In this document: one piece after another, positions 1 to 64,000 of the stretch
Position numbering within the stretch: the first letter of the stretch is position 1
Layout of the letters: the number at the start of each line of letters is the position of its first letter
Assembly (NCBI GenBank): GCA_000182565.2
Contig: KQ257453.1
Strand: one strand, 5' to 3'
Length of the DNA stretch: 64,000 nt
DNA from: Spizellomyces punctatus DAOM BR117
Lineage: Eukaryota
The notes under the pieces: model-generated
What the model saw: only the letters and a program-made list of their open reading frames with translations
Databases searched by the model: none
What the model was told of the DNA's origin: nothing
Translations under genes and position numbers: made by a program

Positions 1-260
1 ACTTAAAATGGTGCATCCGCTTTGCGTTGCCATTGTTCATGTAAAGAATGCCGTATTTTTAGTGAAATGCAGCTATTAAAAGCGCGCGGATAAATGCGGA
101 CAGGTCGTTTTTATACCATCCCGGCAGATAATGTTCTGCAGACGTCAGGAATACTTCCTCTGGAAGTATTTCAACTCCTTTTTGTAGTCATCTCCTCTCT
201 CTTGAAAGACTTCAGACACTTTCGTTTTGGTTTCAGTTACTAGCACTGCTTACCGCCTTA

Positions 261-1067
261 ATGTCTGTCGAAGAACCCAGTATCCACTGCTCCAATCCAT
301 TCCACAGCCTTTCGTATTCCTCCCACTATACACCCCAAGTCCCCACTCACAATGACCCTATTATAAGCCAGCTTCTTTCACATCGGGAACAAATGACCGA
401 CGTCTCTGACGCCGACGAGCAAGAACGGCAACGACGAATGTATACCATGCTCCGCCACTCTCGTAAATATAAAAAGATACAAGTGGAGCTCGCCAACGGG
501 CGATGGGAAAGCAGTAATCAGGAGTCAGCGCAAGTTTCCATTGAAGGGAACGAGATCACAGCAGCATTGCTTCAATTGGGTGATTTGGAAGGTAGCGCAA
601 GAGCAGCGTTTCCTCCACCATCCCTGTTGGAAAGTACGAACCCTTCGGGTCGCGAAAGACAGGCTAGCGGAAACTCTGGTGGCAGCAAAGCAGGAAGCCG
701 CTGGGTCTCGTTTTCAGAGACGGTCGTCGTCATTCGACAACCTCCTGGGCGCATTGCTACAAAGTTGAACGAAAGCGACGAATCGCTTGCCGAGTCTCCT
801 CGTGACAGCCAAAGTACGGAGACGTCAGTAGTGTCGATTTCAAGTGACGCGAGTAGCAATAGCGAGATATCACCCGCGAGCAATGCAAGCAGCAATAGCG
901 ATTCTGAGAAAGTGATAGAACCAGCATCTGGTATCGCCGGCAAACTAGACAATGACCTGTCGAAGCACCCAGCGAGCCACGCTGTTCCAGCAATCAGATC
1001 TGGTCGTCGCAAGAAGTTGCGTTTCAAGGCAATAGCAACCAAACTACTTGGTCGAAAGCGTACTTGA
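261..1067 (+). CDS. Hypothetical Ser-rich low-complexity protein (268 aa)
   Basis: Single 268-aa ATG ORF, Ser-rich, with an RWVSF (RVxF-like) motif and a basic C-terminus. No recognised domain. Confidence 0.45.
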   Translation: MSVEEPSIHCSNPFHSLSYSSHYTPQVPTHNDPIISQLLSHREQMTDVSDADEQERQRRMYTMLRHSRKYKKIQVELANGRWESSNQESAQVSIEGNEITAALLQLGDLEGSARAAFPPPSLLESTNPSGRERQASGNSGGSKAGSRWVSFSETVVVIRQPPGRIATKLNESDESLAESPRDSQSTETSVVSISSDASSNSEISPASNASSNSDSEKVIEPASGIAGKLDNDLSKHPASHAVPAIRSGRRKKLRFKAIATKLLGRKRT

Positions 1068-1516
1068 GCGAATAACATCATTAATGGCCCTAGCCTTTCG
1101 TCATATGTGACTTAGAAGTGTATATAAATGATCTACCTATTGCTGATAGTTTTAACTCTTAATGCTTCATATATCTGGAATAAGTAACTCTCTGTGTTAA
1201 TCTAACGTTGGCTATCGAGTTGATGCCATGGTCCATGGTGATAAACTGCAGAATGGCGAAGAAAATGTCCGGCAAACAATGTTGAACTTTTGAAAGTCAC
1301 GGCTACACTGGCTCGGCCAACTTAATCCAAAATCAACCCAAATTACAAATTGCTAAATATCAAGCGCAAACGAATTCACAATATGGGATATCATAAAAAG
1401 ACTAAATCCACAAAAGAAGGCACGGCCAACCTTTCACCATTCCATGGCAAAAGTACCCCAAAGACACCCACAATAAGCGACACTAGGACCTTCCTTCAAC
1501 TCGATCCGCGTCCTAC

Positions 1517-3016
1517 CTACGAAGCAGATGGCGAAACACTTCCGTTGACCTGAGGACTGTAAGACTGTACATTCTGTGGCGGCCCTGGTGAAGGACTATG
1601 TTCCTGGGTTCCGGTCTGCTGCATTGCATACACCGGATGCCCATGTGCAAGTGTGTGGGGATGTCCATGTGAAATAAAAGCGGTAGCTGGCACACCAACA
1701 GTAGTGGGGACCGCGACGTACGGTATACTGCAAGCGGTAGGATACGCCATATTCGACGCTGCAACATTCGCGGAGGGGGATCCCGTGTAGTGATGCATGT
1801 GATGATTTGGCGATGGTGATGCCGATCCGTAGTGAGCAGACACAGGAACATTCGCCGGCCCAGTTACTGGAGGAGGAGTCGGAGTAGATCCTGCTCCCAC
1901 GCCATTCCCACCTGCTACCACTGCTGCGGCTGCAGCTGCAGCCGCGGCCGCATGGGTAGCGGCCTCAAACTGCAGCTCTTCGGCCGTCATTGGAACTCCA
2001 GTCCGTTTCTTTTCTTCAACGATCAAATGGCGTCGATATGCATCCGCTCGTGTAAAGGACTTCAAAAGACAGACACCAATAAGAAGAAGTTTGACGACAC
2101 GCTGCGGTTGAAATACGCCACATACCAATCCGCATCGATCACATACGAACGCCTTCTGCTTCTGATGTGTAGATCGCAAATGCCGCTGCAAATCATGTCG
2201 GCGCGCGAACGACATCGCGCAATGATCGCACTGAAACGGCCGGTTGTCTTTGAATTTCAGAAGAAGAATATCCACGTCACTTCACGGAACAAAAATAGGT
2301 CCAACGCGACGTTCAGAAAACTTACTTGTATGCACAAGTACATGAGACTTCAGATTGTACAGCCGGTTACACACTTTCGCACAGCCAGGGTACGCGCATC
2401 GAAACATCTTCCGTGTCTTTCCAGTTCGCTCATCTCTCACTTCCGTTATGATGGCAAAATTTGGGTCTTCCGGATCTGGGACTGCTTTCATGGTTGTCGA
2501 CGGCTTAGGCTTCATATTGCTTGGAAACCGCGCTACATTGCCACCTGTCGCATTACTTATGATTGGCTGTCCTTCGATGTTAGTTGATGAAGATGATGCT
2601 TGCTGTTCTGTAGACGGTGGTGGGGTTGAAGTAGAGGGAATGGACGGGGGTACAACTTCAGATGACCCTGGACTTGGCGATCTTGAGGAGCGGCGTTCGG
2701 GTGGGGAATATGTTGGATGTTGATTTGAAACTGCATGCCAGTGGGGCGGTGTGGGACCAGTCGCAGAGGTCACTGGTGTCCCAGGTGCAGCGAATCCAGA
2801 ATGCCAATGGTGTTGTTGTGGCTCGTGCGGATGCTGTTGATGTTGCTGCAAATGTTGGACAGCCGCCTGCACGGCAGCTTGAAAGGTCGGCGGAGGGTGC
2901 GTAGATGGGGAATGTACCGTGCCATCAAAAGAAGGATGCCAGCTATGTTGCTGGACCTGATACTCGGAGGCTTGTAATGGAGGAAGTCGCTGACCGCTTT
3001 CTGGTGGCGATGGCAC
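1517..3016 (-). CDS. C2H2 zinc-finger transcription factor (about 3 exons)
   Basis: FRCAYPGCAKVCNRLYNLKSHVLVHT, RPFQCDHCAMSFARRHDLQRHLRSTH and FVCDRCG..SFTRADAYRRH, joined across short GT-AG introns near 2250-2325 and 2060-2125. Flanks are Q/H/P/A-rich. Confidence 0.85.
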
Positions 3017-4281
3017 CGAAGACGGCTGTTGTGGAGGGTGTGGGGAAGACTCGCCCAGTGCGGGTGTGGGAGGGAGTGGCGAAACCGATACTGTGGGCTG
3101 TTGTGCTGGGTGATCGGACGTGTATCGCCCATCGTTTACGTCGGGCTAATGAGAAACCAAGTGGAAAGTTCAGCCAACGAGATACTACTATTACATCCAA
3201 TAAGCCCATTACAGTAAAGCTTCAATGCCTATATGAAAAGTTTTCATATCGCGTTCACACCATAAACCACCTTCTATCTGCTCCCCAGACGAGTCCTTCA
3301 CACTCTATCACACTCACCTGCGCCCCAGGCCCAGAAGGGGATCCTACAGCCTCAAGCTTTACAGCATTTTCAGAAGCACTCATCTCCTTGAAAAAGACTT
3401 CTTGATGTCAAGCAACCGTTGACGGAATGGGTCACACGTTCGCCTACGGTGCCCCTCGTGTAGCGGATGGCAACTTGCGTGATTGAAACCGAAAAGGTGG
3501 AAAAACGCTCCGCAAAATAAACGTTCTTCTCCTCTCCACTCCCAGACACCAGACAAGATGGCTAGAGCGTGTCTATCTGTTCTGGATGAAGCAGCGTTGT
3601 GCCACGCCAACTAGCCACGACCGAGGAGATTTCTCGTCCTGTTGTCACAAGCTTACATCCACCAACGACACTAACCGACCTTCGTCTGCGGCCAATGCAA
3701 AGTGGTCGAAGCCGGCTGCTGGATACGGGACCAATCAGTAGCAGGAGATGGTCGTCGTCGTCGTCGTCGTCCAGCTGCTGATTTACTTTCCGCCCCTTTA
3801 AAACCCAACACAAATTCGAATGCGGGTTGCTGGGCGCAGCGAGATCTTTTGTATCCAAATTTGGTTAAATTACAAGAGAACGCGCGACTAAGACCGAAAT
3901 CGAGACTGCGAAATGGAAAGATGGAAATTCACAACGAGACTTTGAAGGTTGCTACTGCGGCGATGTTATTTTGGATTTCAAAAACGTCAACCAGCAAACA
4001 GTCAGCGGCCACGAGTTACATTTTCTACACAGCCTCCAAGAGATCAACTTCCTCGAAAGAAAACATTTTTACATTAAGAAAAAAGAAAACAGGGCCCGCA
4101 AACATTAGCATACGCCAAATGTACATGGGACATCCGGATAGAGATTTCCCACAGCATCGTCCAATCAGGAATGATACAACACTGCTCCACCACTTGAATG
4201 ATTGGGGATCAAATCAAATCTTTTCGCACACCTTGCGTCAAGTATACAAAAACATTCACAAAACTGAAAATCAAAGCACAT

Positions 4282-6376
4282 TTAAGATGCCACTGTAAAG
4301 CAAGGTCAGTACAATGCAATATTGCGACATATCGAAACATGGCACATACTGTATGTGGACACATCAATTTGATCTGGCAACTCTGTAATGTTGACCTCGA
4401 ATCGTCCTTGAACGTCGTTGAGCACGTTTGAGTCTTCCTGCGAGGATACAAAGGTGACCGCCAGACCCTTGGTACCGAAACGTCCTGCACGACCGACCTA
4501 TGACAGAGTGTCAATTGCCGTACAACCAGAAAATGGCCCAAAATTGTCAAAATTCGCACCCTGTGCAAGTAAGAGTCGGGGCTGTCAGGCATGTCGTAAT
4601 TGATTACAATGTTGACACGCTCAATGTCAATTCCTCGACCGAAAATGTCAGTGGCGACCATAATCCGCTTGTTGAACTCTTTGAAGCTCTTGTACCGGTT
4701 GATACTATGAGAAGTGTAACTCATCAGTCACTGACAAATTAAATTGATTTTCAGTTTCACTCACCGCTCCTCCTGAGGCATCTGCGAGTGAATCGTGATG
4801 GACGGGAAGTTGCACTCGTTCAACAGCTTGTTCAACTCAACCGCTCGTTGCACGGACTTGACGAAAATGCAGACTTGGTTGAATTCTAGACTGTCTAGCA
4901 GTTCATTCAATTTGCGGTTCTTCTCGTTTTCATTTAGCTTGACATAGTATTGTTGAAGACCGTGAAGAGTCAACTTAGTTTCATCATCAACGTAGATCTC
5001 GAGAGGCTATTAAAGTAAGAGATAAACCCAACCAGGCGAGAGAATAGGCGTAGAAAGGAAGTTTGGTCAGGAACGTAATCGTTGGCACTAAAACGACTTG
5101 GTGAAGCGACTCCCAGCAACTTGACACCGGTCGGTACACAGCACGGCCGTTCCCTACTTCGTCAACCAGTTGTGAACAATGACAAGTGACGGCACGATGC
5201 AGCTTAACCCTGCAATTGCAGAAGGATGGAAAGCACACGGCCATTCTCGCAGGGAAGGCACGTACAGCGCAGGGGTATAGGGAGGCTGGGACTCGCTTGC
5301 ACTAGTCTTGAATCGAACGGAAGGACAAAATAGCTTACGTTTTGCATGAACTTCTTGCACACGGGTCGCACGTCCTTGCTGAGCGTCGCACTGTACATCA
5401 TGACCTGCTTGTGATGAGGAGTGGCCCGGAAAATCTCCTGAACGTCGCGGCGCATGTCTAGTATATGAAGAAATTGGTACCGTCAGACAATATTCATCAC
5501 ATCCATCAAACAATAGAGACGACAATTGAAGCTGTTTCAGAATGAACTTAATCTCAAAAGCAACCGACATTAGGTGCCGGAGCTTCGAAGAGCTGGGTTT
5601 AAGAGCACACTGTTTCATCGCTACAGCTCCGCCATCGTCAATATTGTCTTTCGGTAATGGATACTTACCAAGTTGCTCAAGCATCTTATCACATTCATCC
5701 AGAATAAAGTGTTTCACATTCTTGAGGTTGAGCAGCTTATCCCGAATAAGACCAAGGATACGTCCAGGTGTTCCAACAATGATTTGAGGCTTGTCGTTAC
5801 GGAGTGTCTCCTGATTCTGTTTCATGGGCAGTCCACCGTAGAACACCGCTGTTTTCACATCGGGCATGTACTTTGAAAACCGAGTGAACTCATTTCGGAT
5901 TTGGTATGCCAATTCACGGGTGTGACACAACACGATAACCGAAGGATCTCCACTTGCATTCGACTCAAGTTGCTGCAAAGACGCCAGCACAAAGACGGCG
6001 GTTTTACCCATACCACTTTTCGCTTGACAGAGGACGTCCATCCCCAAAATTGCTTGAGGAATGCACTCTTGTTGCACTACAATAAAGGTGTCATTCAAAC
6101 CGTCAAAAATTACAGTAACTATTGGCCTGTACCTTCTGAGGGATGCTCAAAACCGCAATCGACGATAGCACGCAAAAGTTCTGGCTTCAAAAGAAAATCC
6201 CTGAACCCAGTAGCGTGAATACCGACATATGAACCCTTCTTTGTCTCCTTGTCAGCGCCATCCGCCCCGCCAGCACCAGCAAGCTCTTTGCCGTTGGCAG
6301 CCGGGACGGGGGCCTCGGGTTGCACTGTCTCCTCCTCCTCTTCGTAGTCAATAAGATCGTCCTGGGGTTCAGCCAT
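4282..6376 (-). CDS. SUB2: DECD-box RNA helicase Sub2/UAP56 (multi-exon)
   Basis: [82 protein letters not shown]. Last exon inferred as STY/MAS-stop. Confidence 0.96.
5528..5630 (-). ncRNA. Candidate intronic box C/D snoRNA (snR69-like guide) in a SUB2 intron
   Basis: Minus strand has terminal stem AGCTGT/ACAGCT, box C-like GCGATGA and box D CTGA. A 12-nt guide TAAACCCAGCTC, complementary to LSU rRNA GAGCTGGGTTTA, precedes a D'-like TCGA. Confidence 0.65.
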
Positions 6377-6942
6377 GGTGATAACTGGAAGCAGGATGGG
6401 CGGCGGAGGGAGAGTGAGTATGATGCACCGCAAAAGACGATATTGCCGCCATGTCCTATCTGACTGTGTTGATATGGCCCTTTGCGAACGACAGCCGGAA
6501 TTCCGATAGCCCTAGTACATTCATAATCCCTTTGCATGTTGTCTCAATTCCATGGAGCATGCGGCCAACATGCACTGCAATCGGTCCACGCCAGTACCAT
6601 CATGTCCCAGAGCCAGAAGAACAGGGTTGTCCAATCGATGCGCCTGAAACGACTGCGCAGTGCTGCCACAATGAGTAGCCTCAGGTAATGGGGGCCAGTA
6701 CATCCGGATGAAAACAGTCCCCAGCGTTCGTGGACGTTCCGCAAACCACCGTCCCTTCAAGCACGACGAAATTCCCATTGCCACATTCGCCACATCGCCG
6801 GATCGGCTGCATCGCGAATTCCATCGGAGAGTACCCACCTTCTAACTTTTGTGGGTGGATCGGGGGATTTGGGTGCGATACAGACGAGCGCAAATAAGCC
6901 AATGGATTGATGCAAGGATGAAGCTCGCGGTGAAAGCCGACG

Positions 6943-6971
6943 GGTGGATGGATGGATGGATGGATGGATGG
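6943..6971. repeat. (GGAT)n microsatellite
   Basis: ggatggatggatggatggatggatgg. Confidence 0.8.
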
Positions 6972-7330
6972 GCGATGCCGACCAAGTTTACAAGCTTTCA
7001 CCTGCGACAGGGGATTCGCGCTGGTGGAGGACGACTGCGCGTATTCCTCCTAGAGGCGCAGTTTTACAAAGTGCACAACTGTGCCACTACGTCGTCGTCG
7101 ATATTCGTAACCCCAATACATTAATCTCATACAAAACCCTTTCATTCCTCCAACATTCATACAACGATAACTCCAAAGAAACAAGTAGCAAATCATTAAT
7201 CCAAGTAGAGTGAAAGCAGACAGCAAAGCCAACGACATGCCCAAATAAAACAGAAAAAAAGACAACAAGGACAAAGCATGCATTGTCCAGGTGGAAACTG
7301 CGTACAGACAGAGTTCATCGTATCATTTCG

Positions 7331-10406
<3,076 letters not shown>

Positions 10407-13197
10407 GATTTGGGTGAATGTGAGCGGATGAGGGGGAGCGAGTGGAAGGTCGTGGCTCCTGAAATGAGTATGGTTGGCCATGAGCAATGGCCAAAACTGC
10501 TCACTGCAAACTCCATACGTACTTTCACAAGAGCACAGGACCGAAAGTTCTCCAGAGTACGTCAAAAAAAGGGTCCTCTCCTACTACAATATATCGAAGA
10601 TGAAAGATAAATAAATCAATAATGCAGAGGGAAGACCAAAGTTCACTAGTGCATACAATGGCGAAGTGTGCAACGCTGGCCGCAATAAAGGTGTTCCTTT
10701 TCCAATGAATGGCTTTCCTCTGTAACCCCTCGACAGAAACCCGACGTACGAGTGAATGTGAAGCTCTTGTGAGTCCGTAAACCAATGGTGAAGCGCAGGT
10801 GAGTTAACCTGCCGATGCGTCGGAAAAAACCAATGGAGAAAAAAAAGTAAATGCAGATCGACAGCGGTGGTTTGTCACAACGGCTTGGCTGCAAGCGCCT
10901 GTCGGTGGAAGGGCTGTTGGAATTTGTTTTTATCCATAAAGGGATAGATTACGTGTTCGGATGCCATCCATTTTGGGTTAAATGAGTGCCGCGTGTTAGG
11001 TAATCGATCGGGACCAATGGCCACTCTTTAGCGATAGCGATGAGCTTTGAACTCCATCTTAGGAATACATGCAACCGACTGTCACTGTGGGGTATGCTGA
11101 AATTGGCAAGAAATGGGGCAACGTAATGGAATGCATAGGTGTATTTAGAGAAATGTTCATCAAAACTGGCGACGCTGAAGTATGGTGATAGGCTCAATCA
11201 AAGACAAAAGTGTCGTTCCCGTCGCTCTCACTGTGAAATCCATGAGTTGTGGTGGACCAGATGCCAAAGAGATACATTAGCTGCTTTATAATGGTCACTC
11301 ATGTCGGACCTCACCTTTCGTGTCACATCGTCTCCCTATTGGATGGTGGGGCTAACCCAATCAACGTTTTCTTTTGGATGCCGCAGTATAGCAACATTGG
11401 ATCGCATGACTGAGCTCGCCGCCCATGTTTTGATACAATGGTCACTCTAATGCTGATCATATCTTGTTGAACTGCACCTTTTAATCCTTCCATATCGTCC
11501 AGTCTGTAAACTTACAGCTAGTCAAACATTGGAGATTGTAGGATCGAGAAATTTGAATTCCCCAATCAACGATGTCAGAGTCTGCCAGAGGACTGAGATT
11601 CATTGCGAAGAGATCCATTTGGCACCTCTGGACCACCAATGCTAATAGTCCTCCAGCAGTGCATTATGTCGGGTGTGGTACAAGTCAAGAAGGATTGCCG
11701 GCCTATTTTGTTTCGAATTCGTTGAAATACCGGGATTTGGTGCCATTTCCGTTACTGTACATGGTGTGATCTCACGTGCGGAACAGGGTTATTGGAGCAG
11801 CAGATTCAGCTGGACACCCATCACCTCACCCACATATTAGCTACTCGCAGCAACTGTTTTCCACCTGCACTGTCTTCACTTTTGTTTAAAGAGTCATCCC
11901 TCGTAAATACGTGCAAATACTCAAAATCACGGCCTGGTCCCTGCTCAGAACATGAAAGCGTAAAACATCTGAGCAAAGTCATGTACTGGTTCTTCTTGCT
12001 CGGTCGCAGCAGATGCCCAGCGGAGACCGTAGCGCCATGACACGGACTGTCCGATATCAATCTTCTGTTGCGGGAATATTTCCAATAGCAGATTGATGAA
12101 TTTAGAAGCTACGCCTTTTTTGTCGTCATGCCTCATGGCAACCATACTCCTAGTATCAAAGATAACAGGTAGGCCAGGATACAGAGATGTATGGGGGTAC
12201 AGTTCTCAATTTTTTGGGGAACTCTCCTAGGCGGTGTCATACTAACAACATGGTTGGGACGCTTGGTCATTAATACCATCAATGAAATCAAACCCATTCG
12301 CTGTTGCTTCCTTGGCTCTCACAGCTTCCTTAAGAGCTGGTACAAGAATATTTAAGTCAACACATCCGAGATGGTCATCAACGTTTTCAAATCAGTACCA
12401 ACGTGTTCAACTCTGCAGCCCAAAGCCGCGGCGGTTTTCCATTATCGTGACCTGCTGCTTCCGGTTTTAAACCTTACTGCTAAGAATTATGTTGATGCAA
12501 GTACAAAAGTGCAAACATCTGACAAAAGGACGTTGGAGACTCAGCCTGTAGCCCAACGCTTTTGTGTTGTTGCCCCCAACGGGGACGGGATGTCAGCCTC
12601 ACATGAGATGAGGCTTAGCCCACAAAGCCAAAACGCGGAAGATGGCCGCAGAGGTTGACCTTGGTCCGGATGCCATCGACCTCCAACCATTTTTGGTCCC
12701 CCATTAGCAGCCAATTCCTTCCACAACACCTGCCACGGATCCTACTGACGCCATACTTGAACCCGTTTGGAGCAAGTCTGGTCGTAGTGTAGGTTGTAAA
12801 GACATTCCACAGGCTCATTATGGTGCCAAAAAGTATTCACCATGCCGTTGGTCATATTTTAGACTTCCTTTTTCTCGAAGGAACTAAAGGATCCCAACCG
12901 GATCGTTTTCATACATATCCTGACAGCCCGGTGCGCCTTGTGAGAAGGATTGGCCGGTTGGTTTTCTTTGCTTTGAGAGATGCCCTAGATTCCCAAGACC
13001 TGGCTGCTATACTGACATTGTAATTCCTCTTGTTCACTTAGAAGGTCCCCTGTCGGTAAACGTAACAGAAGAATCAATTTTAACTGGGCATCTATTTTAC
13101 AAGTTTCGCTTGGCCGTTGCGCCAAGTAGTTCGTCATGGTGAGAATCTTATGCCCCTGCCAGCAGCCGTCGTTAGCACGTTGTATCAAGCAGAGAGA

Positions 13198-17008
<3,811 letters not shown>

Positions 17009-17532
17009 TGCATTCGGCTTCAAGCTGATGCCATCAGGTCATGGTGGTGTATGTACGACTAGTGCGGTGTACATGGATGGGTGGGGCTGCGCCATCACGA
17101 TGCGGAAGCGATTACAATTGGACGTTTTATTCTTTTTTCTTTTTTTTGTAGCTCATGTCATCAAGTAAAGATATATGGAATGTTGAATAATCAACAGGAT
17201 TGCAGCCAACAGCGTGGTCTGCTCTCGTCACACGTCTCAGCTATTTAAGTTTTTTGAGTAAACATGGTAGCATTTACTTTGCCTGATTCCGGACTATGTG
17301 ACCAGGATGTTTGGTCGTGGTTGGAAGGACAGCTGAATTCATGTGGCTGCCGTTTAACAGATCCGTCGAGATGTAGATATGATTACGGATTAACTGAACT
17401 ATGCGATCATCATCTTCTTTTCAACGTACAGCTAAGTTAGTTAACAAAGGATTTCCCCATCCCAGCTCCACCTTATGCACCCCCACATTCCCTTCCCCAA
17501 TCCCACACTCTCTCGTAGACTTCTTCGCTCGT

Positions 17533-20500
17533 TCACCTATACTGCTCCTCCTCATCACTGCCGTAGTGTGAATGATGCCCACTGCCATGCGAATATTGTT
17601 CTTGGTGTGGGTTTTCGGGATAATCAAACTGTTGTGCGCTCATGCGTTTTGACAACTGGGCGACAACATGATCATACACTGGCTGATGCGGGACGTATGA
17701 GGCACGCCTTGAACCGTGGGAAGCATTGCTTCCGTGACGGATCAATGGTTGAGCTGGCTCCAAGTACTCTCCGTGATTGCTCACGTAAGATTGAGGGAGG
17801 GGAACATTGGGATGATGGTGACGAGGGGAGAACGCTGGCGACATGACTTCCACATCCCCGGGAGGTAGGGATGCTCCAAGCCAGCTGGGACGCATTTCTT
17901 GGATGTCCTCAACAGGAAATTCGTATGCCCGCTGGGAGGGAGCTCTTGATCGGTTTGGTTCTCGGTGTTCAAGGTGCGACGGGGACGAGAAGGATTCCTC
18001 ATAGTTGGGTGGAAGGCTGCTGAGGCTTGGATACATTCCATCTGGTCCTTCTGCGGTCTTCCTGTCTCTTGGCGACTCCAGCTCGTCCATGCGACTGGAT
18101 TTCTCAATCCTCACGTCTGTATTCGGTGCCTTGGGAGTGGTCCATTTGATCTGTCCAGCTTCCACATCATCCTCGCCCTTTCCTTTAGCCTGTTTGCCTT
18201 TGCTTTTCTTATCCTTTTTACCACCCTTCTTACCACCCTTTTTCTTGTCGCCTTTGGGTTTGGTGGCATCCCTGTCCGCGAGCATATTGGCAGCCGAGAT
18301 GAAGATCGGAACGGACATTGCACCCACTGAGCCAAGTATGAAGAAACCGAACCAAATAGCGTCCAGTCCGGTCAACAATCCGTCACACACAGCCATTTGG
18401 ATATCCACAGTATCCTTTGCTACTTCTTTACAATTACTTGAGTCACCGTATATGATGTTTTGGGCTGTATTGACCGTTGCTCTCATAGTGTCCTTTAGGT
18501 CTGGAATCGAGGCGTTAATGGCCTGAGTTTGATTGTTCACATACGTCCCGATATTGGTTTTCAGTGTGCTGAACGCGCTTGCGATGGTACTTGAAATATT
18601 CACCATTGTAATTACGGTGGACTTCATAGTGTTGTACGAATTTTGGATAGATGTGGAGGTAGTGAGAGATACACTCAGTGATGAATTGAACCCCAGGAAC
18701 TGGTTTCTCAGAGCAACTACTTCTGCTGCCAGTGCGTCGAGAGCTGCATTATCTGCCGTGTAGTTGGTGTTTATGTCGGATGCAACGAACACTCGGTAGC
18801 CATCAGGTCCAGCAGTTCCGTTTCCTTGAAGCTGGTCAATGGCAAGCCCGATGGCCTGTTGTAAAAGCACTACAGCGTCCTTCATGGTAGATATGGCAGT
18901 AAGGTTGTACTGATTCACTTGAGTTTCAGCAGCACCAGCGTTCGACGAGGCCGATGATGGGTCCTGCATACTACCGATGATCGAACTATGCAGCAACGCG
19001 GATTATACGTAAGTAAGAATGTAAGAGTCTCTTGAGAAGACCATTGTAACTCACTCCACATCCAAAGAACTGAGGGCGCTGGAGAAATTCATCGAATCTA
19101 TTTGCTGGTTGGCGCTATCCGCCACATCTGGCAATGTAACGAACATCTGAACAACGTCAATCGTAGCCGTTCCTTGCAAGCAGGCATCACGAGCATTGAA
19201 TGCTTTGCTGATCATGTCGCTAGAGCCCGTCATATTCCCCATAAACGACACCAGGGGTGACTGCCCGCCATCTGAACGGTCGAATGCAACAGTGCATGCT
19301 AGTCGATTAATGGCAATGATAAGCACGAAGTCACACTCATGACACAGACCGCAGAGAAGGACCCACCTTCGCCAAAAAGAATACTAATGATCACGAACAA
19401 CATTGTCAGGAAAAGTGCCAACAGTGTATACGGGATGGAGCCGCACAGACAGCCCTTGACAAGTCCTGGTCTTCGACCACCGACTCCTCCTGTCATGAAT
19501 ATCAAAATAACGGCAGGCAATCCAAACAGGACAAAGAACGCAATACGTCTGTAGAACATTGCTCGGTTAATAAAGTAGAAGCTCTCAGTTGATGGCACAC
19601 AGTACACGCACCTGTAAAGTTCATACTTCATGATTTTTAACATCCAATCGTTCGCAGTGGCCTGGTACTCGTTGCTCTTCTGTCCAATATCATCAAATGT
19701 GACGCTTACATCGGCTTTTATGGAAGCCAGTTCAGATTTTGTTTGATTTTTAACATCTGAAGTCAGTGAATATGATTAGTTTCTAAACAATCATAAGGGG
19801 CAATTCATACGGTAACTACCGTTCAAAGCTGGCGTTTGAATGGACTTGACTCTGCCTGGAAGATCACCACCGATGCTCAAGGCTTCCGCGGCGATATCAG
19901 ACAGCTCAGGTATACCACTCAATGCGTTAGTTACGAGGGAAACCGCATCTTCAGTACCCGCAACTTGGCCTCGTTGATTATTGAGTTCGCTACAATCAGG
20001 TTCTGGTGCGTTTGGATCGCGAGTCCATTTATATGCGTAGTTGGAATTGCCTGGTACCGGCTGCCAATTACGGGATAAATCATCCATCTTGTTCGAGGCG
20101 ATAGTGATGTTGGTGATCAGCTGGGATAGAAGCCCGGTTGCGGGAGCCGTTAACAAGTTTTTGAAACTTTCGATACTGGAGGCTTCCAATGTAAGCAAAT
20201 TCTTCTTGTTATCCAGGGCGGTACAGTTGGCTGCTAGTTGAATAATCTGGTCCGAAATATTTTGGAGAGGCGCAACATCAATCAAGTTTGCTGCACGATC
20301 GGTAAGATTGTTGATGCCAGAATCCAGTGTGTCGAAGACGTCCCCCAAGCGTACTTGAAAGTTGGCGACAATGCCGTCAGCATCTTCAAATGTTCGATTT
20401 GCGGTTTCATCAAGGATCACCATAGCTCTATGGAAGTATTCACTGCCACGCATTCCACCAATTACAGCAGCACTACAGTAGCAACATATATAAGCCGCCA

Positions 20501-21183
20501 AGTTACTTGAAAAATGATGAAGTGTTACTTACGTCCAACAGAAGTATACGAAGAAGAGCATGAAGCCAGCAACTGTCCTTTGTCTCGTTGTAAAGGGATC
20601 CCTTTGACGGCGAGCCAGACGCTGTTTACGGCAGGTGCAAAGACAACATCCAGCACAGCAGTTGGCGATAAAAGTCAGGAGAAGTGATCCAAGAAAACAA
20701 ATTATCGGCTGTAATATGGACGTTATGTCAACGCTGCTACCGTGAATATCTGGAAGCATCATTTGTACTCACAATGCAATACATAAGAGTCTTCTGTCCA
20801 TCAAATGTGAACGAGCCATTCTGCACTTGTGGAAGGGGAATATGCTGCTGCCCATTACGAAGATTAACTCGAGTAAGTCGGGCAAGATTGGTCCAAATCC
20901 AAAGCCCCCCAGCGGGTTTTGAAAGTTCAGCGTAATAATGGGACTGGTTTGCACCAGAATCGGCCGTGTTGATTCCTTCGAATCCGCGGCGGGAGAGTTG
21001 CACATGTTGCAAGTCTCGGTATAGGGTATCTGAGCACACACCATAAGAGTCAAGCTAAGGCCACCATTGCAAGTACATTCCCACCATACCTGACTGTAGC
21101 GAAGCGTAGGTATCCGGCAAATTGCTTAATATTCCAGATAGCACAAAAATTGCTGAAGCAAGGGTTGGAAATGTAGTGCGCAT
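17533..21183 (-). CDS. Prominin-like multi-pass membrane protein (multi-exon)
   Basis: Signal peptide MRTTFPTLASAIFVLSG. First TM followed by a Cys cluster (NCCAGCCLCTC). Two large helical loops separated by TM pairs. Last TM is preceded by VCDGLLTGLDAIWFG. Lys-rich cytoplasmic tail. Confidence 0.6.
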
Positions 21184-21881
21184 CTTTGTGGACAATATTG
21201 GTTTGGTTGTTGTCCTGGTATACTGCGTGAACAGAAATCCCGCCTCGCTAGAGACTTTTGGCTGGCGGGATGCTGGTAATGCCACCGATCACTTAAATGA
21301 TAGCTGGTCTATAAGTGCCAAGCCTTCGAACTGTGCACACTGGTATTGGCATGTAGCATTGGTGTCCAAAAATAGCTCTTGTTTGGCCCGGAGGATGAGA
21401 TGAGCGTGACATTGGCATTTCTTGGCTATATATAGGATTTGAGTGTCATCTATTTGCTATGGTTCTGTTTGGGCTAGCACCTTAATCTTGGATCAACACG
21501 GACCCCTCCGCTGGTTATAGACTTGAGTTTACTGCCTGAGGATAAGTTACGAAGATTGAAGATCTTGGATACATTTTCCAGGAAAGGGGCTAGCTACATC
21601 CAAGTACATTCCCATCATCCCTAAAAGATATACTCGCCATCGACTGTGTCTGGTACGAAGAGCTCATATTCGGAATGCTTGCACCTGAAGGAGAACTGTG
21701 GCTTGGCGCTCTTGCTGAATTTGACATCAGGAGTGTCTGTAGGTCAACCGATGAGCATAATATGCGGTTGAACCAAAGGAGCGTACTGGTGCTTACATTG
21801 TCCAGGGCCGGGAGTCACAGTATGAAGAGCGTTGCCTGCGGCCGTTTGACCTTCAAGGATTTCTGAATCCAAGAACAGACA

Positions 21882-23143
21882 TCAACGTTTACTATCATTC
21901 TGGCCACGGTCGTCCCCCATCTCGCAAAGTAACTTGCACGCACCTCCCGCTCCACCAAAAGGACCGTCCGAGTCTCCACGGGGTCTCGATCCAAGTGAGT
22001 ACGCAGGTGCAGCAGTTTTGATTTTTGAGGGGTCAAGTGGAGAATATGCTGCAGGTCCAGGGGATACAGACTCAACTATATTTGGAAGGATTGGCAGCCC
22101 ATTAGCTTATCTACCCCAATATGCAAGGTACAAGATGAATATAACGTACGCTTCACCGGTCGAGGTGGTTTAATAGTGTATGCGGCGGCCGCCCGAATTG
22201 TAATTGCTGGATGAACGCCCAATGTAGGTGCGACGGCATACTCGGCTGGTCCTGGGTTGTCATTCGGCCGTTCTGTCGGACGGCGACCTCCGATGCTATA
22301 TGCGGGCGCCTTGGGTTCTCGCGAGGGTATGTACGCGGGATTATATTTGCCGGGACCTACGGGGCATGGTCATCACCAGTGCTCTTTACGTAACGCTGCC
22401 ATCCACGGTACTATCACTCACCGGGAGTATCTGCATCTGCATTTTCCATAAGACGCGGAACGTTAGCTATAGCATTTGACATCTATTCTCCGGAAATCCG
22501 GCATGAAGCATGTGGAATTTACCGGTAAGATTATCCATACCATCTTTACGCGCTTTTTTGTATCCTCCTTGCAATGAGAAAGCAGGACCTTGAGATCGCC
22601 CAACTCGTGTGGTTTGCGGAAAGAAAACATTGGGCCCAGGCGTCTCATGAGGATTCGCTTTATGATAATCAGTACAGATCAGAGAACTCAGGTTCAAGCA
22701 GAACTCACGTTGTTCGTAACGCAGCTTGATCCCGAAGGAGTAAGCAGGGGCCCGCTTCATGGTTTTTGCATTAATTCCAATTGTACTAGAAAAGAGAGGA
22801 CTTATTAGATATCAGTCTGAGAAGTAATACTGACTGAGACTCACGAAGGCAATTTGTAAGCTGCTGGACCTGGCCCTATGAAGATGGATAGTTCGGTCAA
22901 ATTAGCATATTCTTCTCCTACACGCAGCTACATGACAGCGCCAGCGGGAAAATCTGGCTTCTTCGTGAAGCATCCTCCTGGCTCAAGGTGCATACCGCCT
23001 CTCTCCTCACCTTTGAGCCGTGCGGCAATTGGGATCTCTTTCGGCTTTTCTGACTCGGATGAGCTGCTCCATGCCGCGTTCCTGCCATTAGAAAGGTTGG
23101 GCAGTTTCGGGTTTGCCGGGGCCGGCTTATCCTTGTCGGCCAT
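21882..23143 (-). CDS. ODF3/SHIPPO (PGP-repeat) flagellar-type protein (multi-exon)
   Basis: Repeated GPGPAAY, TPGPNVF, VGPGKY and SPGPAAY motifs, each followed by PAYS/PAFS-type motifs, over short exons. Confidence 0.7.
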
Positions 23144-24133
23144 TGGCGGTGTTGCTTCACGACGAAGAGTGAACCAATGCTTCGGTATCCTTATGCCTCA
23201 GATCGGCAGCAGATGGTACCAGCAGAGGAGGAGGTGACAACGGAGAGTAGAGTTGTTTGGTGGCAATTAGTCTTAGACAGAGGCCCTATCAAATCTCACA
23301 AGTGAAAGAATATCCCATTGAGGATCTTCACTATGTAGGTTTCCAAGGTTCGCGGTAAATTGGCGGGTCATTCGGAAACAATGCAAGTCCAGTCTGCTCT
23401 TCTGAGAACAGCGTAGTGACTAATCGCATGCTCAAATAAAAATGATCGAGGGAACTGGGAGGCGTTGTAAGGTACTATAGTATCATCACGGCCGTTTTTA
23501 GCAGCACGGAAATTCTCCGTTCTGGCTGTCTACCCGCCAACATTTCGCGTCGAACGAGTGGTTCCGAGGCATTCCAACGGTTCGCAGAGATCTGATATCT
23601 CACAGCACACAGTCGTCAGGGCTGACGTTCCCTCGTTAAGAGCGCTGACTAGGTAAGGTCATACCATATGGTCGGACAGACTGAATTCAGATTACCTTGG
23701 TACGCCCACCCTTACCAAAAATGGAGAGACAACTCGTTCATGAGCATATTTATTATACGAGAAATGCAAATCTTCAGTGGTTGAGATTTGGATTGCGACG
23801 CAAATATTGTGCGACTACAAAGTCATGCCCTTATCCAGGATAATGTTTACATAAACCGCTCCTGCCAACCAAGCGCTTAACGCCCTTCTTGGTGGTTAAG
23901 TGAATAAGTTCCGTGCGGATATCTGTTTGTCGGATGTTCAACCAACTATCAATGGACGCGTGACTAAGCATCGGGATTGCTTGTTTGCACCGCCTATAAG
24001 ACCATAGTTTGTTTTTGGTGGGATGTTTACAATGTTGCATATAATGCCAAGCAGTGCCAATGACTGTCTGCGATCATTATCAAGTTTGTCCGTAAAACGT
24101 GAATATTGACAGCCCATTACCAGAATTTACAAT

Positions 24134-33812
<9,679 letters not shown>

Positions 33813-34219
33813 TGGCCCTGAATGTGTCCTTATCCGATATTTGCCAGACGTCCAACTGCAGAGTGCATTGTGCGATCGAGATTTGACAAAACCAGAACTG
33901 AGGTGAGCTCAAGATGGGATGTTGAGTCACCCTGTCCACGTGACAGCCTTACGTAAGCGTCGGAGGGGTCGGCCGATCATGCATGCTTCGAGATCACGTC
34001 AACAATAGAAAATACGATTTGACAAAAATAAACATTGGCGCAACAATCGAAAGGCGTAAAGATGGAATTGTCTTTGAAAATTTAGCTTGGCAAACAGAGT
34101 AAAAATGGGCATTGATGTTACAGGCATGGTTTTTCTTGGACGACTATGCAGGCAAATATATAGCTCCATGTAGAGAGGAGAGCCTTGCTGTACCGCATTT
34201 TGAAGCGAAAAACCCCATC

Positions 34220-35903
34220 ATGCTAGTTGCAAGACTAGCCACAACGCTGGCTCTATTACGAACAACCGCCTGGGGTATACCAGCCACTTCAGATGCCCAA
34301 GCGCAAATGGTGATTCCTACCCTCGATCGACCATTCCATATACCCATGCTGTCACCGGTGATGGACGATCATCAGGGACGGCTACGACATTTGAATGAGA
34401 CTGGCGAATTGAGACCACCAAGACTGAAACGACGACAAATTGTTGAGGATGAGTTGGCGTACGATCCCGACATTCTCTTTGCGGTAATTATGAGGTTCCA
34501 TACTTCGCGGGATCACAATGTGTAATTGAACAGCGTTGTTGCTTTTAATAGTATTTCGGACAAGTCAAGCTCGGCACACCTGCCCAAACCTTCACAGCCA
34601 TGTTTGATACCGGCTCCTACCAATTCTGGGTCCGATCAAAGCTATGCACCGTGCAAGCATGTCAAGGGCATCCAAAATACGATGGGGACCTCTCTTCCTC
34701 TTACGTCTCCACAAACACGAAAGCCGATCTAATTACGTACGCTGATGGAACTAAAGTACAAGGCGTGTACGCTAAGGAAAAAGTTTCAGTAGGCAGCGTA
34801 GCTGTTCAAGGTCTAACTTTTGAGGAGGTCACTGACACGAATGAAAGTTTGGGGGCTGCGTACGATTCTATCATGGGGATGTGTTGGCCACCTGTGGACA
34901 AACCTAAAAGTTGGTTTCAAACGCTCGTCCAAAATGGTGGAGTAACATCCCCAGTGATGGGATGGGTAATCGATAGTACAAACACAGATGGTTCCATAAC
35001 CCTGGGAGGAGTAGATTCAGCTCGTTTCACGGGAACTCTCCAATGGGTCCCGAGGTATGGCGACTACAATGGAAGAAGGCTACTTCCCTTTGCTTTGGTA
35101 CTCATAATAGTCTTCTTGCTGGTCTTAGCTTTGGTTTTGCAAGCAACGGAGGAGGCGGTGGCCCGTTCATTTATTTCCAAGGATTGACCGTCGCAGGGTC
35201 TGTTACAATGGGCAACACCACTACACCTCTCAGTTGGTCACAAGGTCATTTTCTCTCCGTCTTTGATACTGGCACTTCCATGTCGGTGGTACCCACCAAA
35301 GTGGCCGCCGATATCCACGCCCAATTTCCAGCCTTTTCCATCGATCCATCTCGGCCGGGTGGAAAATATTATACTGGATGGTGTGATCTCAACACACTAG
35401 GAAATGTGACCTTGTCGTTTGTTGGAGAAGAAGGGCTCGTCAGTCTAACCCTAGAACCTCACGAGTGGGTGCTATATATACCGAAAAATAACCAGCCCAA
35501 CTATTGTCTCTCGATTTTCGTTGGGAACGATGCTGTCGCTCAGAAAGTGACTGTGAATGGTCCGCTCATTGCGGGAATTCTGGGCAACAGTCTTCTCCGA
35601 AAGTTTTACACTGTATTTGACTGGGGGAAGAATCGAACGGGATTCGCGCTCGCCGTCCGGACACCGAACGTGCAAGCCCAGCTTATTGGATTGAATTCGT
35701 CGACTGAAACGGGAACCGGGACTGCTACAACTGGCAGTAAGAGTCCCTTTCAAGCATGGATTCCTACTACTGATACAAGTGGAACCGGCTCAGGTGGTTT
35801 TGGGATAGACGCCGCGACGGTTGCGCGCTACGCCAAAGTTGGCGCTCCTTCCCTTGCTACCTTAGGAACCGGTTTCCTTGCATCTTTAATGATCATGTTT
35901 TAG
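34220..35903 (+). CDS. Secreted pepsin-like (A1) aspartic protease, possibly GPI-anchored
   Basis: Signal peptide, FDTGS and FDTGT catalytic motifs, YADG flap, ILGNSLLRKFYTVFD, Ser/Thr-rich linker and hydrophobic C-terminus. Two short introns. Confidence 0.9.
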
Positions 35904-36227
35904 TTTGTCACTCGTACTGTTGTAGTTATTTCATTTTGGGAAGATCTTTATATTCATTGCTTATGCGCCTATAGAGAACTACCAGCAACGGGCATCCTCG
36001 CCTGCCTCCAATAAGTTTCCGACCTAGGTGTGCAGCACTATTTGTAGTAACCAAATTGTAATACTGGAGCCGACCTATAGAACGCTATGCATTATTCTAT
36101 CTAAAAATTGTCTATTTACAAAAAATCAAGTTTATCTAGACGGGGCGGCCAACACTGACGCTATTGTCATGCTGGCGGTCATAGTCCTATGCTACCACTT
36201 GACACAAACAGCCCTATGACATCAGCT

Positions 36228-37504
36228 CTACTGTGCCATCTTCTCCTCTCTAAGTAACTGCAAGTAACGCTCCACACGAGCACCCCGCGCCTCCTCATCC
36301 TCTGTGCCATCGGCCTGGTCATCGGGATTAGAACTGCCCGGCCAGGTTATTCGTGCCGGTGAAGGAGCAATGCTAGCAATCCGGGCTGCCTGGCGTCGCG
36401 TGTAGTTTGCCTGGTAAGACAAAAGAACGGGAAGCATATTCCAAAAGCTGAATTCCGGCCAGAGGACATCAAGAAAATGAACCTGGCAGTCCTTAGTCAC
36501 CTGTCGAGTTAACCAATTGCTTCAATATATACAGGCCATTAAAACGTGACAAATCCTCTTTCGAAACTTACCTGCCACAATAAAAAGTCACTCAGCCTTT
36601 TCTCCCCACTTGTCCTCACCAAAATATCCAGCTCAGGGTCCTCTCCAGTCTGCATCAACCGATCTAAAAGATGCTCATCAATATCATCCACTCTTAAATG
36701 TCCCTCTTTGACGCCACGCACGGCCAAAGCTACAGATTCGGCCATTTCATGTCGAGATGTATAGGGACAGCATATGTTTAGCACGGCACGAGTGTGATAG
36801 CGGGTTGAGGCTTCTGCTTGGCGTGCAGCTTCAAGGACATGAGGCGGCAGAAGAGATGTGTCTCCCAGAACGCGAATTCGTATGGAATGCTTCGATACAA
36901 ACGTGCTATGCGATAGTGTCTAAGTCCATCTGCGAGGAGCAAGGGCTGGGTCAATCGCGACTCTACCTGTGTTTACTAAATTCTTCAAACTTTCGGCACG
37001 CCAAATCCATCAAAACATCTACTTCTTCGCGTGGTCGTTTAAAGTTCTCGATACTGAATGCATACACTGTCACCACATTTATTCCGAGGTCAAGGCACCA
37101 TTCAAGGGTCTAGAAAGGAAAAAGGTTCGTGATGGGCGTAGAGGAGATCACGTGACTTTTGCAGTAGGTGTTCATCGGCAACTCGGCTGCTATAGCCTCC
37201 AACATACCTTCTCCAAGCTTTTGCTCCCAACCACATGCCCAATCCTTGTCTGCACTCCCAACTTTTTGGCGTATCGTCTGTTACCATCCATAATGAATCC
37301 GACATGTTTTGGTATGGGTCCTATTCGGAGCAGGTTTATCAGTGCGCGCTGAGAGCTCGAAGCGATGCTGGAGAACAGCGAGCTGTTTGTGGGTTCGGCC
37401 GATACAGCCAGTGACTTGTTGGAGTTGTTGGACATGACGTGACGACTTCCACGGTGTGAAGTCGAACGTGGCTCATTGGACGTCCTCAAGGTGGGTGTTG
37501 GCAT
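36228..37504 (-). CDS. RER2: cis-prenyltransferase (dehydrodolichyl diphosphate synthase)
   Basis: [55 protein letters not shown]. Confidence 0.92.
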
Positions 37505-37727
37505 GTCAACAACATGCTTAGTAAGGCGTTCCGATCACGGCCGTCGAGTGTTGACAGCTCTCTCCGCCCGCAGTTTCGCCCAGATCGTCCCGCAGAAAGT
37601 GACCCAACGCATGTCCTAACCCGCCCGAAGCGACTCAACAGACCTTTTCCTCGAGATATTTCATTTTATCTATTGGTTGTGACGACTTTTACATTGTGTA
37701 TTCGAAGAGTGAACCCGACCGTCCAGC

Positions 37728-40700
37728 ATGTCTTCTCAACTTCAAAGCTTGAAAGCAGCTCTAATACAGAATGCTGGAGTGGAAGAAAAGGTTGAGGTCA
37801 ATCAGCGGCATCTTATTGACAAAATCCTTGCAAGATACTCGGCAGAATTCACAGTGTTCAGAGAGGTTTGTCAAATTCCGTCCAAAACTGGTGTTGGAGA
37901 TTTGTTAACGGCGTGTTTCACCTAACAGTTGCTTCAAAACTCAAACGATGCAGGTAAATGCAACCTTTTGCACACTCTTTGTCTTTCTGCGCTGAGCGCA
38001 TACCCTAACGTCAGGTTGTACACAATTACAGGAGCAACGGAGGTCAAAATCACATTCCAAACCAACATCCAGTCCCGAAGTTTCTGGCAAGGCGGAAGCA
38101 AACGAGTGGTTGCCAGCGTAACATACCGAAACAATGGCCGCCCATTTTCAGAAGAGGATTGGGCACGGTTACGAAAGATTGCGGAAGGAAATCCAGACGA
38201 ACAGAAAATAGGGTTTTTTGGTGTGGGCTTCTACAGTTTATTTTCAATATGCGAGGAACCGTTCGTGACATCAAATGACAAAAGCATGGCATTCTTGTGG
38301 AAGGGAGATATGCTCTACACCAAGAAAGGGATAGTTCCACCGGAGGCTCTTTCGCCAGATACGTGCTTTTACTTGGATCTCCGGGATCCGGTAGACCTTT
38401 ATGACATGGACCAGTTCGGACGCTTCATTGCCACATCATTAGCATTTACTGCCAACCTAAAGAAAGTGGAAGTCTTTGTCGATGAACAGCGAACACTCTT
38501 CTTTGACAAAAAAATGGCAGAACCGCGTCCCCTTGCGTTCCCAAAAGGAGTTTACAATCTTTCTTCTCCCAATCGCATTTTCACTCTCGAAAGCGTTGCC
38601 ATGAAAACCATTCAAATGGATGTCGAGGTCCAACCTGATGCCGAAAAGACCTTGGCGAGTTACAGGATCTTTATGAGGAGTGCTAGCGCGCACTTGGCTG
38701 TACGTCTCTCGACGCACCTAGTGAAGGAAATGGAGCGGACTACCAAGAAACGACCACCAGTACATACGGAAATGCAGATCATGTGGTCCAATTTTGACGA
38801 GTACGAAAGCTCGTCTACAGTCCGTGGTAAAAATGGCATGTTCAACGATTTACTCCCAGGACCAACAGATCAAGGTCGGATCTTTATTGGATTCCCTACG
38901 TATCAGACGACGGGATGTACGATCCAAATGGCCGCGCATTTGATTCCAACGGTAGAAAGAGAGTCCATCGATTTTGTCGATCCGACGCTCAATACATGGA
39001 ACCAGGAGCTCTTGTCCATGGGAGGCCTGCTTGCTCGAATTTTGTATGACGACGACCTCGACGCTATCGATCGGTTGTACAAGGCACTGGCACTTGATAG
39101 CACCAGTGAAATATGGTTACAAAAAAAGGCATCACATACCATGGCTGGATTTACATTCAAACCTTCTACACCATCACCTCTGGTTGGACGGATCCTCTCC
39201 GCCTACTTTCTATCTCGTAGTACCAAGCCACTCAACATTGTTTCTTCTCGTGGGATCAAACCTCTTATAGAAGTTCGGTTGCCAGATACGTCCATGAAGG
39301 AGTTTATGAAAGAGGTGCCAATTGTTCCGGATCAGACAATGGAGCAATGCGCGGAACTCTTTAAGCAGTTAGAAGCAAAGGGAGCTATACGCAAACTGAA
39401 TATCACTGACCTATTTCGAGAGCTGTCGAGTCGACCGTTCCCGCAAAGCGAAATGGTGGCGTTGTTCCGGTGGTGGTTGGATTATCGAAAAACGAACGTC
39501 ATATCCAGTACGGATGTCGAGCAGCTTTTGAGGTCTGCTGTATTCTTGGAGCCAGGAGTGAACGGTAAAGAGGACGCTGTACGTCCACTGTCAACTATTG
39601 CACATTATGTTCCGAAACATTTGATACCGTCGGATTTACCGCTACCAGTAACGGTGATGCCACTGGCCATAAGCAACGAGTTCAAAAAGGAAGAGTTGGA
39701 AAGAGGATTTGGTTTTGCGTGGTCTGAATTACCGTTATCTGTGTGGGCAGACTTTATCATCAAGCTCCCCCAATTTTCCAATGACGCGGCATTCGTTGAA
39801 AAAGTTTTGGCAGTTTTCAGTCGGCATTATGGATCCCTCAAGACGCAAACTCGCGATCAACTCGTTTCACTCCTGGCATCCAAAAAGTGTATTCCGACCA
39901 CACTGGGCATGCAAAAACCTAGTGACAGTTATTTTCCAAAAGTTACCTTGTTTCCCGATTTGCCTATTGTTCAGTTCGCGAATCCCAAAAGTGTCAGTGA
40001 TGCCTTTTTGAGGGCTTTGGGAGTTCGAGAGCATGTGGAACTTCAAATGGTTTTCAACCGAATTGGGACGTTGAATTGGGATCATGTGCAGTTGGTATGT
40101 TTTTCTGTTTTTTTGATTCTTTGTGTTGGTTTGAAGCCTGTGAAAGAGTATTGATGTAGTTTGCTTTTACGTTGTTTAGATCAAATATCTTGCAACGTGC
40201 ACGCTCAAACCAGACGAACTGGAACGGCTACGAATTACTGCGATTTTCCCTAAAGAACAAGACCCACCCTCTCGTGAGCGGTTCCGGGCCTGTGATCTAT
40301 ATACGCCTGATGACAAGTTTCGTGCATTTGGGTTACCGATCCTTGAGTGGAAGGGCAAGTGGAAGCCTCATGGTGGCGAAGGTATGGTGTTAAAAGTGTA
40401 TATTTCATGGCAGGTGATGGTTTATTGATGTGTTGCTACGTTTTTGAACCATCAAAGCCAAAATGATGCAAGATTTAAAAATCCGGACCTTGATACCTGT
40501 CCCCGATCTCGTTCAACTTGCAGCAACATCGACACCCGAAAAGCGAACGAGCATTTTACAGCACTTTTGCCAAAACTTTAAAACAACATACGCATCCCTG
40601 TATGCCGGTTCGGCCATTAAAGTCCCTTTCCTTCCAACAACAGATCCCACGCGACTTGGCACGCCCTCAGATTGTTTTGCAGATCCCTCTGCGGCTGTGA

Positions 40701-43345
40701 TGGGCTTTCAGGTACTTCATCCTGATTGGCGACTAGAGAGGGATAAGTTTGGTGTGAGGGAACATCCCCCTGCCAATGCACTTTTGGAGAGATTGCTACA
40801 GCAGCCACCGGATGTGGATAAGGCTCAAGCTGTATTTGGGTACCTGGCTACTCGTATCTCTGGTGCGTTTTTTGGATTGACGGCTACAAATTTTGTTTTT
40901 GGGGTTTGGAAAAGGCTTTCTTTTGGCTCATGTTTCCGTTATGCTCTTTACCAGATTTCACATCAGAGCACTGGGCTATCCTAGGACAAAAGAATTTTGT
41001 TCCGATCCAAAAGACTCAAAACGGACGTCGTTCTACTGTTTGGGTTCCCCCACGCACAGTTTATTTTGGCGGCTCGGACAGCTCGGCATATAAAGACCAT
41101 TTCACATATGTTGATTTCGGTCTGAATGCCAACAACTTTCTCCGAGCTTGTGGGACTCGAGAGGAACCTACCCCTTCTGAACTCGCCACCTCTCTCGTGA
41201 CGAATCCTACCCAGTTCCTCGATACGCTTGGCCACGAAAAGTACTTGGAACTCATTCGAAATGTTGCAACGCATTATCCGACCTTGAGGACTGATAAAGG
41301 GTTGCAAAGTCGGATGCGGTCTGCTGCTTGGTTGATTGGGATTGTGGCTGCTGGGGGTGACGAGGATGGTGCGGAGGAGGATGGGAAAGTACAGGATCAG
41401 TACCATGTCAAGCTGGCTAGGGCCATGGATATTTATATTATTGATGATACGGTGGTGAATCAGTTATTCAAACCGTTGGGGTAAGTGTCTTTTTTTTTAT
41501 CGCGTGATGAAAAGGCGGAGAGCTCATCACGACATCATGAATAGAGCACCTACAGATGAAGTATTGGAAGCCATGTACACAGACCTTGGTTCGCGTTGGC
41601 TCTCCTCTGTCGTCACCACCGAAGAGCGTCCCCGTGGAAACCAACGCTTCACGCAAGTCTCTGCAGAGTTGCAGAAACTGATTCGCCAACGCGCGCCTCT
41701 GCTACTATATGACGGACAACAAATGCGAACGGGCAAGGACGTTTTCTCGAATGCGGAGCAAGTGTTGCTCAATATGAAGGTCATTGAAGTTCCAGAGATT
41801 GATATTGTGCGGACGTTTGAAAAGGCTACCAAAGTGGACAAGACCACGGCTTGTTTGAGGTTTGAGAGCCGGACAAAGACGTATTGGTTGTTTGTGGTGG
41901 AGGATTATGATTGTTTTGATATTGCGAGGTGGGTTTAATAATGTGTCGACTTTTTTGGGCGATTTTCCCATTTTGTGCGGGGCATGCTGACATGTAGGGG
42001 TTTTAGATCCATAGGCAAAGTCATTTTGCGAAATTGCCGACTAAAAGATTCACTGCTCCTTTCTACCCTCTTGTCAACGTCGGTCCAAAATCTGCGCCGA
42101 AAAGGATTCCCAGTCGACCGTATCCTGAAACTCACTGATAACAAACTCAAGAACGCCCAAGTCATTATGCAAGAGCAAGCGCGACAACAACAAACTGCCG
42201 TACAGGCGGCAGCGAATTCACCGACACCGCCGACCGTACCACCTAAAAACGGATCGACGGATGACATGTCTCCTACTGTGGCGGAAGCCGTGCGACAGTT
42301 GCAGGCCATCTTTCCTGGAGCTGATCCAGGGTTTTTGCGGAGAGAGGTGGAAGCGCGGATCGGGAGTCGGCAGCCCGTGTTGGACGTGACGGAAAAGTTG
42401 TTGGATGCAGGGGACGAGTACCCCAAAGCAAATCCATCGGAGGCCGCGTTGAATGGTGTACCACCGGCTGGATCGTCGCAGTCGTCGCAACCGTCGTCAT
42501 CGGCGCCGGCAGTTGACGGGCTTTTCGGGGGGTTCTTGAGCAAGGCAAGGGACAAGATCAAAAACAAGGGTCTCACGGGGCTGGTGGAGCTCGCTGGCGA
42601 GTCTTTGCTCCCTCCCGTATCCACGAATCAGCACGGAGGGTACCAACCTATTCCTCCCGGTGGAGGAGGAACCACCATGCCCGCCGAAGAAATCACACCC
42701 AACAGCACCGTGAACCTCAAATCCCACCTCTCCAACTCGATCGCATCTCTCCGCGGAACACAGGAACCCAATTTCCGAGCCGAAATTCCTCTGAATCCAC
42801 CCCCGACACCCAGCATGCTCTCCCGTCAAGTCGCTGCACACTGTTCGATTATTTCCGACAATGACCTAGTACTACGTGATCTCATTGACGGAGTACCGTT
42901 TTATATTGACCGAGCAGCCTCACCTTCTGTTATTGCCGACCTCAACATGACAGGCATCCATCAATTTGTCATGGTCCTCAGCTTACTAGCCAACGTCTTT
43001 GGAACAGACAAGAAAGCCATTCACGTCTACTTTGATGCAACTGGGAGCACGATCGCGTTTAATCGGAACCGAACCCTGTTTTTTAATGCACGGTTTTACC
43101 TTGGTTTGCATTATAAACAACGACATCAGGGTGTGACGCTTCCTGGTGGGTTTTCAGCACCGAGGGGAGTGGAGACGGAGGATCCTGATACGTTTTATTA
43201 CTGGTTCTTGACGTGGTGTCATGAGCTTGGACATAATTTTGTGAGTGAGCATGATGCGATGCATGAGTATTGGATGAGTTCATTTGCGGAGAATTATATG
43301 AGCAAGTTGGTCAAGGTGTTGCGGGAGGTGGGGGTTGAGAGGTAG
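37728..43345 (+). CDS. Large GHKL-ATPase/sacsin-like protein (DUF3684-like) with C-terminal HEXXH motif
   Basis: VFRE/LLQNSNDA, YRNNG and IGFFGVGFYSLF (GHKL motifs). CUE-like segment AVRQLQAIFPG and WCHELGH near the C-terminus. Multi-exon. Confidence 0.75.
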
Positions 43346-43467
43346 TTCCACTAGTCCCTACCATTACCCCTATACTATATATATATATAGAAAGAGAAGG
43401 AGACCCGATTGTAGAATTACAAAACTAGTTTGTCGTTTGCCTTTTTTTCAAGAGACTGATAAATAAA

Positions 43468-43545
43468 TAGTGCGGAGCCGGTGGGTATTGGCACTAGCAC
43501 CCGCACCAGGGATTGAACCGGCGACAACCGGCTCGGAAAACCTAA
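43468..43545 (-). ncRNA. Fanzor omegaRNA scaffold (guide continues into flank, about 43448-43467)
   Basis: Follows the Fanzor stop codon and overlaps the 3' TIR: GTTTTCCGAGCCGGTTGTCGCCGGTTCAATCCCTGGTGCGGGTGCTAGTGCCAATACCCACCGGCTCCGCACTA. GAGCCGGT/ACCGGCTC stem. Matches the SpuFz1 omegaRNA as I recall it. Confidence 0.85.
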
Positions 43546-43555
43546 TCTAACCAAT

Positions 43556-45343
43556 CTAAGCTACGGCTGGAACACTCCTGCTGAACACTTCTGGTCTACT
43601 GTGTCCATCCAACATTGATTGCACGATTATCAGCATATTGCAGGTGCTCAGCGTATCTCGATTCCAGTAGCGCATCATCCAGGCTTGCTGACAGTTAGGG
43701 TTGGTACAACCCAGCAATCCATGGACTTTTTCAATCTTGCCTTCTCATCATCACCAAGGTCTTGAATGAGGTCATGTTTTGAAGCCTTTTTCAAGGAAGT
43801 CATCAGATGAACAGTGAGGGCAGACAGATGAGGTTTTATACTCGTCGAGAAGGAAGCAGTTAATCCTGTTGTGCTTAAAGAGGGTGCGCCAACCTTTCAT
43901 CTTTGATGAGGTCTGAAATCTTGCAGTTCGACCGGCATCACTCCAATCTCCCATCACAATGGTAAAGTTTTCACTGTACTTGTTGCATAAGTTGGATATG
44001 AGGTTCAATTCACTCTTCTGACGGTTTATAAATGCATGCCACTTCCACTGCATGTGGGCAGGATGCGAATAGAAGTCCTTGTGGCAGTTCCAGTCGGCAC
44101 GGTGAACGAGGAGATAGCGAGTAAAGTCCATGAGGTTCATCATCTTGTGAGATGGTAGTCATGATTCTATGAGGTCAATACTGCCGGCTTTCATCTGCTG
44201 CCATTCTTTTGCAAATCGACGGCTTCCAGTCTCCACAGCTTGCTGGTTGGCAGTGTAGCGAAATGTACCATTGCCGTCTTGGCAGTAGAGAATGTCATGC
44301 TTGTTTGGGTCGATAACAATGACATTCTCTGCTGCTCGACAAGCAGGTAAGTTTTTCTCCACATAAAGCACCGTCACCTCAGCTGTAAGAGTTGTTGCTG
44401 ACTTTTTCCCACTGCTGCACTTCCCATACTTGTCTGCTTCTGGGTGCTTTAGGTATACAGACACTGAGGTTCCATCTGTGGTGATCGAGCCTTCAAACTG
44501 CATACCGTGGCGAGACCGAAAAGCTTTGGTATGTAGATTACAGATGCGCATCCATAAATTGACCTTCTCGACGGCTTCTGCATCTCGCCACGTGATGCAA
44601 AGGATATGAGAGTAGAGGATGACGGTGTCGATCTGCACATGGCTTTGGATGAGGGAGCGGTGAAGTGGGATTGCACTGAACCGTCGAAATCCATGCTTTT
44701 CATATAGGCTTGACAACCGACAGTAGGCAGGGAAGAAGGCAAGAGGGTCTATAGTAACTGAATATGCGAGCGGCTTGTCTTGATCAGGAAATGGCAGGTT
44801 AAGTGTCCACATCTCTTCTAGAAGCTCACTCTCTTCAGCAGTCAAGTCATCCAGTGACTCGGGCATGATATCAAAAAGAAAAACTGACTTTAAGTAGCAT
44901 AGCCGAGTAAAGAAAGCTTTTCATGCATCACTTTTTGGGGGCAGTTGCTGCTTGTGTCCCTTCACGTCGAGCCACAGATTAATGTACCAAAGGAGCATCT
45001 GCATGAAATGTTCTTGAATGTTGACTTTCAGGTTTGTCATCATACTCGCTGTCAGGTAATTGATTGACTGCTGCTTGCCGTGTAGGTTTGGATGAGGAAA
45101 ATCAACGATGCGGCAGTACTGTTGAACATATGGCAGCAAACAATCCCGCTGTGCCTTCTTTGCTTCCTTTCTTGGATGCCAAGCCTCCCCCTTGTTGAGA
45201 AGATAGAGAATTGCTTCAATTGTATCTTCATTTACCATGGGAAAGGTTGGTGCAGATAGGATGTAGAATTTGAGAGTGTGGGAAGCGTGGTTGGTGAGTT
45301 GATGGATGATGGTGATGTAATCTAGAAGCCGTTGGTGGTAGGT
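43556..45343 (-). pseudogene. Fz1: Fanzor1 RNA-guided nuclease, main body (codon 34 to end), six in-frame TGA stops, no frameshift
   Basis: One continuous frame TYHQRLLDYI...ITTDGTSVSV...VIDPNKHD (RuvC-I)...VMGDWS...LDEYKTSSVCPHC...LGCTNPNC...WNRDTLS (RuvC-III)...RSVPAVA-stop. Confidence 0.95.
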
Positions 45344-45393
45344 TCTGGTAGTGCATCACCCATGGTATATACCATGGGTGATGCACTACCAGA
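45344..45393. repeat. Perfect 50-bp terminal palindrome (left)
   Basis: TCTGGTAGTGCATCACCCATGGTAT|ATACCATGGGTGATGCACTACCAGA. Confidence 0.97.
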
Positions 45394-45496
45394 GGGCCCA
45401 TAGTTCATTCAACTCTACCAGGACCCATAGTACCCAGAAATGCCAGAAAACCCATAGTTCGTTCAACTCTACCAGGACCCATAGTACCCGTAGGAG

Positions 45497-45655
45497 CCAT
45501 ATTTAAACACCCTGTCAACAACTATTGCTGAAACACCCACTCCATATTTAAACGCCCTGTCAACAACTATTGCTGAAACGCCCACTCCATATTTAAATGC
45601 CCTGTCAACAACTGTAGCTGAAATGCCCACTCCATATTTAAACGCCCTGTCAACT
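45497..45655. repeat. Subterminal 45-bp tandem repeat, about 3.5 copies (mirrored near 61870-62030)
   Basis: Unit ccatatttaaacgccctgtcaacaactattgctgaaacgcccact starting at 45497, 45542, 45587 and 45632. Confidence 0.9.
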
Positions 45656-46596
45656 ACACTCATATAAGCTCGACCTGCTTTCGTAATGCTTACGTAATCA
45701 ATAACATCCATCATGTCACGTGGCATTCACTCCATCGCTGCCTCCCACATTCATTTAAAAAAGCATGACTCCCCGGGATTGGCTATGCCCCATTTCCTAT
45801 AAGGAAACAGTTGTATTTTGAGGTATTGAGTTCGAACACCTCATGGCCAATTGTTTGGGCACATTTCGAATGTTGTATATGGAATCGTTTACAGAGGAGC
45901 TGGTTGGATTGGGGGGGGGAGGATGCAAGAAGCTAGCCGCCTTTAAGCAAAAACTTGGACTTGCTATTGATAGTCGCTTTTCCCACTTTACGTCAGCAGA
46001 TTACTATGCATACAACATCAAAGCTACGCATACAACTCACGTGACACATCTTCACCATTTTGGATCAAAAGGTACATTCACTTCACTCATTTCCTTCACA
46101 ATCGTTGAACCAAATAGTGTTAATGGAAGTCACGTGATTTGACATGTCTCAGACATGTTTGCTCATCATGGTTCTTCAAATACAGCTTTGGTTTCCGAGG
46201 TTGCCTATGGCAAAAGTAAAGGAACATTCAATCGCTTCACTGCGCATCCTCGCTTCCTTCATAATCATGGAATCATATGGTGTAAATGGAAGTGAATGGT
46301 GACTTGATTCCACATATACTTACACAAAAAACCCAGACCCAAACGTGTGTACATACTTCCACTATATGAGAAAATAATTTTTTTTTTTGAAGAAGCTTTA
46401 TTCTTTTTTTTTTTTTAAAATCTGTCTCTTAACTGAAGCAAACTACACTTTTGGGTCTGGGTTTTTTGGGTTTCTCTCCATTCATCGAAACAAACTTTTA
46501 CTAAATCATCTCGGGTTTGAGCCATTTTATCGAGTCAGCTTCTCACACTACCCGTTTTACCCATCTCTCACTTGTTTCTATTCTGCCATTACTGAT

Positions 46597-48288
46597 TCAA
46601 CGGAAACATGATTGCAGTTTCAATTGGTAGCCCCTAAATACATCCATCATCCTATCCTTCCCCTTTCCTGTGTCAGAAACATAATTTTTGAGAGTTTTAC
46701 GAAGCACATCTACAAGGTGCTTCTTATCTTTGAATCTCAACTTCATGGATTGGGGCATCCATGCTTTGATGTCCTTCAACTCCAAAACCGCATCTTCTGC
46801 TTCCTCCACATTATCCTCCAACCATTCCTCCAAGTTATCTACCACTGCAGATACCTCTTCTCTCCAATCTTTGCATGAGTCTGGAATGTTCTGAAACCGG
46901 TTTTGTAAATACTTCATATGCCCTTCCAGTAACCATTCCAAAATATATGGTTGCCACACATGAAACTTATCTGAAATGAATGGGTCGGCTAGGTACTTGT
47001 ATTCCAATTTGCTGTCCTTCACCTCTTGTTCGGTCTTCAAAAACTTGGAGCGAAAGGGTAACACTAGCATGCGCTCTACAAATGCTGTGTCGGAGGTATC
47101 ATATTTGGGCTGGCAGCGGTCGTTGAATATCATAATCCATTTGGTGGTAAGTGCCACAATTTCATCCTTTTTGCTATGTGGTCTTCAGCCAGTTTCGCTT
47201 GCATTCCCCCCATGGTTCTTTTTGGCTCTTTTGGTATCAAGTGTCTTGTGCTCGTCCATCTCTTCGAAGATTGCGAGCAAGTATCCAGCATATGCAAATA
47301 TTGCAGCATTATGACCATTCTGATTGGAATGCCTGGTGGAACGATATATATGTTCGGCATTTCCCTGCTTTGCATACCCGCCAAAGGCTATTTCCAAAGC
47401 CTGCGCAAACTTTGTCTTGCCATTGTTACCATCGATTTTGTCCTTCAGGACGCGGAAAATTTTCTCCGGATGGTCACCACGGAGGCAATATCCAGCGTAT
47501 ATGTGGGCAATATTGCGCTCCTCCTCCACAGGGAAGAGACGAGTAACAAATTCAAGCCAATCGTTGCGCAATTTGGCAGAAACATCGTTTTCGGTAGAAA
47601 AATAATCGTAGCCTACTGTCTTTGTTATAAGCACATCCTTGCTATATGGTTTCAACTTCCCATCCACAAGGTCCACATAGCCATTATTGCATCCAATCTT
47701 CAAAGGGTCCTTATCACATCTTTGCAGAAAAGTAGCATTGTATACTTCACACTTGAAACAGGAAATGATGGATGTGATGTGAGAGTTGGTAGTCAGCAGT
47801 GATTTTGCGAAGTTCTCTGTTTCCAAGCAGCGTTTGTACTTATAGGCCTTTTTGGAATCGGGGTCCACTTTGGAGAGCAAATCTAAGAAAATTCTGATGC
47901 GTTCGTCCCAGATGGGGTTCATGTGCTTGACCATAAATTGTCGGACAATCTCGCAGTGTTCCGATATAGGTTGCCACCCATCCCTAAACATCCAAACCGT
48001 CGTTCCGTCATACACAAACATCCCATCACTCAGTTTGCGTAGAAGTTGTGCCATAGAGAGATGGCTAGGGGATTTGACTGCTTCTTGTAGTTCGCCGTCG
48101 AGGTGTTCGCCCATCAGGTCCATGTCGGCATCATCGGAAGCATCTTCTTCAACTTCCACAGCATTTTTGATGTGATATTTTTCGTTAAATTCCATTGAAA
48201 CAAGCATGGGTTTGATGACTAATGGAACGTCAAAATTAGTATCCTCTGTAACATATGCCTGACATTCTTCTAAAAGTTCCGTGGCTAC
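46597..48288 (-). pseudogene. D5-like (SF3) primase-helicase, 5'-truncated by the LTR element, one in-frame TGA at 47185
   Basis: D5_N-like KIGCNNGYVDLVDGKLKPYSKDVLITK, Walker A GNNGKTKF, Walker B LAIFEE, motif C region IFND..DTAFVERMLVLPF. ORFs 47185.. and 46597.. are in the same frame. Confidence 0.88.
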
Positions 48289-48860
48289 TGTAGCGAACGA
48301 CTCTGATAAACCGGTTCGCTCAAAGGCATCAGGTGACCACGATTGAGGTTTCCGCAATTGTAACCTAAGCTTCGAAACCCCTAAGATCAAGCTCGGTTCT
48401 GGGCTACACCAGCGCAGCATGAAGGATACGTTACGCAGCCATGATCGATCATGGCGATGGTCCGAGATGGGAAGATCGGACGCCGCCACCCTAATGAAGG
48501 CTACGGAAACTAGTGTAGACATTACCGTAGCATATTCTTGTATAAAAAGAGGAATTCAATAAAATAAGTCGGTGGCCAGAAGCCGTAGCGACACTAAATC
48601 CCCACAACTAGCTTCTCAACTCCAATCTTAGGTTAACAGGAACCTAACAGAGCGCTTCAATGGCCTGATCACCCACACTGAAGCCTCTAAATCCTGCTCG
48701 GTTCACAACTAACTGACTCTCCTTGCCTCTCGCCCTCAAGTCGCTACCGATGCCCAAAGAAAGGATTTGGAGACTACGATTCCTAGTACGGACACCCACA
48801 CAACCTGCTAGGAGACCCAAGTTGTCTTTACCATAGTCTACCAACAAAAAATCTGTTACA
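48289..48860 (+). repeat. 5' LTR (572 bp)
   Basis: TGTAGCG...TGTTACA, direct repeat of 53929-54500, with TATAAAA and AATAAA inside. Confidence 0.95.
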
Positions 48861-48875
48861 TGGTGGAGAAGCGCG
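48861..48875 (+). promoter_or_regulatory. Primer binding site, probably tRNA-Ala
   Basis: TGGTGGAGAAGCGCG directly after the 5' LTR. Complement ends ...UCUCCACCA, typical of tRNA-Ala 3' ends. Confidence 0.7.
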
Positions 48876-49002
48876 ACAAACTGCCTTCCCCTCTCAAATT
48901 CAGCTGAAAACCTTATTCGGTCATACCGAAACTCTTGCGCAAACTGAGATCTGCTCAGGTAGCTACTCGGAAACCTTTTCTCTTGTTTCGGAAACAGACT
49001 TC

Positions 49003-52000
49003 ATGAAACCGAGAATGATGCCGGTCAAACGCTCTCCAACGCGAGGCCACTCACCTGTGATCCAGACTCGTAGTCAGGGTCCTGCGGAGGACGTCGAAGT
49101 CCCTCCCGCAACACGCCCAAGGCGTTCAGGGACCACTTCCGTCGAACCGGAAGCCCCTAACTTGGCCACGATGGCCTCTGAAGTGGCAGCGTTAAAAGAA
49201 GACATTGCCCGCTCGACTGCTGCAATGCAGTTGGCAACTCAAAATCTTACGGAACAGCTTCATAGGCTTTCCGAATGTCAGACAGCGGCGGATGAGCGCC
49301 TCGCACGAGCCTTAGAAGCCCTAGCACATCGCCCACTGCCTGAACAACCTCTCATAGCACGAGCTACAAGAGAACGGTCCGCAACCCCGTGGGAAACGTC
49401 GGACACACCAAGGGAGCGTACCGAACCAAGTTTTTCAGGTCCGGTGCCTCCAATCCAAGTGCCAGCGGCCCCGTGGGCCAGCAACACCAAGGTCGATTCC
49501 TTGAAAGCAAAGGACGTACCCAAGTTTACGGGCAAAAGAAACCAAGACATTGAAGAATGGCTCAACAAAGTCCAACTTCTTCAAAACATTAGCGCAACAT
49601 CGGATGCCAGGATGGTACAGCTCCTACCAGCCATGATAGCCGAGAAAACCCCTGCCGACGCTTGGTTTTACACTCTGGAAGCCCAGGAAACTTGCTCGTG
49701 GACCTGGAAAAGGTGGAAAGAAGAACTGCTTCGAGAGTTCCGAGGTCCCCTAACCGAGTCCAAGTGCAAAACCGAATATGTGCACTGCCACGCGAACCCC
49801 AAAGAATTTCGCAGCTTCCTCGCATTCATTGACCACAAAACTCATCTCCGGCGCCTCGCATACGGCGACCGGGCAAACATAGAATGTCCCACTGACCAGC
49901 ATTTCGACCTAATAGTCGAACAATTGCCCAGCGACATCCAAATCATGGTCAAATCCTGTAACATCACGAACCTGACCAAATTAAAAGACTTCCTGCGCCT
50001 TTATTTCGGCTCTGATGACACCAGAAAACGAGACCCTTGCTACAGCGGTGCTGCTGAAGCTCAGAAGAAGTCACAAAAGACCGGAACCGACAAAGGCCCT
50101 AAGCAGATGGCTCAACATAAAACCGGAAACCCCAAAAAGAGTCGCGACGGCCCTCAGAAGATGGTTCCGGACCCCAACACGGAACCACCGGCACCCTGCA
50201 AATTCTGTCAGAAAAAGCATTGGAATGTTTTCTGCTGGCAGAACCCGAACCGAAAAGGGTTCTACGCCCAATTCATTTCTCGCTACGCGGAACTCGTCCG
50301 ACCCCTGCAAGATGCTATCCAAGAGGGCGTTCGCGAATACCAAGACCTTAAAAAGGGTCGCGCTGACCCGAAGAAAGGCGCTGAAAAGCTCAATTCACCA
50401 TCCATGCTTGACATGGCGGTGGCCCCTACAATAACAGCCACCGGAGCCCGATTTGAGGTTTCGCAACATCCGAAATCTAGCTCCTCAGACCTACCGGCGG
50501 TCAATCTACGCCAATCATCGCTGGCGGACTTACCCATTGACCCCTTTTGTGTCGGACGCCTTGCTCGCAAGCGCCCCGACCAAGGTCTGCGCAGATTTAT
50601 CGCGAAGCGTGAAGTTTCATGGACCGATTCCCGAAACTCTGCCTTTGCAGCCGCCAAGCAGGCTCTGACAACAGCTCCAGTGCTCGCGGCACCCAGAAAA
50701 GGGTTCCCCTACACCCTTCACAGTGATGCTTCCTACACAGCGTTTAATGTCACGCTTGAACAGTTACAGCCGGATGCTTCTAAATGCCCGCTGTGCTACC
50801 ATTCCCGAGGCACCACCACCTCAGAAAAGAAGGCCCCCCCCGTCGAACTCGAGGCCGGATGCCTCATTTGGGGCCTCGGAAAACTCCGCCCATACCTCGA
50901 AGGCCTGCCTTTCACGGTCATTACTGATCACCGAGCTCTTTTGTGGCTCGCTAAATACAAAGGCGAGAACCGTAAGCTTCTCCGCTGGGCCCTCGATCTT
51001 AGTTACTGGTCCGAATGGATGACAATCGTTCACAAACCAGGACGTTTTCACATTGTCGCTGATACACTTTCACGGCTACTAGGAGCGGAAACCCTACTCT
51101 GCTCCACCGCGACCCAAATATGGGTGTCGAAATGCGGAAGACGACGGCTGCGCACCACACCAGCTGCTCTCGCACCTTCCTCGACACTGGCAGATGCCGT
51201 CTTTCGTCTGGCCTTACAGCCTGCACTCATTGCCGCCATCCGCGCTGGCCTCACCGGCCAGCTCCACCCCATAGCCCAACAGGCCTGCATGCTCCTATGG
51301 GAGACCAGCCCCGACACCTACACTACAGCCGACGCGCGCTTTCTTCAGGACTGGCAACGTGCAGATAACCTGCTGTGGCACCGTTTTTCAGTCTCCAAAG
51401 ACCTTTGGCACCTCTACGTGCCCCCTGCTTGCACCCCCAAGGTGCGCAAGCTTTTTCACGAGGGGGGAGGACACTTTGGATTCGAAAGAACCTATGCTAG
51501 AGCTGCAGCACAAGTCTGGTGGCCGAAAATGGCACAAGATTTCAGAAAACATTGCGCAGGATGTGAAACCTGCCAACGCTCAAAAAGGGTACCGCAACTG
51601 ATTCCGGGGTTGTTGAAACCCATACCACCAGCTCCAGGACGCTGGACAGTCATCACGACTGACTTCGTAACCAAGCTCCCACTTACTTCCAGAGGGTACG
51701 ATGCCTTTTGGCTAATAGCTTGTAAATGCTCAAAGAGGATCCACGTATGGCCCCTCAAGAGCACTGCGACAGCTACTCAGGTCGTGGAACTATTTATAGA
51801 ACGCTACGTCCCATTGCACGGCATCCCGGAAACTATCATCTCAGACCGCGACCCCAAATTTACGAGTCGATTTTGGCAGGAGGTCTGCAAAAACCTAAAG
51901 ATTAATCAAGAGCTCACCACAGCCTACCACCCTCAAGGTGATGGACAATCAGAGAGAGACAACGCAACGGTCTTGCAGGTCCTTACCACAATGGTCAACA

Positions 52001-53871
52001 CCCGATTAGACGACTGGGACACCTTTCTTCTGGTTGCAGAATTCATTATCAATGATACGGTACACGAGGCGACAAAAATGATGCGGTTCAAGATGGACCT
52101 AGGCTATGAGCCCCACAATCCACTGGCGGACATCGTTGAAAGGCTGTCAGAAACCAGAAATGCAGATGTGGAAGAGCTCTGTAAACATCTCAGAGACCTA
52201 AACATCCTTATCCGGGATCTGATGATCGAGGCCCAGGACTCGCAGAAAAGATATTACGATTTATCGCGACGACATCTGGAGTTCCGGAGAGGAGATAAGG
52301 TGCTTCTGAGCACAAAAAACCTAGCAGGGTATGAGTCCAAGATCGCTCCGAAATGGCTGGGACCAGTCACGGTGACCGACTGCAACCCTCTCCACGACAA
52401 CTATGAGCTAAAACTGCCAGACAAGATGAGACGACTTCACCCATGGTTTCACATATCAAAATTACGTCCGTACCAGAAGCCTGTCGACGCCGAAACTGAG
52501 GAAAGGATCGTGGAAGCACAAATGGAGGATTCCGACGCTTCAAAAGGCGAGTTCGAAGTGGAAGCGATAGTAGACCATCGAACCAGGCGCGGAAAGCATC
52601 AATTTCGAATACGTTGGGCCGGATACCCACCCCATGAGGATACCTGGGAACCAGAGGAAGCCCTAACAGAGGCTTCCGAAGCCTTAGAAGAGTACTGGAG
52701 ATCCAGAGCTCCCACTAGCGCACTAGTAGAGGACTCCTTGGTAGTCAGCTTTGCAGGCGACACCCTGGCTTACGCTTCTGACCACCAATGCTTCACGATT
52801 TATCCGGACAATAGCTCACGTGATAATCACACCCTCTCACCAGAAAGAAAACCAGTTTTGCGCGGCTTACCTCACCAGTCGAGAACACCACACCAAGCCT
52901 CCCGATCATGCTTATGTGCATCTGAGCTGTCAAAATCAGCCGGCGATGACCTTAAAAGGACGCCCCTGCACACTCCCCCTCTTTTTTCTTCTTCAACTAC
53001 CTATGACCTATCTCCCTTACAGACCTACTCTGCTTTGCAAACCTTGTCTATGGACACCGAGACAAAAGCTTTCGTTTCCAACACCATGACCACCGATATC
53101 CGAGGACAACAAGGAGTCAGCATCCTCTCTACCCTTGAGGAAGGCTATCCCTGGTCAGAAGTAAGCGACGCCTTCGCTGCCGAGAACTCTATCGAGCGGC
53201 TCGGAGCAGCTATGGCCACCTGGGTCGAAGTTTGGATTCGTGAGCTGTTCGAAGACCCAAACAAACCCCTCGAACACTATCGTGGTGAAGATTGGGTGGT
53301 TGACGGGGCTTCGAAGCCGTACGCCACGAGCCAGCCCCTCACGATGCATATTGCGGAGCCCTACAGTAGGGCTTCCGACGGCAGTCAAGCAGCTGTCGGT
53401 ATCATCGCCGACACAAAAAAGATTGGGAAGAGATTACGGGACGTACCCTGCACCGCCTGGCTTGACGCTGGGGTCCCTCAACATGCGGCCGGAAACCCCA
53501 AAACGGCCCGCTTCACCCTCTGGCCCGATCGCGAGGCCCACGATTTCGCGGACATAGCCATCGAAGCCGCGAGAGCAGTGTTGTTAAAGCTAGCCAACGC
53601 AGCTGAAACCACAGAAGAGCAGCTCCGTCCCAAACATCGGGAGCACGCCTATTACCACTTTCGAGCGGTTAACTTGAAAAGGGCCGCAGAGACGTTCACA
53701 GCCCTCTACGTAACCCGAGCCAACGGTTCCAGGACACCTGGAACCCCGGCTCCGGAAGCCACTGACCAAATTTGGTTCTGCGCGAACGTCATGGGGCGCG
53801 CTACCATAATCTGGACGATCAACGAAGACAGCCTTGAAGCTGACGACGACTATCCAGTTGCGTCATGGTAG
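49003..53871 (+). CDS. Gag-(deleted PR/RT)-RNase H-integrase-chromodomain polyprotein with unknown C-terminal extension
   Basis: Gag PKFTG..IEEWL and knuckle CKFCQKKHWNVFC. RNase H LHSDAS..ELEA..ITDHRAL..ADTLSR. IN zinc finger H..GGHFG..CETC. Core TDFV, SDRDPKF, HPQGDGQSE. Chromodomain FEVEAIVDHR..RWAGY..DTWEPE. Confidence 0.92.
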   Translation: MKPRMMPVKRSPTRGHSPVIQTRSQGPAEDVEVPPATRPRRSGTTSVEPEAPNLATMASEVAALKEDIARSTAAMQLATQNLTEQLHRLSECQTAADERLARALEALAHRPLPEQPLIARATRERSATPWETSDTPRERTEPSFSGPVPPIQVPAAPWASNTKVDSLKAKDVPKFTGKRNQDIEEWLNKVQLLQNISATSDARMVQLLPAMIAEKTPADAWFYTLEAQETCSWTWKRWKEELLREFRGPLTESKCKTEYVHCHANPKEFRSFLAFIDHKTHLRRLAYGDRANIECPTDQHFDLIVEQLPSDIQIMVKSCNITNLTKLKDFLRLYFGSDDTRKRDPCYSGAAEAQKKSQKTGTDKGPKQMAQHKTGNPKKSRDGPQKMVPDPNTEPPAPCKFCQKKHWNVFCWQNPNRKGFYAQFISRYAELVRPLQDAIQEGVREYQDLKKGRADPKKGAEKLNSPSMLDMAVAPTITATGARFEVSQHPKSSSSDLPAVNLRQSSLADLPIDPFCVGRLARKRPDQGLRRFIAKREVSWTDSRNSAFAAAKQALTTAPVLAAPRKGFPYTLHSDASYTAFNVTLEQLQPDASKCPLCYHSRGTTTSEKKAPPVELEAGCLIWGLGKLRPYLEGLPFTVITDHRALLWLAKYKGENRKLLRWALDLSYWSEWMTIVHKPGRFHIVADTLSRLLGAETLLCSTATQIWVSKCGRRRLRTTPAALAPSSTLADAVFRLALQPALIAAIRAGLTGQLHPIAQQACMLLWETSPDTYTTADARFLQDWQRADNLLWHRFSVSKDLWHLYVPPACTPKVRKLFHEGGGHFGFERTYARAAAQVWWPKMAQDFRKHCAGCETCQRSKRVPQLIPGLLKPIPPAPGRWTVITTDFVTKLPLTSRGYDAFWLIACKCSKRIHVWPLKSTATATQVVELFIERYVPLHGIPETIISDRDPKFTSRFWQEVCKNLKINQELTTAYHPQGDGQSERDNATVLQVLTTMVNTRLDDWDTFLLVAEFIINDTVHEATKMMRFKMDLGYEPHNPLADIVERLSETRNADVEELCKHLRDLNILIRDLMIEAQDSQKRYYDLSRRHLEFRRGDKVLLSTKNLAGYESKIAPKWLGPVTVTDCNPLHDNYELKLPDKMRRLHPWFHISKLRPYQKPVDAETEERIVEAQMEDSDASKGEFEVEAIVDHRTRRGKHQFRIRWAGYPPHEDTWEPEEALTEASEALEEYWRSRAPTSALVEDSLVVSFAGDTLAYASDHQCFTIYPDNSSRDNHTLSPERKPVLRGLPHQSRTPHQASRSCLCASELSKSAGDDLKRTPLHTPPLFSSSTTYDLSPLQTYSALQTLSMDTETKAFVSNTMTTDIRGQQGVSILSTLEEGYPWSEVSDAFAAENSIERLGAAMATWVEVWIRELFEDPNKPLEHYRGEDWVVDGASKPYATSQPLTMHIAEPYSRASDGSQAAVGIIADTKKIGKRLRDVPCTAWLDAGVPQHAAGNPKTARFTLWPDREAHDFADIAIEAARAVLLKLANAAETTEEQLRPKHREHAYYHFRAVNLKRAAETFTALYVTRANGSRTPGTPAPEATDQIWFCANVMGRATIIWTINEDSLEADDDYPVASW

Positions 53872-53918
53872 AAGCGAGGTTCGGGCACTCACAGACGAGT
53901 CGCCGAACCTTCTTTTTC

Positions 53919-53928
53919 GAAGGGGGGA
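53919..53928 (+). promoter_or_regulatory. Polypurine tract
   Basis: GAAGGGGGGA immediately before the 3' LTR. Confidence 0.85.
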
Positions 53929-54500
53929 TGTAGCAAATGACTCTGATAAACCGGTTCGCTCAAAGGCATCAGGTGACCATGATTGAGGTTTCCGCAATTG
54001 TAACCTAAGCTTCGAAACCCCTAAGATCAAGCTCGGTTCTGGGCTACACCAGCGCAGCGTGAAGGATATGTTACGCAGCCATGATCGATCATGGCAATGG
54101 TCCGAGATGGGAAGATCGGATGCCGCCACCCTAATGAAGGCTACGGAAACTAGTGTAGACGTTACCGTAGCATATTCTTGTATAAAAAGAGGAATTCAAT
54201 AAAATAAGTCGGCGGCCAGAAGCCGTAGCGACACTAAATCCCCACAACTAGCTTCTCAACTCCAATCTTAGGTTAACAGGAACCTAACAGAGCGCTTCAA
54301 CGGCCTGATCACCCACACTGAAGCCTCTAAATCCTGCTCGGTTCACAACTAACCGACTCTCCTTGCCTCTCGCCCTCAAGTCGCTACCGACGCCCAAAGA
54401 AAGGATTTGGAGACTACGATTCCTAGTACAGACACCCACATAACCTGCTAGGAGACCCAAGTCGTCTTTACCGTAGTCTACCAACAAAAAATCCGTTACA
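53929..54500 (+). repeat. 3' LTR (572 bp)
   Basis: TGTAGCA...CGTTACA. Confidence 0.95.
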
Positions 54501-54501
54501 A

Positions 54502-57500
54502 AAAGGACTGACAATACTCGCGAACACTGGAATCGTTACACTGGATGCAACAACTGATTCATCTTCAACAGTCACTGGCGCTCTACAGGTGGCAGGAGGA
54601 GTTGGCATAAAAGGAACGGTTTACATGGGTAAGTATGCTATTATATCAAGTCCCACCGCAGCAGCCTTCCAGATAAATAATGGGGCATTCGGCTTCGCTG
54701 ACTCAGCTGGACAATGGTTCACAAACACATTAGCGAATGATTACGTCTTGCGAACAAGCACCAGTAATTTGCATATTGGTACAAACGGAGCGACGGCTTC
54801 TAATCTGGATATTCTCTCATCCAGGAATGTTATTATCAATATGACGACAGATTGTACTTCCACAACAACTGGCTCCTTTCAAGTCAAAGGTGGAGTTGGC
54901 ATCGCTAAATCACTGTACATTGGAGGGGATGTATACACAAATGGTGTGAAATTGGCTACTGAAAGTTCTCTAACAGCATCCGTTGCTACGAAGCAAAATG
55001 CAAGTCCTTTACTCGATGCAATAAGTGGTTTAACAACGACACCTAATACATTCATCATGGGGGCATCGAACGGTTTTACAGCGACACCTGTTTCCACTAT
55101 TCTTGGTGGATACCAACCTCTTCTTACTACATCATCCTCATTGAATGTGAATTCTCTGATGACCAGTGGTGGGATATTTGTACAAGGGGCTATGGATATG
55201 GTGTTCCGTGTTGATAATGTAGGCAATGGACTCTTGACAGGTGGCTTACTTGTGGAAAAGGATCTAAATGTTGAAGGACTGATCATTCAAAATGGTGTCA
55301 AGGTGGCAATGCAACAATGGGCTGTTGCTATGATGACTAGCATGACAACTCCTCTCAGTCAATCCTTGACATTGCTTCAAACACTTGTTCAGAATAACAA
55401 GACCGCCGCAGATATGGCGCTTGCTACTAAACAAAGTGCTTCTCCATTACTCAATTCCATCAGTGGTTTAATACCGGCGGCTAACACATTCATCATGGGA
55501 ACACCCACAGGGTTCTCAGTTGTTCCTACATCGAATATACTTTCCTCATATCAACCTCTTATTACCTCATCGACTGCGCTATCATTTAACAGCGCTACTG
55601 TTGGCAGGGGTATAACCATTCAAAATGGCGCAGCATCTACAACAATGTCCTTAGTGAACACTGGGAGTAACATTACATGGGGCATGAGAGTTGCCGGAAG
55701 CACAGGAGACGGAACATTATCAGCAGGCGGATTCGGTCTAAATAGTTCTTATAACAATACAGGCTTCGTTCTGAGAGTTTCCAATACAGGCGTAATGCAG
55801 ATACCAAACACAACTGATTCATCTAGTGTGACAACAGGTGCTTTCCAGGTATCAGGTGGAGTTGGCATAGGAAAAACTCTAACCCTAGGAGCAGGTGGAG
55901 GAGGATTGCAGCCTGCGGCCATAGTCATCAATGCGCCTTCAAGTGCTACTGCATCTATGGCCGTTCTGATTAGTAACAATGCTGCTTCGAGTAATTCATG
56001 GGGTATATACCATGCTGCAACTAATGGAACAGGTATACTTACCAATGGGAGCCTCGGGTTTTATAACTATGGAACTAGCGCCCATCAATTCATCCTCAAA
56101 GCCAATGGAACCATTGCAATCACTTCCACTACAGACTCATCGTCAACTATAACGGGCGCATTGCAGGTATCAGGAGGTGCAGGAATTGCTAAATCACTGT
56201 ACGTCGGTGGTGACATTTTCTCCAATAATCTCAAACTTGCAACCGAGAGTTATGTAGGGATGGCCATTGCTAATAAACAGGCATCGAGTCCACTATTATC
56301 ATCCATAAGCGGTCTTGCACTATCTGCAAATTCATTCATTGTTGGAAGTTCTGCTACATCATTCTCCACGAAAACTGTTGAAGAGGTGAAGTCAATTCTA
56401 GGTGTTACGAATGTCGACCTCTCAGGGAAGCAAAATGCAAGTCCTTTACTCGATTCCATTGCCTCGATGTCACCAATGAGCAATATGTTTCTCATGGGAG
56501 ATGATGTCCAAGGATTCACTCTCGCAAATGATGTCACTGTGCGAAGTATTTTAAACATTGTCAACTATGCCCCCAGCATATCAGCACTGCAAACATCGAA
56601 ACAAGATGTTATAATGTCTTCCAGCAATCTGTTGGTAAATACAATTCTTGCTAATGATACATCCGATGCACAAACCGTATCAAGTGGGGCTCTACAGGTT
56701 AAAGGAGGTATAGGGGTTTCTAAAAGCATCTTCTCAGGTGGAAACATTACAGGAAAAGTTCTTATAGCAGCCTCTACAGGTGGATATTTCAAGTTGAGAA
56801 GCGACACTCCCTCTATGAAAGGTGACTACACTATCTCCTACAACAACTCCGGAGACGCCCTTCACGTCCACCTCGCCGGCTCGTCTGATAGCATAGACCA
56901 ACATCGTTATGAATTCGGTCATTATTCCAGTGATACCTTTGGAACATGGAATAGCTGATTCTCTGTTAACACCTACACCGGAGACCTCATCTTGTCCGGT
57001 AATCTAACTATTGGTTTGCCACTTAATGGGCTACGGGCTATTATTTTGAAAAATCTCGACCCAGGAACCAATGCTTGTGCCATCCAATACTTCCAGAATG
57101 CCGCAGGGAGTGCTGTTATGTTTTTGAACGGAAACAATAGGAGTGTGGATGGGGGAGTAAATACATTTACAATAAGGAACGATGCAGGGGGAGTGCGATT
57201 GCAAGCGCAGGGAGCGAAGGGTATTACTATTGCATCATCGACAGGAAATGTCATAGTTGAAAGCACCACTCCGGCTTTATCGAGTACAACAGGTGCATTG
57301 GTGGTGAATGGAGGTGTCGCTGTTGGAGCCCATGTAGTGGCTGGAGGGAATCTTTATAGCAATGGCCCAGTTTACTCGAATGGTCAGGTGTGCGCAACTC
57401 AGTCATGGGTGACCGGTCAGACATTCCTAAGAAATGTTCAAGTTTTCAAACTGTTGACTAAAGATGTATGGCAATCCAACAATGCCTCGAAAGTTTTCTA

Positions 57501-57792
57501 TGTTTCAACACCAGGCAAGGTACTTATGGAGTGGACAATACGCTTGCATGGCAATGCAAACTCAAATGGTACACTTTCCATCTTCCTTGGACAAAGTGCC
57601 GGCTCAATGCCTCTCGTATATGCTTCAGACTTCAATTTCAACAGTGGAATTAACACTACGCTGACAGCCACATTCATTCTTACAGGGATGGCCGATAACG
57701 TGGCTTACTTCACAAATTTTAGTATCAGTCAGGCTGCTCCTGATAATACCACAGATGTTACCCTCATCAAAATCACGGAACTCGGCCCTTAG
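54502..57792 (+). pseudogene. Viral tail-fibre/spike-like repeat protein, 5'-truncated, one in-frame TGA at 56956
   Basis: About 6 copies of TTDSSSxxTGA(L/F)QVxGG(V/A)GI and 4 of KQxxSPLLxxIxx. ORFs 54589..56958 and 56992..57792 share a frame, which is open back to the LTR edge. Confidence 0.75.
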
Positions 57793-57843
57793 AAACTTAG
57801 TGCACTACGCTATGATTAAAAAACAAAGCTATGTAAACTTACA

Positions 57844-58164
57844 ATGCAACGTGTTGATATAGATTATCATTTGGTATTCAATATCAGGGATGCCATCAAA
57901 GGTGACATGGATAAGTTTTGGAGATATTGCAAGAGCATGTTGACCGGTAGTGACAAGGCAAAAATCATACTGTATCTTAAAAAAAATCAAGAGAACCAAC
58001 CGATTTTTGATAAAATCATGTCAATTGTCCACCTGAGCAAATTGGATCATTTATGCTTCAACTGTACCAGTTATCTCGCAATTTTGAATGATTGTATATT
58101 GCTAGGGCATGAACATAATGAAAAACTGTTCATTTTAGAGATGCGGATGGAGGAGGTTCAGTAG
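57844..58164 (+). CDS. Hypothetical protein of the virus-like element (106 aa)
   Basis: Intronless ATG ORF tightly packed after the fibre gene. Confidence 0.5.
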   Translation: MQRVDIDYHLVFNIRDAIKGDMDKFWRYCKSMLTGSDKAKIILYLKKNQENQPIFDKIMSIVHLSKLDHLCFNCTSYLAILNDCILLGHEHNEKLFILEMRMEEVQ

Positions 58165-58187
58165 GATACCATGAGCCACAGTTCTAT

Positions 58188-58547
58188 TCAACACACAACA
58201 ACCTCAATATCCATAGAACTAGATAGACTCTTAGTACATTCAAGGATTAAGTCTAATTGTTCAACTGCAAATGATTCCTTTTCACTCTTATGCTGCATTT
58301 GACAATATGTTCCTATAGTGGTAGTAGATAGTAAGAGAATCATACCAGGCCAACTAGTTTCAAAATGTGTAGGATATTCGAAAACATATTGAGCTGCCCA
58401 TGAAACTGGCTCAAGTGCAGCCACAAGACGTTCTTCTCTACCATCCCCAGCGCCCGTGAGTATTCCATCTATCGCTCGGTGAATAACCTGGGAATAAAAA
58501 ACACATCGGAACTGCTTTGCATTTTCAGGTTCTTGGTCAGACGACAT
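58188..58547 (-). CDS. Hypothetical protein of the virus-like element (119 aa)
   Basis: Intronless ATG ORF converging on the previous one, with an AT-rich upstream region. Confidence 0.5.
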   Translation of the reverse strand: MSSDQEPENAKQFRCVFYSQVIHRAIDGILTGAGDGREERLVAALEPVSWAAQYVFEYPTHFETSWPGMILLLSTTTIGTYCQMQHKSEKESFAVEQLDLILECTKSLSSSMDIEVVVC

Positions 58548-58716
58548 TATACAATGCCATCAAAATGTGAACGTTAAGATACTTTATATAATAATGACAC
58601 TTTACATCATTGTTCTACATCATGTAGCTAATTTGATGTAGTAGTTGATGTGTACCAACTCTTATAAAAAGCTAGTATGCAATAGCAGAGCTTCTGCATT
58701 CAAACACAACCTAAAC

Positions 58717-59662
58717 ATGTCTTTCTGTAACGACGAGGACGTCTTCGAGAGATCGCGAGTAAGCCCAAATCGGACGCGGGAAGCACGAATCGCGTGACCA
58801 ACTCCACCGATTGGGTTACCGCGACCGAAAAAACCGGTTCGGAGAATGGCAATTGGCGCATTAGATTTCAGCGTGCCTCGTACAACCTGTGGAGGCCCGA
58901 GCCAGTGCGGAAAAGGAAGAGATCGGTACCGCCACCAATAAATCAGTTGCGGTGCAGCGACACCCATTAGTTTAGTTTAGTTTAACAGTTTATCCAAGAA
59001 TCTTGTATAAAAAGGATGTATTCAATAAAATAAGTCGGGGGCAGAAGCCGTAGCGACAAAAAATCCCCATAACTCGCTTCTCAACTCCAATCTTAGGTTA
59101 ACAGGAACCTAACAGAGCGCTTCAACGGCCTGATCACCCGTACCGAAGCCTCTAAATCCTGCTCGGTTCACAACTAACCGACTCTCCTTGCCTCTCGCCC
59201 TCAAGTCGCTACCGACGCCCAAAGAAAGGATTTGGAGACTACGATTCCTAGTACGGACACCCACACAACCTGCTAGGAGACCCAAGTTGTCTTTACTGTA
59301 GTCTACCAACAAAAAATCCGTTACATTTCCCTGTTACTCCAAAGCATGAACACTTTGCTAATTGCATCATGCTCTTCAAGACGGACATGTTGATGGCAAT
59401 GGATAAGCGAGGAAGGTGCATCCATATCAACACTTCCAACTTTCCTGAAGTTCGCCGTATTATGAATGATGAAGATTTGTTTCGCATCTTTGTTCATAAC
59501 AAAACCAAAAGGAGCGTGGGGGAAAAGAATCGGATTTGCCCTGTTTGTTCGCGCAACTATGATATTCCTGATAAAGTCAAAACGGCAACAGAAAAGGAGA
59601 TGGCTCTCTCCGGTGTTTGTAGTGATGCCTGCTGGGATACAGCAACTAAATTCAATGAGTAA
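58717..59662 (+). pseudogene. Small Zn-finger-like protein interrupted by a solo LTR
   Basis: Removing the LTR and one TTTC restores MSFPVTPKHEHFANCIMLFKTD...CPVC...CSDACW. Confidence 0.7.
58726..59325 (+). mobile_element. Solo LTR (600 bp) with 4-bp TSD TTTC
   Basis: TGTAACG...CGTTACA termini. The 3' part (about 59000-59325) is nearly identical to the other LTRs. TTTC at 58722-25 and 59326-29. Confidence 0.92.
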
Positions 59663-59854
59663 GAAGTGAATGTGAGCGGGGGCGTGGGGGGCATGTGGGG
59701 GGCGACCTTTTGAATGGTAAAATTTTGGGACCAGCTAGAATGCGGGGATGCATGAGAAGCAGACACGTCATTGTTCTACATAACCATGATGTAGTAGTTG
59801 ATGTTTACTAATTCTTATAAATTGAATGCATACCATGCTATAGCTAAATCCAAA

Positions 59855-60336
59855 ATGGCTTCCCTCTTTCCCCCAGAAATAGTAACCTTCATCGACGAGT
59901 ATTGTGACATTGACACTAAGATTAAACTATGCAAGGCAACCGGTCTCGGATGGGAGAGGGTCAAAATACCAAATGAGCCACAGTTTCTTCATAAGATGAA
60001 GAGAATCAATCAGTTGCCTTTCTATGATGAATATGTATGCGACCATGAGACAGAATGCCACCCCTTTTTTGGAAATATGAATGCAACGACAAGTTACTAC
60101 GCATAGAGATGCATCAAGAAGGCAACAACGAGTTTTACTTTGTTCTACTCAAAGATTTTGAGAACGAAAACTATTCGTATGCAATGTATCAAGAGTATTA
60201 CCATTATGGTCATGAGGAAGGCTGTATTTTCAGAGAGTATGATGGTAGGGATAAGCGATCAGATTTTATAGCACATCGTGGCAGGGACAGGCTGGTAATG
60301 AGACAATTGTGGGGCAGGGCGATGGATGTTTTTTAG
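59855..60336 (+). pseudogene. Duplicated small gene, copy 1 (frameshifted near 60065), F-box-like N-terminus
   Basis: MASLFPPEIVTFIDEYCDIDTKIKLCKA. Similarity to copy 2 continues in another frame (KYEC..IEMHQE..EFYFVLLKDF). Confidence 0.7.
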
Positions 60337-60456
60337 GGCGTGGGGGGCATACACGAGAGGCAGATACGTCGTTGTTCTACATAACCATGATGTAGTAGTT
60401 GATGTTTACTAATTCTTATAAATTGAATGCATACCATGCTATAGCTAAAATCCAAA

Positions 60457-60897
60457 ATGGCTTCCCTCTTTCCCCCAGAAATAGTAACCTTCATCGACGA
60501 GTATTGTGACATCGACACTAAGATTAAACTATGCAAGGCAGTTAGTCTCGGATGGGAGAGGGTCAAAATACCGAATGAGCCACAGTTTCTTCATAAGATG
60601 AAGAGAATCGATCAGTTTTATAAGATGATGAGAATCAATCAATTGCCTAAATTTGTATGTGACCATATAAAATGCCGCACCGTAACATTTTTGGGGAAAT
60701 ATGAATGCATAGAGATGCATCAGGAAGACAATGACGAGTTTTACTTTGTTCTACTCAAAGACTTCCATGATGAGGATTATTCATATGCATTTTATCGAGA
60801 GGATTACCGTCATCAGGTGTTATGGCAAAGGAGAGATATTGCATTTTTTGAGGTGTTATGGCAACGGAAGGAGATTGAAAGGGCGAATAAAGAGTGA
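60457..60897 (+). CDS. Duplicated small gene, copy 2 (146 aa), F-box-like N-terminus
   Basis: Intact paralogue of 59855..60336 with the same upstream motif. Confidence 0.7.
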   Translation: MASLFPPEIVTFIDEYCDIDTKIKLCKAVSLGWERVKIPNEPQFLHKMKRIDQFYKMMRINQLPKFVCDHIKCRTVTFLGKYECIEMHQEDNDEFYFVLLKDFHDEDYSYAFYREDYRHQVLWQRRDIAFFEVLWQRKEIERANKE

Positions 60898-60916
60898 GAA
60901 TGTATGGAGGGATGTA

Positions 60917-62182
60917 CATGTTTCCATTGAATCAGTAATGGCAGAATAGAAACAAGTGAGAGATGGGTAAAACGGGTAGTGTGAGAAGCTGACTCGATAA
61001 AATGGCTCAAACCCGAGATGATTTAGTAAAAGTTTGTTTCAATGAATGGAGAGAAACCCAAAAAACCCAGACCCAAAAGTGTAGTTTGCTTCAGTTAAGA
61101 GACAGATTTTAAAAAAAAAAAAAGAATAAAGCTTCTTCAAAAAAAAAAATTATTTTCTCATATAGTGGAAGTATGTACACATGTTTGGGTCTGGGTTTTT
61201 TGTGTAAGTATATGTGGAATCGAGTCACCATTCACTTCCATTTACACCATATGATTCCATGATTATGAAGGAAGCGAGGACACGCAGTGAAGTGATTGAA
61301 TGTTCCTTTACTTTCGCCATAGGCGACCTCAGAAACCAAAGCTGTATTTAAAGAACCATGATGAGCAAACATGTCTGAGACATGTCAAATCACGTGACTT
61401 CCATTAACACTATTTGGTTCAACGATTGTGAAGGAAATGAGTGAAGTGAATGTACCTTTTGATCCAAAATGGTGAAGATGTGTCACGTGAGTTGTATGCA
61501 TAGCTTTGATGTTGTATGCATAGTAATCTGCTGATGTAAAGTGGGAAAAGCGACTATCAATAGCAAGTCCAAGTTTTTGCTTAAAGGCGGCTAGCTTCTT
61601 GCATCCTTCCCCCCCAATCCAACCAGCTCCTCTGTAAACGATTCCATATACAACATTCGAAATGTGCCCAAACAATTGGCCATGAGGTGTTCGAACTCAA
61701 TACCTCAAAATACAACTGTTTCCTTATAGGAAATGGGGCATGGCCAATCCCGGGGAGTCATGCTTTTTTAAATGAATGTGGGAGGCAGCGATGGAGTGAA
61801 TGCCACGTGACATGATGGATGTTATTGATTACGTAAGCATTATGAAAGCAGGTCGAGCTTATACGAGTGTAGTTGACAGGGCATTTAAATATGGAGTGGG
61901 CATTTCAGCTACAGTTGTTGACAGGGCATTTAAATATGGAGTGGGCATTTCAGCAATAGTTGTTGACAGGGTGTTTAAATATGGAGTGGGCGTTTCAGCA
62001 ATAGTTGTTGACAGGGCGTTTAAATATGGCTCCTACGGGTACTATGGGTCCTGGTAGAGTTGAACGAACTATGGGTTTTCTGGCATTTCTGGGTACTATG
62101 GGTCCTGGTAGAGTTGAACGAACTATGGGCCCTCTGGTAGTGCATCACCCATGGTATATACCATGGGTGATGCACTACCAGA
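60917..62182 (-). repeat. Right terminal inverted repeat (about 1266 bp)
   Basis: Reverse complement of 45344-46610 with scattered transitions and homopolymer length differences. Confidence 0.95.
62133..62182. repeat. Perfect 50-bp terminal palindrome (right)
   Basis: Same 50-mer as 45344-45393. Confidence 0.97.
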
Positions 62183-62187
62183 TAGGT

Positions 62188-62286
62188 CTCATTAGGCAGG
62201 AAAGCTTTTGCAAAGGAAGTTTTGTTGCATGTATGTAAGGTGGGTTTGTCAAGCTTTTCAAGCTTTTGCTTTTTCTTTGGCGGCAT
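62188..62286 (-). pseudogene. Fz1: Fanzor1 N-terminal 33 codons, separated by the nested insertion
   Basis: MPPKKKQKLEKLDKPTLHTCNKTSFAKAFLPNE with an SV40-like NLS. It joins 45343 in frame once the insert and one TSD copy are removed, giving about 628 aa. Confidence 0.93.
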
Positions 62287-62674
62287 GATGATTGGAATAG
62301 AAAAATGGATGAAAGCCTGGAAAATGGGCAGAGAATGATGAAAGCCTATTGGCAGAGAATGATGAAAACCTGGGAAATGGGCAGAGAAGGCGGGTTTATA
62401 TAGAGATATGACAACTGCGCATTGGACCCATTTTTCAATGGTGGAGCAACTGCAGAATATTCAATCCGTTCATTGCCGCACATATTGGACCTGTTTTTCA
62501 ATGGTGGAGCATCGTTTGGGCATCGAACCATTATCAAATCATAGTTCATGAGTCTAAATCGAGTAAAATTATGATTCAATTGGTTGGAATCACTGTACTA
62601 GTGCCAATACCCACCGGCTCCGCACTATGTTCGAGAAAAAGCCACCAAAAAATGTCCACTGGAATGACCCCCGA

Positions 62675-62746
62675 AGGTCCCACCGAGAATCGAACTCGGG
62701 TCGCAGGATTCAGAGTCCTGAGTGCTAACCGCTACACCATGGAACC
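62675..62746 (-). tRNA. tRNA-Gln (CTG)
   Basis: GGTTCCATGGTGTAGCGGTTAGCACTCAGGACTCTGAATCCTGCGACCCGAGTTCGATTCTCGGTGGGACCT folds as a cloverleaf with anticodon CTG and a GTTCGA T-loop. Downstream T6 terminator at about 62647-52. Confidence 0.95.
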
Positions 62747-63789
62747 AATTCAGCAGTACATGTGCGCTTGTTTATAATGAGCTGTGCAACCCCACAAGAG
62801 GGATGCCACCTATTGCTCACCTGACAGATGAGCGGCTCACCTGCCCCACGATGCACAGCCCGCGGCATGACCAGTGCTATCCATATCACGGCCACACGGC
62901 ATGACCCATTCGTGCTATGCAAACGCTCTCTCTTGCCACAACGACATTGCCATCAATGCTATGCATGTGTCATAGCCTCCTTCTTTCCGTCCAATGCTAT
63001 GCATGTCATGGCCTATCTCTCTAGCCAGCCAGCCAGTTGCATATAGCCATTCAAACATGTAATAAAATATCTATCATACTTTTAGTAGTAAATTTTCAGT
63101 TCCCTTTTTGTTATTAGTACCCAGAGTCATTGACTGAACCAATAGCCTAGTCATCACATGACAATGTCTTGCATGATTCGGGTCATCCCGCTAGTCATGA
63201 GATATCGATAAATGAAACTATCTAAATGAATCACACAGCCACTCTCTAAATTCTATCCATCGATCAACAGCAAATAAATAACATATAACGTGACTGTGTG
63301 TGTGCGCATGTGATAAAGGCATGTGAATAATTGCCTTTTATAGAACGCGTTATTTCCCGCCTGCCGATCTCTCTCGTGTCTCCCTTGTGTGTGAGAAAGA
63401 GTGAATAATCGGAGGGAACCGTGTCATTCATTCTCCCGTCTCATTCCGCATTATTTCCATAAAAGGAAATCTATAATTCTTTTATTTTTCCCACGCGCTT
63501 CAAATCAGGCGCGCGTTTACTTTTTATATCTCTTCACTCCACACACACACACACTTAAACACATCACATGGTGTGTTTATCTCTCGCTCTCGTATTTTAG
63601 ACTTGTGACCTTTTTTTTCTTCTTCTTCTTGAACGATGCTTCAAGTCTTTTCCCCTTTCTCCTTCTTCTTCTAGACTTACTTGCAATTTACAGTTACGGT
63701 ACTTACGGACGACAATTACCGAGGGCAATTACGACAACGAACAAGAGAAACGCTTTACAGACAAGACTGACAGAAAACAGAACGTAGAC

Positions 63790-63889
63790 ATGCCTGGACA
63801 ATTGGCGGAACCCGTCTTGACGGTCGCCTTTAACAACATTCAGAAACTCACTTCCATTGACGAGTCAGACTTGCAAACAATATGGAATG
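63790..63889 (+). CDS. First exon of a host gene running off the window, possibly fungal DUF1752/DUF3295-type
   Basis: MPGQLAEPVLTVAFNNIQKLTSIDESDLQTIWN, then a GCAAGT donor and a pyrimidine-rich intron ending TAG. Confidence 0.45.
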
Positions 63890-64000
63890 GCAAGTATTTA
63901 CCTTTGCATTCGCCTTGCTCTTTGTGCCCGCTTTTTTGCATAGTCTCGCTCTCTCTCAGGCAAAGCGTATACTTACCCACTCTCTCTCGCTAGTCTTTAC

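Follow-up and report, generated by a model that had tools for sequence, protein, structure and literature searches.

A copy of the DNA transposon SPu-1 that is dead as a gene, split by a nested insertion and decayed at its CpG sites, almost certainly accounts for positions 43468-62627 of the window, the 64,000-nucleotide stretch of contig KQ257453.1 (GCA_000182565.2) analyzed here. SPu-1 was first described from the same genome, that of the chytrid Spizellomyces punctatus DAOM BR117, as an element of ~2,100 bp present in 17 full-length copies, with TIRs of 33 bp and TA as its putative TSD (Bao & Jurka 2013, PMC3627910). A census of S. punctatus has since counted 42 Fanzor (Fz) loci and 134 ghost loci, with extra genes, including Gypsy/Ty3, at 11 loci (Saito et al. 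2023, PMC10432273). Because the family, TAM, omegaRNA, structure, and genomic census have all been published for this genome, the Fanzor part of the locus is ordinary and matters little for Fanzor biology; that finding is already known, and the nested insert is mildly new.

Judged by its sequence, the outer element is one copy of SPu-1, a non-autonomous transposon (~2.1-2.3 kb) encoding Fanzor1 (SpuFz1), a nuclease guided by RNA, with the gene on the minus strand (Table 1). Stripped of the insert, it measures 2,316 bp, somewhat more than the published ~2.1 kb (PMC3627910). Removal of the insertion and one TSD copy leaves a frame of 1,887 nt (628 codons plus TAG) and restores the ...NETY(H/R)QRLLDY frame of the paralogues. 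All five pieces of this frame match SpuFz1 (PDB 8GKH) collinearly over chain residues 396-1032 except at stop positions (E-values of 2.3e-13, 2.6e-73, 1.4e-120, 8.3e-71, and 3.5e-32). Relative to 8GKH, this copy has gaps of three residues close to its N-terminus and within the zinc-finger loop. Identity is 69-83% to 12 S. punctatus paralogues (those of at least 580 aa from hits P0001-P0016, four shorter ones being omitted) and 81.9% to the 638-aa SPPG_07727. IDPN (aa 377-380), LLDEY (aa 531-535), CPHC/CTNPNC, and WNRD (aa 593-596) represent the RuvC D/E/D triad and the zinc finger; the catalytic residues of SpuFz1 are D383, E541, and D606 (PMC10432273). The TnpB-type motif, defined as D ... 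[TS][TS]xx-C4 zinc finger ... RD (PMC3627910), is likewise present, with LLDEYKTSSVCPHC at aa 531-544 and CTNPNC at aa 579-584. A Pfam-A scan of the five pieces retrieved no TnpB/Fanzor family even at E <= 1; the paralogues carry precomputed PF26935.1, which was absent from the local Pfam results.

Table 1. Features of the SPu-1 copy and of the elements nested within it (window coordinates)
Feature	Position	Strand	Basis or remark
30-nt inverted repeat of right (3') end, terminal TA included	43468-43497	+	Repeat search
Left-end (5') inverted repeat, 30 nt	62598-62627	-	Repeat search
CA adjoining 5' inverted repeat externally	62629-62628	-	Sequence; with repeat-tip TA gives CATA, the SpuFz1 TAM
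15-nt flank directly 3' of scaffold, putative guide	43453-43467	-	Sequence; length by analogy (PMC10432273)
OmegaRNA-type scaffold, 75 nt	43542->43468	-	Fold and position; begins 13 nt past stop codon, spans 3' inverted repeat
Fanzor1 frame, codons 36-628 plus TAG (REC, WED, RuvC, zinc finger)	43556-45343	-	Alignments
Fanzor1 frame, codons 1-35	62183-62286	-	ATG at 62286-62284; basic N-terminus MPPKKKQK
Premature TGA, codon 174	44921-44923	-	Arg in 12/12 aligned paralogues
Premature TGA, codon 428	44159-44161	-	Conserved Arg
Four premature TGA, codons 557, 564, 565, 566	43745-43774	-	Conserved Arg (R...RRR) between two CxxC pairs
Nested insertion, 16,839 bp	45344-62182		Splits codon 36
Left TSD copy TAGGT, 5 bp	45339-45343		Sequence
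Right TSD copy TAGGT, 5 bp	62183-62187		Sequence
Left inverted end	45344-46610		First 50 nt (45344-45393) a perfect palindrome, then 54-bp and 45-bp subterminal repeats
Right inverted end	60917-62182		Last 50 nt (62133-62182) the same perfect palindrome
D5-type primase-helicase remnant	46597-48288	-	5' side cut by Gypsy LTR; in-frame TGA 47185-47187
Defective Gypsy/Ty3	48289-54500	+	572-bp LTRs 48289-48860 and 53929-54500
Fibre-like repeat protein gene	54502-57792	+	5'-truncated at LTR; in-frame TGA 56956-56958; part annotated SPPG_02563
Partial third Gypsy LTR copy	59010-59325	+	LTR alignment
Tandem duplication, ~601 bp, with small ORFs (e.g., 60457-60897, 146 aa)	59744-60813	+	Repeat analysis

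A first-pass annotation of this DNA had recognized a described system in a disrupted paralogue, and both anatomy and homology agree with published SPu-1. The alignment to SpuFz1, on which identity as SPu-1 depends, did not fail; the RuvC motifs that the annotation named are present, its NLS corresponds to a basic N-terminus of putative NLS function, and the 16.8 kb that it placed between the gene halves is the insertion in codon 36. Its ORF of ~628 aa can indeed be reconstructed, with six in-frame TGA codons that went unreported, and the locus that it called complete is a pseudogene by virtue of these codons and the insertion. The epithet "diverged" singles out nothing special, as the 82% identity to SPPG_07727 equals the published figure of about 82% between copies (PMC10432273).

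Across the window, the 30-nt repeat is found at these two sites only, with 0 mismatches; no shuffle gave two matches, and a repeat finder extends the inverted repeat to 34 nt at 97%. Published SpuFz1 loci have the same anatomy, with 30-nt inverted repeats and CA upstream of the 5' repeat (Saito et al. 2023, PMC10432273). TA stands at both element tips; on the minus strand, the flanks read ...GAACA before TA and TTTATTTATCAGTCT after TA. The 15-mer flank is unique in the window, and one contig from run X1 spans the junction of flank and repeat (43406-43511) with 0 differences. The "28-bp TIRs" proposed earlier equal this 30-nt pair counted without the terminal TA, and the minus-strand reading of CATA plus flank was as stated, at one filled site. 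The TA found at both tips of this single filled site may be a duplication, as claimed, or part of the repeat; a guide begun at 43448 lies in the same flank but takes 20 nt, compared with the 15-nt guide region.

The omegaRNA of SpuFz1 comprises a 75-nt scaffold across the 3' inverted repeat and a native guide of 14-15 nt (PMC10432273). The corresponding segment here is predicted to form a pair of stem-loops, with a loop of 8 nt (-34.4 kcal/mol, z = -3.6), and runs directly into the unique flank; no Rfam family matched it. Position and fold fit the scaffold overlapping the 3' TIR that had been proposed from the sequence. In the SPu-1 system, transcription reads 14-15 nt into the flank, the read-through serves as guide, and the nuclease cuts DNA displaying CATA and a guide match. 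The copy resembles published SPu-1/SpuFz1 in its genome, 30-nt repeats, external CA, scaffold position and predicted shape, and a collinear, 82% identical protein in which both the D/E/D triad and the C4 zinc finger are kept; it differs in its six nonsense codons, the 16.8-kb insertion in codon 36, and the loss of 22/47 conserved Arg.

With repeats and scaffold still intact in sequence, the locus could at most act as a "ghost" locus donating omegaRNA to Fanzor protein that other copies produce. A stronger version of this idea, in which the noncoding module is maintained and used as a functional non-autonomous element whose omegaRNA is transcribed and taken up in trans by the SpuFz1 that intact copies encode, we regard as rather unlikely. 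Ghost omegaRNAs do work with SpuFz1 (PMC10432273), and like ghost SPu-1 loci, this copy combines the lack of a working Fz gene with intact repeats and an omegaRNA module usable in trans. Ghost loci are ~550 nt long; their repeats show differences at seven positions, and their stem 2 has a 3-nt bulge (PMC10432273), whereas here the repeat is of the canonical Fz type and the loop measures 8 nt. Its repeats are identical at 30/30 positions, and the scaffold retains 7 CpG (o/e 0.95, versus 0.58 for the ORF); at the ORF loss rate, however, 7 or more CpG out of no more than 9 would survive by chance with a probability of roughly 0.12, which is not significant. The contigs of X1-X3, which are likely DNA, give a summed word depth of 36-61 over 43467-43633, compared with ~3 in the single-copy D5 region, a depth that the tool cautions is not copy number. 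Many genomic copies would therefore match the 3' end of this copy, scaffold included, at >=97%. RNA run X7 provided no read support for the omegaRNA of this copy, and no read crosses into the guide, X7 being an ordinary cDNA library in which absence of reads does not show silence. The pile at 43505-43545 is made up of reads that run out of the locus in both directions (2,295 and 865 loose ends); T>A at 43513 marks 1,626/1,737 of them, and the guide-containing bin has a depth of 0.02 on that strand. If 5mC silenced the cluster, the omegaRNA promoter would be shut down as well.

Each SPu-1 copy sits in the arrangement CA, TA-element-TA, flank, and a precisely emptied site would read CATA plus flank; here, that empty site is our reading of one filled site. 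Following the TnpB homing model, we infer that the emptied site would be the target of the element's own guide. The self-site logic of the first-pass annotation is therefore readable at this locus, and it is true of every SPu-1 copy by construction. CATA could instead reflect the mere target preference of a mobilizing transposase (a TA target, as for Tc1/mariner), unrelated to re-cutting by Fanzor, a proposal that we consider improbable. It draws on the TA tips and putative TA TSDs reported for SPu-1, on the many Fanzor1 genes found in Mariner elements (PMC3627910), and on the available passages of PMC10432273, which contain none on homing or excision. However, Fz and ghost loci alike conserve CA beyond the repeat, and CA plus TA equals the experimentally determined TAM, in which a change of any base abolishes cutting (PMC10432273). 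A coincidental match to CATA is unlikely. The transposase and Fanzor readings of CATA are not mutually exclusive.

The copy is non-functional as a gene, given six TGA codons and a 16.8-kb insertion. All six stops fall where paralogues have Arg, and the frame is unshifted throughout. Among 47 majority-Arg columns, 25 retain Arg and 22 have changed, to His (6), stop (5), Gln (4), Trp (4), or Cys (3), one of the six stops lying outside the >=70%-majority columns. The two Fz parts have CpG o/e values of 0.58 and 0.54, versus 0.92 for the left flank. The nested elements display the same signature: all 23 differences between the insert arms are transitions, 18 of them at CpG; all 17 between the paired LTRs are transitions, 16 at CpG; and the TGA-at-CpG pattern recurs in the D5-like and fibre-like genes. 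CpG decay (C-to-T, G-to-A) is expected for 5mC-marked transposons, and the losses of Arg to TGA and other codons fit such transitions at methylated CpG. In Spizellomyces, 5mC is confined to transposons (PMC12695648).

That the Fanzor gene nevertheless works, with splicing or readthrough overcoming its TGA codons and splicing removing the 16.8-kb insert, is scarcely credible. In its favor, the stops are all TGA in a frame that never shifts, and a 48-nt GT...AG stretch spanning the first of them would, if spliced, keep the frame. However, each stop takes the place of a single Arg where the alignment with SpuFz1 and the 12 paralogues is unbroken, instead of being an insertion, no GT...AG is possible around TGA 44159-44161, the TGA-at-CpG pattern is shared with the D5-like and fibre-like genes and matches the CpG-centered, transition-only repeat differences, and X7 depth is 0-9 over 43801-45303. 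Under the preferred reading of a dead SPu-1 copy, the 16.8-kb element would have split codon 36 first, and the whole cluster would then have gained C-to-T/G-to-A changes at CpG, converting six Arg codons to TGA and altering 17 further conserved Arg. The order of arrival would be SPu-1, then the TIR element, then Gypsy. The locus exemplifies both the death of an SPu-1 copy, with CpG transitions as the sole source of its nonsense codons where the genome confines 5mC to transposons, and a nested series of transpositions whose relative timing can be read.

The nested insertion has inverted arms of 1,267 bp (98.2% identical), and its tip palindrome is predicted to form a hairpin of -29.1 kcal/mol (z -8.6). 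The D5-type remnant matched Pfam D5_N (4.3e-11) and PHROG DNA primase (1.6e-24 and 6.3e-12; profile positions 365-781 of 855), with chytrid relatives at 35-50% identity. The fibre-like ORF is 100% identical to P0032/SPPG_02563, a match that places the window in DAOM BR117, has relatives with PF13884, and yielded weak phage-fibre leads; its C-terminus is 91% identical to residues 1054-1329 of the 1330-residue SPPG_05485, and an AlphaFold model of this part (pLDDT 40) was too poor for a fold search. Language-model neighbors of the small ORFs were virus-only clusters, mostly Nucleocytoviricota (0.92), which is weak evidence. With terminal inverted repeats, a short TSD, and a helicase-primase, the insert is probably a relic of a Polinton-like virus, but it yielded neither a capsid nor an integrase gene. 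Such viruses are known from protist and chytrid genomes, with one element reported in S. punctatus (Bellas & Sommaruga 2021, PMC7805220). Shared features are the long terminal inverted repeats, the 5-bp TSD (5-7 bp being reported), a size of >10 kb, and a helicase-primase instead of pPolB. In contrast, the center has been replaced by a defective Gypsy, and Pfam/PHROGs searches of the eight ORFs scanned in the insert found no capsid (major/minor, penton), packaging ATPase (A32-type), integrase, or recombinase. The 50-bp perfect tip palindrome does not appear in the available passages of PMC7805220.

The Gypsy element resembles Gypsy/Ty3 chromoviruses in its TG...CA LTR pair (97.0% identical by alignment), a polyprotein with RNase H, integrase, and chromodomain (Pfam), and a purine-rich tract preceding the 3' LTR. 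It differs in lacking protease and reverse-transcriptase motifs (no RVT/RVP Pfam hit, no YxDD or D[ST]G) and a matching TSD (flanks GCTAC versus AAAAG). The element is probably a recombinant of two insertions that deleted the intervening DNA, and this Gypsy-flanked deletion may have removed lost capsid and ATPase genes.

More tentatively, the insert could be a relic of an undescribed family of chytrid virus-like elements, either related to Polinton-like viruses or derived from giant viruses. The family would be marked by a D5-type primase-helicase, a fibre protein, 1.27-kb inverted ends with 50-bp palindromic hairpin caps, and a 5-bp duplication. The D5-type primase-helicase would be common to Spizellomycetales and Rhizophlyctidales genomes, and the small ORFs would be giant-virus-like. 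Since chytrid DNA-virus-like elements are poorly charted, an intact copy of the nested element is worth seeking genome-wide. The annotated gene SPPG_02563 is likely an artefact of annotation: it lies within a transposon, is truncated, and contains a stop in frame.

The Fanzor1 (Fz) gene in this copy of SPu-1, the chytrid transposon that encodes SpuFz1, has degenerated into a pseudogene carrying six nonsense codons, and its frame is additionally split at codon 36 by a nested insertion (see table). Excising the insert along with one TAGGT yields 1,887 nt, corresponding to 628 codons followed by TAG, and recovers the ...NETY(H/R)QRLLDY... sequence found in Fz relatives. The Fanzor1 identity proposed in the first-pass annotation, to be checked by aligning the reconstructed protein to SpuFz1, was confirmed: all five frame pieces matched one PDB entity, Spizellomyces punctatus Fanzor1 fused to MBP (8GKH plus six other entries), collinearly along the SpuFz1 chain and with E values from 2.3e-13 to 1.4e-120. 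A search with a 253-aa piece against a protein database, restricted to longer proteins, retrieved 23 hits, 14 of them being named proteins of S. punctatus DAOM BR117 with 72–82% identity; the present copy is absent from these named hits. The read-through frame, its stops written as X, was aligned with those 12 of the first 16 hits that are 580 aa or longer (four shorter ones being omitted), and identities of 69.1–83.4% were obtained, including 81.9% to SPPG_07727 (638 aa). The catalytic and zinc-finger motifs IDPN, LLDEY, CPHC, CTNPNC, and WNRD are retained, as is a basic N-terminus, MPPKKKQK, a putative nuclear localisation signal that is exact in nine of the 12 paralogues and differs by one residue in two more. 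A local Pfam scan of the five Fz pieces returned no TnpB or Fanzor family and nothing relevant at E ≤ 1; the paralogues bear precomputed PF26935.1.

Coordinates of features at the SPu-1 copy and its nested insertion, with matches of the Fz frame to the SpuFz1 chain
Feature	Position	Strand	Remark
Fz frame, first 35 codons	62286-62183	-	
Fz frame, remainder	45343-43556	-	stop codon 43558-43556
In-frame TGA codons of Fz frame	44923-44921, 44161-44159, 43774-43772, 43753-43745	-	
Fz frame piece vs 8GKH	chain residues 396-431		E 2.3e-13
Fz frame piece vs 8GKH	chain residues 431-572		E 2.6e-73
Fz frame piece vs 8GKH	chain residues 574-828		E 1.4e-120
Fz frame piece vs 8GKH	chain residues 830-957		E 8.3e-71
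Fz frame piece vs 8GKH	chain residues 968-1032		E 3.5e-32
75-nt scaffold	43542->43468	-	begins 13 nt past stop codon, ends with 3' IR
Nested insertion, 16,839 bp	45344-62182		direct TAGGT at 45339-45343 and 62183-62187
D5-type primase-helicase, C-terminal ~560 aa	46597-48288	-	one in-frame TGA
Gypsy/Ty3 element	48289-54500		572-bp TG...CA LTRs, 97.0% identity, 17 differences
Fibre-like repeat protein gene	54502-57792	+	starts right at LTR; in-frame TGA 56956-56958
Third partial Gypsy LTR	59010-59325		4.5 kb downstream of Gypsy element
601-bp tandem duplication with small ORFs	59744-60813		

The locus had been presented as complete; what was observed there and its interpretation as Fanzor1 stand, while completeness does not, the six nonsense codons having been overlooked. 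No frameshift occurs in the frame, and all six in-frame stops (codons 174, 428, 557, 564, 565, and 566) are TGA, at columns where the intact paralogues carry Arg. Among the 47 columns at which at least 70% of paralogues have Arg, 25 are kept, and the other 22 hold His (6), stop (5), Gln (4), Trp (4), or Cys (3), which is exactly what CGN codons become after one C>T or G>A change. The two Fz parts have observed/expected CpG ratios of 0.58 and 0.54, against 0.92 for the 43 kb left of the copy; within 43468–62627, the old parts give 0.53–0.67 and the Gypsy interior 0.91, compared with 0.92 for the flank. Furthermore, every difference between paired repeats is a transition (23/23 in the inverted arms of the insert and 17/17 in the LTRs), with 18 and 16 of these, respectively, falling at CpG (34/40 in total). 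In Spizellomyces, 5mC is reported to occur in transposons and nowhere else (PMC12695648), and transition decay at CpG across the whole 43468–62627 cluster fits such transposon-confined methylation.

The inverted repeats (IRs) ascribed to the ends of the locus were borne out by an exact 30-nt pair at 43468–43497 (+) and 62598–62627 (−), which has no mismatches, extends to 34 nt at 97% according to a repeat finder, and is a two-match result that no shuffle of the window reproduced. TA forms the tip of each 30-nt IR, and CA (minus strand) lies at 62629–62628, outside the high-coordinate IR. The 15-nt flank past the 3' IR occurs once in the window, its minus-strand sequence being TTTATTTATCAGTCT; the minus-strand flank on the other side of the copy terminates in ...GAACA. 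If TA is the duplication, an exactly emptied site would be CA + TA + this 15-mer. The SpuFz1 TAM is reported as CATA, and CA upstream of the 5' IR is described as conserved at Fz loci and at ghost loci (SPu-1-related loci without a working Fz gene) alike (PMC10432273), so that CATA plus flank at the emptied site follows by construction for each copy of SPu-1. An empty allele was not seen; the contigs of X1–X3, three likely DNA sets, carry the filled junction, which record 1 of X1 spans (43406–43511) with 0 differences. A tRNA-Gln(CTG) gene is located at 62675–62746 (−), 47 bp beyond the left-end IR of the SPu-1 copy.

Downstream of the Fz stop codon, the putative omegaRNA scaffold and the next 15 nt are predicted to form two stem-loops, with 8 nt in the loop of the second one (−34.4 kcal/mol, z = −3.6); 1 of 200 shuffles gave an equally good fold. 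The published SPu-1 omegaRNA has a scaffold of 75 nt that takes in the 3' IR, followed by a guide of 14–15 variable nt, with an 8-nt hairpin loop on its canonical stem 2 (PMC10432273). By position and predicted fold, the 43542–43468 stretch and its flank fit this layout. An Rfam scan of 43300–43800 gave no match, Rfam being without such a family. A tRNA-like reading of the 5' half of the scaffold was rejected: ARAGORN calls only the tRNA-Gln gene at 62675–62746, Rfam calls nothing, and the would-be T-arm could form only with two G-T pairs and a loop of 8 nt.

No RNA run was listed as matching 43300–45340. Reads and contigs placed on 43300–48280 at 97% likeness came from X7, an RNA run with the same species label (~6% of the run), and from the three contig sets. 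X7 depth is ~696 in the bin 43467–43633, but 3,375 of the 3,398 placed reads fit only partly. Since reads depart from the locus both at 43545 (2,295) and at 43504 (865), and since A is found at 43513 in 1,626 of 1,737 reads versus T in the present copy, this pile originates at other loci, plausibly ghost loci or further SPu-1 relatives in other parts of the genome. The abundant X7 RNA matches only ~41 nt of the scaffold, in its 5' half (43505–43545), and on either side runs into unrelated sequence. Depth over the Fz ORF bins is 0–9, and placing X7 and X1–X3 on 43300–48280 yielded no read of the present copy's guide (X7 guide-bin depth on that strand, 0.02). X7 is an ordinary paired cDNA library, and omegaRNA from the present copy is therefore neither shown nor excluded.

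The Fanzor part of the locus is already known. [quoted passage not shown] In the genome that the window comes from, Saito et al. report 42 loci with Fz, of which 19 are full-length, together with 134 ghost loci, ~82% identity between proteins, and additional genes between the IRs at 11 loci, among them Gypsy/Ty3 in an Fz gene (PMC10432273). The present copy agrees with the published description in every respect and is very likely one of the partial Fz loci already counted by these authors.

Only the element inserted in the Fz gene, with its palindromic tips and its D5-like and fibre-like genes, is mildly new. Its inverted ends of 1,267 and 1,266 bp are 98.2% identical (23 differences and one gap), and the same perfect 50-nt palindrome occupies both tips (45344–45393 and 62133–62182; −29.1 kcal/mol as single-stranded DNA, z = −8.6), followed by subterminal 54-bp and 45-bp repeats. 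Retroviral-type TG...CA ends were rejected for this element because they leave no direct duplication. From the nesting, the order of events follows as SPu-1, then the TIR element, then Gypsy.

The fibre-like gene shares its last 276 aa with residues 1054–1329 of SPPG_05485 at 91% identity, and alignment to this 1,330-aa protein indicates that ~235 aa have been lost from its start. SPPG_05485 and SPPG_05632 (1,332 aa) are likely full-length paralogues. The annotated SPPG_02563 (961 aa), which sits within the nested transposon and is 100% identical over 85% of an 818-aa fibre query, looks like a pseudogene that has lost its 5' end and contains an in-frame TGA. PF13884 is frequent in more distant relatives; a PDB sequence search with two fibre pieces gave no meaningful match, and an AlphaFold model of the C-terminus (277 aa, 5-row alignment) was all-beta and unusable at a pLDDT of 40.3. 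A protein atlas offered a weak lead for the fibre at 0.91, under the trustworthy recognition level, as was the 0.92 of a 146-aa ORF among the small ORFs. The nearest language-model neighbours of these small ORFs, virus-only clusters, are likewise weak evidence.

The Gypsy/Ty3 element encodes RNase H, integrase, SH3, and a chromodomain, with no protease or RT detected by Pfam or motif. Its LTR flanks do not match, leaving no target duplication at 48289–54500, and the LTRs cut the 5' ends of both the D5-like and fibre-like genes, which suggests that two separate Gypsy insertions recombined LTR-LTR, deleting the intervening centre of the host element. Such a deletion would explain why neither Pfam nor PHROG detected capsid, ATPase, or integrase genes of the nested element in the insert ORFs scanned.

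One integrated Polinton-like element is reported in S. punctatus, along with presumed-viral A32-type ATPase genes in numerous chytrid genomes (PMC7805220; bioRxiv 10.64898/2026.06.19.733378). Like integrated Polinton-like viruses, the nested element has TIRs, a 5-bp TSD (5–7 bp in theirs), and a helicase-primase; unlike them, it is without the capsid module that defines the group, and it is not filed there for that reason. It may be what remains of an element that was Polinton-like or otherwise resembled a DNA virus. The D5-like gene matches Pfam D5_N at 4.3e-11 and PHROG "DNA primase" at 1.6e-24 and 6.3e-12 (profile positions 365–781 of 855). An IMG/VR search with the D5-like piece itself found no relative; with a 9-sequence alignment, 65 pattern matches came down to one locus, a contig of 7 kb from a giant-virus MAG, and at 27% identity this is too distant for the insert to be classified by it. 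Eight longer relatives (D5_N, 726–1,083 aa) with 35–50% identity include SPPG_08461 from a second S. punctatus locus and proteins from Powellomyces hirtus, Geranomyces michiganensis, and Rhizophlyctis rosea, and their occurrence in several chytrid genomes hints at a lineage-wide element family.

Follow-up and report, generated by a model that had tools for sequence, protein, structure and literature searches.

A probable polinton-like or virophage-like virus remnant with palindromic ends in a Fanzor1 pseudogene of Spizellomyces punctatus

[quoted passage not shown] As described in the available text of that preprint, these palindromes go with replicases other than pPolB, including D5 primase-helicase and PolA-S3H, and with particular RVE integrases. 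A hairpin-priming model was proposed for these elements, and accidental annealing at single-strand breaks was named as the alternative (bioRxiv 10.64898/2026.07.28.741278). In chytrids, Powellomyces ‘MELD viruses’ unite adenovirus-fibre-like genes with PolA/S3H replicases (Starrett et al. 2021, PMC8502044). An integrated PLV of Spizellomyces punctatus (‘S. punctatus group’) has been reported within a large contig, and TIRs and TSDs of 5-7 bp are given for some integrated PLV elements (Bellas & Sommaruga 2021, PMC7805220).

We identified a 16,839-bp insertion (45344-62182) in an S. punctatus Fanzor1 pseudogene (SpuFz1-like) within a 64,000-nucleotide stretch of contig KQ257453.1, hereafter the window. 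The insertion is very likely the degraded fungal remnant of a dsDNA virus that is polinton-like or virophage-like and belongs with the chytrid MELD viruses/PLVs. Because capsid, penton, ATPase, protease and native integrase are missing here, the case for a virus is built on two genes and on relatives. The insertion is a new, degraded fungal member of a kind that is itself already known from the S. punctatus PLV, the Powellomyces MELD viruses and the Halocafeteria elements. Its palindromic tips match the pattern just reported in a distant protist, which hints at end copying by fold-back in such viruses.

The insertion is bounded by the following features:

45339..45343, unstranded: left target-site duplication, TAGGT (from the sequence and the empty-site joint 45338->62183)
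62183..62187, unstranded: right target-site duplication, TAGGT (from the sequence and the same joint)
43772..45343, minus strand: target gene of the host, a Fanzor1 (SpuFz1 paralog) interrupted by the insertion and containing two in-frame stops, going on past 62188 on the minus strand

The flank is a SpuFz1 paralog (PDB 8gkh, E 2.8e-281). Both contigs and RNA reads include Fanzor copies without the insertion, their two flanks meeting precisely where the empty site was predicted. Position 45338 is joined directly to 62183 in one Logan contig (run X2) and one RNA read (X15); this joint leaves out 16,844 bases, the element plus one TSD. Contigs of X1 and X2 and six RNA reads represent another Fanzor paralog form, in which 45341 is joined to 62195 through an intervening TTT. 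Deleting the element and one TSD in silico yields a 231-aa open frame across the junction on the minus strand. A prior sequence-only reading had set the boundaries by a 5-bp TAGGT duplication that restores the Fanzor frame; the duplication on both sides, the junction frame and the empty-site contig and read all agree with it. TIRs together with a TSD in the 5-7 bp range are as given for some integrated PLVs in the available text of PMC7805220. The native integrase does not survive, and the 5-bp TSD is compatible with an RVE integrase of the Halocafeteria type. The insertion termini, TCTGG...CCAGA, do not match the TG...CA of retroviral-type integration products, which counts against the explanation we prefer.

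One of the two large native genes adjoins the left TIR:

46597..48288, minus strand: replicase remnant, D5_N and SF3 helicase, C-terminal 563 aa, its 5' part cut at an LTR

The sequence-only reading had recognised a D5/SF3 helicase here, and searches confirm it: the remnant matches Pfam D5_N (E 4e-11), ASFV C962R (2e-5) and poxvirus D5 in the PDB, and a PHROG annotated as DNA primase (1e-47). Homologs with E <= 1e-3 numbered 13 among 5,085 candidates. Those named are proteins of Spizellomycetales and Rhizophlyctis of 726-895 aa, including a Powellomyces hirtus protein (P0007) with 46% identity to the remnant. Full-length chytrid homologs begin with a family-A-polymerase-like domain, followed by D5_N and the SF3 helicase; the 5' part coding this PolA-like domain is missing from the window's copy, cut at the LTR. 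The N-terminal domain of six full-length homologs has a predicted fold with pLDDT 89.7. Among its top 50 PDB Foldseek matches, all those listed are family-A DNA polymerases (best E 2.4e-5, TMq up to 0.57). In BFVD the Zamilon virophage DNA replication protein ranks first (E 6e-18, TMq 0.83, 25% identity), and a Qinghai Lake virophage helicase/primase/polymerase also matches. The element thus carried a Sputnik/Zamilon-type replicase with family-A-polymerase-like, D5_N and SF3 helicase domains. Such a non-pPolB replicase of the primase/polymerase-S3H type, lying near one TIR, is characteristic of PLVs and virophages. The remnant contains an in-frame TGA (47185-47187), at a position where nine of 10 aligned homologs have R.

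The second large gene encodes a fibre:

54501..57792, plus strand: fibre gene remnant, C-terminal 1,097 codons in one frame, 5' end cut at an LTR, partly annotated as SPPG_02563

This remnant has 151 homologous proteins (E <= 1e-3), and the fibre-like structural gene of the sequence-only reading is confirmed at this position. Two full-length homologs, P0016 and P0017, exceed the Pfam Av_adeno_fibre cutoff (24.6 and 24.5 bits vs 22.7). In these the motif is N-terminal; the window's copy aligns to their C-terminal 1,100 residues and does not include it. Through these homologs the element is linked to the adenovirus-fibre-like vertex fibres of chytrid MELD viruses, and it carried a long vertex-fibre gene of this kind. 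An in-frame TGA (56956-56958) falls where both aligned homologs have R. Replicase and fibre are therefore each 5'-truncated, and each has one in-frame TGA.

About 40% of the insertion (6,812 of 16,839 bp; 48289-54500 plus a solo LTR at 58726-59325) is nested LTR-retrotransposon sequence:

48289..54500, plus strand: nested Ty3/gypsy LTR retrotransposon, 6.2 kb (LTRs, gag-pol domains)
58726..59325, plus strand: solo LTR of a related retrotransposon variant, TG..CA, with TTTC on either side

The LTRs of the nested element (48289-48860 and 53929-54500; TG..CA) are 572 bp long and differ at 17 sites. Its gag-pol, the largest ORF of the insertion (49003-53871, 1,622 aa), has the RNase H, integrase and chromodomain of a Ty3/gypsy element; no reverse transcriptase or protease domain was reported in this ORF by Pfam. 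The replicase and fibre genes are both cut exactly at the LTR ends. No TSD surrounds the nested element (GCTAC vs AAAGG), which identifies it as the product of recombination between two insertions. Native genes were probably lost when two retrotransposons recombined. Pfam and PHROGs detected no capsid, penton, packaging ATPase, protease or native integrase in the surviving ORFs, and this copy has no double jelly-roll MCP, penton or A32-like ATPase of the PLV/virophage supergroup; a retrotransposon-mediated deletion explains, but does not prove, the absence of capsid and packaging genes. The only rve domain lies within the nested gag-pol ORF, and the native central part is deleted. No pPolB was found among ORFs of at least 80 aa, with a small loophole left by the central deletion. 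The sequence-only statement that no integrase, pPolB, capsid or packaging ATPase survives therefore stands for the native genes; it overlooked the nested Ty3 element, which carries rve and would explain what is missing.

The remaining coding capacity is small:

57844..58164, plus strand: orphan ORF, 106 aa, no family, weak Atlas hits only
58188..58547, minus strand: orphan ORF, 119 aa, no detectable homolog
59369..59662, plus strand: orphan ORF, 97 aa, with Cys pairs, no detectable homolog
59744..60813, plus strand: tandem duplication of ~600 bp (59744-60207 and 60345-60813) with paralogous ORFs 59801-60106 and 60457-60897, homolog search negative

The compact, intronless small genes proposed from the sequence are thus present as ORFs, without detectable homologs.

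The termini have an elaborate structure:

45344..46610, unstranded: left terminal inverted repeat, 1,267 bp (alignment with right arm)
60917..62182, unstranded: right terminal inverted repeat, with a 50-nt palindrome at 62133-62182 (alignment with left arm)
45344..45393, unstranded: perfect 50-nt terminal palindrome, forming a 23-bp stem and 4-nt loop as single-stranded DNA (pattern search, folding, alignment)
45393..45489, unstranded: subterminal iterons CCCATRGTW with a 27-bp period, two 54-bp units (repeat and pattern search)
45497..45654, unstranded: 45-bp tandem repeat, 3.5 copies, inside the TIR, with a mirror copy at 61872-62029

Global alignment confirms TIRs of about 1.27 kb, as first read, with ~98.1% identity over 1,267 nt (23 mismatches, all transitions, and one gap). 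The 50-mer occurs in the window only at 45344-45393 and 62133-62182 (two matches, 0 mismatches; matches in 0/100 shuffles). Folded as single-stranded DNA it reaches -28.2 kcal/mol (z -11.5; equally good shuffles 0/200), with a 4-nt AT loop at its centre. The Halocafeteria elements have this arrangement too, with a ~50-nt palindrome at the outer end of the TIR, adjoining the TSD. Two further CCCATRGTW copies lie inverted within the palindrome, giving six 9-mer iterons per end; 12 of the 16 matches in the window fall in the two termini, and 1.7 are expected for the whole window. The label ‘hairpin-ended’ in the sequence-only reading is drawn from the palindrome and is not an observation, and a palindrome is not proof of a hairpin.

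These features place the element among known systems. With the Halocafeteria elements it shares the tip palindrome adjoining the TSD (52 nt there, 50 here), a non-pPolB replicase and nested transposable elements. In contrast, those elements have a stramenopile host rather than a fungus and are complete, with capsid modules and RVE integrases; the likeness drawn here is at the level of description (available text of bioRxiv 10.64898/2026.07.28.741278). The Powellomyces MELD viruses share the chytrid host order, the adenovirus-fibre-like gene and the PolA and S3H replicase, but are assembled genomes that are apparently episomal or complete, as far as PMC8502044 describes them. The S. punctatus PLV comes from the same host species; it was detected through its MCP (PMC7805220), which the window's element lacks, so the two loci are probably different.

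The domain order of the Sputnik/Zamilon-type replication protein, which we take to be the TVpol-S3H named by Iyer et al. 2008, is the same in full-length chytrid homologs, and the N-terminal domain is structurally close (TMq 0.83). Unlike virophages of that type, the element has no virophage MCP. Sputnik-type virophage genomes are circular. Polintons (Mavericks) resemble the element in large size, long TIRs, short TSD and viral ancestry. Their termini are AG...CT and their TSD is 6 bp. The window's element differs in its 5-bp TSD, palindromic TCTGG...CCAGA ends and other replicase type, and has no pPolB; assignment to the canonical Polintons was rejected on pPolB and TSD length. Parvoviruses, which replicate by a rolling hairpin, likewise combine terminal palindromes in inverted terminal repeats with an SF3 helicase and a duplex integrated form that has the full palindrome at each end. 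The element differs from them in being dsDNA of at least 10 kb, in having no HUH nickase domain that we saw, and in a polymerase that is self-encoded in relatives. Neither HUH nor resolvase domains were found in the surviving ORFs (Pfam, PHROGs), and the element is seen in its integrated duplex form.

The proposal of an endogenous dsDNA virus is thus borne out both by gene content, with a replicase of virophage type and an adenovirus-like fibre, and by the marks of integration, with long TIRs, a 5-bp TSD and an exactly matching empty site. The ends were also correctly judged unsuited to the protein-primed Maverick model. The further suggestion of a distinct family does not hold: a palindrome of ~50 nt with a non-pPolB replicase is already described in Halocafeteria (available text of bioRxiv 10.64898/2026.07.28.741278), and fibre-bearing chytrid PLV/MELD viruses that have PolA/S3H replicases are already published (PMC7805220, PMC8502044, as far as available).

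We favour, as probable on balance, an account that joins this identity to a history and a mode of end replication. The element evidently entered a Fanzor1 copy through a 5-bp staggered target cut, presumably made by a DDE (rve-type) integrase that this copy no longer encodes. Its free genome would have been a linear duplex. The 3' ends may have folded back on the terminal palindrome and primed their own synthesis in rolling-hairpin style, in place of protein priming, and would then have been extended by the element's polymerase-helicase; the iterons are putative binding sites of an end-recognising protein. After integration, the replicase gene and the fibre gene would each have received a Ty3 retrotransposon. 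Recombination between these two would have deleted both 5' ends and all between, presumably including the genes for capsid, packaging and integrase. Methylated CpG sites may then have deaminated, producing the two stops (CGA->TGA) and the TIR divergence. The hairpin-priming step, suggested by the terminal sequence, is plausible but falls just short of probable.

In a virus of the same identity, the palindrome may instead serve the integrase or an end-binding protein as a dimeric binding or cleavage site, or have arisen as a by-product when the ends were repaired by folding back. Replication would then be started by the polymerase-helicase acting as a primase, or by enzymes of the host or a helper virus. 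Both arms hold the 9-mer that is repeated four more times inward at 27-bp spacing, resembling a protein-binding array, and the Halocafeteria authors themselves name accidental annealing (available text of bioRxiv 10.64898/2026.07.28.741278). Virophage-type replicases are moreover annotated as primase/helicase/polymerase, so that a hairpin is not required for priming. We nevertheless regard this as possible rather than likely, because the palindrome is perfect, identical at both ends and exactly at the tip adjoining the TSD. Furthermore, the recurrence of a 52-nt tip palindrome in unrelated host lineages, specifically with non-pPolB replicases in what is available of the preprint, fits a replication role better than accident. 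Covalently closed hairpin telomeres on the free genome, in the style of poxviruses, ASFV or chloroviruses, with the palindrome as the duplex form cut at its centre by a resolvase or protelomerase, are improbable. The 23-bp stem with its central 4-nt AT loop, the long TIRs with subterminal tandem repeats like large-DNA-virus ends and the D5/C962R-like helicase part would suit them. However, neither a resolvase nor a protelomerase gene was seen among the surviving ORFs, closed ends would need opening ahead of a TSD-making integration, and a whole palindrome at each end adjoining the TSD is what an extended duplex end gives.

A non-viral origin is more improbable still; the element would then be a cut-and-paste DNA transposon of large size, or two foldback-type ends combined into a composite, that captured a helicase and a repeat-protein gene. 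Such an origin would account for the absent capsid and packaging genes and the small orphan ORFs, and long TIRs, subterminal iterons and a short TSD typify DNA transposons too. Against it, no transposase was found in the surviving ORFs, no separate inverted repeat lies at the inner ends of the arms, and both large genes belong to families of virophages and MELD viruses. The element is also single-copy, with only diverged relatives in the genome, unlike a transposon burst. We give almost no credence to the TIR pair being an assembly artefact: mis-joins can give long inverted repeats and no single aligned contig covers the whole element, but the arms differ at 23 sites and one indel, and the 5-bp TSD has its exact empty site. 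Individual contigs also agree with the assembly. X1 record 1 (46658-48328) is identical to the window across the D5/LTR junction, as is X1 record 8 within the right TIR, and X2 record 9 (45625-47771) crosses the left TIR inner border.

Within the favoured account of a virus remnant with self-priming ends, the element is on balance a single-copy, silenced, decaying provirus. Counting against the account, IMG/VR contained no close relative (one distant locus, 21% identity, from 15 pattern matches); of two further searches, one gave 0 relatives from two matches and the other 0 matches. The interior has a contig depth of ~3.5, compared with 14-22 for the Fanzor flank and 25-55 for the LTR element, and paralogous fibre contigs reach only ~91% identity. 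In RNA run X15 (~6% of the run sampled), interior bins have a depth of 0-0.34 vs ~190 on the solo LTR, which is highly represented in RNA and DNA reads. Differences of the CpG<->TpG/CpA type make up 18 of the 23 between the TIRs and 16 of the 17 between the LTRs. The CpG observed/expected ratio is 0.59-0.66 in native parts vs 0.91-0.94 in host sequence.

The insertion has sharp borders (45344-62182, 16,839 bp), with TAGGT on either side as a 5-bp target-site duplication (TSD). It is bounded by a single 1,267-bp terminal inverted repeat (TIR; 45344-46610 and 60917-62182), which consists of two adjoining inverted-repeat pairs of 699 nt and 574 nt, each 98% identical. Global alignment of the arms gives 23 mismatches, all of them transitions, and one 1-nt gap within a G run, and places an abrupt end of identity at 46611. 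A composite of two independent foldback elements is ruled out because neither arm repeats the terminal sequence at its inner end. Ends of the form TG...CA, with the TSD shifted to suit, are also ruled out, as the flanks would then not be repeated.

The outermost 50 nt form a perfect palindrome that is found only at the two tips (2 matches, 0 mismatches; 0 of 100 shuffles matched). As single-stranded DNA, this palindrome is predicted to fold into a 23-bp stem with a 4-nt loop (-28.2 kcal/mol, z -11.5), a stability reached by none of 200 shuffles. Directly inside it are found two 54-bp units and also 3.5 copies of a 45-bp repeat. Each terminal 145 bp contains six copies of the 9-mer CCCATRGTW, four in the same orientation at 27-bp spacing and two inverted within the palindrome. 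The whole window has 16 matches to this 9-mer (1.7 expected), 12 of which fall in the two termini. The 24-nt palindrome arm gave 0 matches to IMG/VR viral contigs.

The minus-strand frames that flank the insertion (43772-45343 and 62188 onward) represent a Fanzor1 closely paralogous to the S. punctatus protein of solved structure (8gkh, E 2.8e-281). This interrupted copy has two in-frame stops of its own. Removal of the insertion and one TAGGT in silico yields a 231-aa open frame across the junction, which is weak by itself because one frame in three would do. The public sequencing data are stronger support: position 45338 is joined straight to 62183 in one Logan contig of the public sequencing run X2 (depth 4.5; shorter side 38 letters) and in one read of the RNA run X15. 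The joint omits 16,844 bases, the element plus exactly one TSD copy. A second uninterrupted Fanzor form, in which 45341 leads to 62195 with TTT between, occurs in contigs of X2 and a further public run, X1, and in six RNA reads. Since depth on the Fanzor flank is 4-6 times the single-copy depth, the simplest reading is that the uninterrupted forms are other Fanzor copies. These copies show the pre-insertion state of the site. RNA reads cross the empty-site joint, and the uninterrupted copies are thus transcribed.

The bounded TIR/TSD insertion described in the sequence-only reading therefore stands, with corrections, on the arm alignment, the TAGGT flanks, and the empty-site contig and RNA read. 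Across the replicase/LTR junction and within the right TIR, contigs of these runs are identical to the window, and one contig spans the inner border of the left TIR. These contigs, together with the 24 positions at which the arms differ, make an assembly artefact very unlikely.

Between the TIRs, we identified the following features:

46597-48288, minus strand: replicase remnant, a single frame of 563 codons with one in-frame TGA at 47185-47187
48289-54500: Ty3/gypsy LTR retrotransposon, with 572-bp LTRs (TG..CA) that differ from each other at 17 sites
54501-57792, plus strand: fibre remnant, a 1,097-codon frame with one in-frame TGA at 56956-56958
58726-59325: solo LTR of a related variant, with TTTC on each flank
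59744-60207 and 60345-60813: tandem duplication of about 600 bp, with 81-96% identity between blocks and paralogous small ORFs that start MASLFPPEIVTFIDEYCDIDTKIKLCKA

The replicase remnant contains a D5_N domain and, after it, an SF3 helicase that bears Walker motifs. A profile of the remnant and ten homologs matches the African swine fever virus (ASFV) C962R primase-helicase (2e-5) and poxvirus D5 in the PDB, and the homologs match PHROG 'DNA primase' families (1e-47). We identified 13 homologs at E <= 1e-3 among 5,085 candidates. They include S. punctatus SPPG_08461 (48% identity, on another contig) and proteins from Phlyctochytrium, Powellomyces, Geranomyces, and Rhizophlyctis. Full-length homologs are 726-895 aa. 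An IMG/VR search with the alignment A1 gave 15 pattern matches, among which one distant locus was recovered (L001, 21% identity), and a search with P0010 recovered no relatives from two matches.

The window copy has lost about 280 N-terminal residues. No Pfam model, DNA_pol_A included, matches this part in any of the 11 replicase sequences, even up to E 10. The ESM Atlas offered only a 0.77 lead to a PolA cluster. In homologs, this N-terminal domain is predicted to fold confidently (pLDDT 89.7, from a six-sequence alignment). The PDB matches listed among the best 50 of the predicted fold are all family-A DNA polymerases, including Klenow, Taq, Bst, and apicoplast Pol (best E 2.4e-5, TMq up to 0.57). 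A viral structure library ranks the Zamilon virophage DNA replication protein first (E 6e-18, TMq 0.83, 25% identity). Further viral matches of 700-1,050 aa include a Qinghai Lake virophage 'helicase/primase/polymerase'. The fold searches matched where Pfam did not, and this settles the assignment of the domain as family-A-like. Homolog length, fold, and the virophage match together indicate that the window gene is the C-terminal two thirds of a virophage-type polymerase-helicase. The names TVpol and Sputnik V13 belong to this replicase type. The family-A-polymerase-like domain is present in 5,680 cluster representatives at E <= 1e-3, mostly proteins of 680-950 aa (P0134-P0279 among them). The domain is thus widespread; no Pfam model detects it in the 11 replicase sequences searched.

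The fibre ORF is 98% identical to SPPG_02563 of S. punctatus DAOM BR117 and is rich in the motif T-x-S-S-x-T-G-A-x-Q-V-x-G-G-x-G-I. Database relatives number 151 at E <= 1e-3. Nearest to it are two S. punctatus proteins, SPPG_05485 (76%, rising to 91% over the C-terminal 277 aa) and SPPG_07206 (62%), together with a 1,824-aa protein encoded on a 22-kb contig of Spizellomyces 'palustris'. More distant relatives carry phage tail-spike, chaperone, or C1q domains. Two full-length homologs score 24.6 and 24.5 bits for the avian adenovirus fibre N-terminal motif, above the Pfam cutoff of 22.7. The predicted fold of the C-terminal 277 aa was unusable (pLDDT 38.7).

The remaining ORFs are 97-146 aa, and two of them lie within the tandem duplication. 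None matches a Pfam or PHROG family. They also lack homologs: the 146-aa ORF drew three candidates, none of which scored, Atlas matches of the 106-aa ORF are at most 0.85, and no homolog of the duplicated ORFs was found elsewhere. Among the genes proposed from sequence alone, the D5/SF3 helicase is borne out by its domains and PDB matches, and the fibre-like structural gene by its relatives and the adenovirus-fibre motif of its full-length homologs. The proposed 'compact small genes', these family-less 97-146-aa ORFs, are not claimed here as genes.

The Ty3 element and the solo LTR are not native to the insertion and make up 6,812 bp, about 40% of it. The 1,622-aa Ty3 ORF contains RNase H, integrase zinc-binding, integrase core, SH3, and chromodomain domains, and its integrase is the only one in the region. 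As the earlier reading had noted, no capsid, packaging ATPase, or integrase of the element itself survives. The start of the solo LTR is confirmed by other copies, whose contigs and reads begin or join at this position following a polypurine tract. RNA depth on this variant reaches about 190 in X15, in both orientations, with poly(A)-like loose ends at 59063. The solo-LTR family is actively transcribed somewhere in the genome.

Replicase and fibre point away from each other, and each has lost its 5' end, cut exactly at an outer LTR end of the retrotransposon. The latter has no TSD (left flank GCTAC, right flank AAAGG). Because both genes end at the outer LTR ends without a TSD, the simplest account is that two Ty3 elements inserted, one in the replicase and one in the fibre, and that recombination between them removed the 5' ends of both genes and all sequence in between. 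Such a recombination would explain why capsid, packaging ATPase, protease, and integrase are absent, while leaving the former content unexplained.

The surviving sequence has also decayed. CpG<->TpG/CpA differences account for 18 of the 23 TIR mismatches and 16 of the 17 LTR differences. Two further TIR differences form an adjacent CA/TG pair, as expected from one CpG that decayed differently in each arm. The observed/expected CpG ratio is 0.59-0.66 in native parts of the element versus 0.91-0.94 in neighbouring host sequence (1-43000). This signature of methylated CpG suggests that cytosines of the element have been methylated. Each premature stop is a TGA codon at an arginine column: the replicase column is R in nine of ten homologs and C in one, and the fibre column is R in two of two aligned homologs. 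We considered the in-frame TGAs as a recoding signal and rejected this in favour of CGA-to-TGA decay, given these columns and the CpG signature. In the roughly 6% of X15 that was read, the interior is nearly silent: its bins have depths of 0-0.34, and the solo LTR about 190. By contig depth, the element is present once, and in the same runs related fibre sequences share only about 91% identity. A single copy with diverged relatives is better explained by separate integrations of related viruses than by bursts of transposition.

The element is probably a decayed polinton-like virus (PLV)/virophage-like provirus. The viral interpretation proposed earlier is supported by polymerase-helicase and fibre families common to virophages and the MELD viruses of the chytrid Powellomyces. 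Starrett et al., 2021 (PMC8502044) assembled six MELD viruses, with adenovirus-fibre-like genes alongside PolB, or alongside PolA, SF3 helicase (S3H), and other replicases. In S. punctatus, Bellas and Sommaruga, 2021 (PMC7805220) report one integrated PLV that carries a major capsid protein (MCP); 27 PLVs make up their 'S. punctatus group'. Because that PLV was found by its MCP, it is probably another locus. According to a 2026 preprint (10.64898/2026.06.19.733378), many chytrid genomes contain A32-like ATPases that belong to presumed viral regions.

The closest precedent for the ends is a preprint on Halocafeteria elements (10.64898/2026.07.28.741278), which describes 52-nt palindromes at TIR extremities beside TSDs in four virophage subtypes and one PLV subtype. 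There, palindromes occur preferentially with replicases other than protein-primed family-B polymerase (pPolB), namely D5 primase-helicase and PolA-S3H, and with particular RVE integrases. The window element reproduces this combination of tip palindrome, TSD, and non-pPolB replicase in a fungus. It adds a second, independent case of tip palindromes among polymerase-A/S3H elements. The suggestion that it might form a distinct family is not supported, given the pattern as that preprint presents it, and the element is better regarded as a degraded fungal addition to that kind. The passages covered of the available literature on polinton-like and virophage terminal palindromes, chytrids, and fungi yielded no fungal element with terminal palindromes.

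The element was inserted by a 5-bp staggered cut, and its ends consist of a tip palindrome and iterons. Integration would have been carried out by a DDE (rve) integrase, which agrees with the TSD and with the TSDs of 5-7 bp reported for integrated PLVs that have rve or tyrosine recombinases (PMC7805220). For replication, the 3' ends of a linear duplex genome may have folded back on the palindrome and primed their own synthesis, to be extended by the element's family-A-like polymerase with its SF3 helicase; the iterons would be putative binding sites. Each end of the integrated copy retains the complete palindrome, exactly what the extended duplex end of a rolling-hairpin replicon would give. 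We put this hairpin priming forward tentatively, at slightly less than an even chance. The Halocafeteria preprint likewise proposes that hairpins prime replication, and it names accidental annealing as the alternative. The palindrome may instead be a protein-binding site or a by-product of repair, which we consider rather unlikely; closed hairpin telomeres processed by a resolvase are improbable.

Very little is known of dsDNA viruses in fungi, and it is an open question by what means PLVs and virophages that lack a protein-primed polymerase copy their linear ends. This element provides a distant-host, independent example of the tip palindrome, TSD, and virophage-type replicase first described together in a 2026 preprint. 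The hairpin-priming hypothesis thus looks general and testable in a tractable chytrid group. It is doubtful though conceivable that fold-back priming on a palindrome of about 50 nt is general and ancient in PolA/S3H PLVs and virophages. If true, it would be common to stramenopile and fungal hosts and a third way to replicate ends, next to protein priming and circularity; the chytrid elements would be remnants of still-infectious, fibre-bearing fungal dsDNA viruses. The window copy itself is dead and adds no new kind of gene; it offers a clean case of a provirus dismantled by retrotransposon recombination and CpG deamination.

In X16, a ChIP DNA run, depth on the unique interior (45734-48201 and 59308-61775) is about 1-1.6 per orientation versus about 100 on the Fanzor flank, a difference of about 60-100-fold compared with about 5-7-fold in the contig runs X1 and X2. 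Either a ChIP bias against silenced DNA or a culture that lacks the insertion could account for this low depth. A search for tRNA genes found none. The host gene at 37926-40154 (plus strand) encodes DUF3684 and sacsin domains (E 2.5e-150) and is an ordinary neighbour.

What the first reader, a model, noticed from the sequence alone, without database searches (positions are those of the whole stretch)
45344..45393. Perfect 50-bp palindrome at both termini: opened hairpin telomere or telomere-resolvase-like site
Seen: the identical, loopless palindrome TCTGGTAGTGCATCACCCATGGTAT|ATACCATGGGTGATGCACTACCAGA forms the exact first and last 50 bp and abuts the TSD. Known: protelomerases such as N15 TelN act on palindromes of similar size to make covalently closed hairpin ends, and pox- and parvoviruses use terminal hairpins. 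Inference: a linear hairpin-capped genome nicked 25 nt from the tip, unfolded and integrated would give exactly this. Resolving the palindrome centres would release a hairpin-capped linear episome. That would be a transposition cycle coupling hairpin telomeres with TSD-forming integration.
Basis: partly seen in the sequence, partly recalled or inferred. Interest (0 to 1): 0.88.

Follow-up and report, generated by a model that had tools for sequence, protein, structure and literature searches.

The report
Palindrome-tipped ends of a decayed chytrid virus-like element
A broken-down virus-like mobile element in the chytrid fungus Spizellomyces punctatus starts and ends with the same perfect 50-bp palindrome, a type of end recently reported in protist virophage-like elements and thought, without proof, to fold into replication-priming hairpins.

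Summary
The same perfect, loopless 50-bp palindrome lies at 45344-45393 and 62133-62182. These are the outermost 50 bp of 1,267-bp terminal inverted repeats (TIRs). Both copies abut a 5-bp target-site duplication (TSD), TAGGT.

The 16.8-kb insertion lies in Spizellomyces punctatus DAOM BR117. It is a decayed, low-copy remnant of a polinton-like-virus or virophage-type element. What survives:
- a replicase remnant (D5_N plus SF3 helicase) next to the left TIR; intact relatives add a PolA-like "TVpol" domain
- a truncated fibre gene
- a recombinant nested Ty3/gypsy element that deleted the core.

No integrase, capsid, nickase or resolvase gene survives.

A July 2026 preprint (Haro et al.) reports 52-nt palindromes at TIR extremities next to TSDs in Halocafeteria endogenous virophages and PLVs. 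There they go with non-pPolB replicases, and the authors propose hairpin-primed replication. So this is a new, fungal member of a just-described kind, not a new kind.

Covalently closed hairpins and a telomere resolvase have no support here. I could not reach any other copy, so conservation is untested. Interest is moderate.

The parts
45339..45343 (.). Left copy of the 5-bp target-site duplication, TAGGT
   Evidence: Identical pentamer at 62183-62187.
45344..45393 (.). Left terminal perfect 50-bp palindrome (25+25, centre TATA)
   Evidence: As single-stranded DNA it folds to a 23-bp-stem hairpin, -28.2 kcal/mol, z -11.5, matched by 0 of 200 shuffles.
45344..46610 (.). Left terminal inverted repeat (1,267 bp)
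   Evidence: It differs from the right arm at 24 positions (23 transitions, 1 indel). The first difference is 64 nt from the tip.
45393..45485 (.). 27-bp-period repeat array directly inside the palindrome, carrying CCCATRGT and CTACCAG motifs
   Evidence: period 27, 3.4 copies. CCCATRGT starts at 45359, 45397, 45424, 45451 and 45478. 12 of its 16 window occurrences lie in the terminal 157 bp of the two ends.
45497..45654 (.). 45-bp tandem repeat array (3.5 copies) in the left TIR
   Evidence: 93% matches.
46597..48288 (-). Replicase remnant: D5_N plus SF3 helicase part of a TVpol-type PolA-helicase gene. It is 5'-truncated at the LTR border and has one in-frame stop at 47185-47187. Its own stop codon lies inside the TIR.
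   Evidence: Pfam D5_N 4e-11. PHROG DNA primase 2.5e-24. 47-50% identity to chytrid proteins. Single reading frame. Only residues 237-782 of relative P0001 are found anywhere in the window.
48289..54500 (+). Nested Ty3/gypsy chromovirus with 572-bp LTRs and an intact 1,622-aa ORF. It has no target-site duplication, so it is a recombinant of two insertions that deleted the host element's core.
   Evidence: Flanking pentamers GCTAC and AAAAG do not match.
54502..57792 (+). Fibre-like repeat protein gene. It is 5'-truncated at the LTR border and has one in-frame stop at 56956-56958.
   Evidence: The frame is open from 54502, and paralogue P0007 (1,330 aa) aligns with its residues 654-1329 across the stop. 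100% identical to SPPG_02563, and several homologues carry PF13884.
59001..59326 (+). Partial solo LTR of the same chromovirus family
   Evidence: 94-95% identity to the 3' 326 bp of the LTRs.
59744..60808 (+). About 600-bp tandem duplication carrying paralogous small ORFs (59801-60106 and 60457-60897)
   Evidence: 80% identity. No Pfam family.
60917..62182 (.). Right terminal inverted repeat (1,266 bp), with mirrored 45-bp (61872-62029) and 27-bp (62041-62133) arrays
62133..62182 (.). Right terminal perfect 50-bp palindrome
62183..62187 (.). Right copy of the 5-bp target-site duplication, TAGGT

Best explanation
The 16,839-bp insertion is the decayed, low-copy remnant of a linear double-stranded DNA virus-like element of the polinton-like-virus/virophage type, in the chytrid Spizellomyces punctatus.

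Shown:
- It entered a repeated host sequence with a 5-bp staggered cut.
- The integrating molecule already had the full open 50-bp palindrome at both tips.
- A replicase gene (TVpol type: PolA-like domain, D5_N, SF3 helicase in intact relatives) sits directly against one TIR.
- Arrays of short repeats with a 27-bp period begin inside the palindrome.
- Recombination between two retrotransposon insertions then deleted the core, and both surviving genes picked up a stop codon.

Inferred:
- In the active ancestor the palindromic tips folded back as 23-25-bp hairpins once the ends were unwound.
- The hairpin gave a 3'-OH to start or complete end replication without a terminal protein.
- Copying through the fold, followed by a nick at its base, would regenerate a palindrome of exactly the same length at the very end.
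- The neighbouring repeat array would then be the binding site for the replicase or the integrase.
- A DDE (rve-type) integrase, now lost, joined the open ends to the chromosome.

My odds: identity of the element about 0.85; palindrome present before integration about 0.9; hairpin role in replication about 0.45.
For: Ends and insertion:
- Exact termini, TIRs and TSD.
- Hairpin energy: -28.2 kcal/mol, reached by 0 of 200 shuffles.
- Motif array: CCCATRGT at 27-bp steps starting inside the palindrome; 12 of 16 window occurrences lie in the two terminal 157-bp stretches.

Replicase:
- Remnant: Pfam D5_N, PHROG primase, 5 chytrid or Logan relatives at 38-50% identity.
- AlphaFold model of relative P0001: pLDDT 87.1.
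- Residues 292-782 match ASFV PrimPol and poxvirus D5/E5 helicases: Z 30.6, 470 aligned, rmsd 4.9.
- Residues 1-268 match family A polymerases (T7, Pol theta, Klenow): Z 14-14.8, about 250 aligned, rmsd 3.3-3.8.
- PolA-SF3 fusions are the 'TVpol' replicases of virophages and PLVs (passages of PMC3671162, and of 10.64898/2026.10.13.758929).

Deletion:
- The LTR element has no TSD.
- Replicase residues 1-236 are absent from the whole window.
- The fibre frame is open from the LTR border.

Copy number:
- Run X10 depth averages about 25.7 in the TIR, 12.7 in the interior and 470-1,030 in the flank.

Precedent:
- Haro et al. 2026 (abstract and sections 7 and 10 read) report 52-nt palindromes at TIR extremities next to TSDs.
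- The palindromes were preferentially linked with non-pPolB replicases and particular RVE integrases, and the authors give a hairpin-priming model.
- A PLV 'end module' of TIR plus primase-helicase is described in PMC11296320 (passages).
- A PLV group in S. punctatus is reported in PMC7805220 (passages).
Against: - No capsid, packaging ATPase, integrase or nuclease gene is present in this copy. Apart from the replicase, the fibre gene and the retrotransposon, the longest frame in 57800-60950 is 150 aa. Membership of the virus group is therefore inferred from a replicase remnant, a fibre gene, the TIRs and the TSD.
- No second copy or relative with readable ends was found, so conservation of the palindrome in this lineage is untested.
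- TVpol is predicted in the literature to be a primase-polymerase. If so, it may not need a hairpin primer.
- One preprint links PolA replicases mainly with tyrosine recombinases, not DDE integrases.
- Both ends being identical is not two independent observations. TIR arms can be homogenised, and the read allele ratios hint at that.
- Zero mutations in 100 bp of palindrome is not remarkable at 1.9% divergence between the arms.
Confidence: 0.5

Rival explanations
1. The palindrome is a dyad-symmetric protein-binding site and nothing more. An integrase/transposase dimer or the replicase recognises two inverted 25-bp half-sites at each tip, and no hairpin ever forms.
For: Each arm holds one CTACCAG and one CCCATGGT motif. 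The same motifs continue inward as a 27-bp-period array. Such arrays are typical of transposase or origin-binding sites (general knowledge).
Against: Protein sites rarely need 25 of 25 perfect symmetry with no spacer. A similar size (52 nt) at the same position in unrelated hosts with other replicases fits a structural role better. The symmetry ends exactly at the molecule's tip, which a copy-back process produces automatically.
Confidence: 0.2
2. [quoted passage not shown] The 50-bp palindrome is an opened telomere, or a telomere-resolvase (TelN/ResT-like) target whose cleavage at the TAT|ATA axis would release a hairpin-capped episome.
For: The geometry fits. The size is similar to the phage N15 tel site (recalled, no call). 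The helicase part of the replicase is closest in fold to the D5/E5 and C962R proteins of poxviruses and ASFV, viruses known to have hairpin telomeres (general knowledge). A preprint notes an unexplained link between PolA/AEP replicases and tyrosine recombinases, the enzyme class that includes telomere resolvases (the link to resolvases is my inference).
Against: No resolvase or tyrosine-recombinase domain was found in the element or in the replicase relatives. Resolution inside the chromosome would leave two hairpin-capped chromosome breaks. The outer arm stops at 25 bp, so a nick-and-unfold step is needed anyway. A 5-bp TSD points to DDE-type joining of open 3' ends. No joints were seen in reads, but those reads were too short to tell.
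Confidence: 0.12
3. The palindrome is a one-off accident. A terminal 25 nt snapped back and was copied during a damaged replication or repair event in the ancestor. It was then spread to the other end by TIR homogenisation and carried along without function.
For: Haro et al. name accidental annealing after single-strand breaks as the alternative, citing Kapitonov and Jurka. Only one copy is available here. Read allele ratios suggest arm-to-arm conversion can occur.
Against: The same feature recurs in five Halocafeteria subtypes at about the same length. The element integrated successfully with these ends, so the integrase accepted them. The motif array is in register with the palindrome.
Confidence: 0.12
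4. The palindrome is an assembly artefact.
For: Palindromes can arise from chimeric reads. The listed read output does not show the 50 bp covered on its own.
Against: The identical structure sits at both ends and each copy abuts a matching TSD. Reads and contigs of independent runs cover the adjoining TIR (tables 2 and 8).
Confidence: 0.02

Closest known systems
Terminal palindromic repeats of endogenous virophages (subtypes 1, 2, 5, 6) and PLV subtype 4 in Halocafeteria seosinensis (Haro et al., bioRxiv 2026-07-30, 10.64898/2026.07.28.741278)
   Same: The palindrome lies at the TIR extremity next to the TSD. The size is about the same (52 nt there, 50 bp here). The replicase is not a pPolB. 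The element is integrated, and other transposable elements have invaded it.
   Different: The host is a chytrid fungus, not a stramenopile. This copy has lost its capsid and integrase genes, so its subtype and integrase class cannot be compared. I saw no sequences from that paper, so I could not test any sequence relationship between the palindromes.
Parvovirus terminal palindromes and rolling-hairpin replication
   Same: Palindromes lie at the very ends of a linear genome. An SF3 helicase is in the replicase. Nicking at the hairpin base and copying regenerates a terminal palindrome of fixed length.
   Different: Parvovirus genomes are single-stranded and about 5 kb, their hairpins are imperfect, and they use an HUH nickase. 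Here the element is double-stranded with 1.27-kb TIRs, the palindrome is perfect, and the replicase relatives have a PolA-like domain with no HUH domain detected.
Poxvirus and ASFV hairpin telomeres with D5/E5 and C962R primase-helicases
   Same: They have long TIRs, and the helicase module shares its fold (Z 28-31).
   Different: Those telomeres are covalently closed, incompletely paired loops resolved from concatemer junctions. Their N-terminal domain is an AEP primase, not PolA-like. They do not integrate with a TSD.
Phage N15 telRL site and TelN protelomerase
   Same: The target is a perfect palindrome of about 50 bp with an AT-rich centre.
   Different: No protelomerase gene was found. 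The N15 tel site is internal in the circular form and is cut at its axis. Here the palindrome is the outermost sequence of an integrated element.
TVpol (PolA-SF3 helicase) replicases and the TIR-adjacent 'end module' of PLVs and virophages (PMC3671162; PMC11296320; 10.64898/2026.10.13.758929)
   Same: The replicase architecture of the intact relatives matches. The replicase gene lies directly against a TIR.
   Different: The window copy lacks the PolA-like domain and carries a stop codon. No tyrosine recombinase lies next to it.
Polintons/Mavericks
   Same: They are large elements with long TIRs and a short TSD.
   Different: This element has no pPolB, no rve integrase and no protease. Its TSD is 5 bp, not the 6 bp I recall for Polintons (no call). 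Its termini are TC...GA.

Membership tests
Palindrome-tipped TIR elements of Polisuviricotina (as described by Haro et al. 2026) | Palindrome inside the TIR extremity, directly next to the TSD, at both ends | tested here: met
Palindrome-tipped TIR elements of Polisuviricotina (as described by Haro et al. 2026) | Replication gene that is not a protein-primed PolB | tested here: met
   The replicase remnant has D5_N plus SF3 helicase. Relatives have a PolA-like N-terminal domain. No PolB domain appears in any ORF scanned.
Palindrome-tipped TIR elements of Polisuviricotina (as described by Haro et al. 2026) | RVE integrase of a particular clade | tested here: not met
   The only rve domain belongs to the nested Ty3/gypsy element, and none is found elsewhere. 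The core of this copy is deleted, so the ancestor's state is unknown.
Polinton-like viruses / virophages | Morphogenetic module: double-jelly-roll major capsid protein, minor capsid protein, packaging ATPase | tested here: not met
   No such domain was found. Apart from the replicase, the fibre gene and the retrotransposon, the longest frame in 57800-60950 is 150 aa. This copy is at most a remnant and cannot be filed as a complete member.
Polinton-like viruses / virophages | TIRs and a 5-7-bp TSD on integration | tested here: met
   The 5-7-bp range is from PMC7805220.
TVpol-type replicase (PolA-like domain fused to SF3 helicase) | N-terminal family-A-polymerase-like domain | tested here: not met
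   The domain is absent from the window copy: only residues 237-782 of P0001 are matched. It is present in relatives: residues 1-268 match T7, Klenow and Pol theta at Z 14-14.8 with about 250 residues aligned.
TVpol-type replicase (PolA-like domain fused to SF3 helicase) | D5_N domain and SF3 helicase | tested here: met
   Pfam D5_N 4e-11. The relative's model matches D5/E5/C962R at Z 28-31. PDB sequence hits at about 1e-5.
Telomere-resolvase (protelomerase) systems | Element-encoded TelN/ResT-like resolvase | tested here: inconclusive
   None was found in the remaining ORFs or in replicase relatives, but the element's core is deleted.
Telomere-resolvase (protelomerase) systems | Covalently closed hairpin ends in the free form | not testable with these tools
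   The reads available were 38-51 nt and gave no joints. That is uninformative for a 50-bp palindrome.
Rolling-hairpin replicons (parvovirus-like) | HUH nickase for terminal resolution | tested here: inconclusive
   No HUH family was found in the Pfam scans of 30 relatives or in the fold matches. Absence from these lists does not exclude it, and the nickase could be a separate lost gene.
Rolling-hairpin replicons (parvovirus-like) | Palindrome forming the extreme end of the linear genome | tested here: met
   for the integrated form.
Polintons/Mavericks | Protein-primed PolB plus rve integrase | tested here: not met

The most novel reading that the evidence does not exclude
Open 50-bp terminal palindromes are the duplex form of fold-back (hairpin) telomeres. 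They would be used by a whole class of PolA/AEP-helicase-driven polinton-like viruses and virophages, conserved from stramenopiles to fungi. These small viruses would then replicate by a rolling-hairpin or pox-like end mechanism instead of protein priming, and insert the resolved open ends with a DDE integrase. The unexplained tyrosine recombinases that travel with PolA/AEP replicases could be the end-resolving enzymes.
Probability: 0.3. Interest if true: 0.8.

Novelty: new member of a known kind. Interest (0 to 1): 0.5.

Why it matters
It is unknown how polinton-like viruses and virophages without a protein-primed polymerase copy their linear ends. A second, independent occurrence has now turned up: the palindrome has the same size and the same position next to the TSD, and the host belongs to a different eukaryotic supergroup. 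This makes an accidental origin less likely.

It also gives the hairpin-priming idea a fungal system to test. S. punctatus is a culturable chytrid (general knowledge, no call). On its own, though, this copy is dead and single, so it adds a data point and not a mechanism.

Tried and rejected
Searches for other copies or relatives with readable ends:
- Exact 25-mer arm in viral contigs: 0 hits.
- 22-mer in metagenome contigs: 0 hits.
- Replicase alignment A2 in viral contigs: 5 distant loci at 21-33% identity. 0 of these 5 had a terminal palindrome or a TIR longer than 2 bp at its locus ends. One, L004, has a direct terminal repeat and so maps as a circle.
- A2 in metagenome contigs: 173 pattern matches, 0 confirmed.
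- Fibre protein in viral contigs: 0 hits.
- Alignment A4 in viral contigs: 14 pattern matches, 0 confirmed.
- Alignments A1 and A3 were too divergent for the tool.
- The 'phages' collection, tried in the hope that it held virophage records: 364 records matched, and all 40 listed were bacteriophage primases.

Tools and papers not available:
- No whole genome is held for the window.
- Supplements are closed, so I could not see the Bellas and Sommaruga table that gives the S. punctatus PLV locus. I cannot say whether this locus is the one they report.
- Kapitonov and Jurka 2006 is not held.

Reads:
- Read laying gave no joints and no strand-switching reads. The reads are 38-51 nt, so this says nothing about hairpin forms.

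Literature searches:
- I searched for hairpin or palindromic ends in these viruses.
- Only Haro et al. describe the feature. A figure legend in 10.64898/2026.10.13.758929 marks 'palindromic repeat'.
- PMC7805220 and 10.64898/2026.06.19.733378 have 0 occurrences of 'hairpin' or 'palindrom' in their main text.

Readings considered and dropped:
- Transib: it also has a 5-bp TSD, but the termini are not heptamer-like (recalled, no call).
- Nested insertion into a 50-bp foldback element: this would need the inner element's ends to equal the outer arms.
- A 25-bp TSD: the outer arms are inverted relative to each other, not direct.

Full report
**1. The observation**

None is expected by chance (0 of 100 shuffles). 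It is a perfect palindrome of 25+25 bases with no spacer. The next longest perfect loopless palindrome in the 64 kb has 10-base arms, and 20 shuffled windows gave longest arms of 6-11.

The two copies are the outermost 50 bp of terminal inverted repeats (TIRs) of 1,267 and 1,266 bp at 98.1% identity. Outside each lies TAGGT...GGTGGTAGGT|TCTGG... and ...CCAGA|TAGGTCTC.... This is a 5-bp target-site duplication (TSD).

**2. What the element is**

*Host.* The host is Spizellomyces punctatus DAOM BR117. The long ORF at 54625-56958 is 100% identical to SPPG_02563. The surrounding ORFs carry ordinary eukaryotic domains such as HR1/C2, ATR and DUF3684.

*Replicase remnant.*
- A minus-strand frame at 46597-48288 runs into the inner edge of the left TIR.
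- It matches Pfam D5_N (4e-11) and phage primase-helicase families (2.5e-24).
- It is 38-50% identical to 5 longer proteins: three from the chytrids Powellomyces, Spizellomyces and Geranomyces, and two from unnamed Logan contigs.
- It is one reading frame with a single in-frame stop at 47185-47187.
- Only residues 237-782 of the closest relative, P0001, are represented anywhere in the window.
- The family is large: 13,468 representatives at E<=0.001 and 136 at E<=1e-30.

*Fold of an intact relative.*
- I modelled P0001 with a 30-sequence alignment and obtained pLDDT 87.1.
- Residues 292-782 match ASFV PrimPol (Z 30.6, 470 aligned, rmsd 4.9) and the poxvirus D5/E5 helicases (Z 28-29).
- Residues 1-268 match family A DNA polymerases such as T7, Pol theta and Klenow (Z 14-14.8, about 250 aligned, rmsd 3.3-3.8).
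- Pfam finds no family for that N-terminal domain in any of the 30 relatives. D5_N is found in 17 of 30 and DUF5906 in 17 of 30.
- A PolA-like domain fused to an SF3 helicase is the 'TVpol' replicase known from Sputnik, OLV and many polinton-like viruses (passages read in PMC3671162, and 10.64898/2026.10.13.758929).
- The intact relatives therefore show neither an HUH nickase nor a resolvase domain.

*Fibre gene.*
- A frame at 54502-57792 has repeats typical of virus fibres. Several homologues carry the PF13884 chaperone domain.
- It is open from the retrotransposon border onward and has one in-frame stop at 56956-56958.
- The 1,330-aa paralogue P0007 aligns with its residues 654-1329 across that stop.

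*Nested retrotransposon and deletion.*
- A Ty3/gypsy chromovirus lies between the two gene remnants, at 48289-54500. It has 572-bp LTRs at 97% identity and an intact 1,622-aa ORF with RNase H, integrase and chromodomain.
- Its flanking pentamers, GCTAC and AAAAG, do not match. Both neighbouring genes are cut exactly at its borders.
- The simplest reading is that two separate insertions recombined and deleted everything between the replicase's N-terminal domain and the middle of the fibre gene.

*Other content.*
- A partial solo LTR lies at 59001-59326.
- A roughly 600-bp tandem duplication lies at 59744-60808.
- In 57800-60950 the longest stop-to-stop frame is 150 aa, and none matches a Pfam family convincingly.
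- This copy therefore has no capsid, ATPase, integrase, nuclease or resolvase gene.
- It is a decayed remnant. I assign it to the polinton-like-virus/virophage world on four grounds: replicase type, fibre gene, TIRs and TSD. No capsid gene supports this.
- Bellas and Sommaruga (PMC7805220, passages read) report one integrated PLV and a PLV group named after S. punctatus. The locus table is in a supplement I could not open, so I cannot say whether this is that locus.

**3. Copy number and the insertion site**

I laid short ChIP-seq reads of the same species label (X9-X11, 38-51 nt) and Logan contigs (X3) on 44344-48288.

- In run X10, mean depth was about 25.7 over the TIR bins, about 12.7 over the interior bins and 470-1,030 over the left flank.
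- The TIR is therefore present twice per interior copy. The element is low-copy and consistent with single copy, though there is no single-copy host gene in the stretch to calibrate against.
- The flank is a high-copy repeat whose other members differ from the window copy mostly by T>C and A>G.
- Loose ends at 45341 run on into sequence resembling the window's right flank. For example, two X3 contigs continue to ...GCAAAGGAAGT, as at 62211-62221.
- Uninterrupted members of the flank repeat therefore exist, and the element is a true insertion at these borders.
- No joints were reported. With reads this short, that says nothing about fold-back molecules.

**4. Anatomy of the ends**

- As single-stranded DNA the 50-mer folds into a hairpin with a 23-bp stem and a 4-nt loop at -28.2 kcal/mol (z -11.5; 0 of 200 shuffles fold as well).
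- Directly inside it lies an array with a 27-bp period (3.4 copies), followed by a 45-bp array (3.5 copies).
- The octamer CCCATRGT starts at 45359, 45397, 45424, 45451 and 45478, and once inverted at 45371. 12 of its 16 occurrences in the window lie in the two terminal 157-bp stretches.
- CTACCAG behaves likewise, with 8 of 14 occurrences there.
- Each palindrome arm thus holds one copy of each motif. This looks like a binding array for a terminal protein.
- The two TIR arms differ at 24 positions: 23 transitions and 1 indel, the nearest 64 nt from the tip.
- The insertion is therefore not recent.
- No change in 100 bp of palindrome is unremarkable at this divergence. I expect about one.

**5. 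Mechanism**

*What is shown.* The palindromes abut the TSD at both ends, so the molecule that integrated was a linear duplex with the full, open palindrome at each tip. It was joined with a 5-bp stagger.

*What I infer.*
- The tips fold back when the helicase unwinds them.
- The fold supplies a 3'-OH for end replication.
- Copying through the fold, then a nick at its base, restores a terminal palindrome of the same length. This would explain why the symmetry stops exactly at the molecule's end.
- The repeat array would bind the replicase or the integrase.
- A DDE-type integrase, lost with the core, would have done the joining.

*Precedent.*
- This is essentially the model drawn by Haro et al. 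(bioRxiv 2026-07-30; abstract and sections 7 and 10 read).
[quoted passage not shown] - They name accidental annealing as the alternative and call for a wider survey.
- The chytrid element matches on position, size and replicase class.
- The placement of the replicase against the TIR fits the 'end module' idea of PMC11296320 (passages).

*Points against my reading.*
- TVpol is predicted to prime as well as polymerise, so a hairpin primer may be unnecessary.
- One preprint links PolA replicases mostly with tyrosine recombinases.
- I have one dead copy and no relatives' ends.
- The two ends are not independent, because TIR arms can be homogenised.

**6. Rival explanations**

- *Protein-binding dyad only (0.2).* The motif array supports it. 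The perfect, spacer-free symmetry ending at the tip, and the recurrence of the same size elsewhere, count against it.
But no resolvase is seen, resolution in the chromosome would break the chromosome, and a nick-and-unfold step is needed in any case.
- *One-off snap-back accident (0.12).*
- *Assembly artefact (0.02).*

**7. Novelty and verdict**

- The structure is real and not ordinary.
- The kind was described in July 2026, with the same mechanistic idea. I therefore rate this a new member of a known kind, the first I could find in a fungus.
- My searches found no mention of palindromic or hairpin ends for chytrid elements. PMC7805220 has 0 occurrences of either word in its main text.
- Its value is as an independent second occurrence in another eukaryotic supergroup.
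- Its weakness is that the copy is decayed and alone.
- Interest: 0.5.

Noticed in passing
window 44344-45343 (left flank) and 62183 onward; tRNA-Gln(CTG) at 62675-62746 (-): The element sits inside a high-copy host repeat. Read depth there is 37-81 times that of the element's interior in run X10. At most listed variant sites, over 80% of reads carry C or G where the window copy has T or A. This looks like C-to-T decay of this copy. A tRNA-Gln gene lies about 500 bp beyond the right end. I did not identify the nature of the repeat, and its ORFs have no Pfam or NCBIfam family.
   Followed up: partly
window 48289-54500, 59001-59326: Remains of at least three insertions of one Ty3/gypsy chromovirus family lie inside a single virus-like element. 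One retains an intact 1,622-aa ORF, and the full copy lacks a TSD. This parallels the retrotransposon invasion of endogenous virophages discussed by Haro et al..
   Followed up: partly
window 45992, 46027, 46177, 46202, 46212, 46305: At six sites where the two TIR arms differ, run X10 reads carry the right-arm letter in 31/35, 27/33, 42/45, 44/50, 34/40 and 23/29 reads. About half would be expected. Yet TIR depth is twice the interior depth. Possible causes are arm-to-arm gene conversion in the sequenced culture or uneven ChIP enrichment. Unresolved.
   Followed up: no
window 54841-57789: The annotated host protein SPPG_02563 (961 aa) aligns across both fibre ORFs, with about 22 gap columns, including the part around the in-frame stop at 56956-56958. 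The gene model probably joins the parts of a viral fibre pseudogene with an intron.
   Followed up: partly
window 59744-60808: A roughly 600-bp tandem duplication (80% identity) carries two paralogous small ORFs (101 and 146 aa, both containing ...SLFPPEIVTFIDEYCDIDTKIKLCKA...). A conserved 35-bp upstream block ending in TTATAAA lies at 58634, 59787 and 60388. They match no known family.
   Followed up: no
protein P0004 (SPPG_08461), elsewhere in the same genome: The other S. punctatus homologue of the replicase aligns only from residue 297 of P0001 onward and has a different N-terminal region of about 370 aa. This suggests domain swapping in the replicase family.
   Followed up: no
locus L004 (IMG/VR contig, 18,097 bp): This distant replicase relative begins and ends with the same roughly 29-base stretch, so the contig maps as a circle and has no TIRs.
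   Followed up: no
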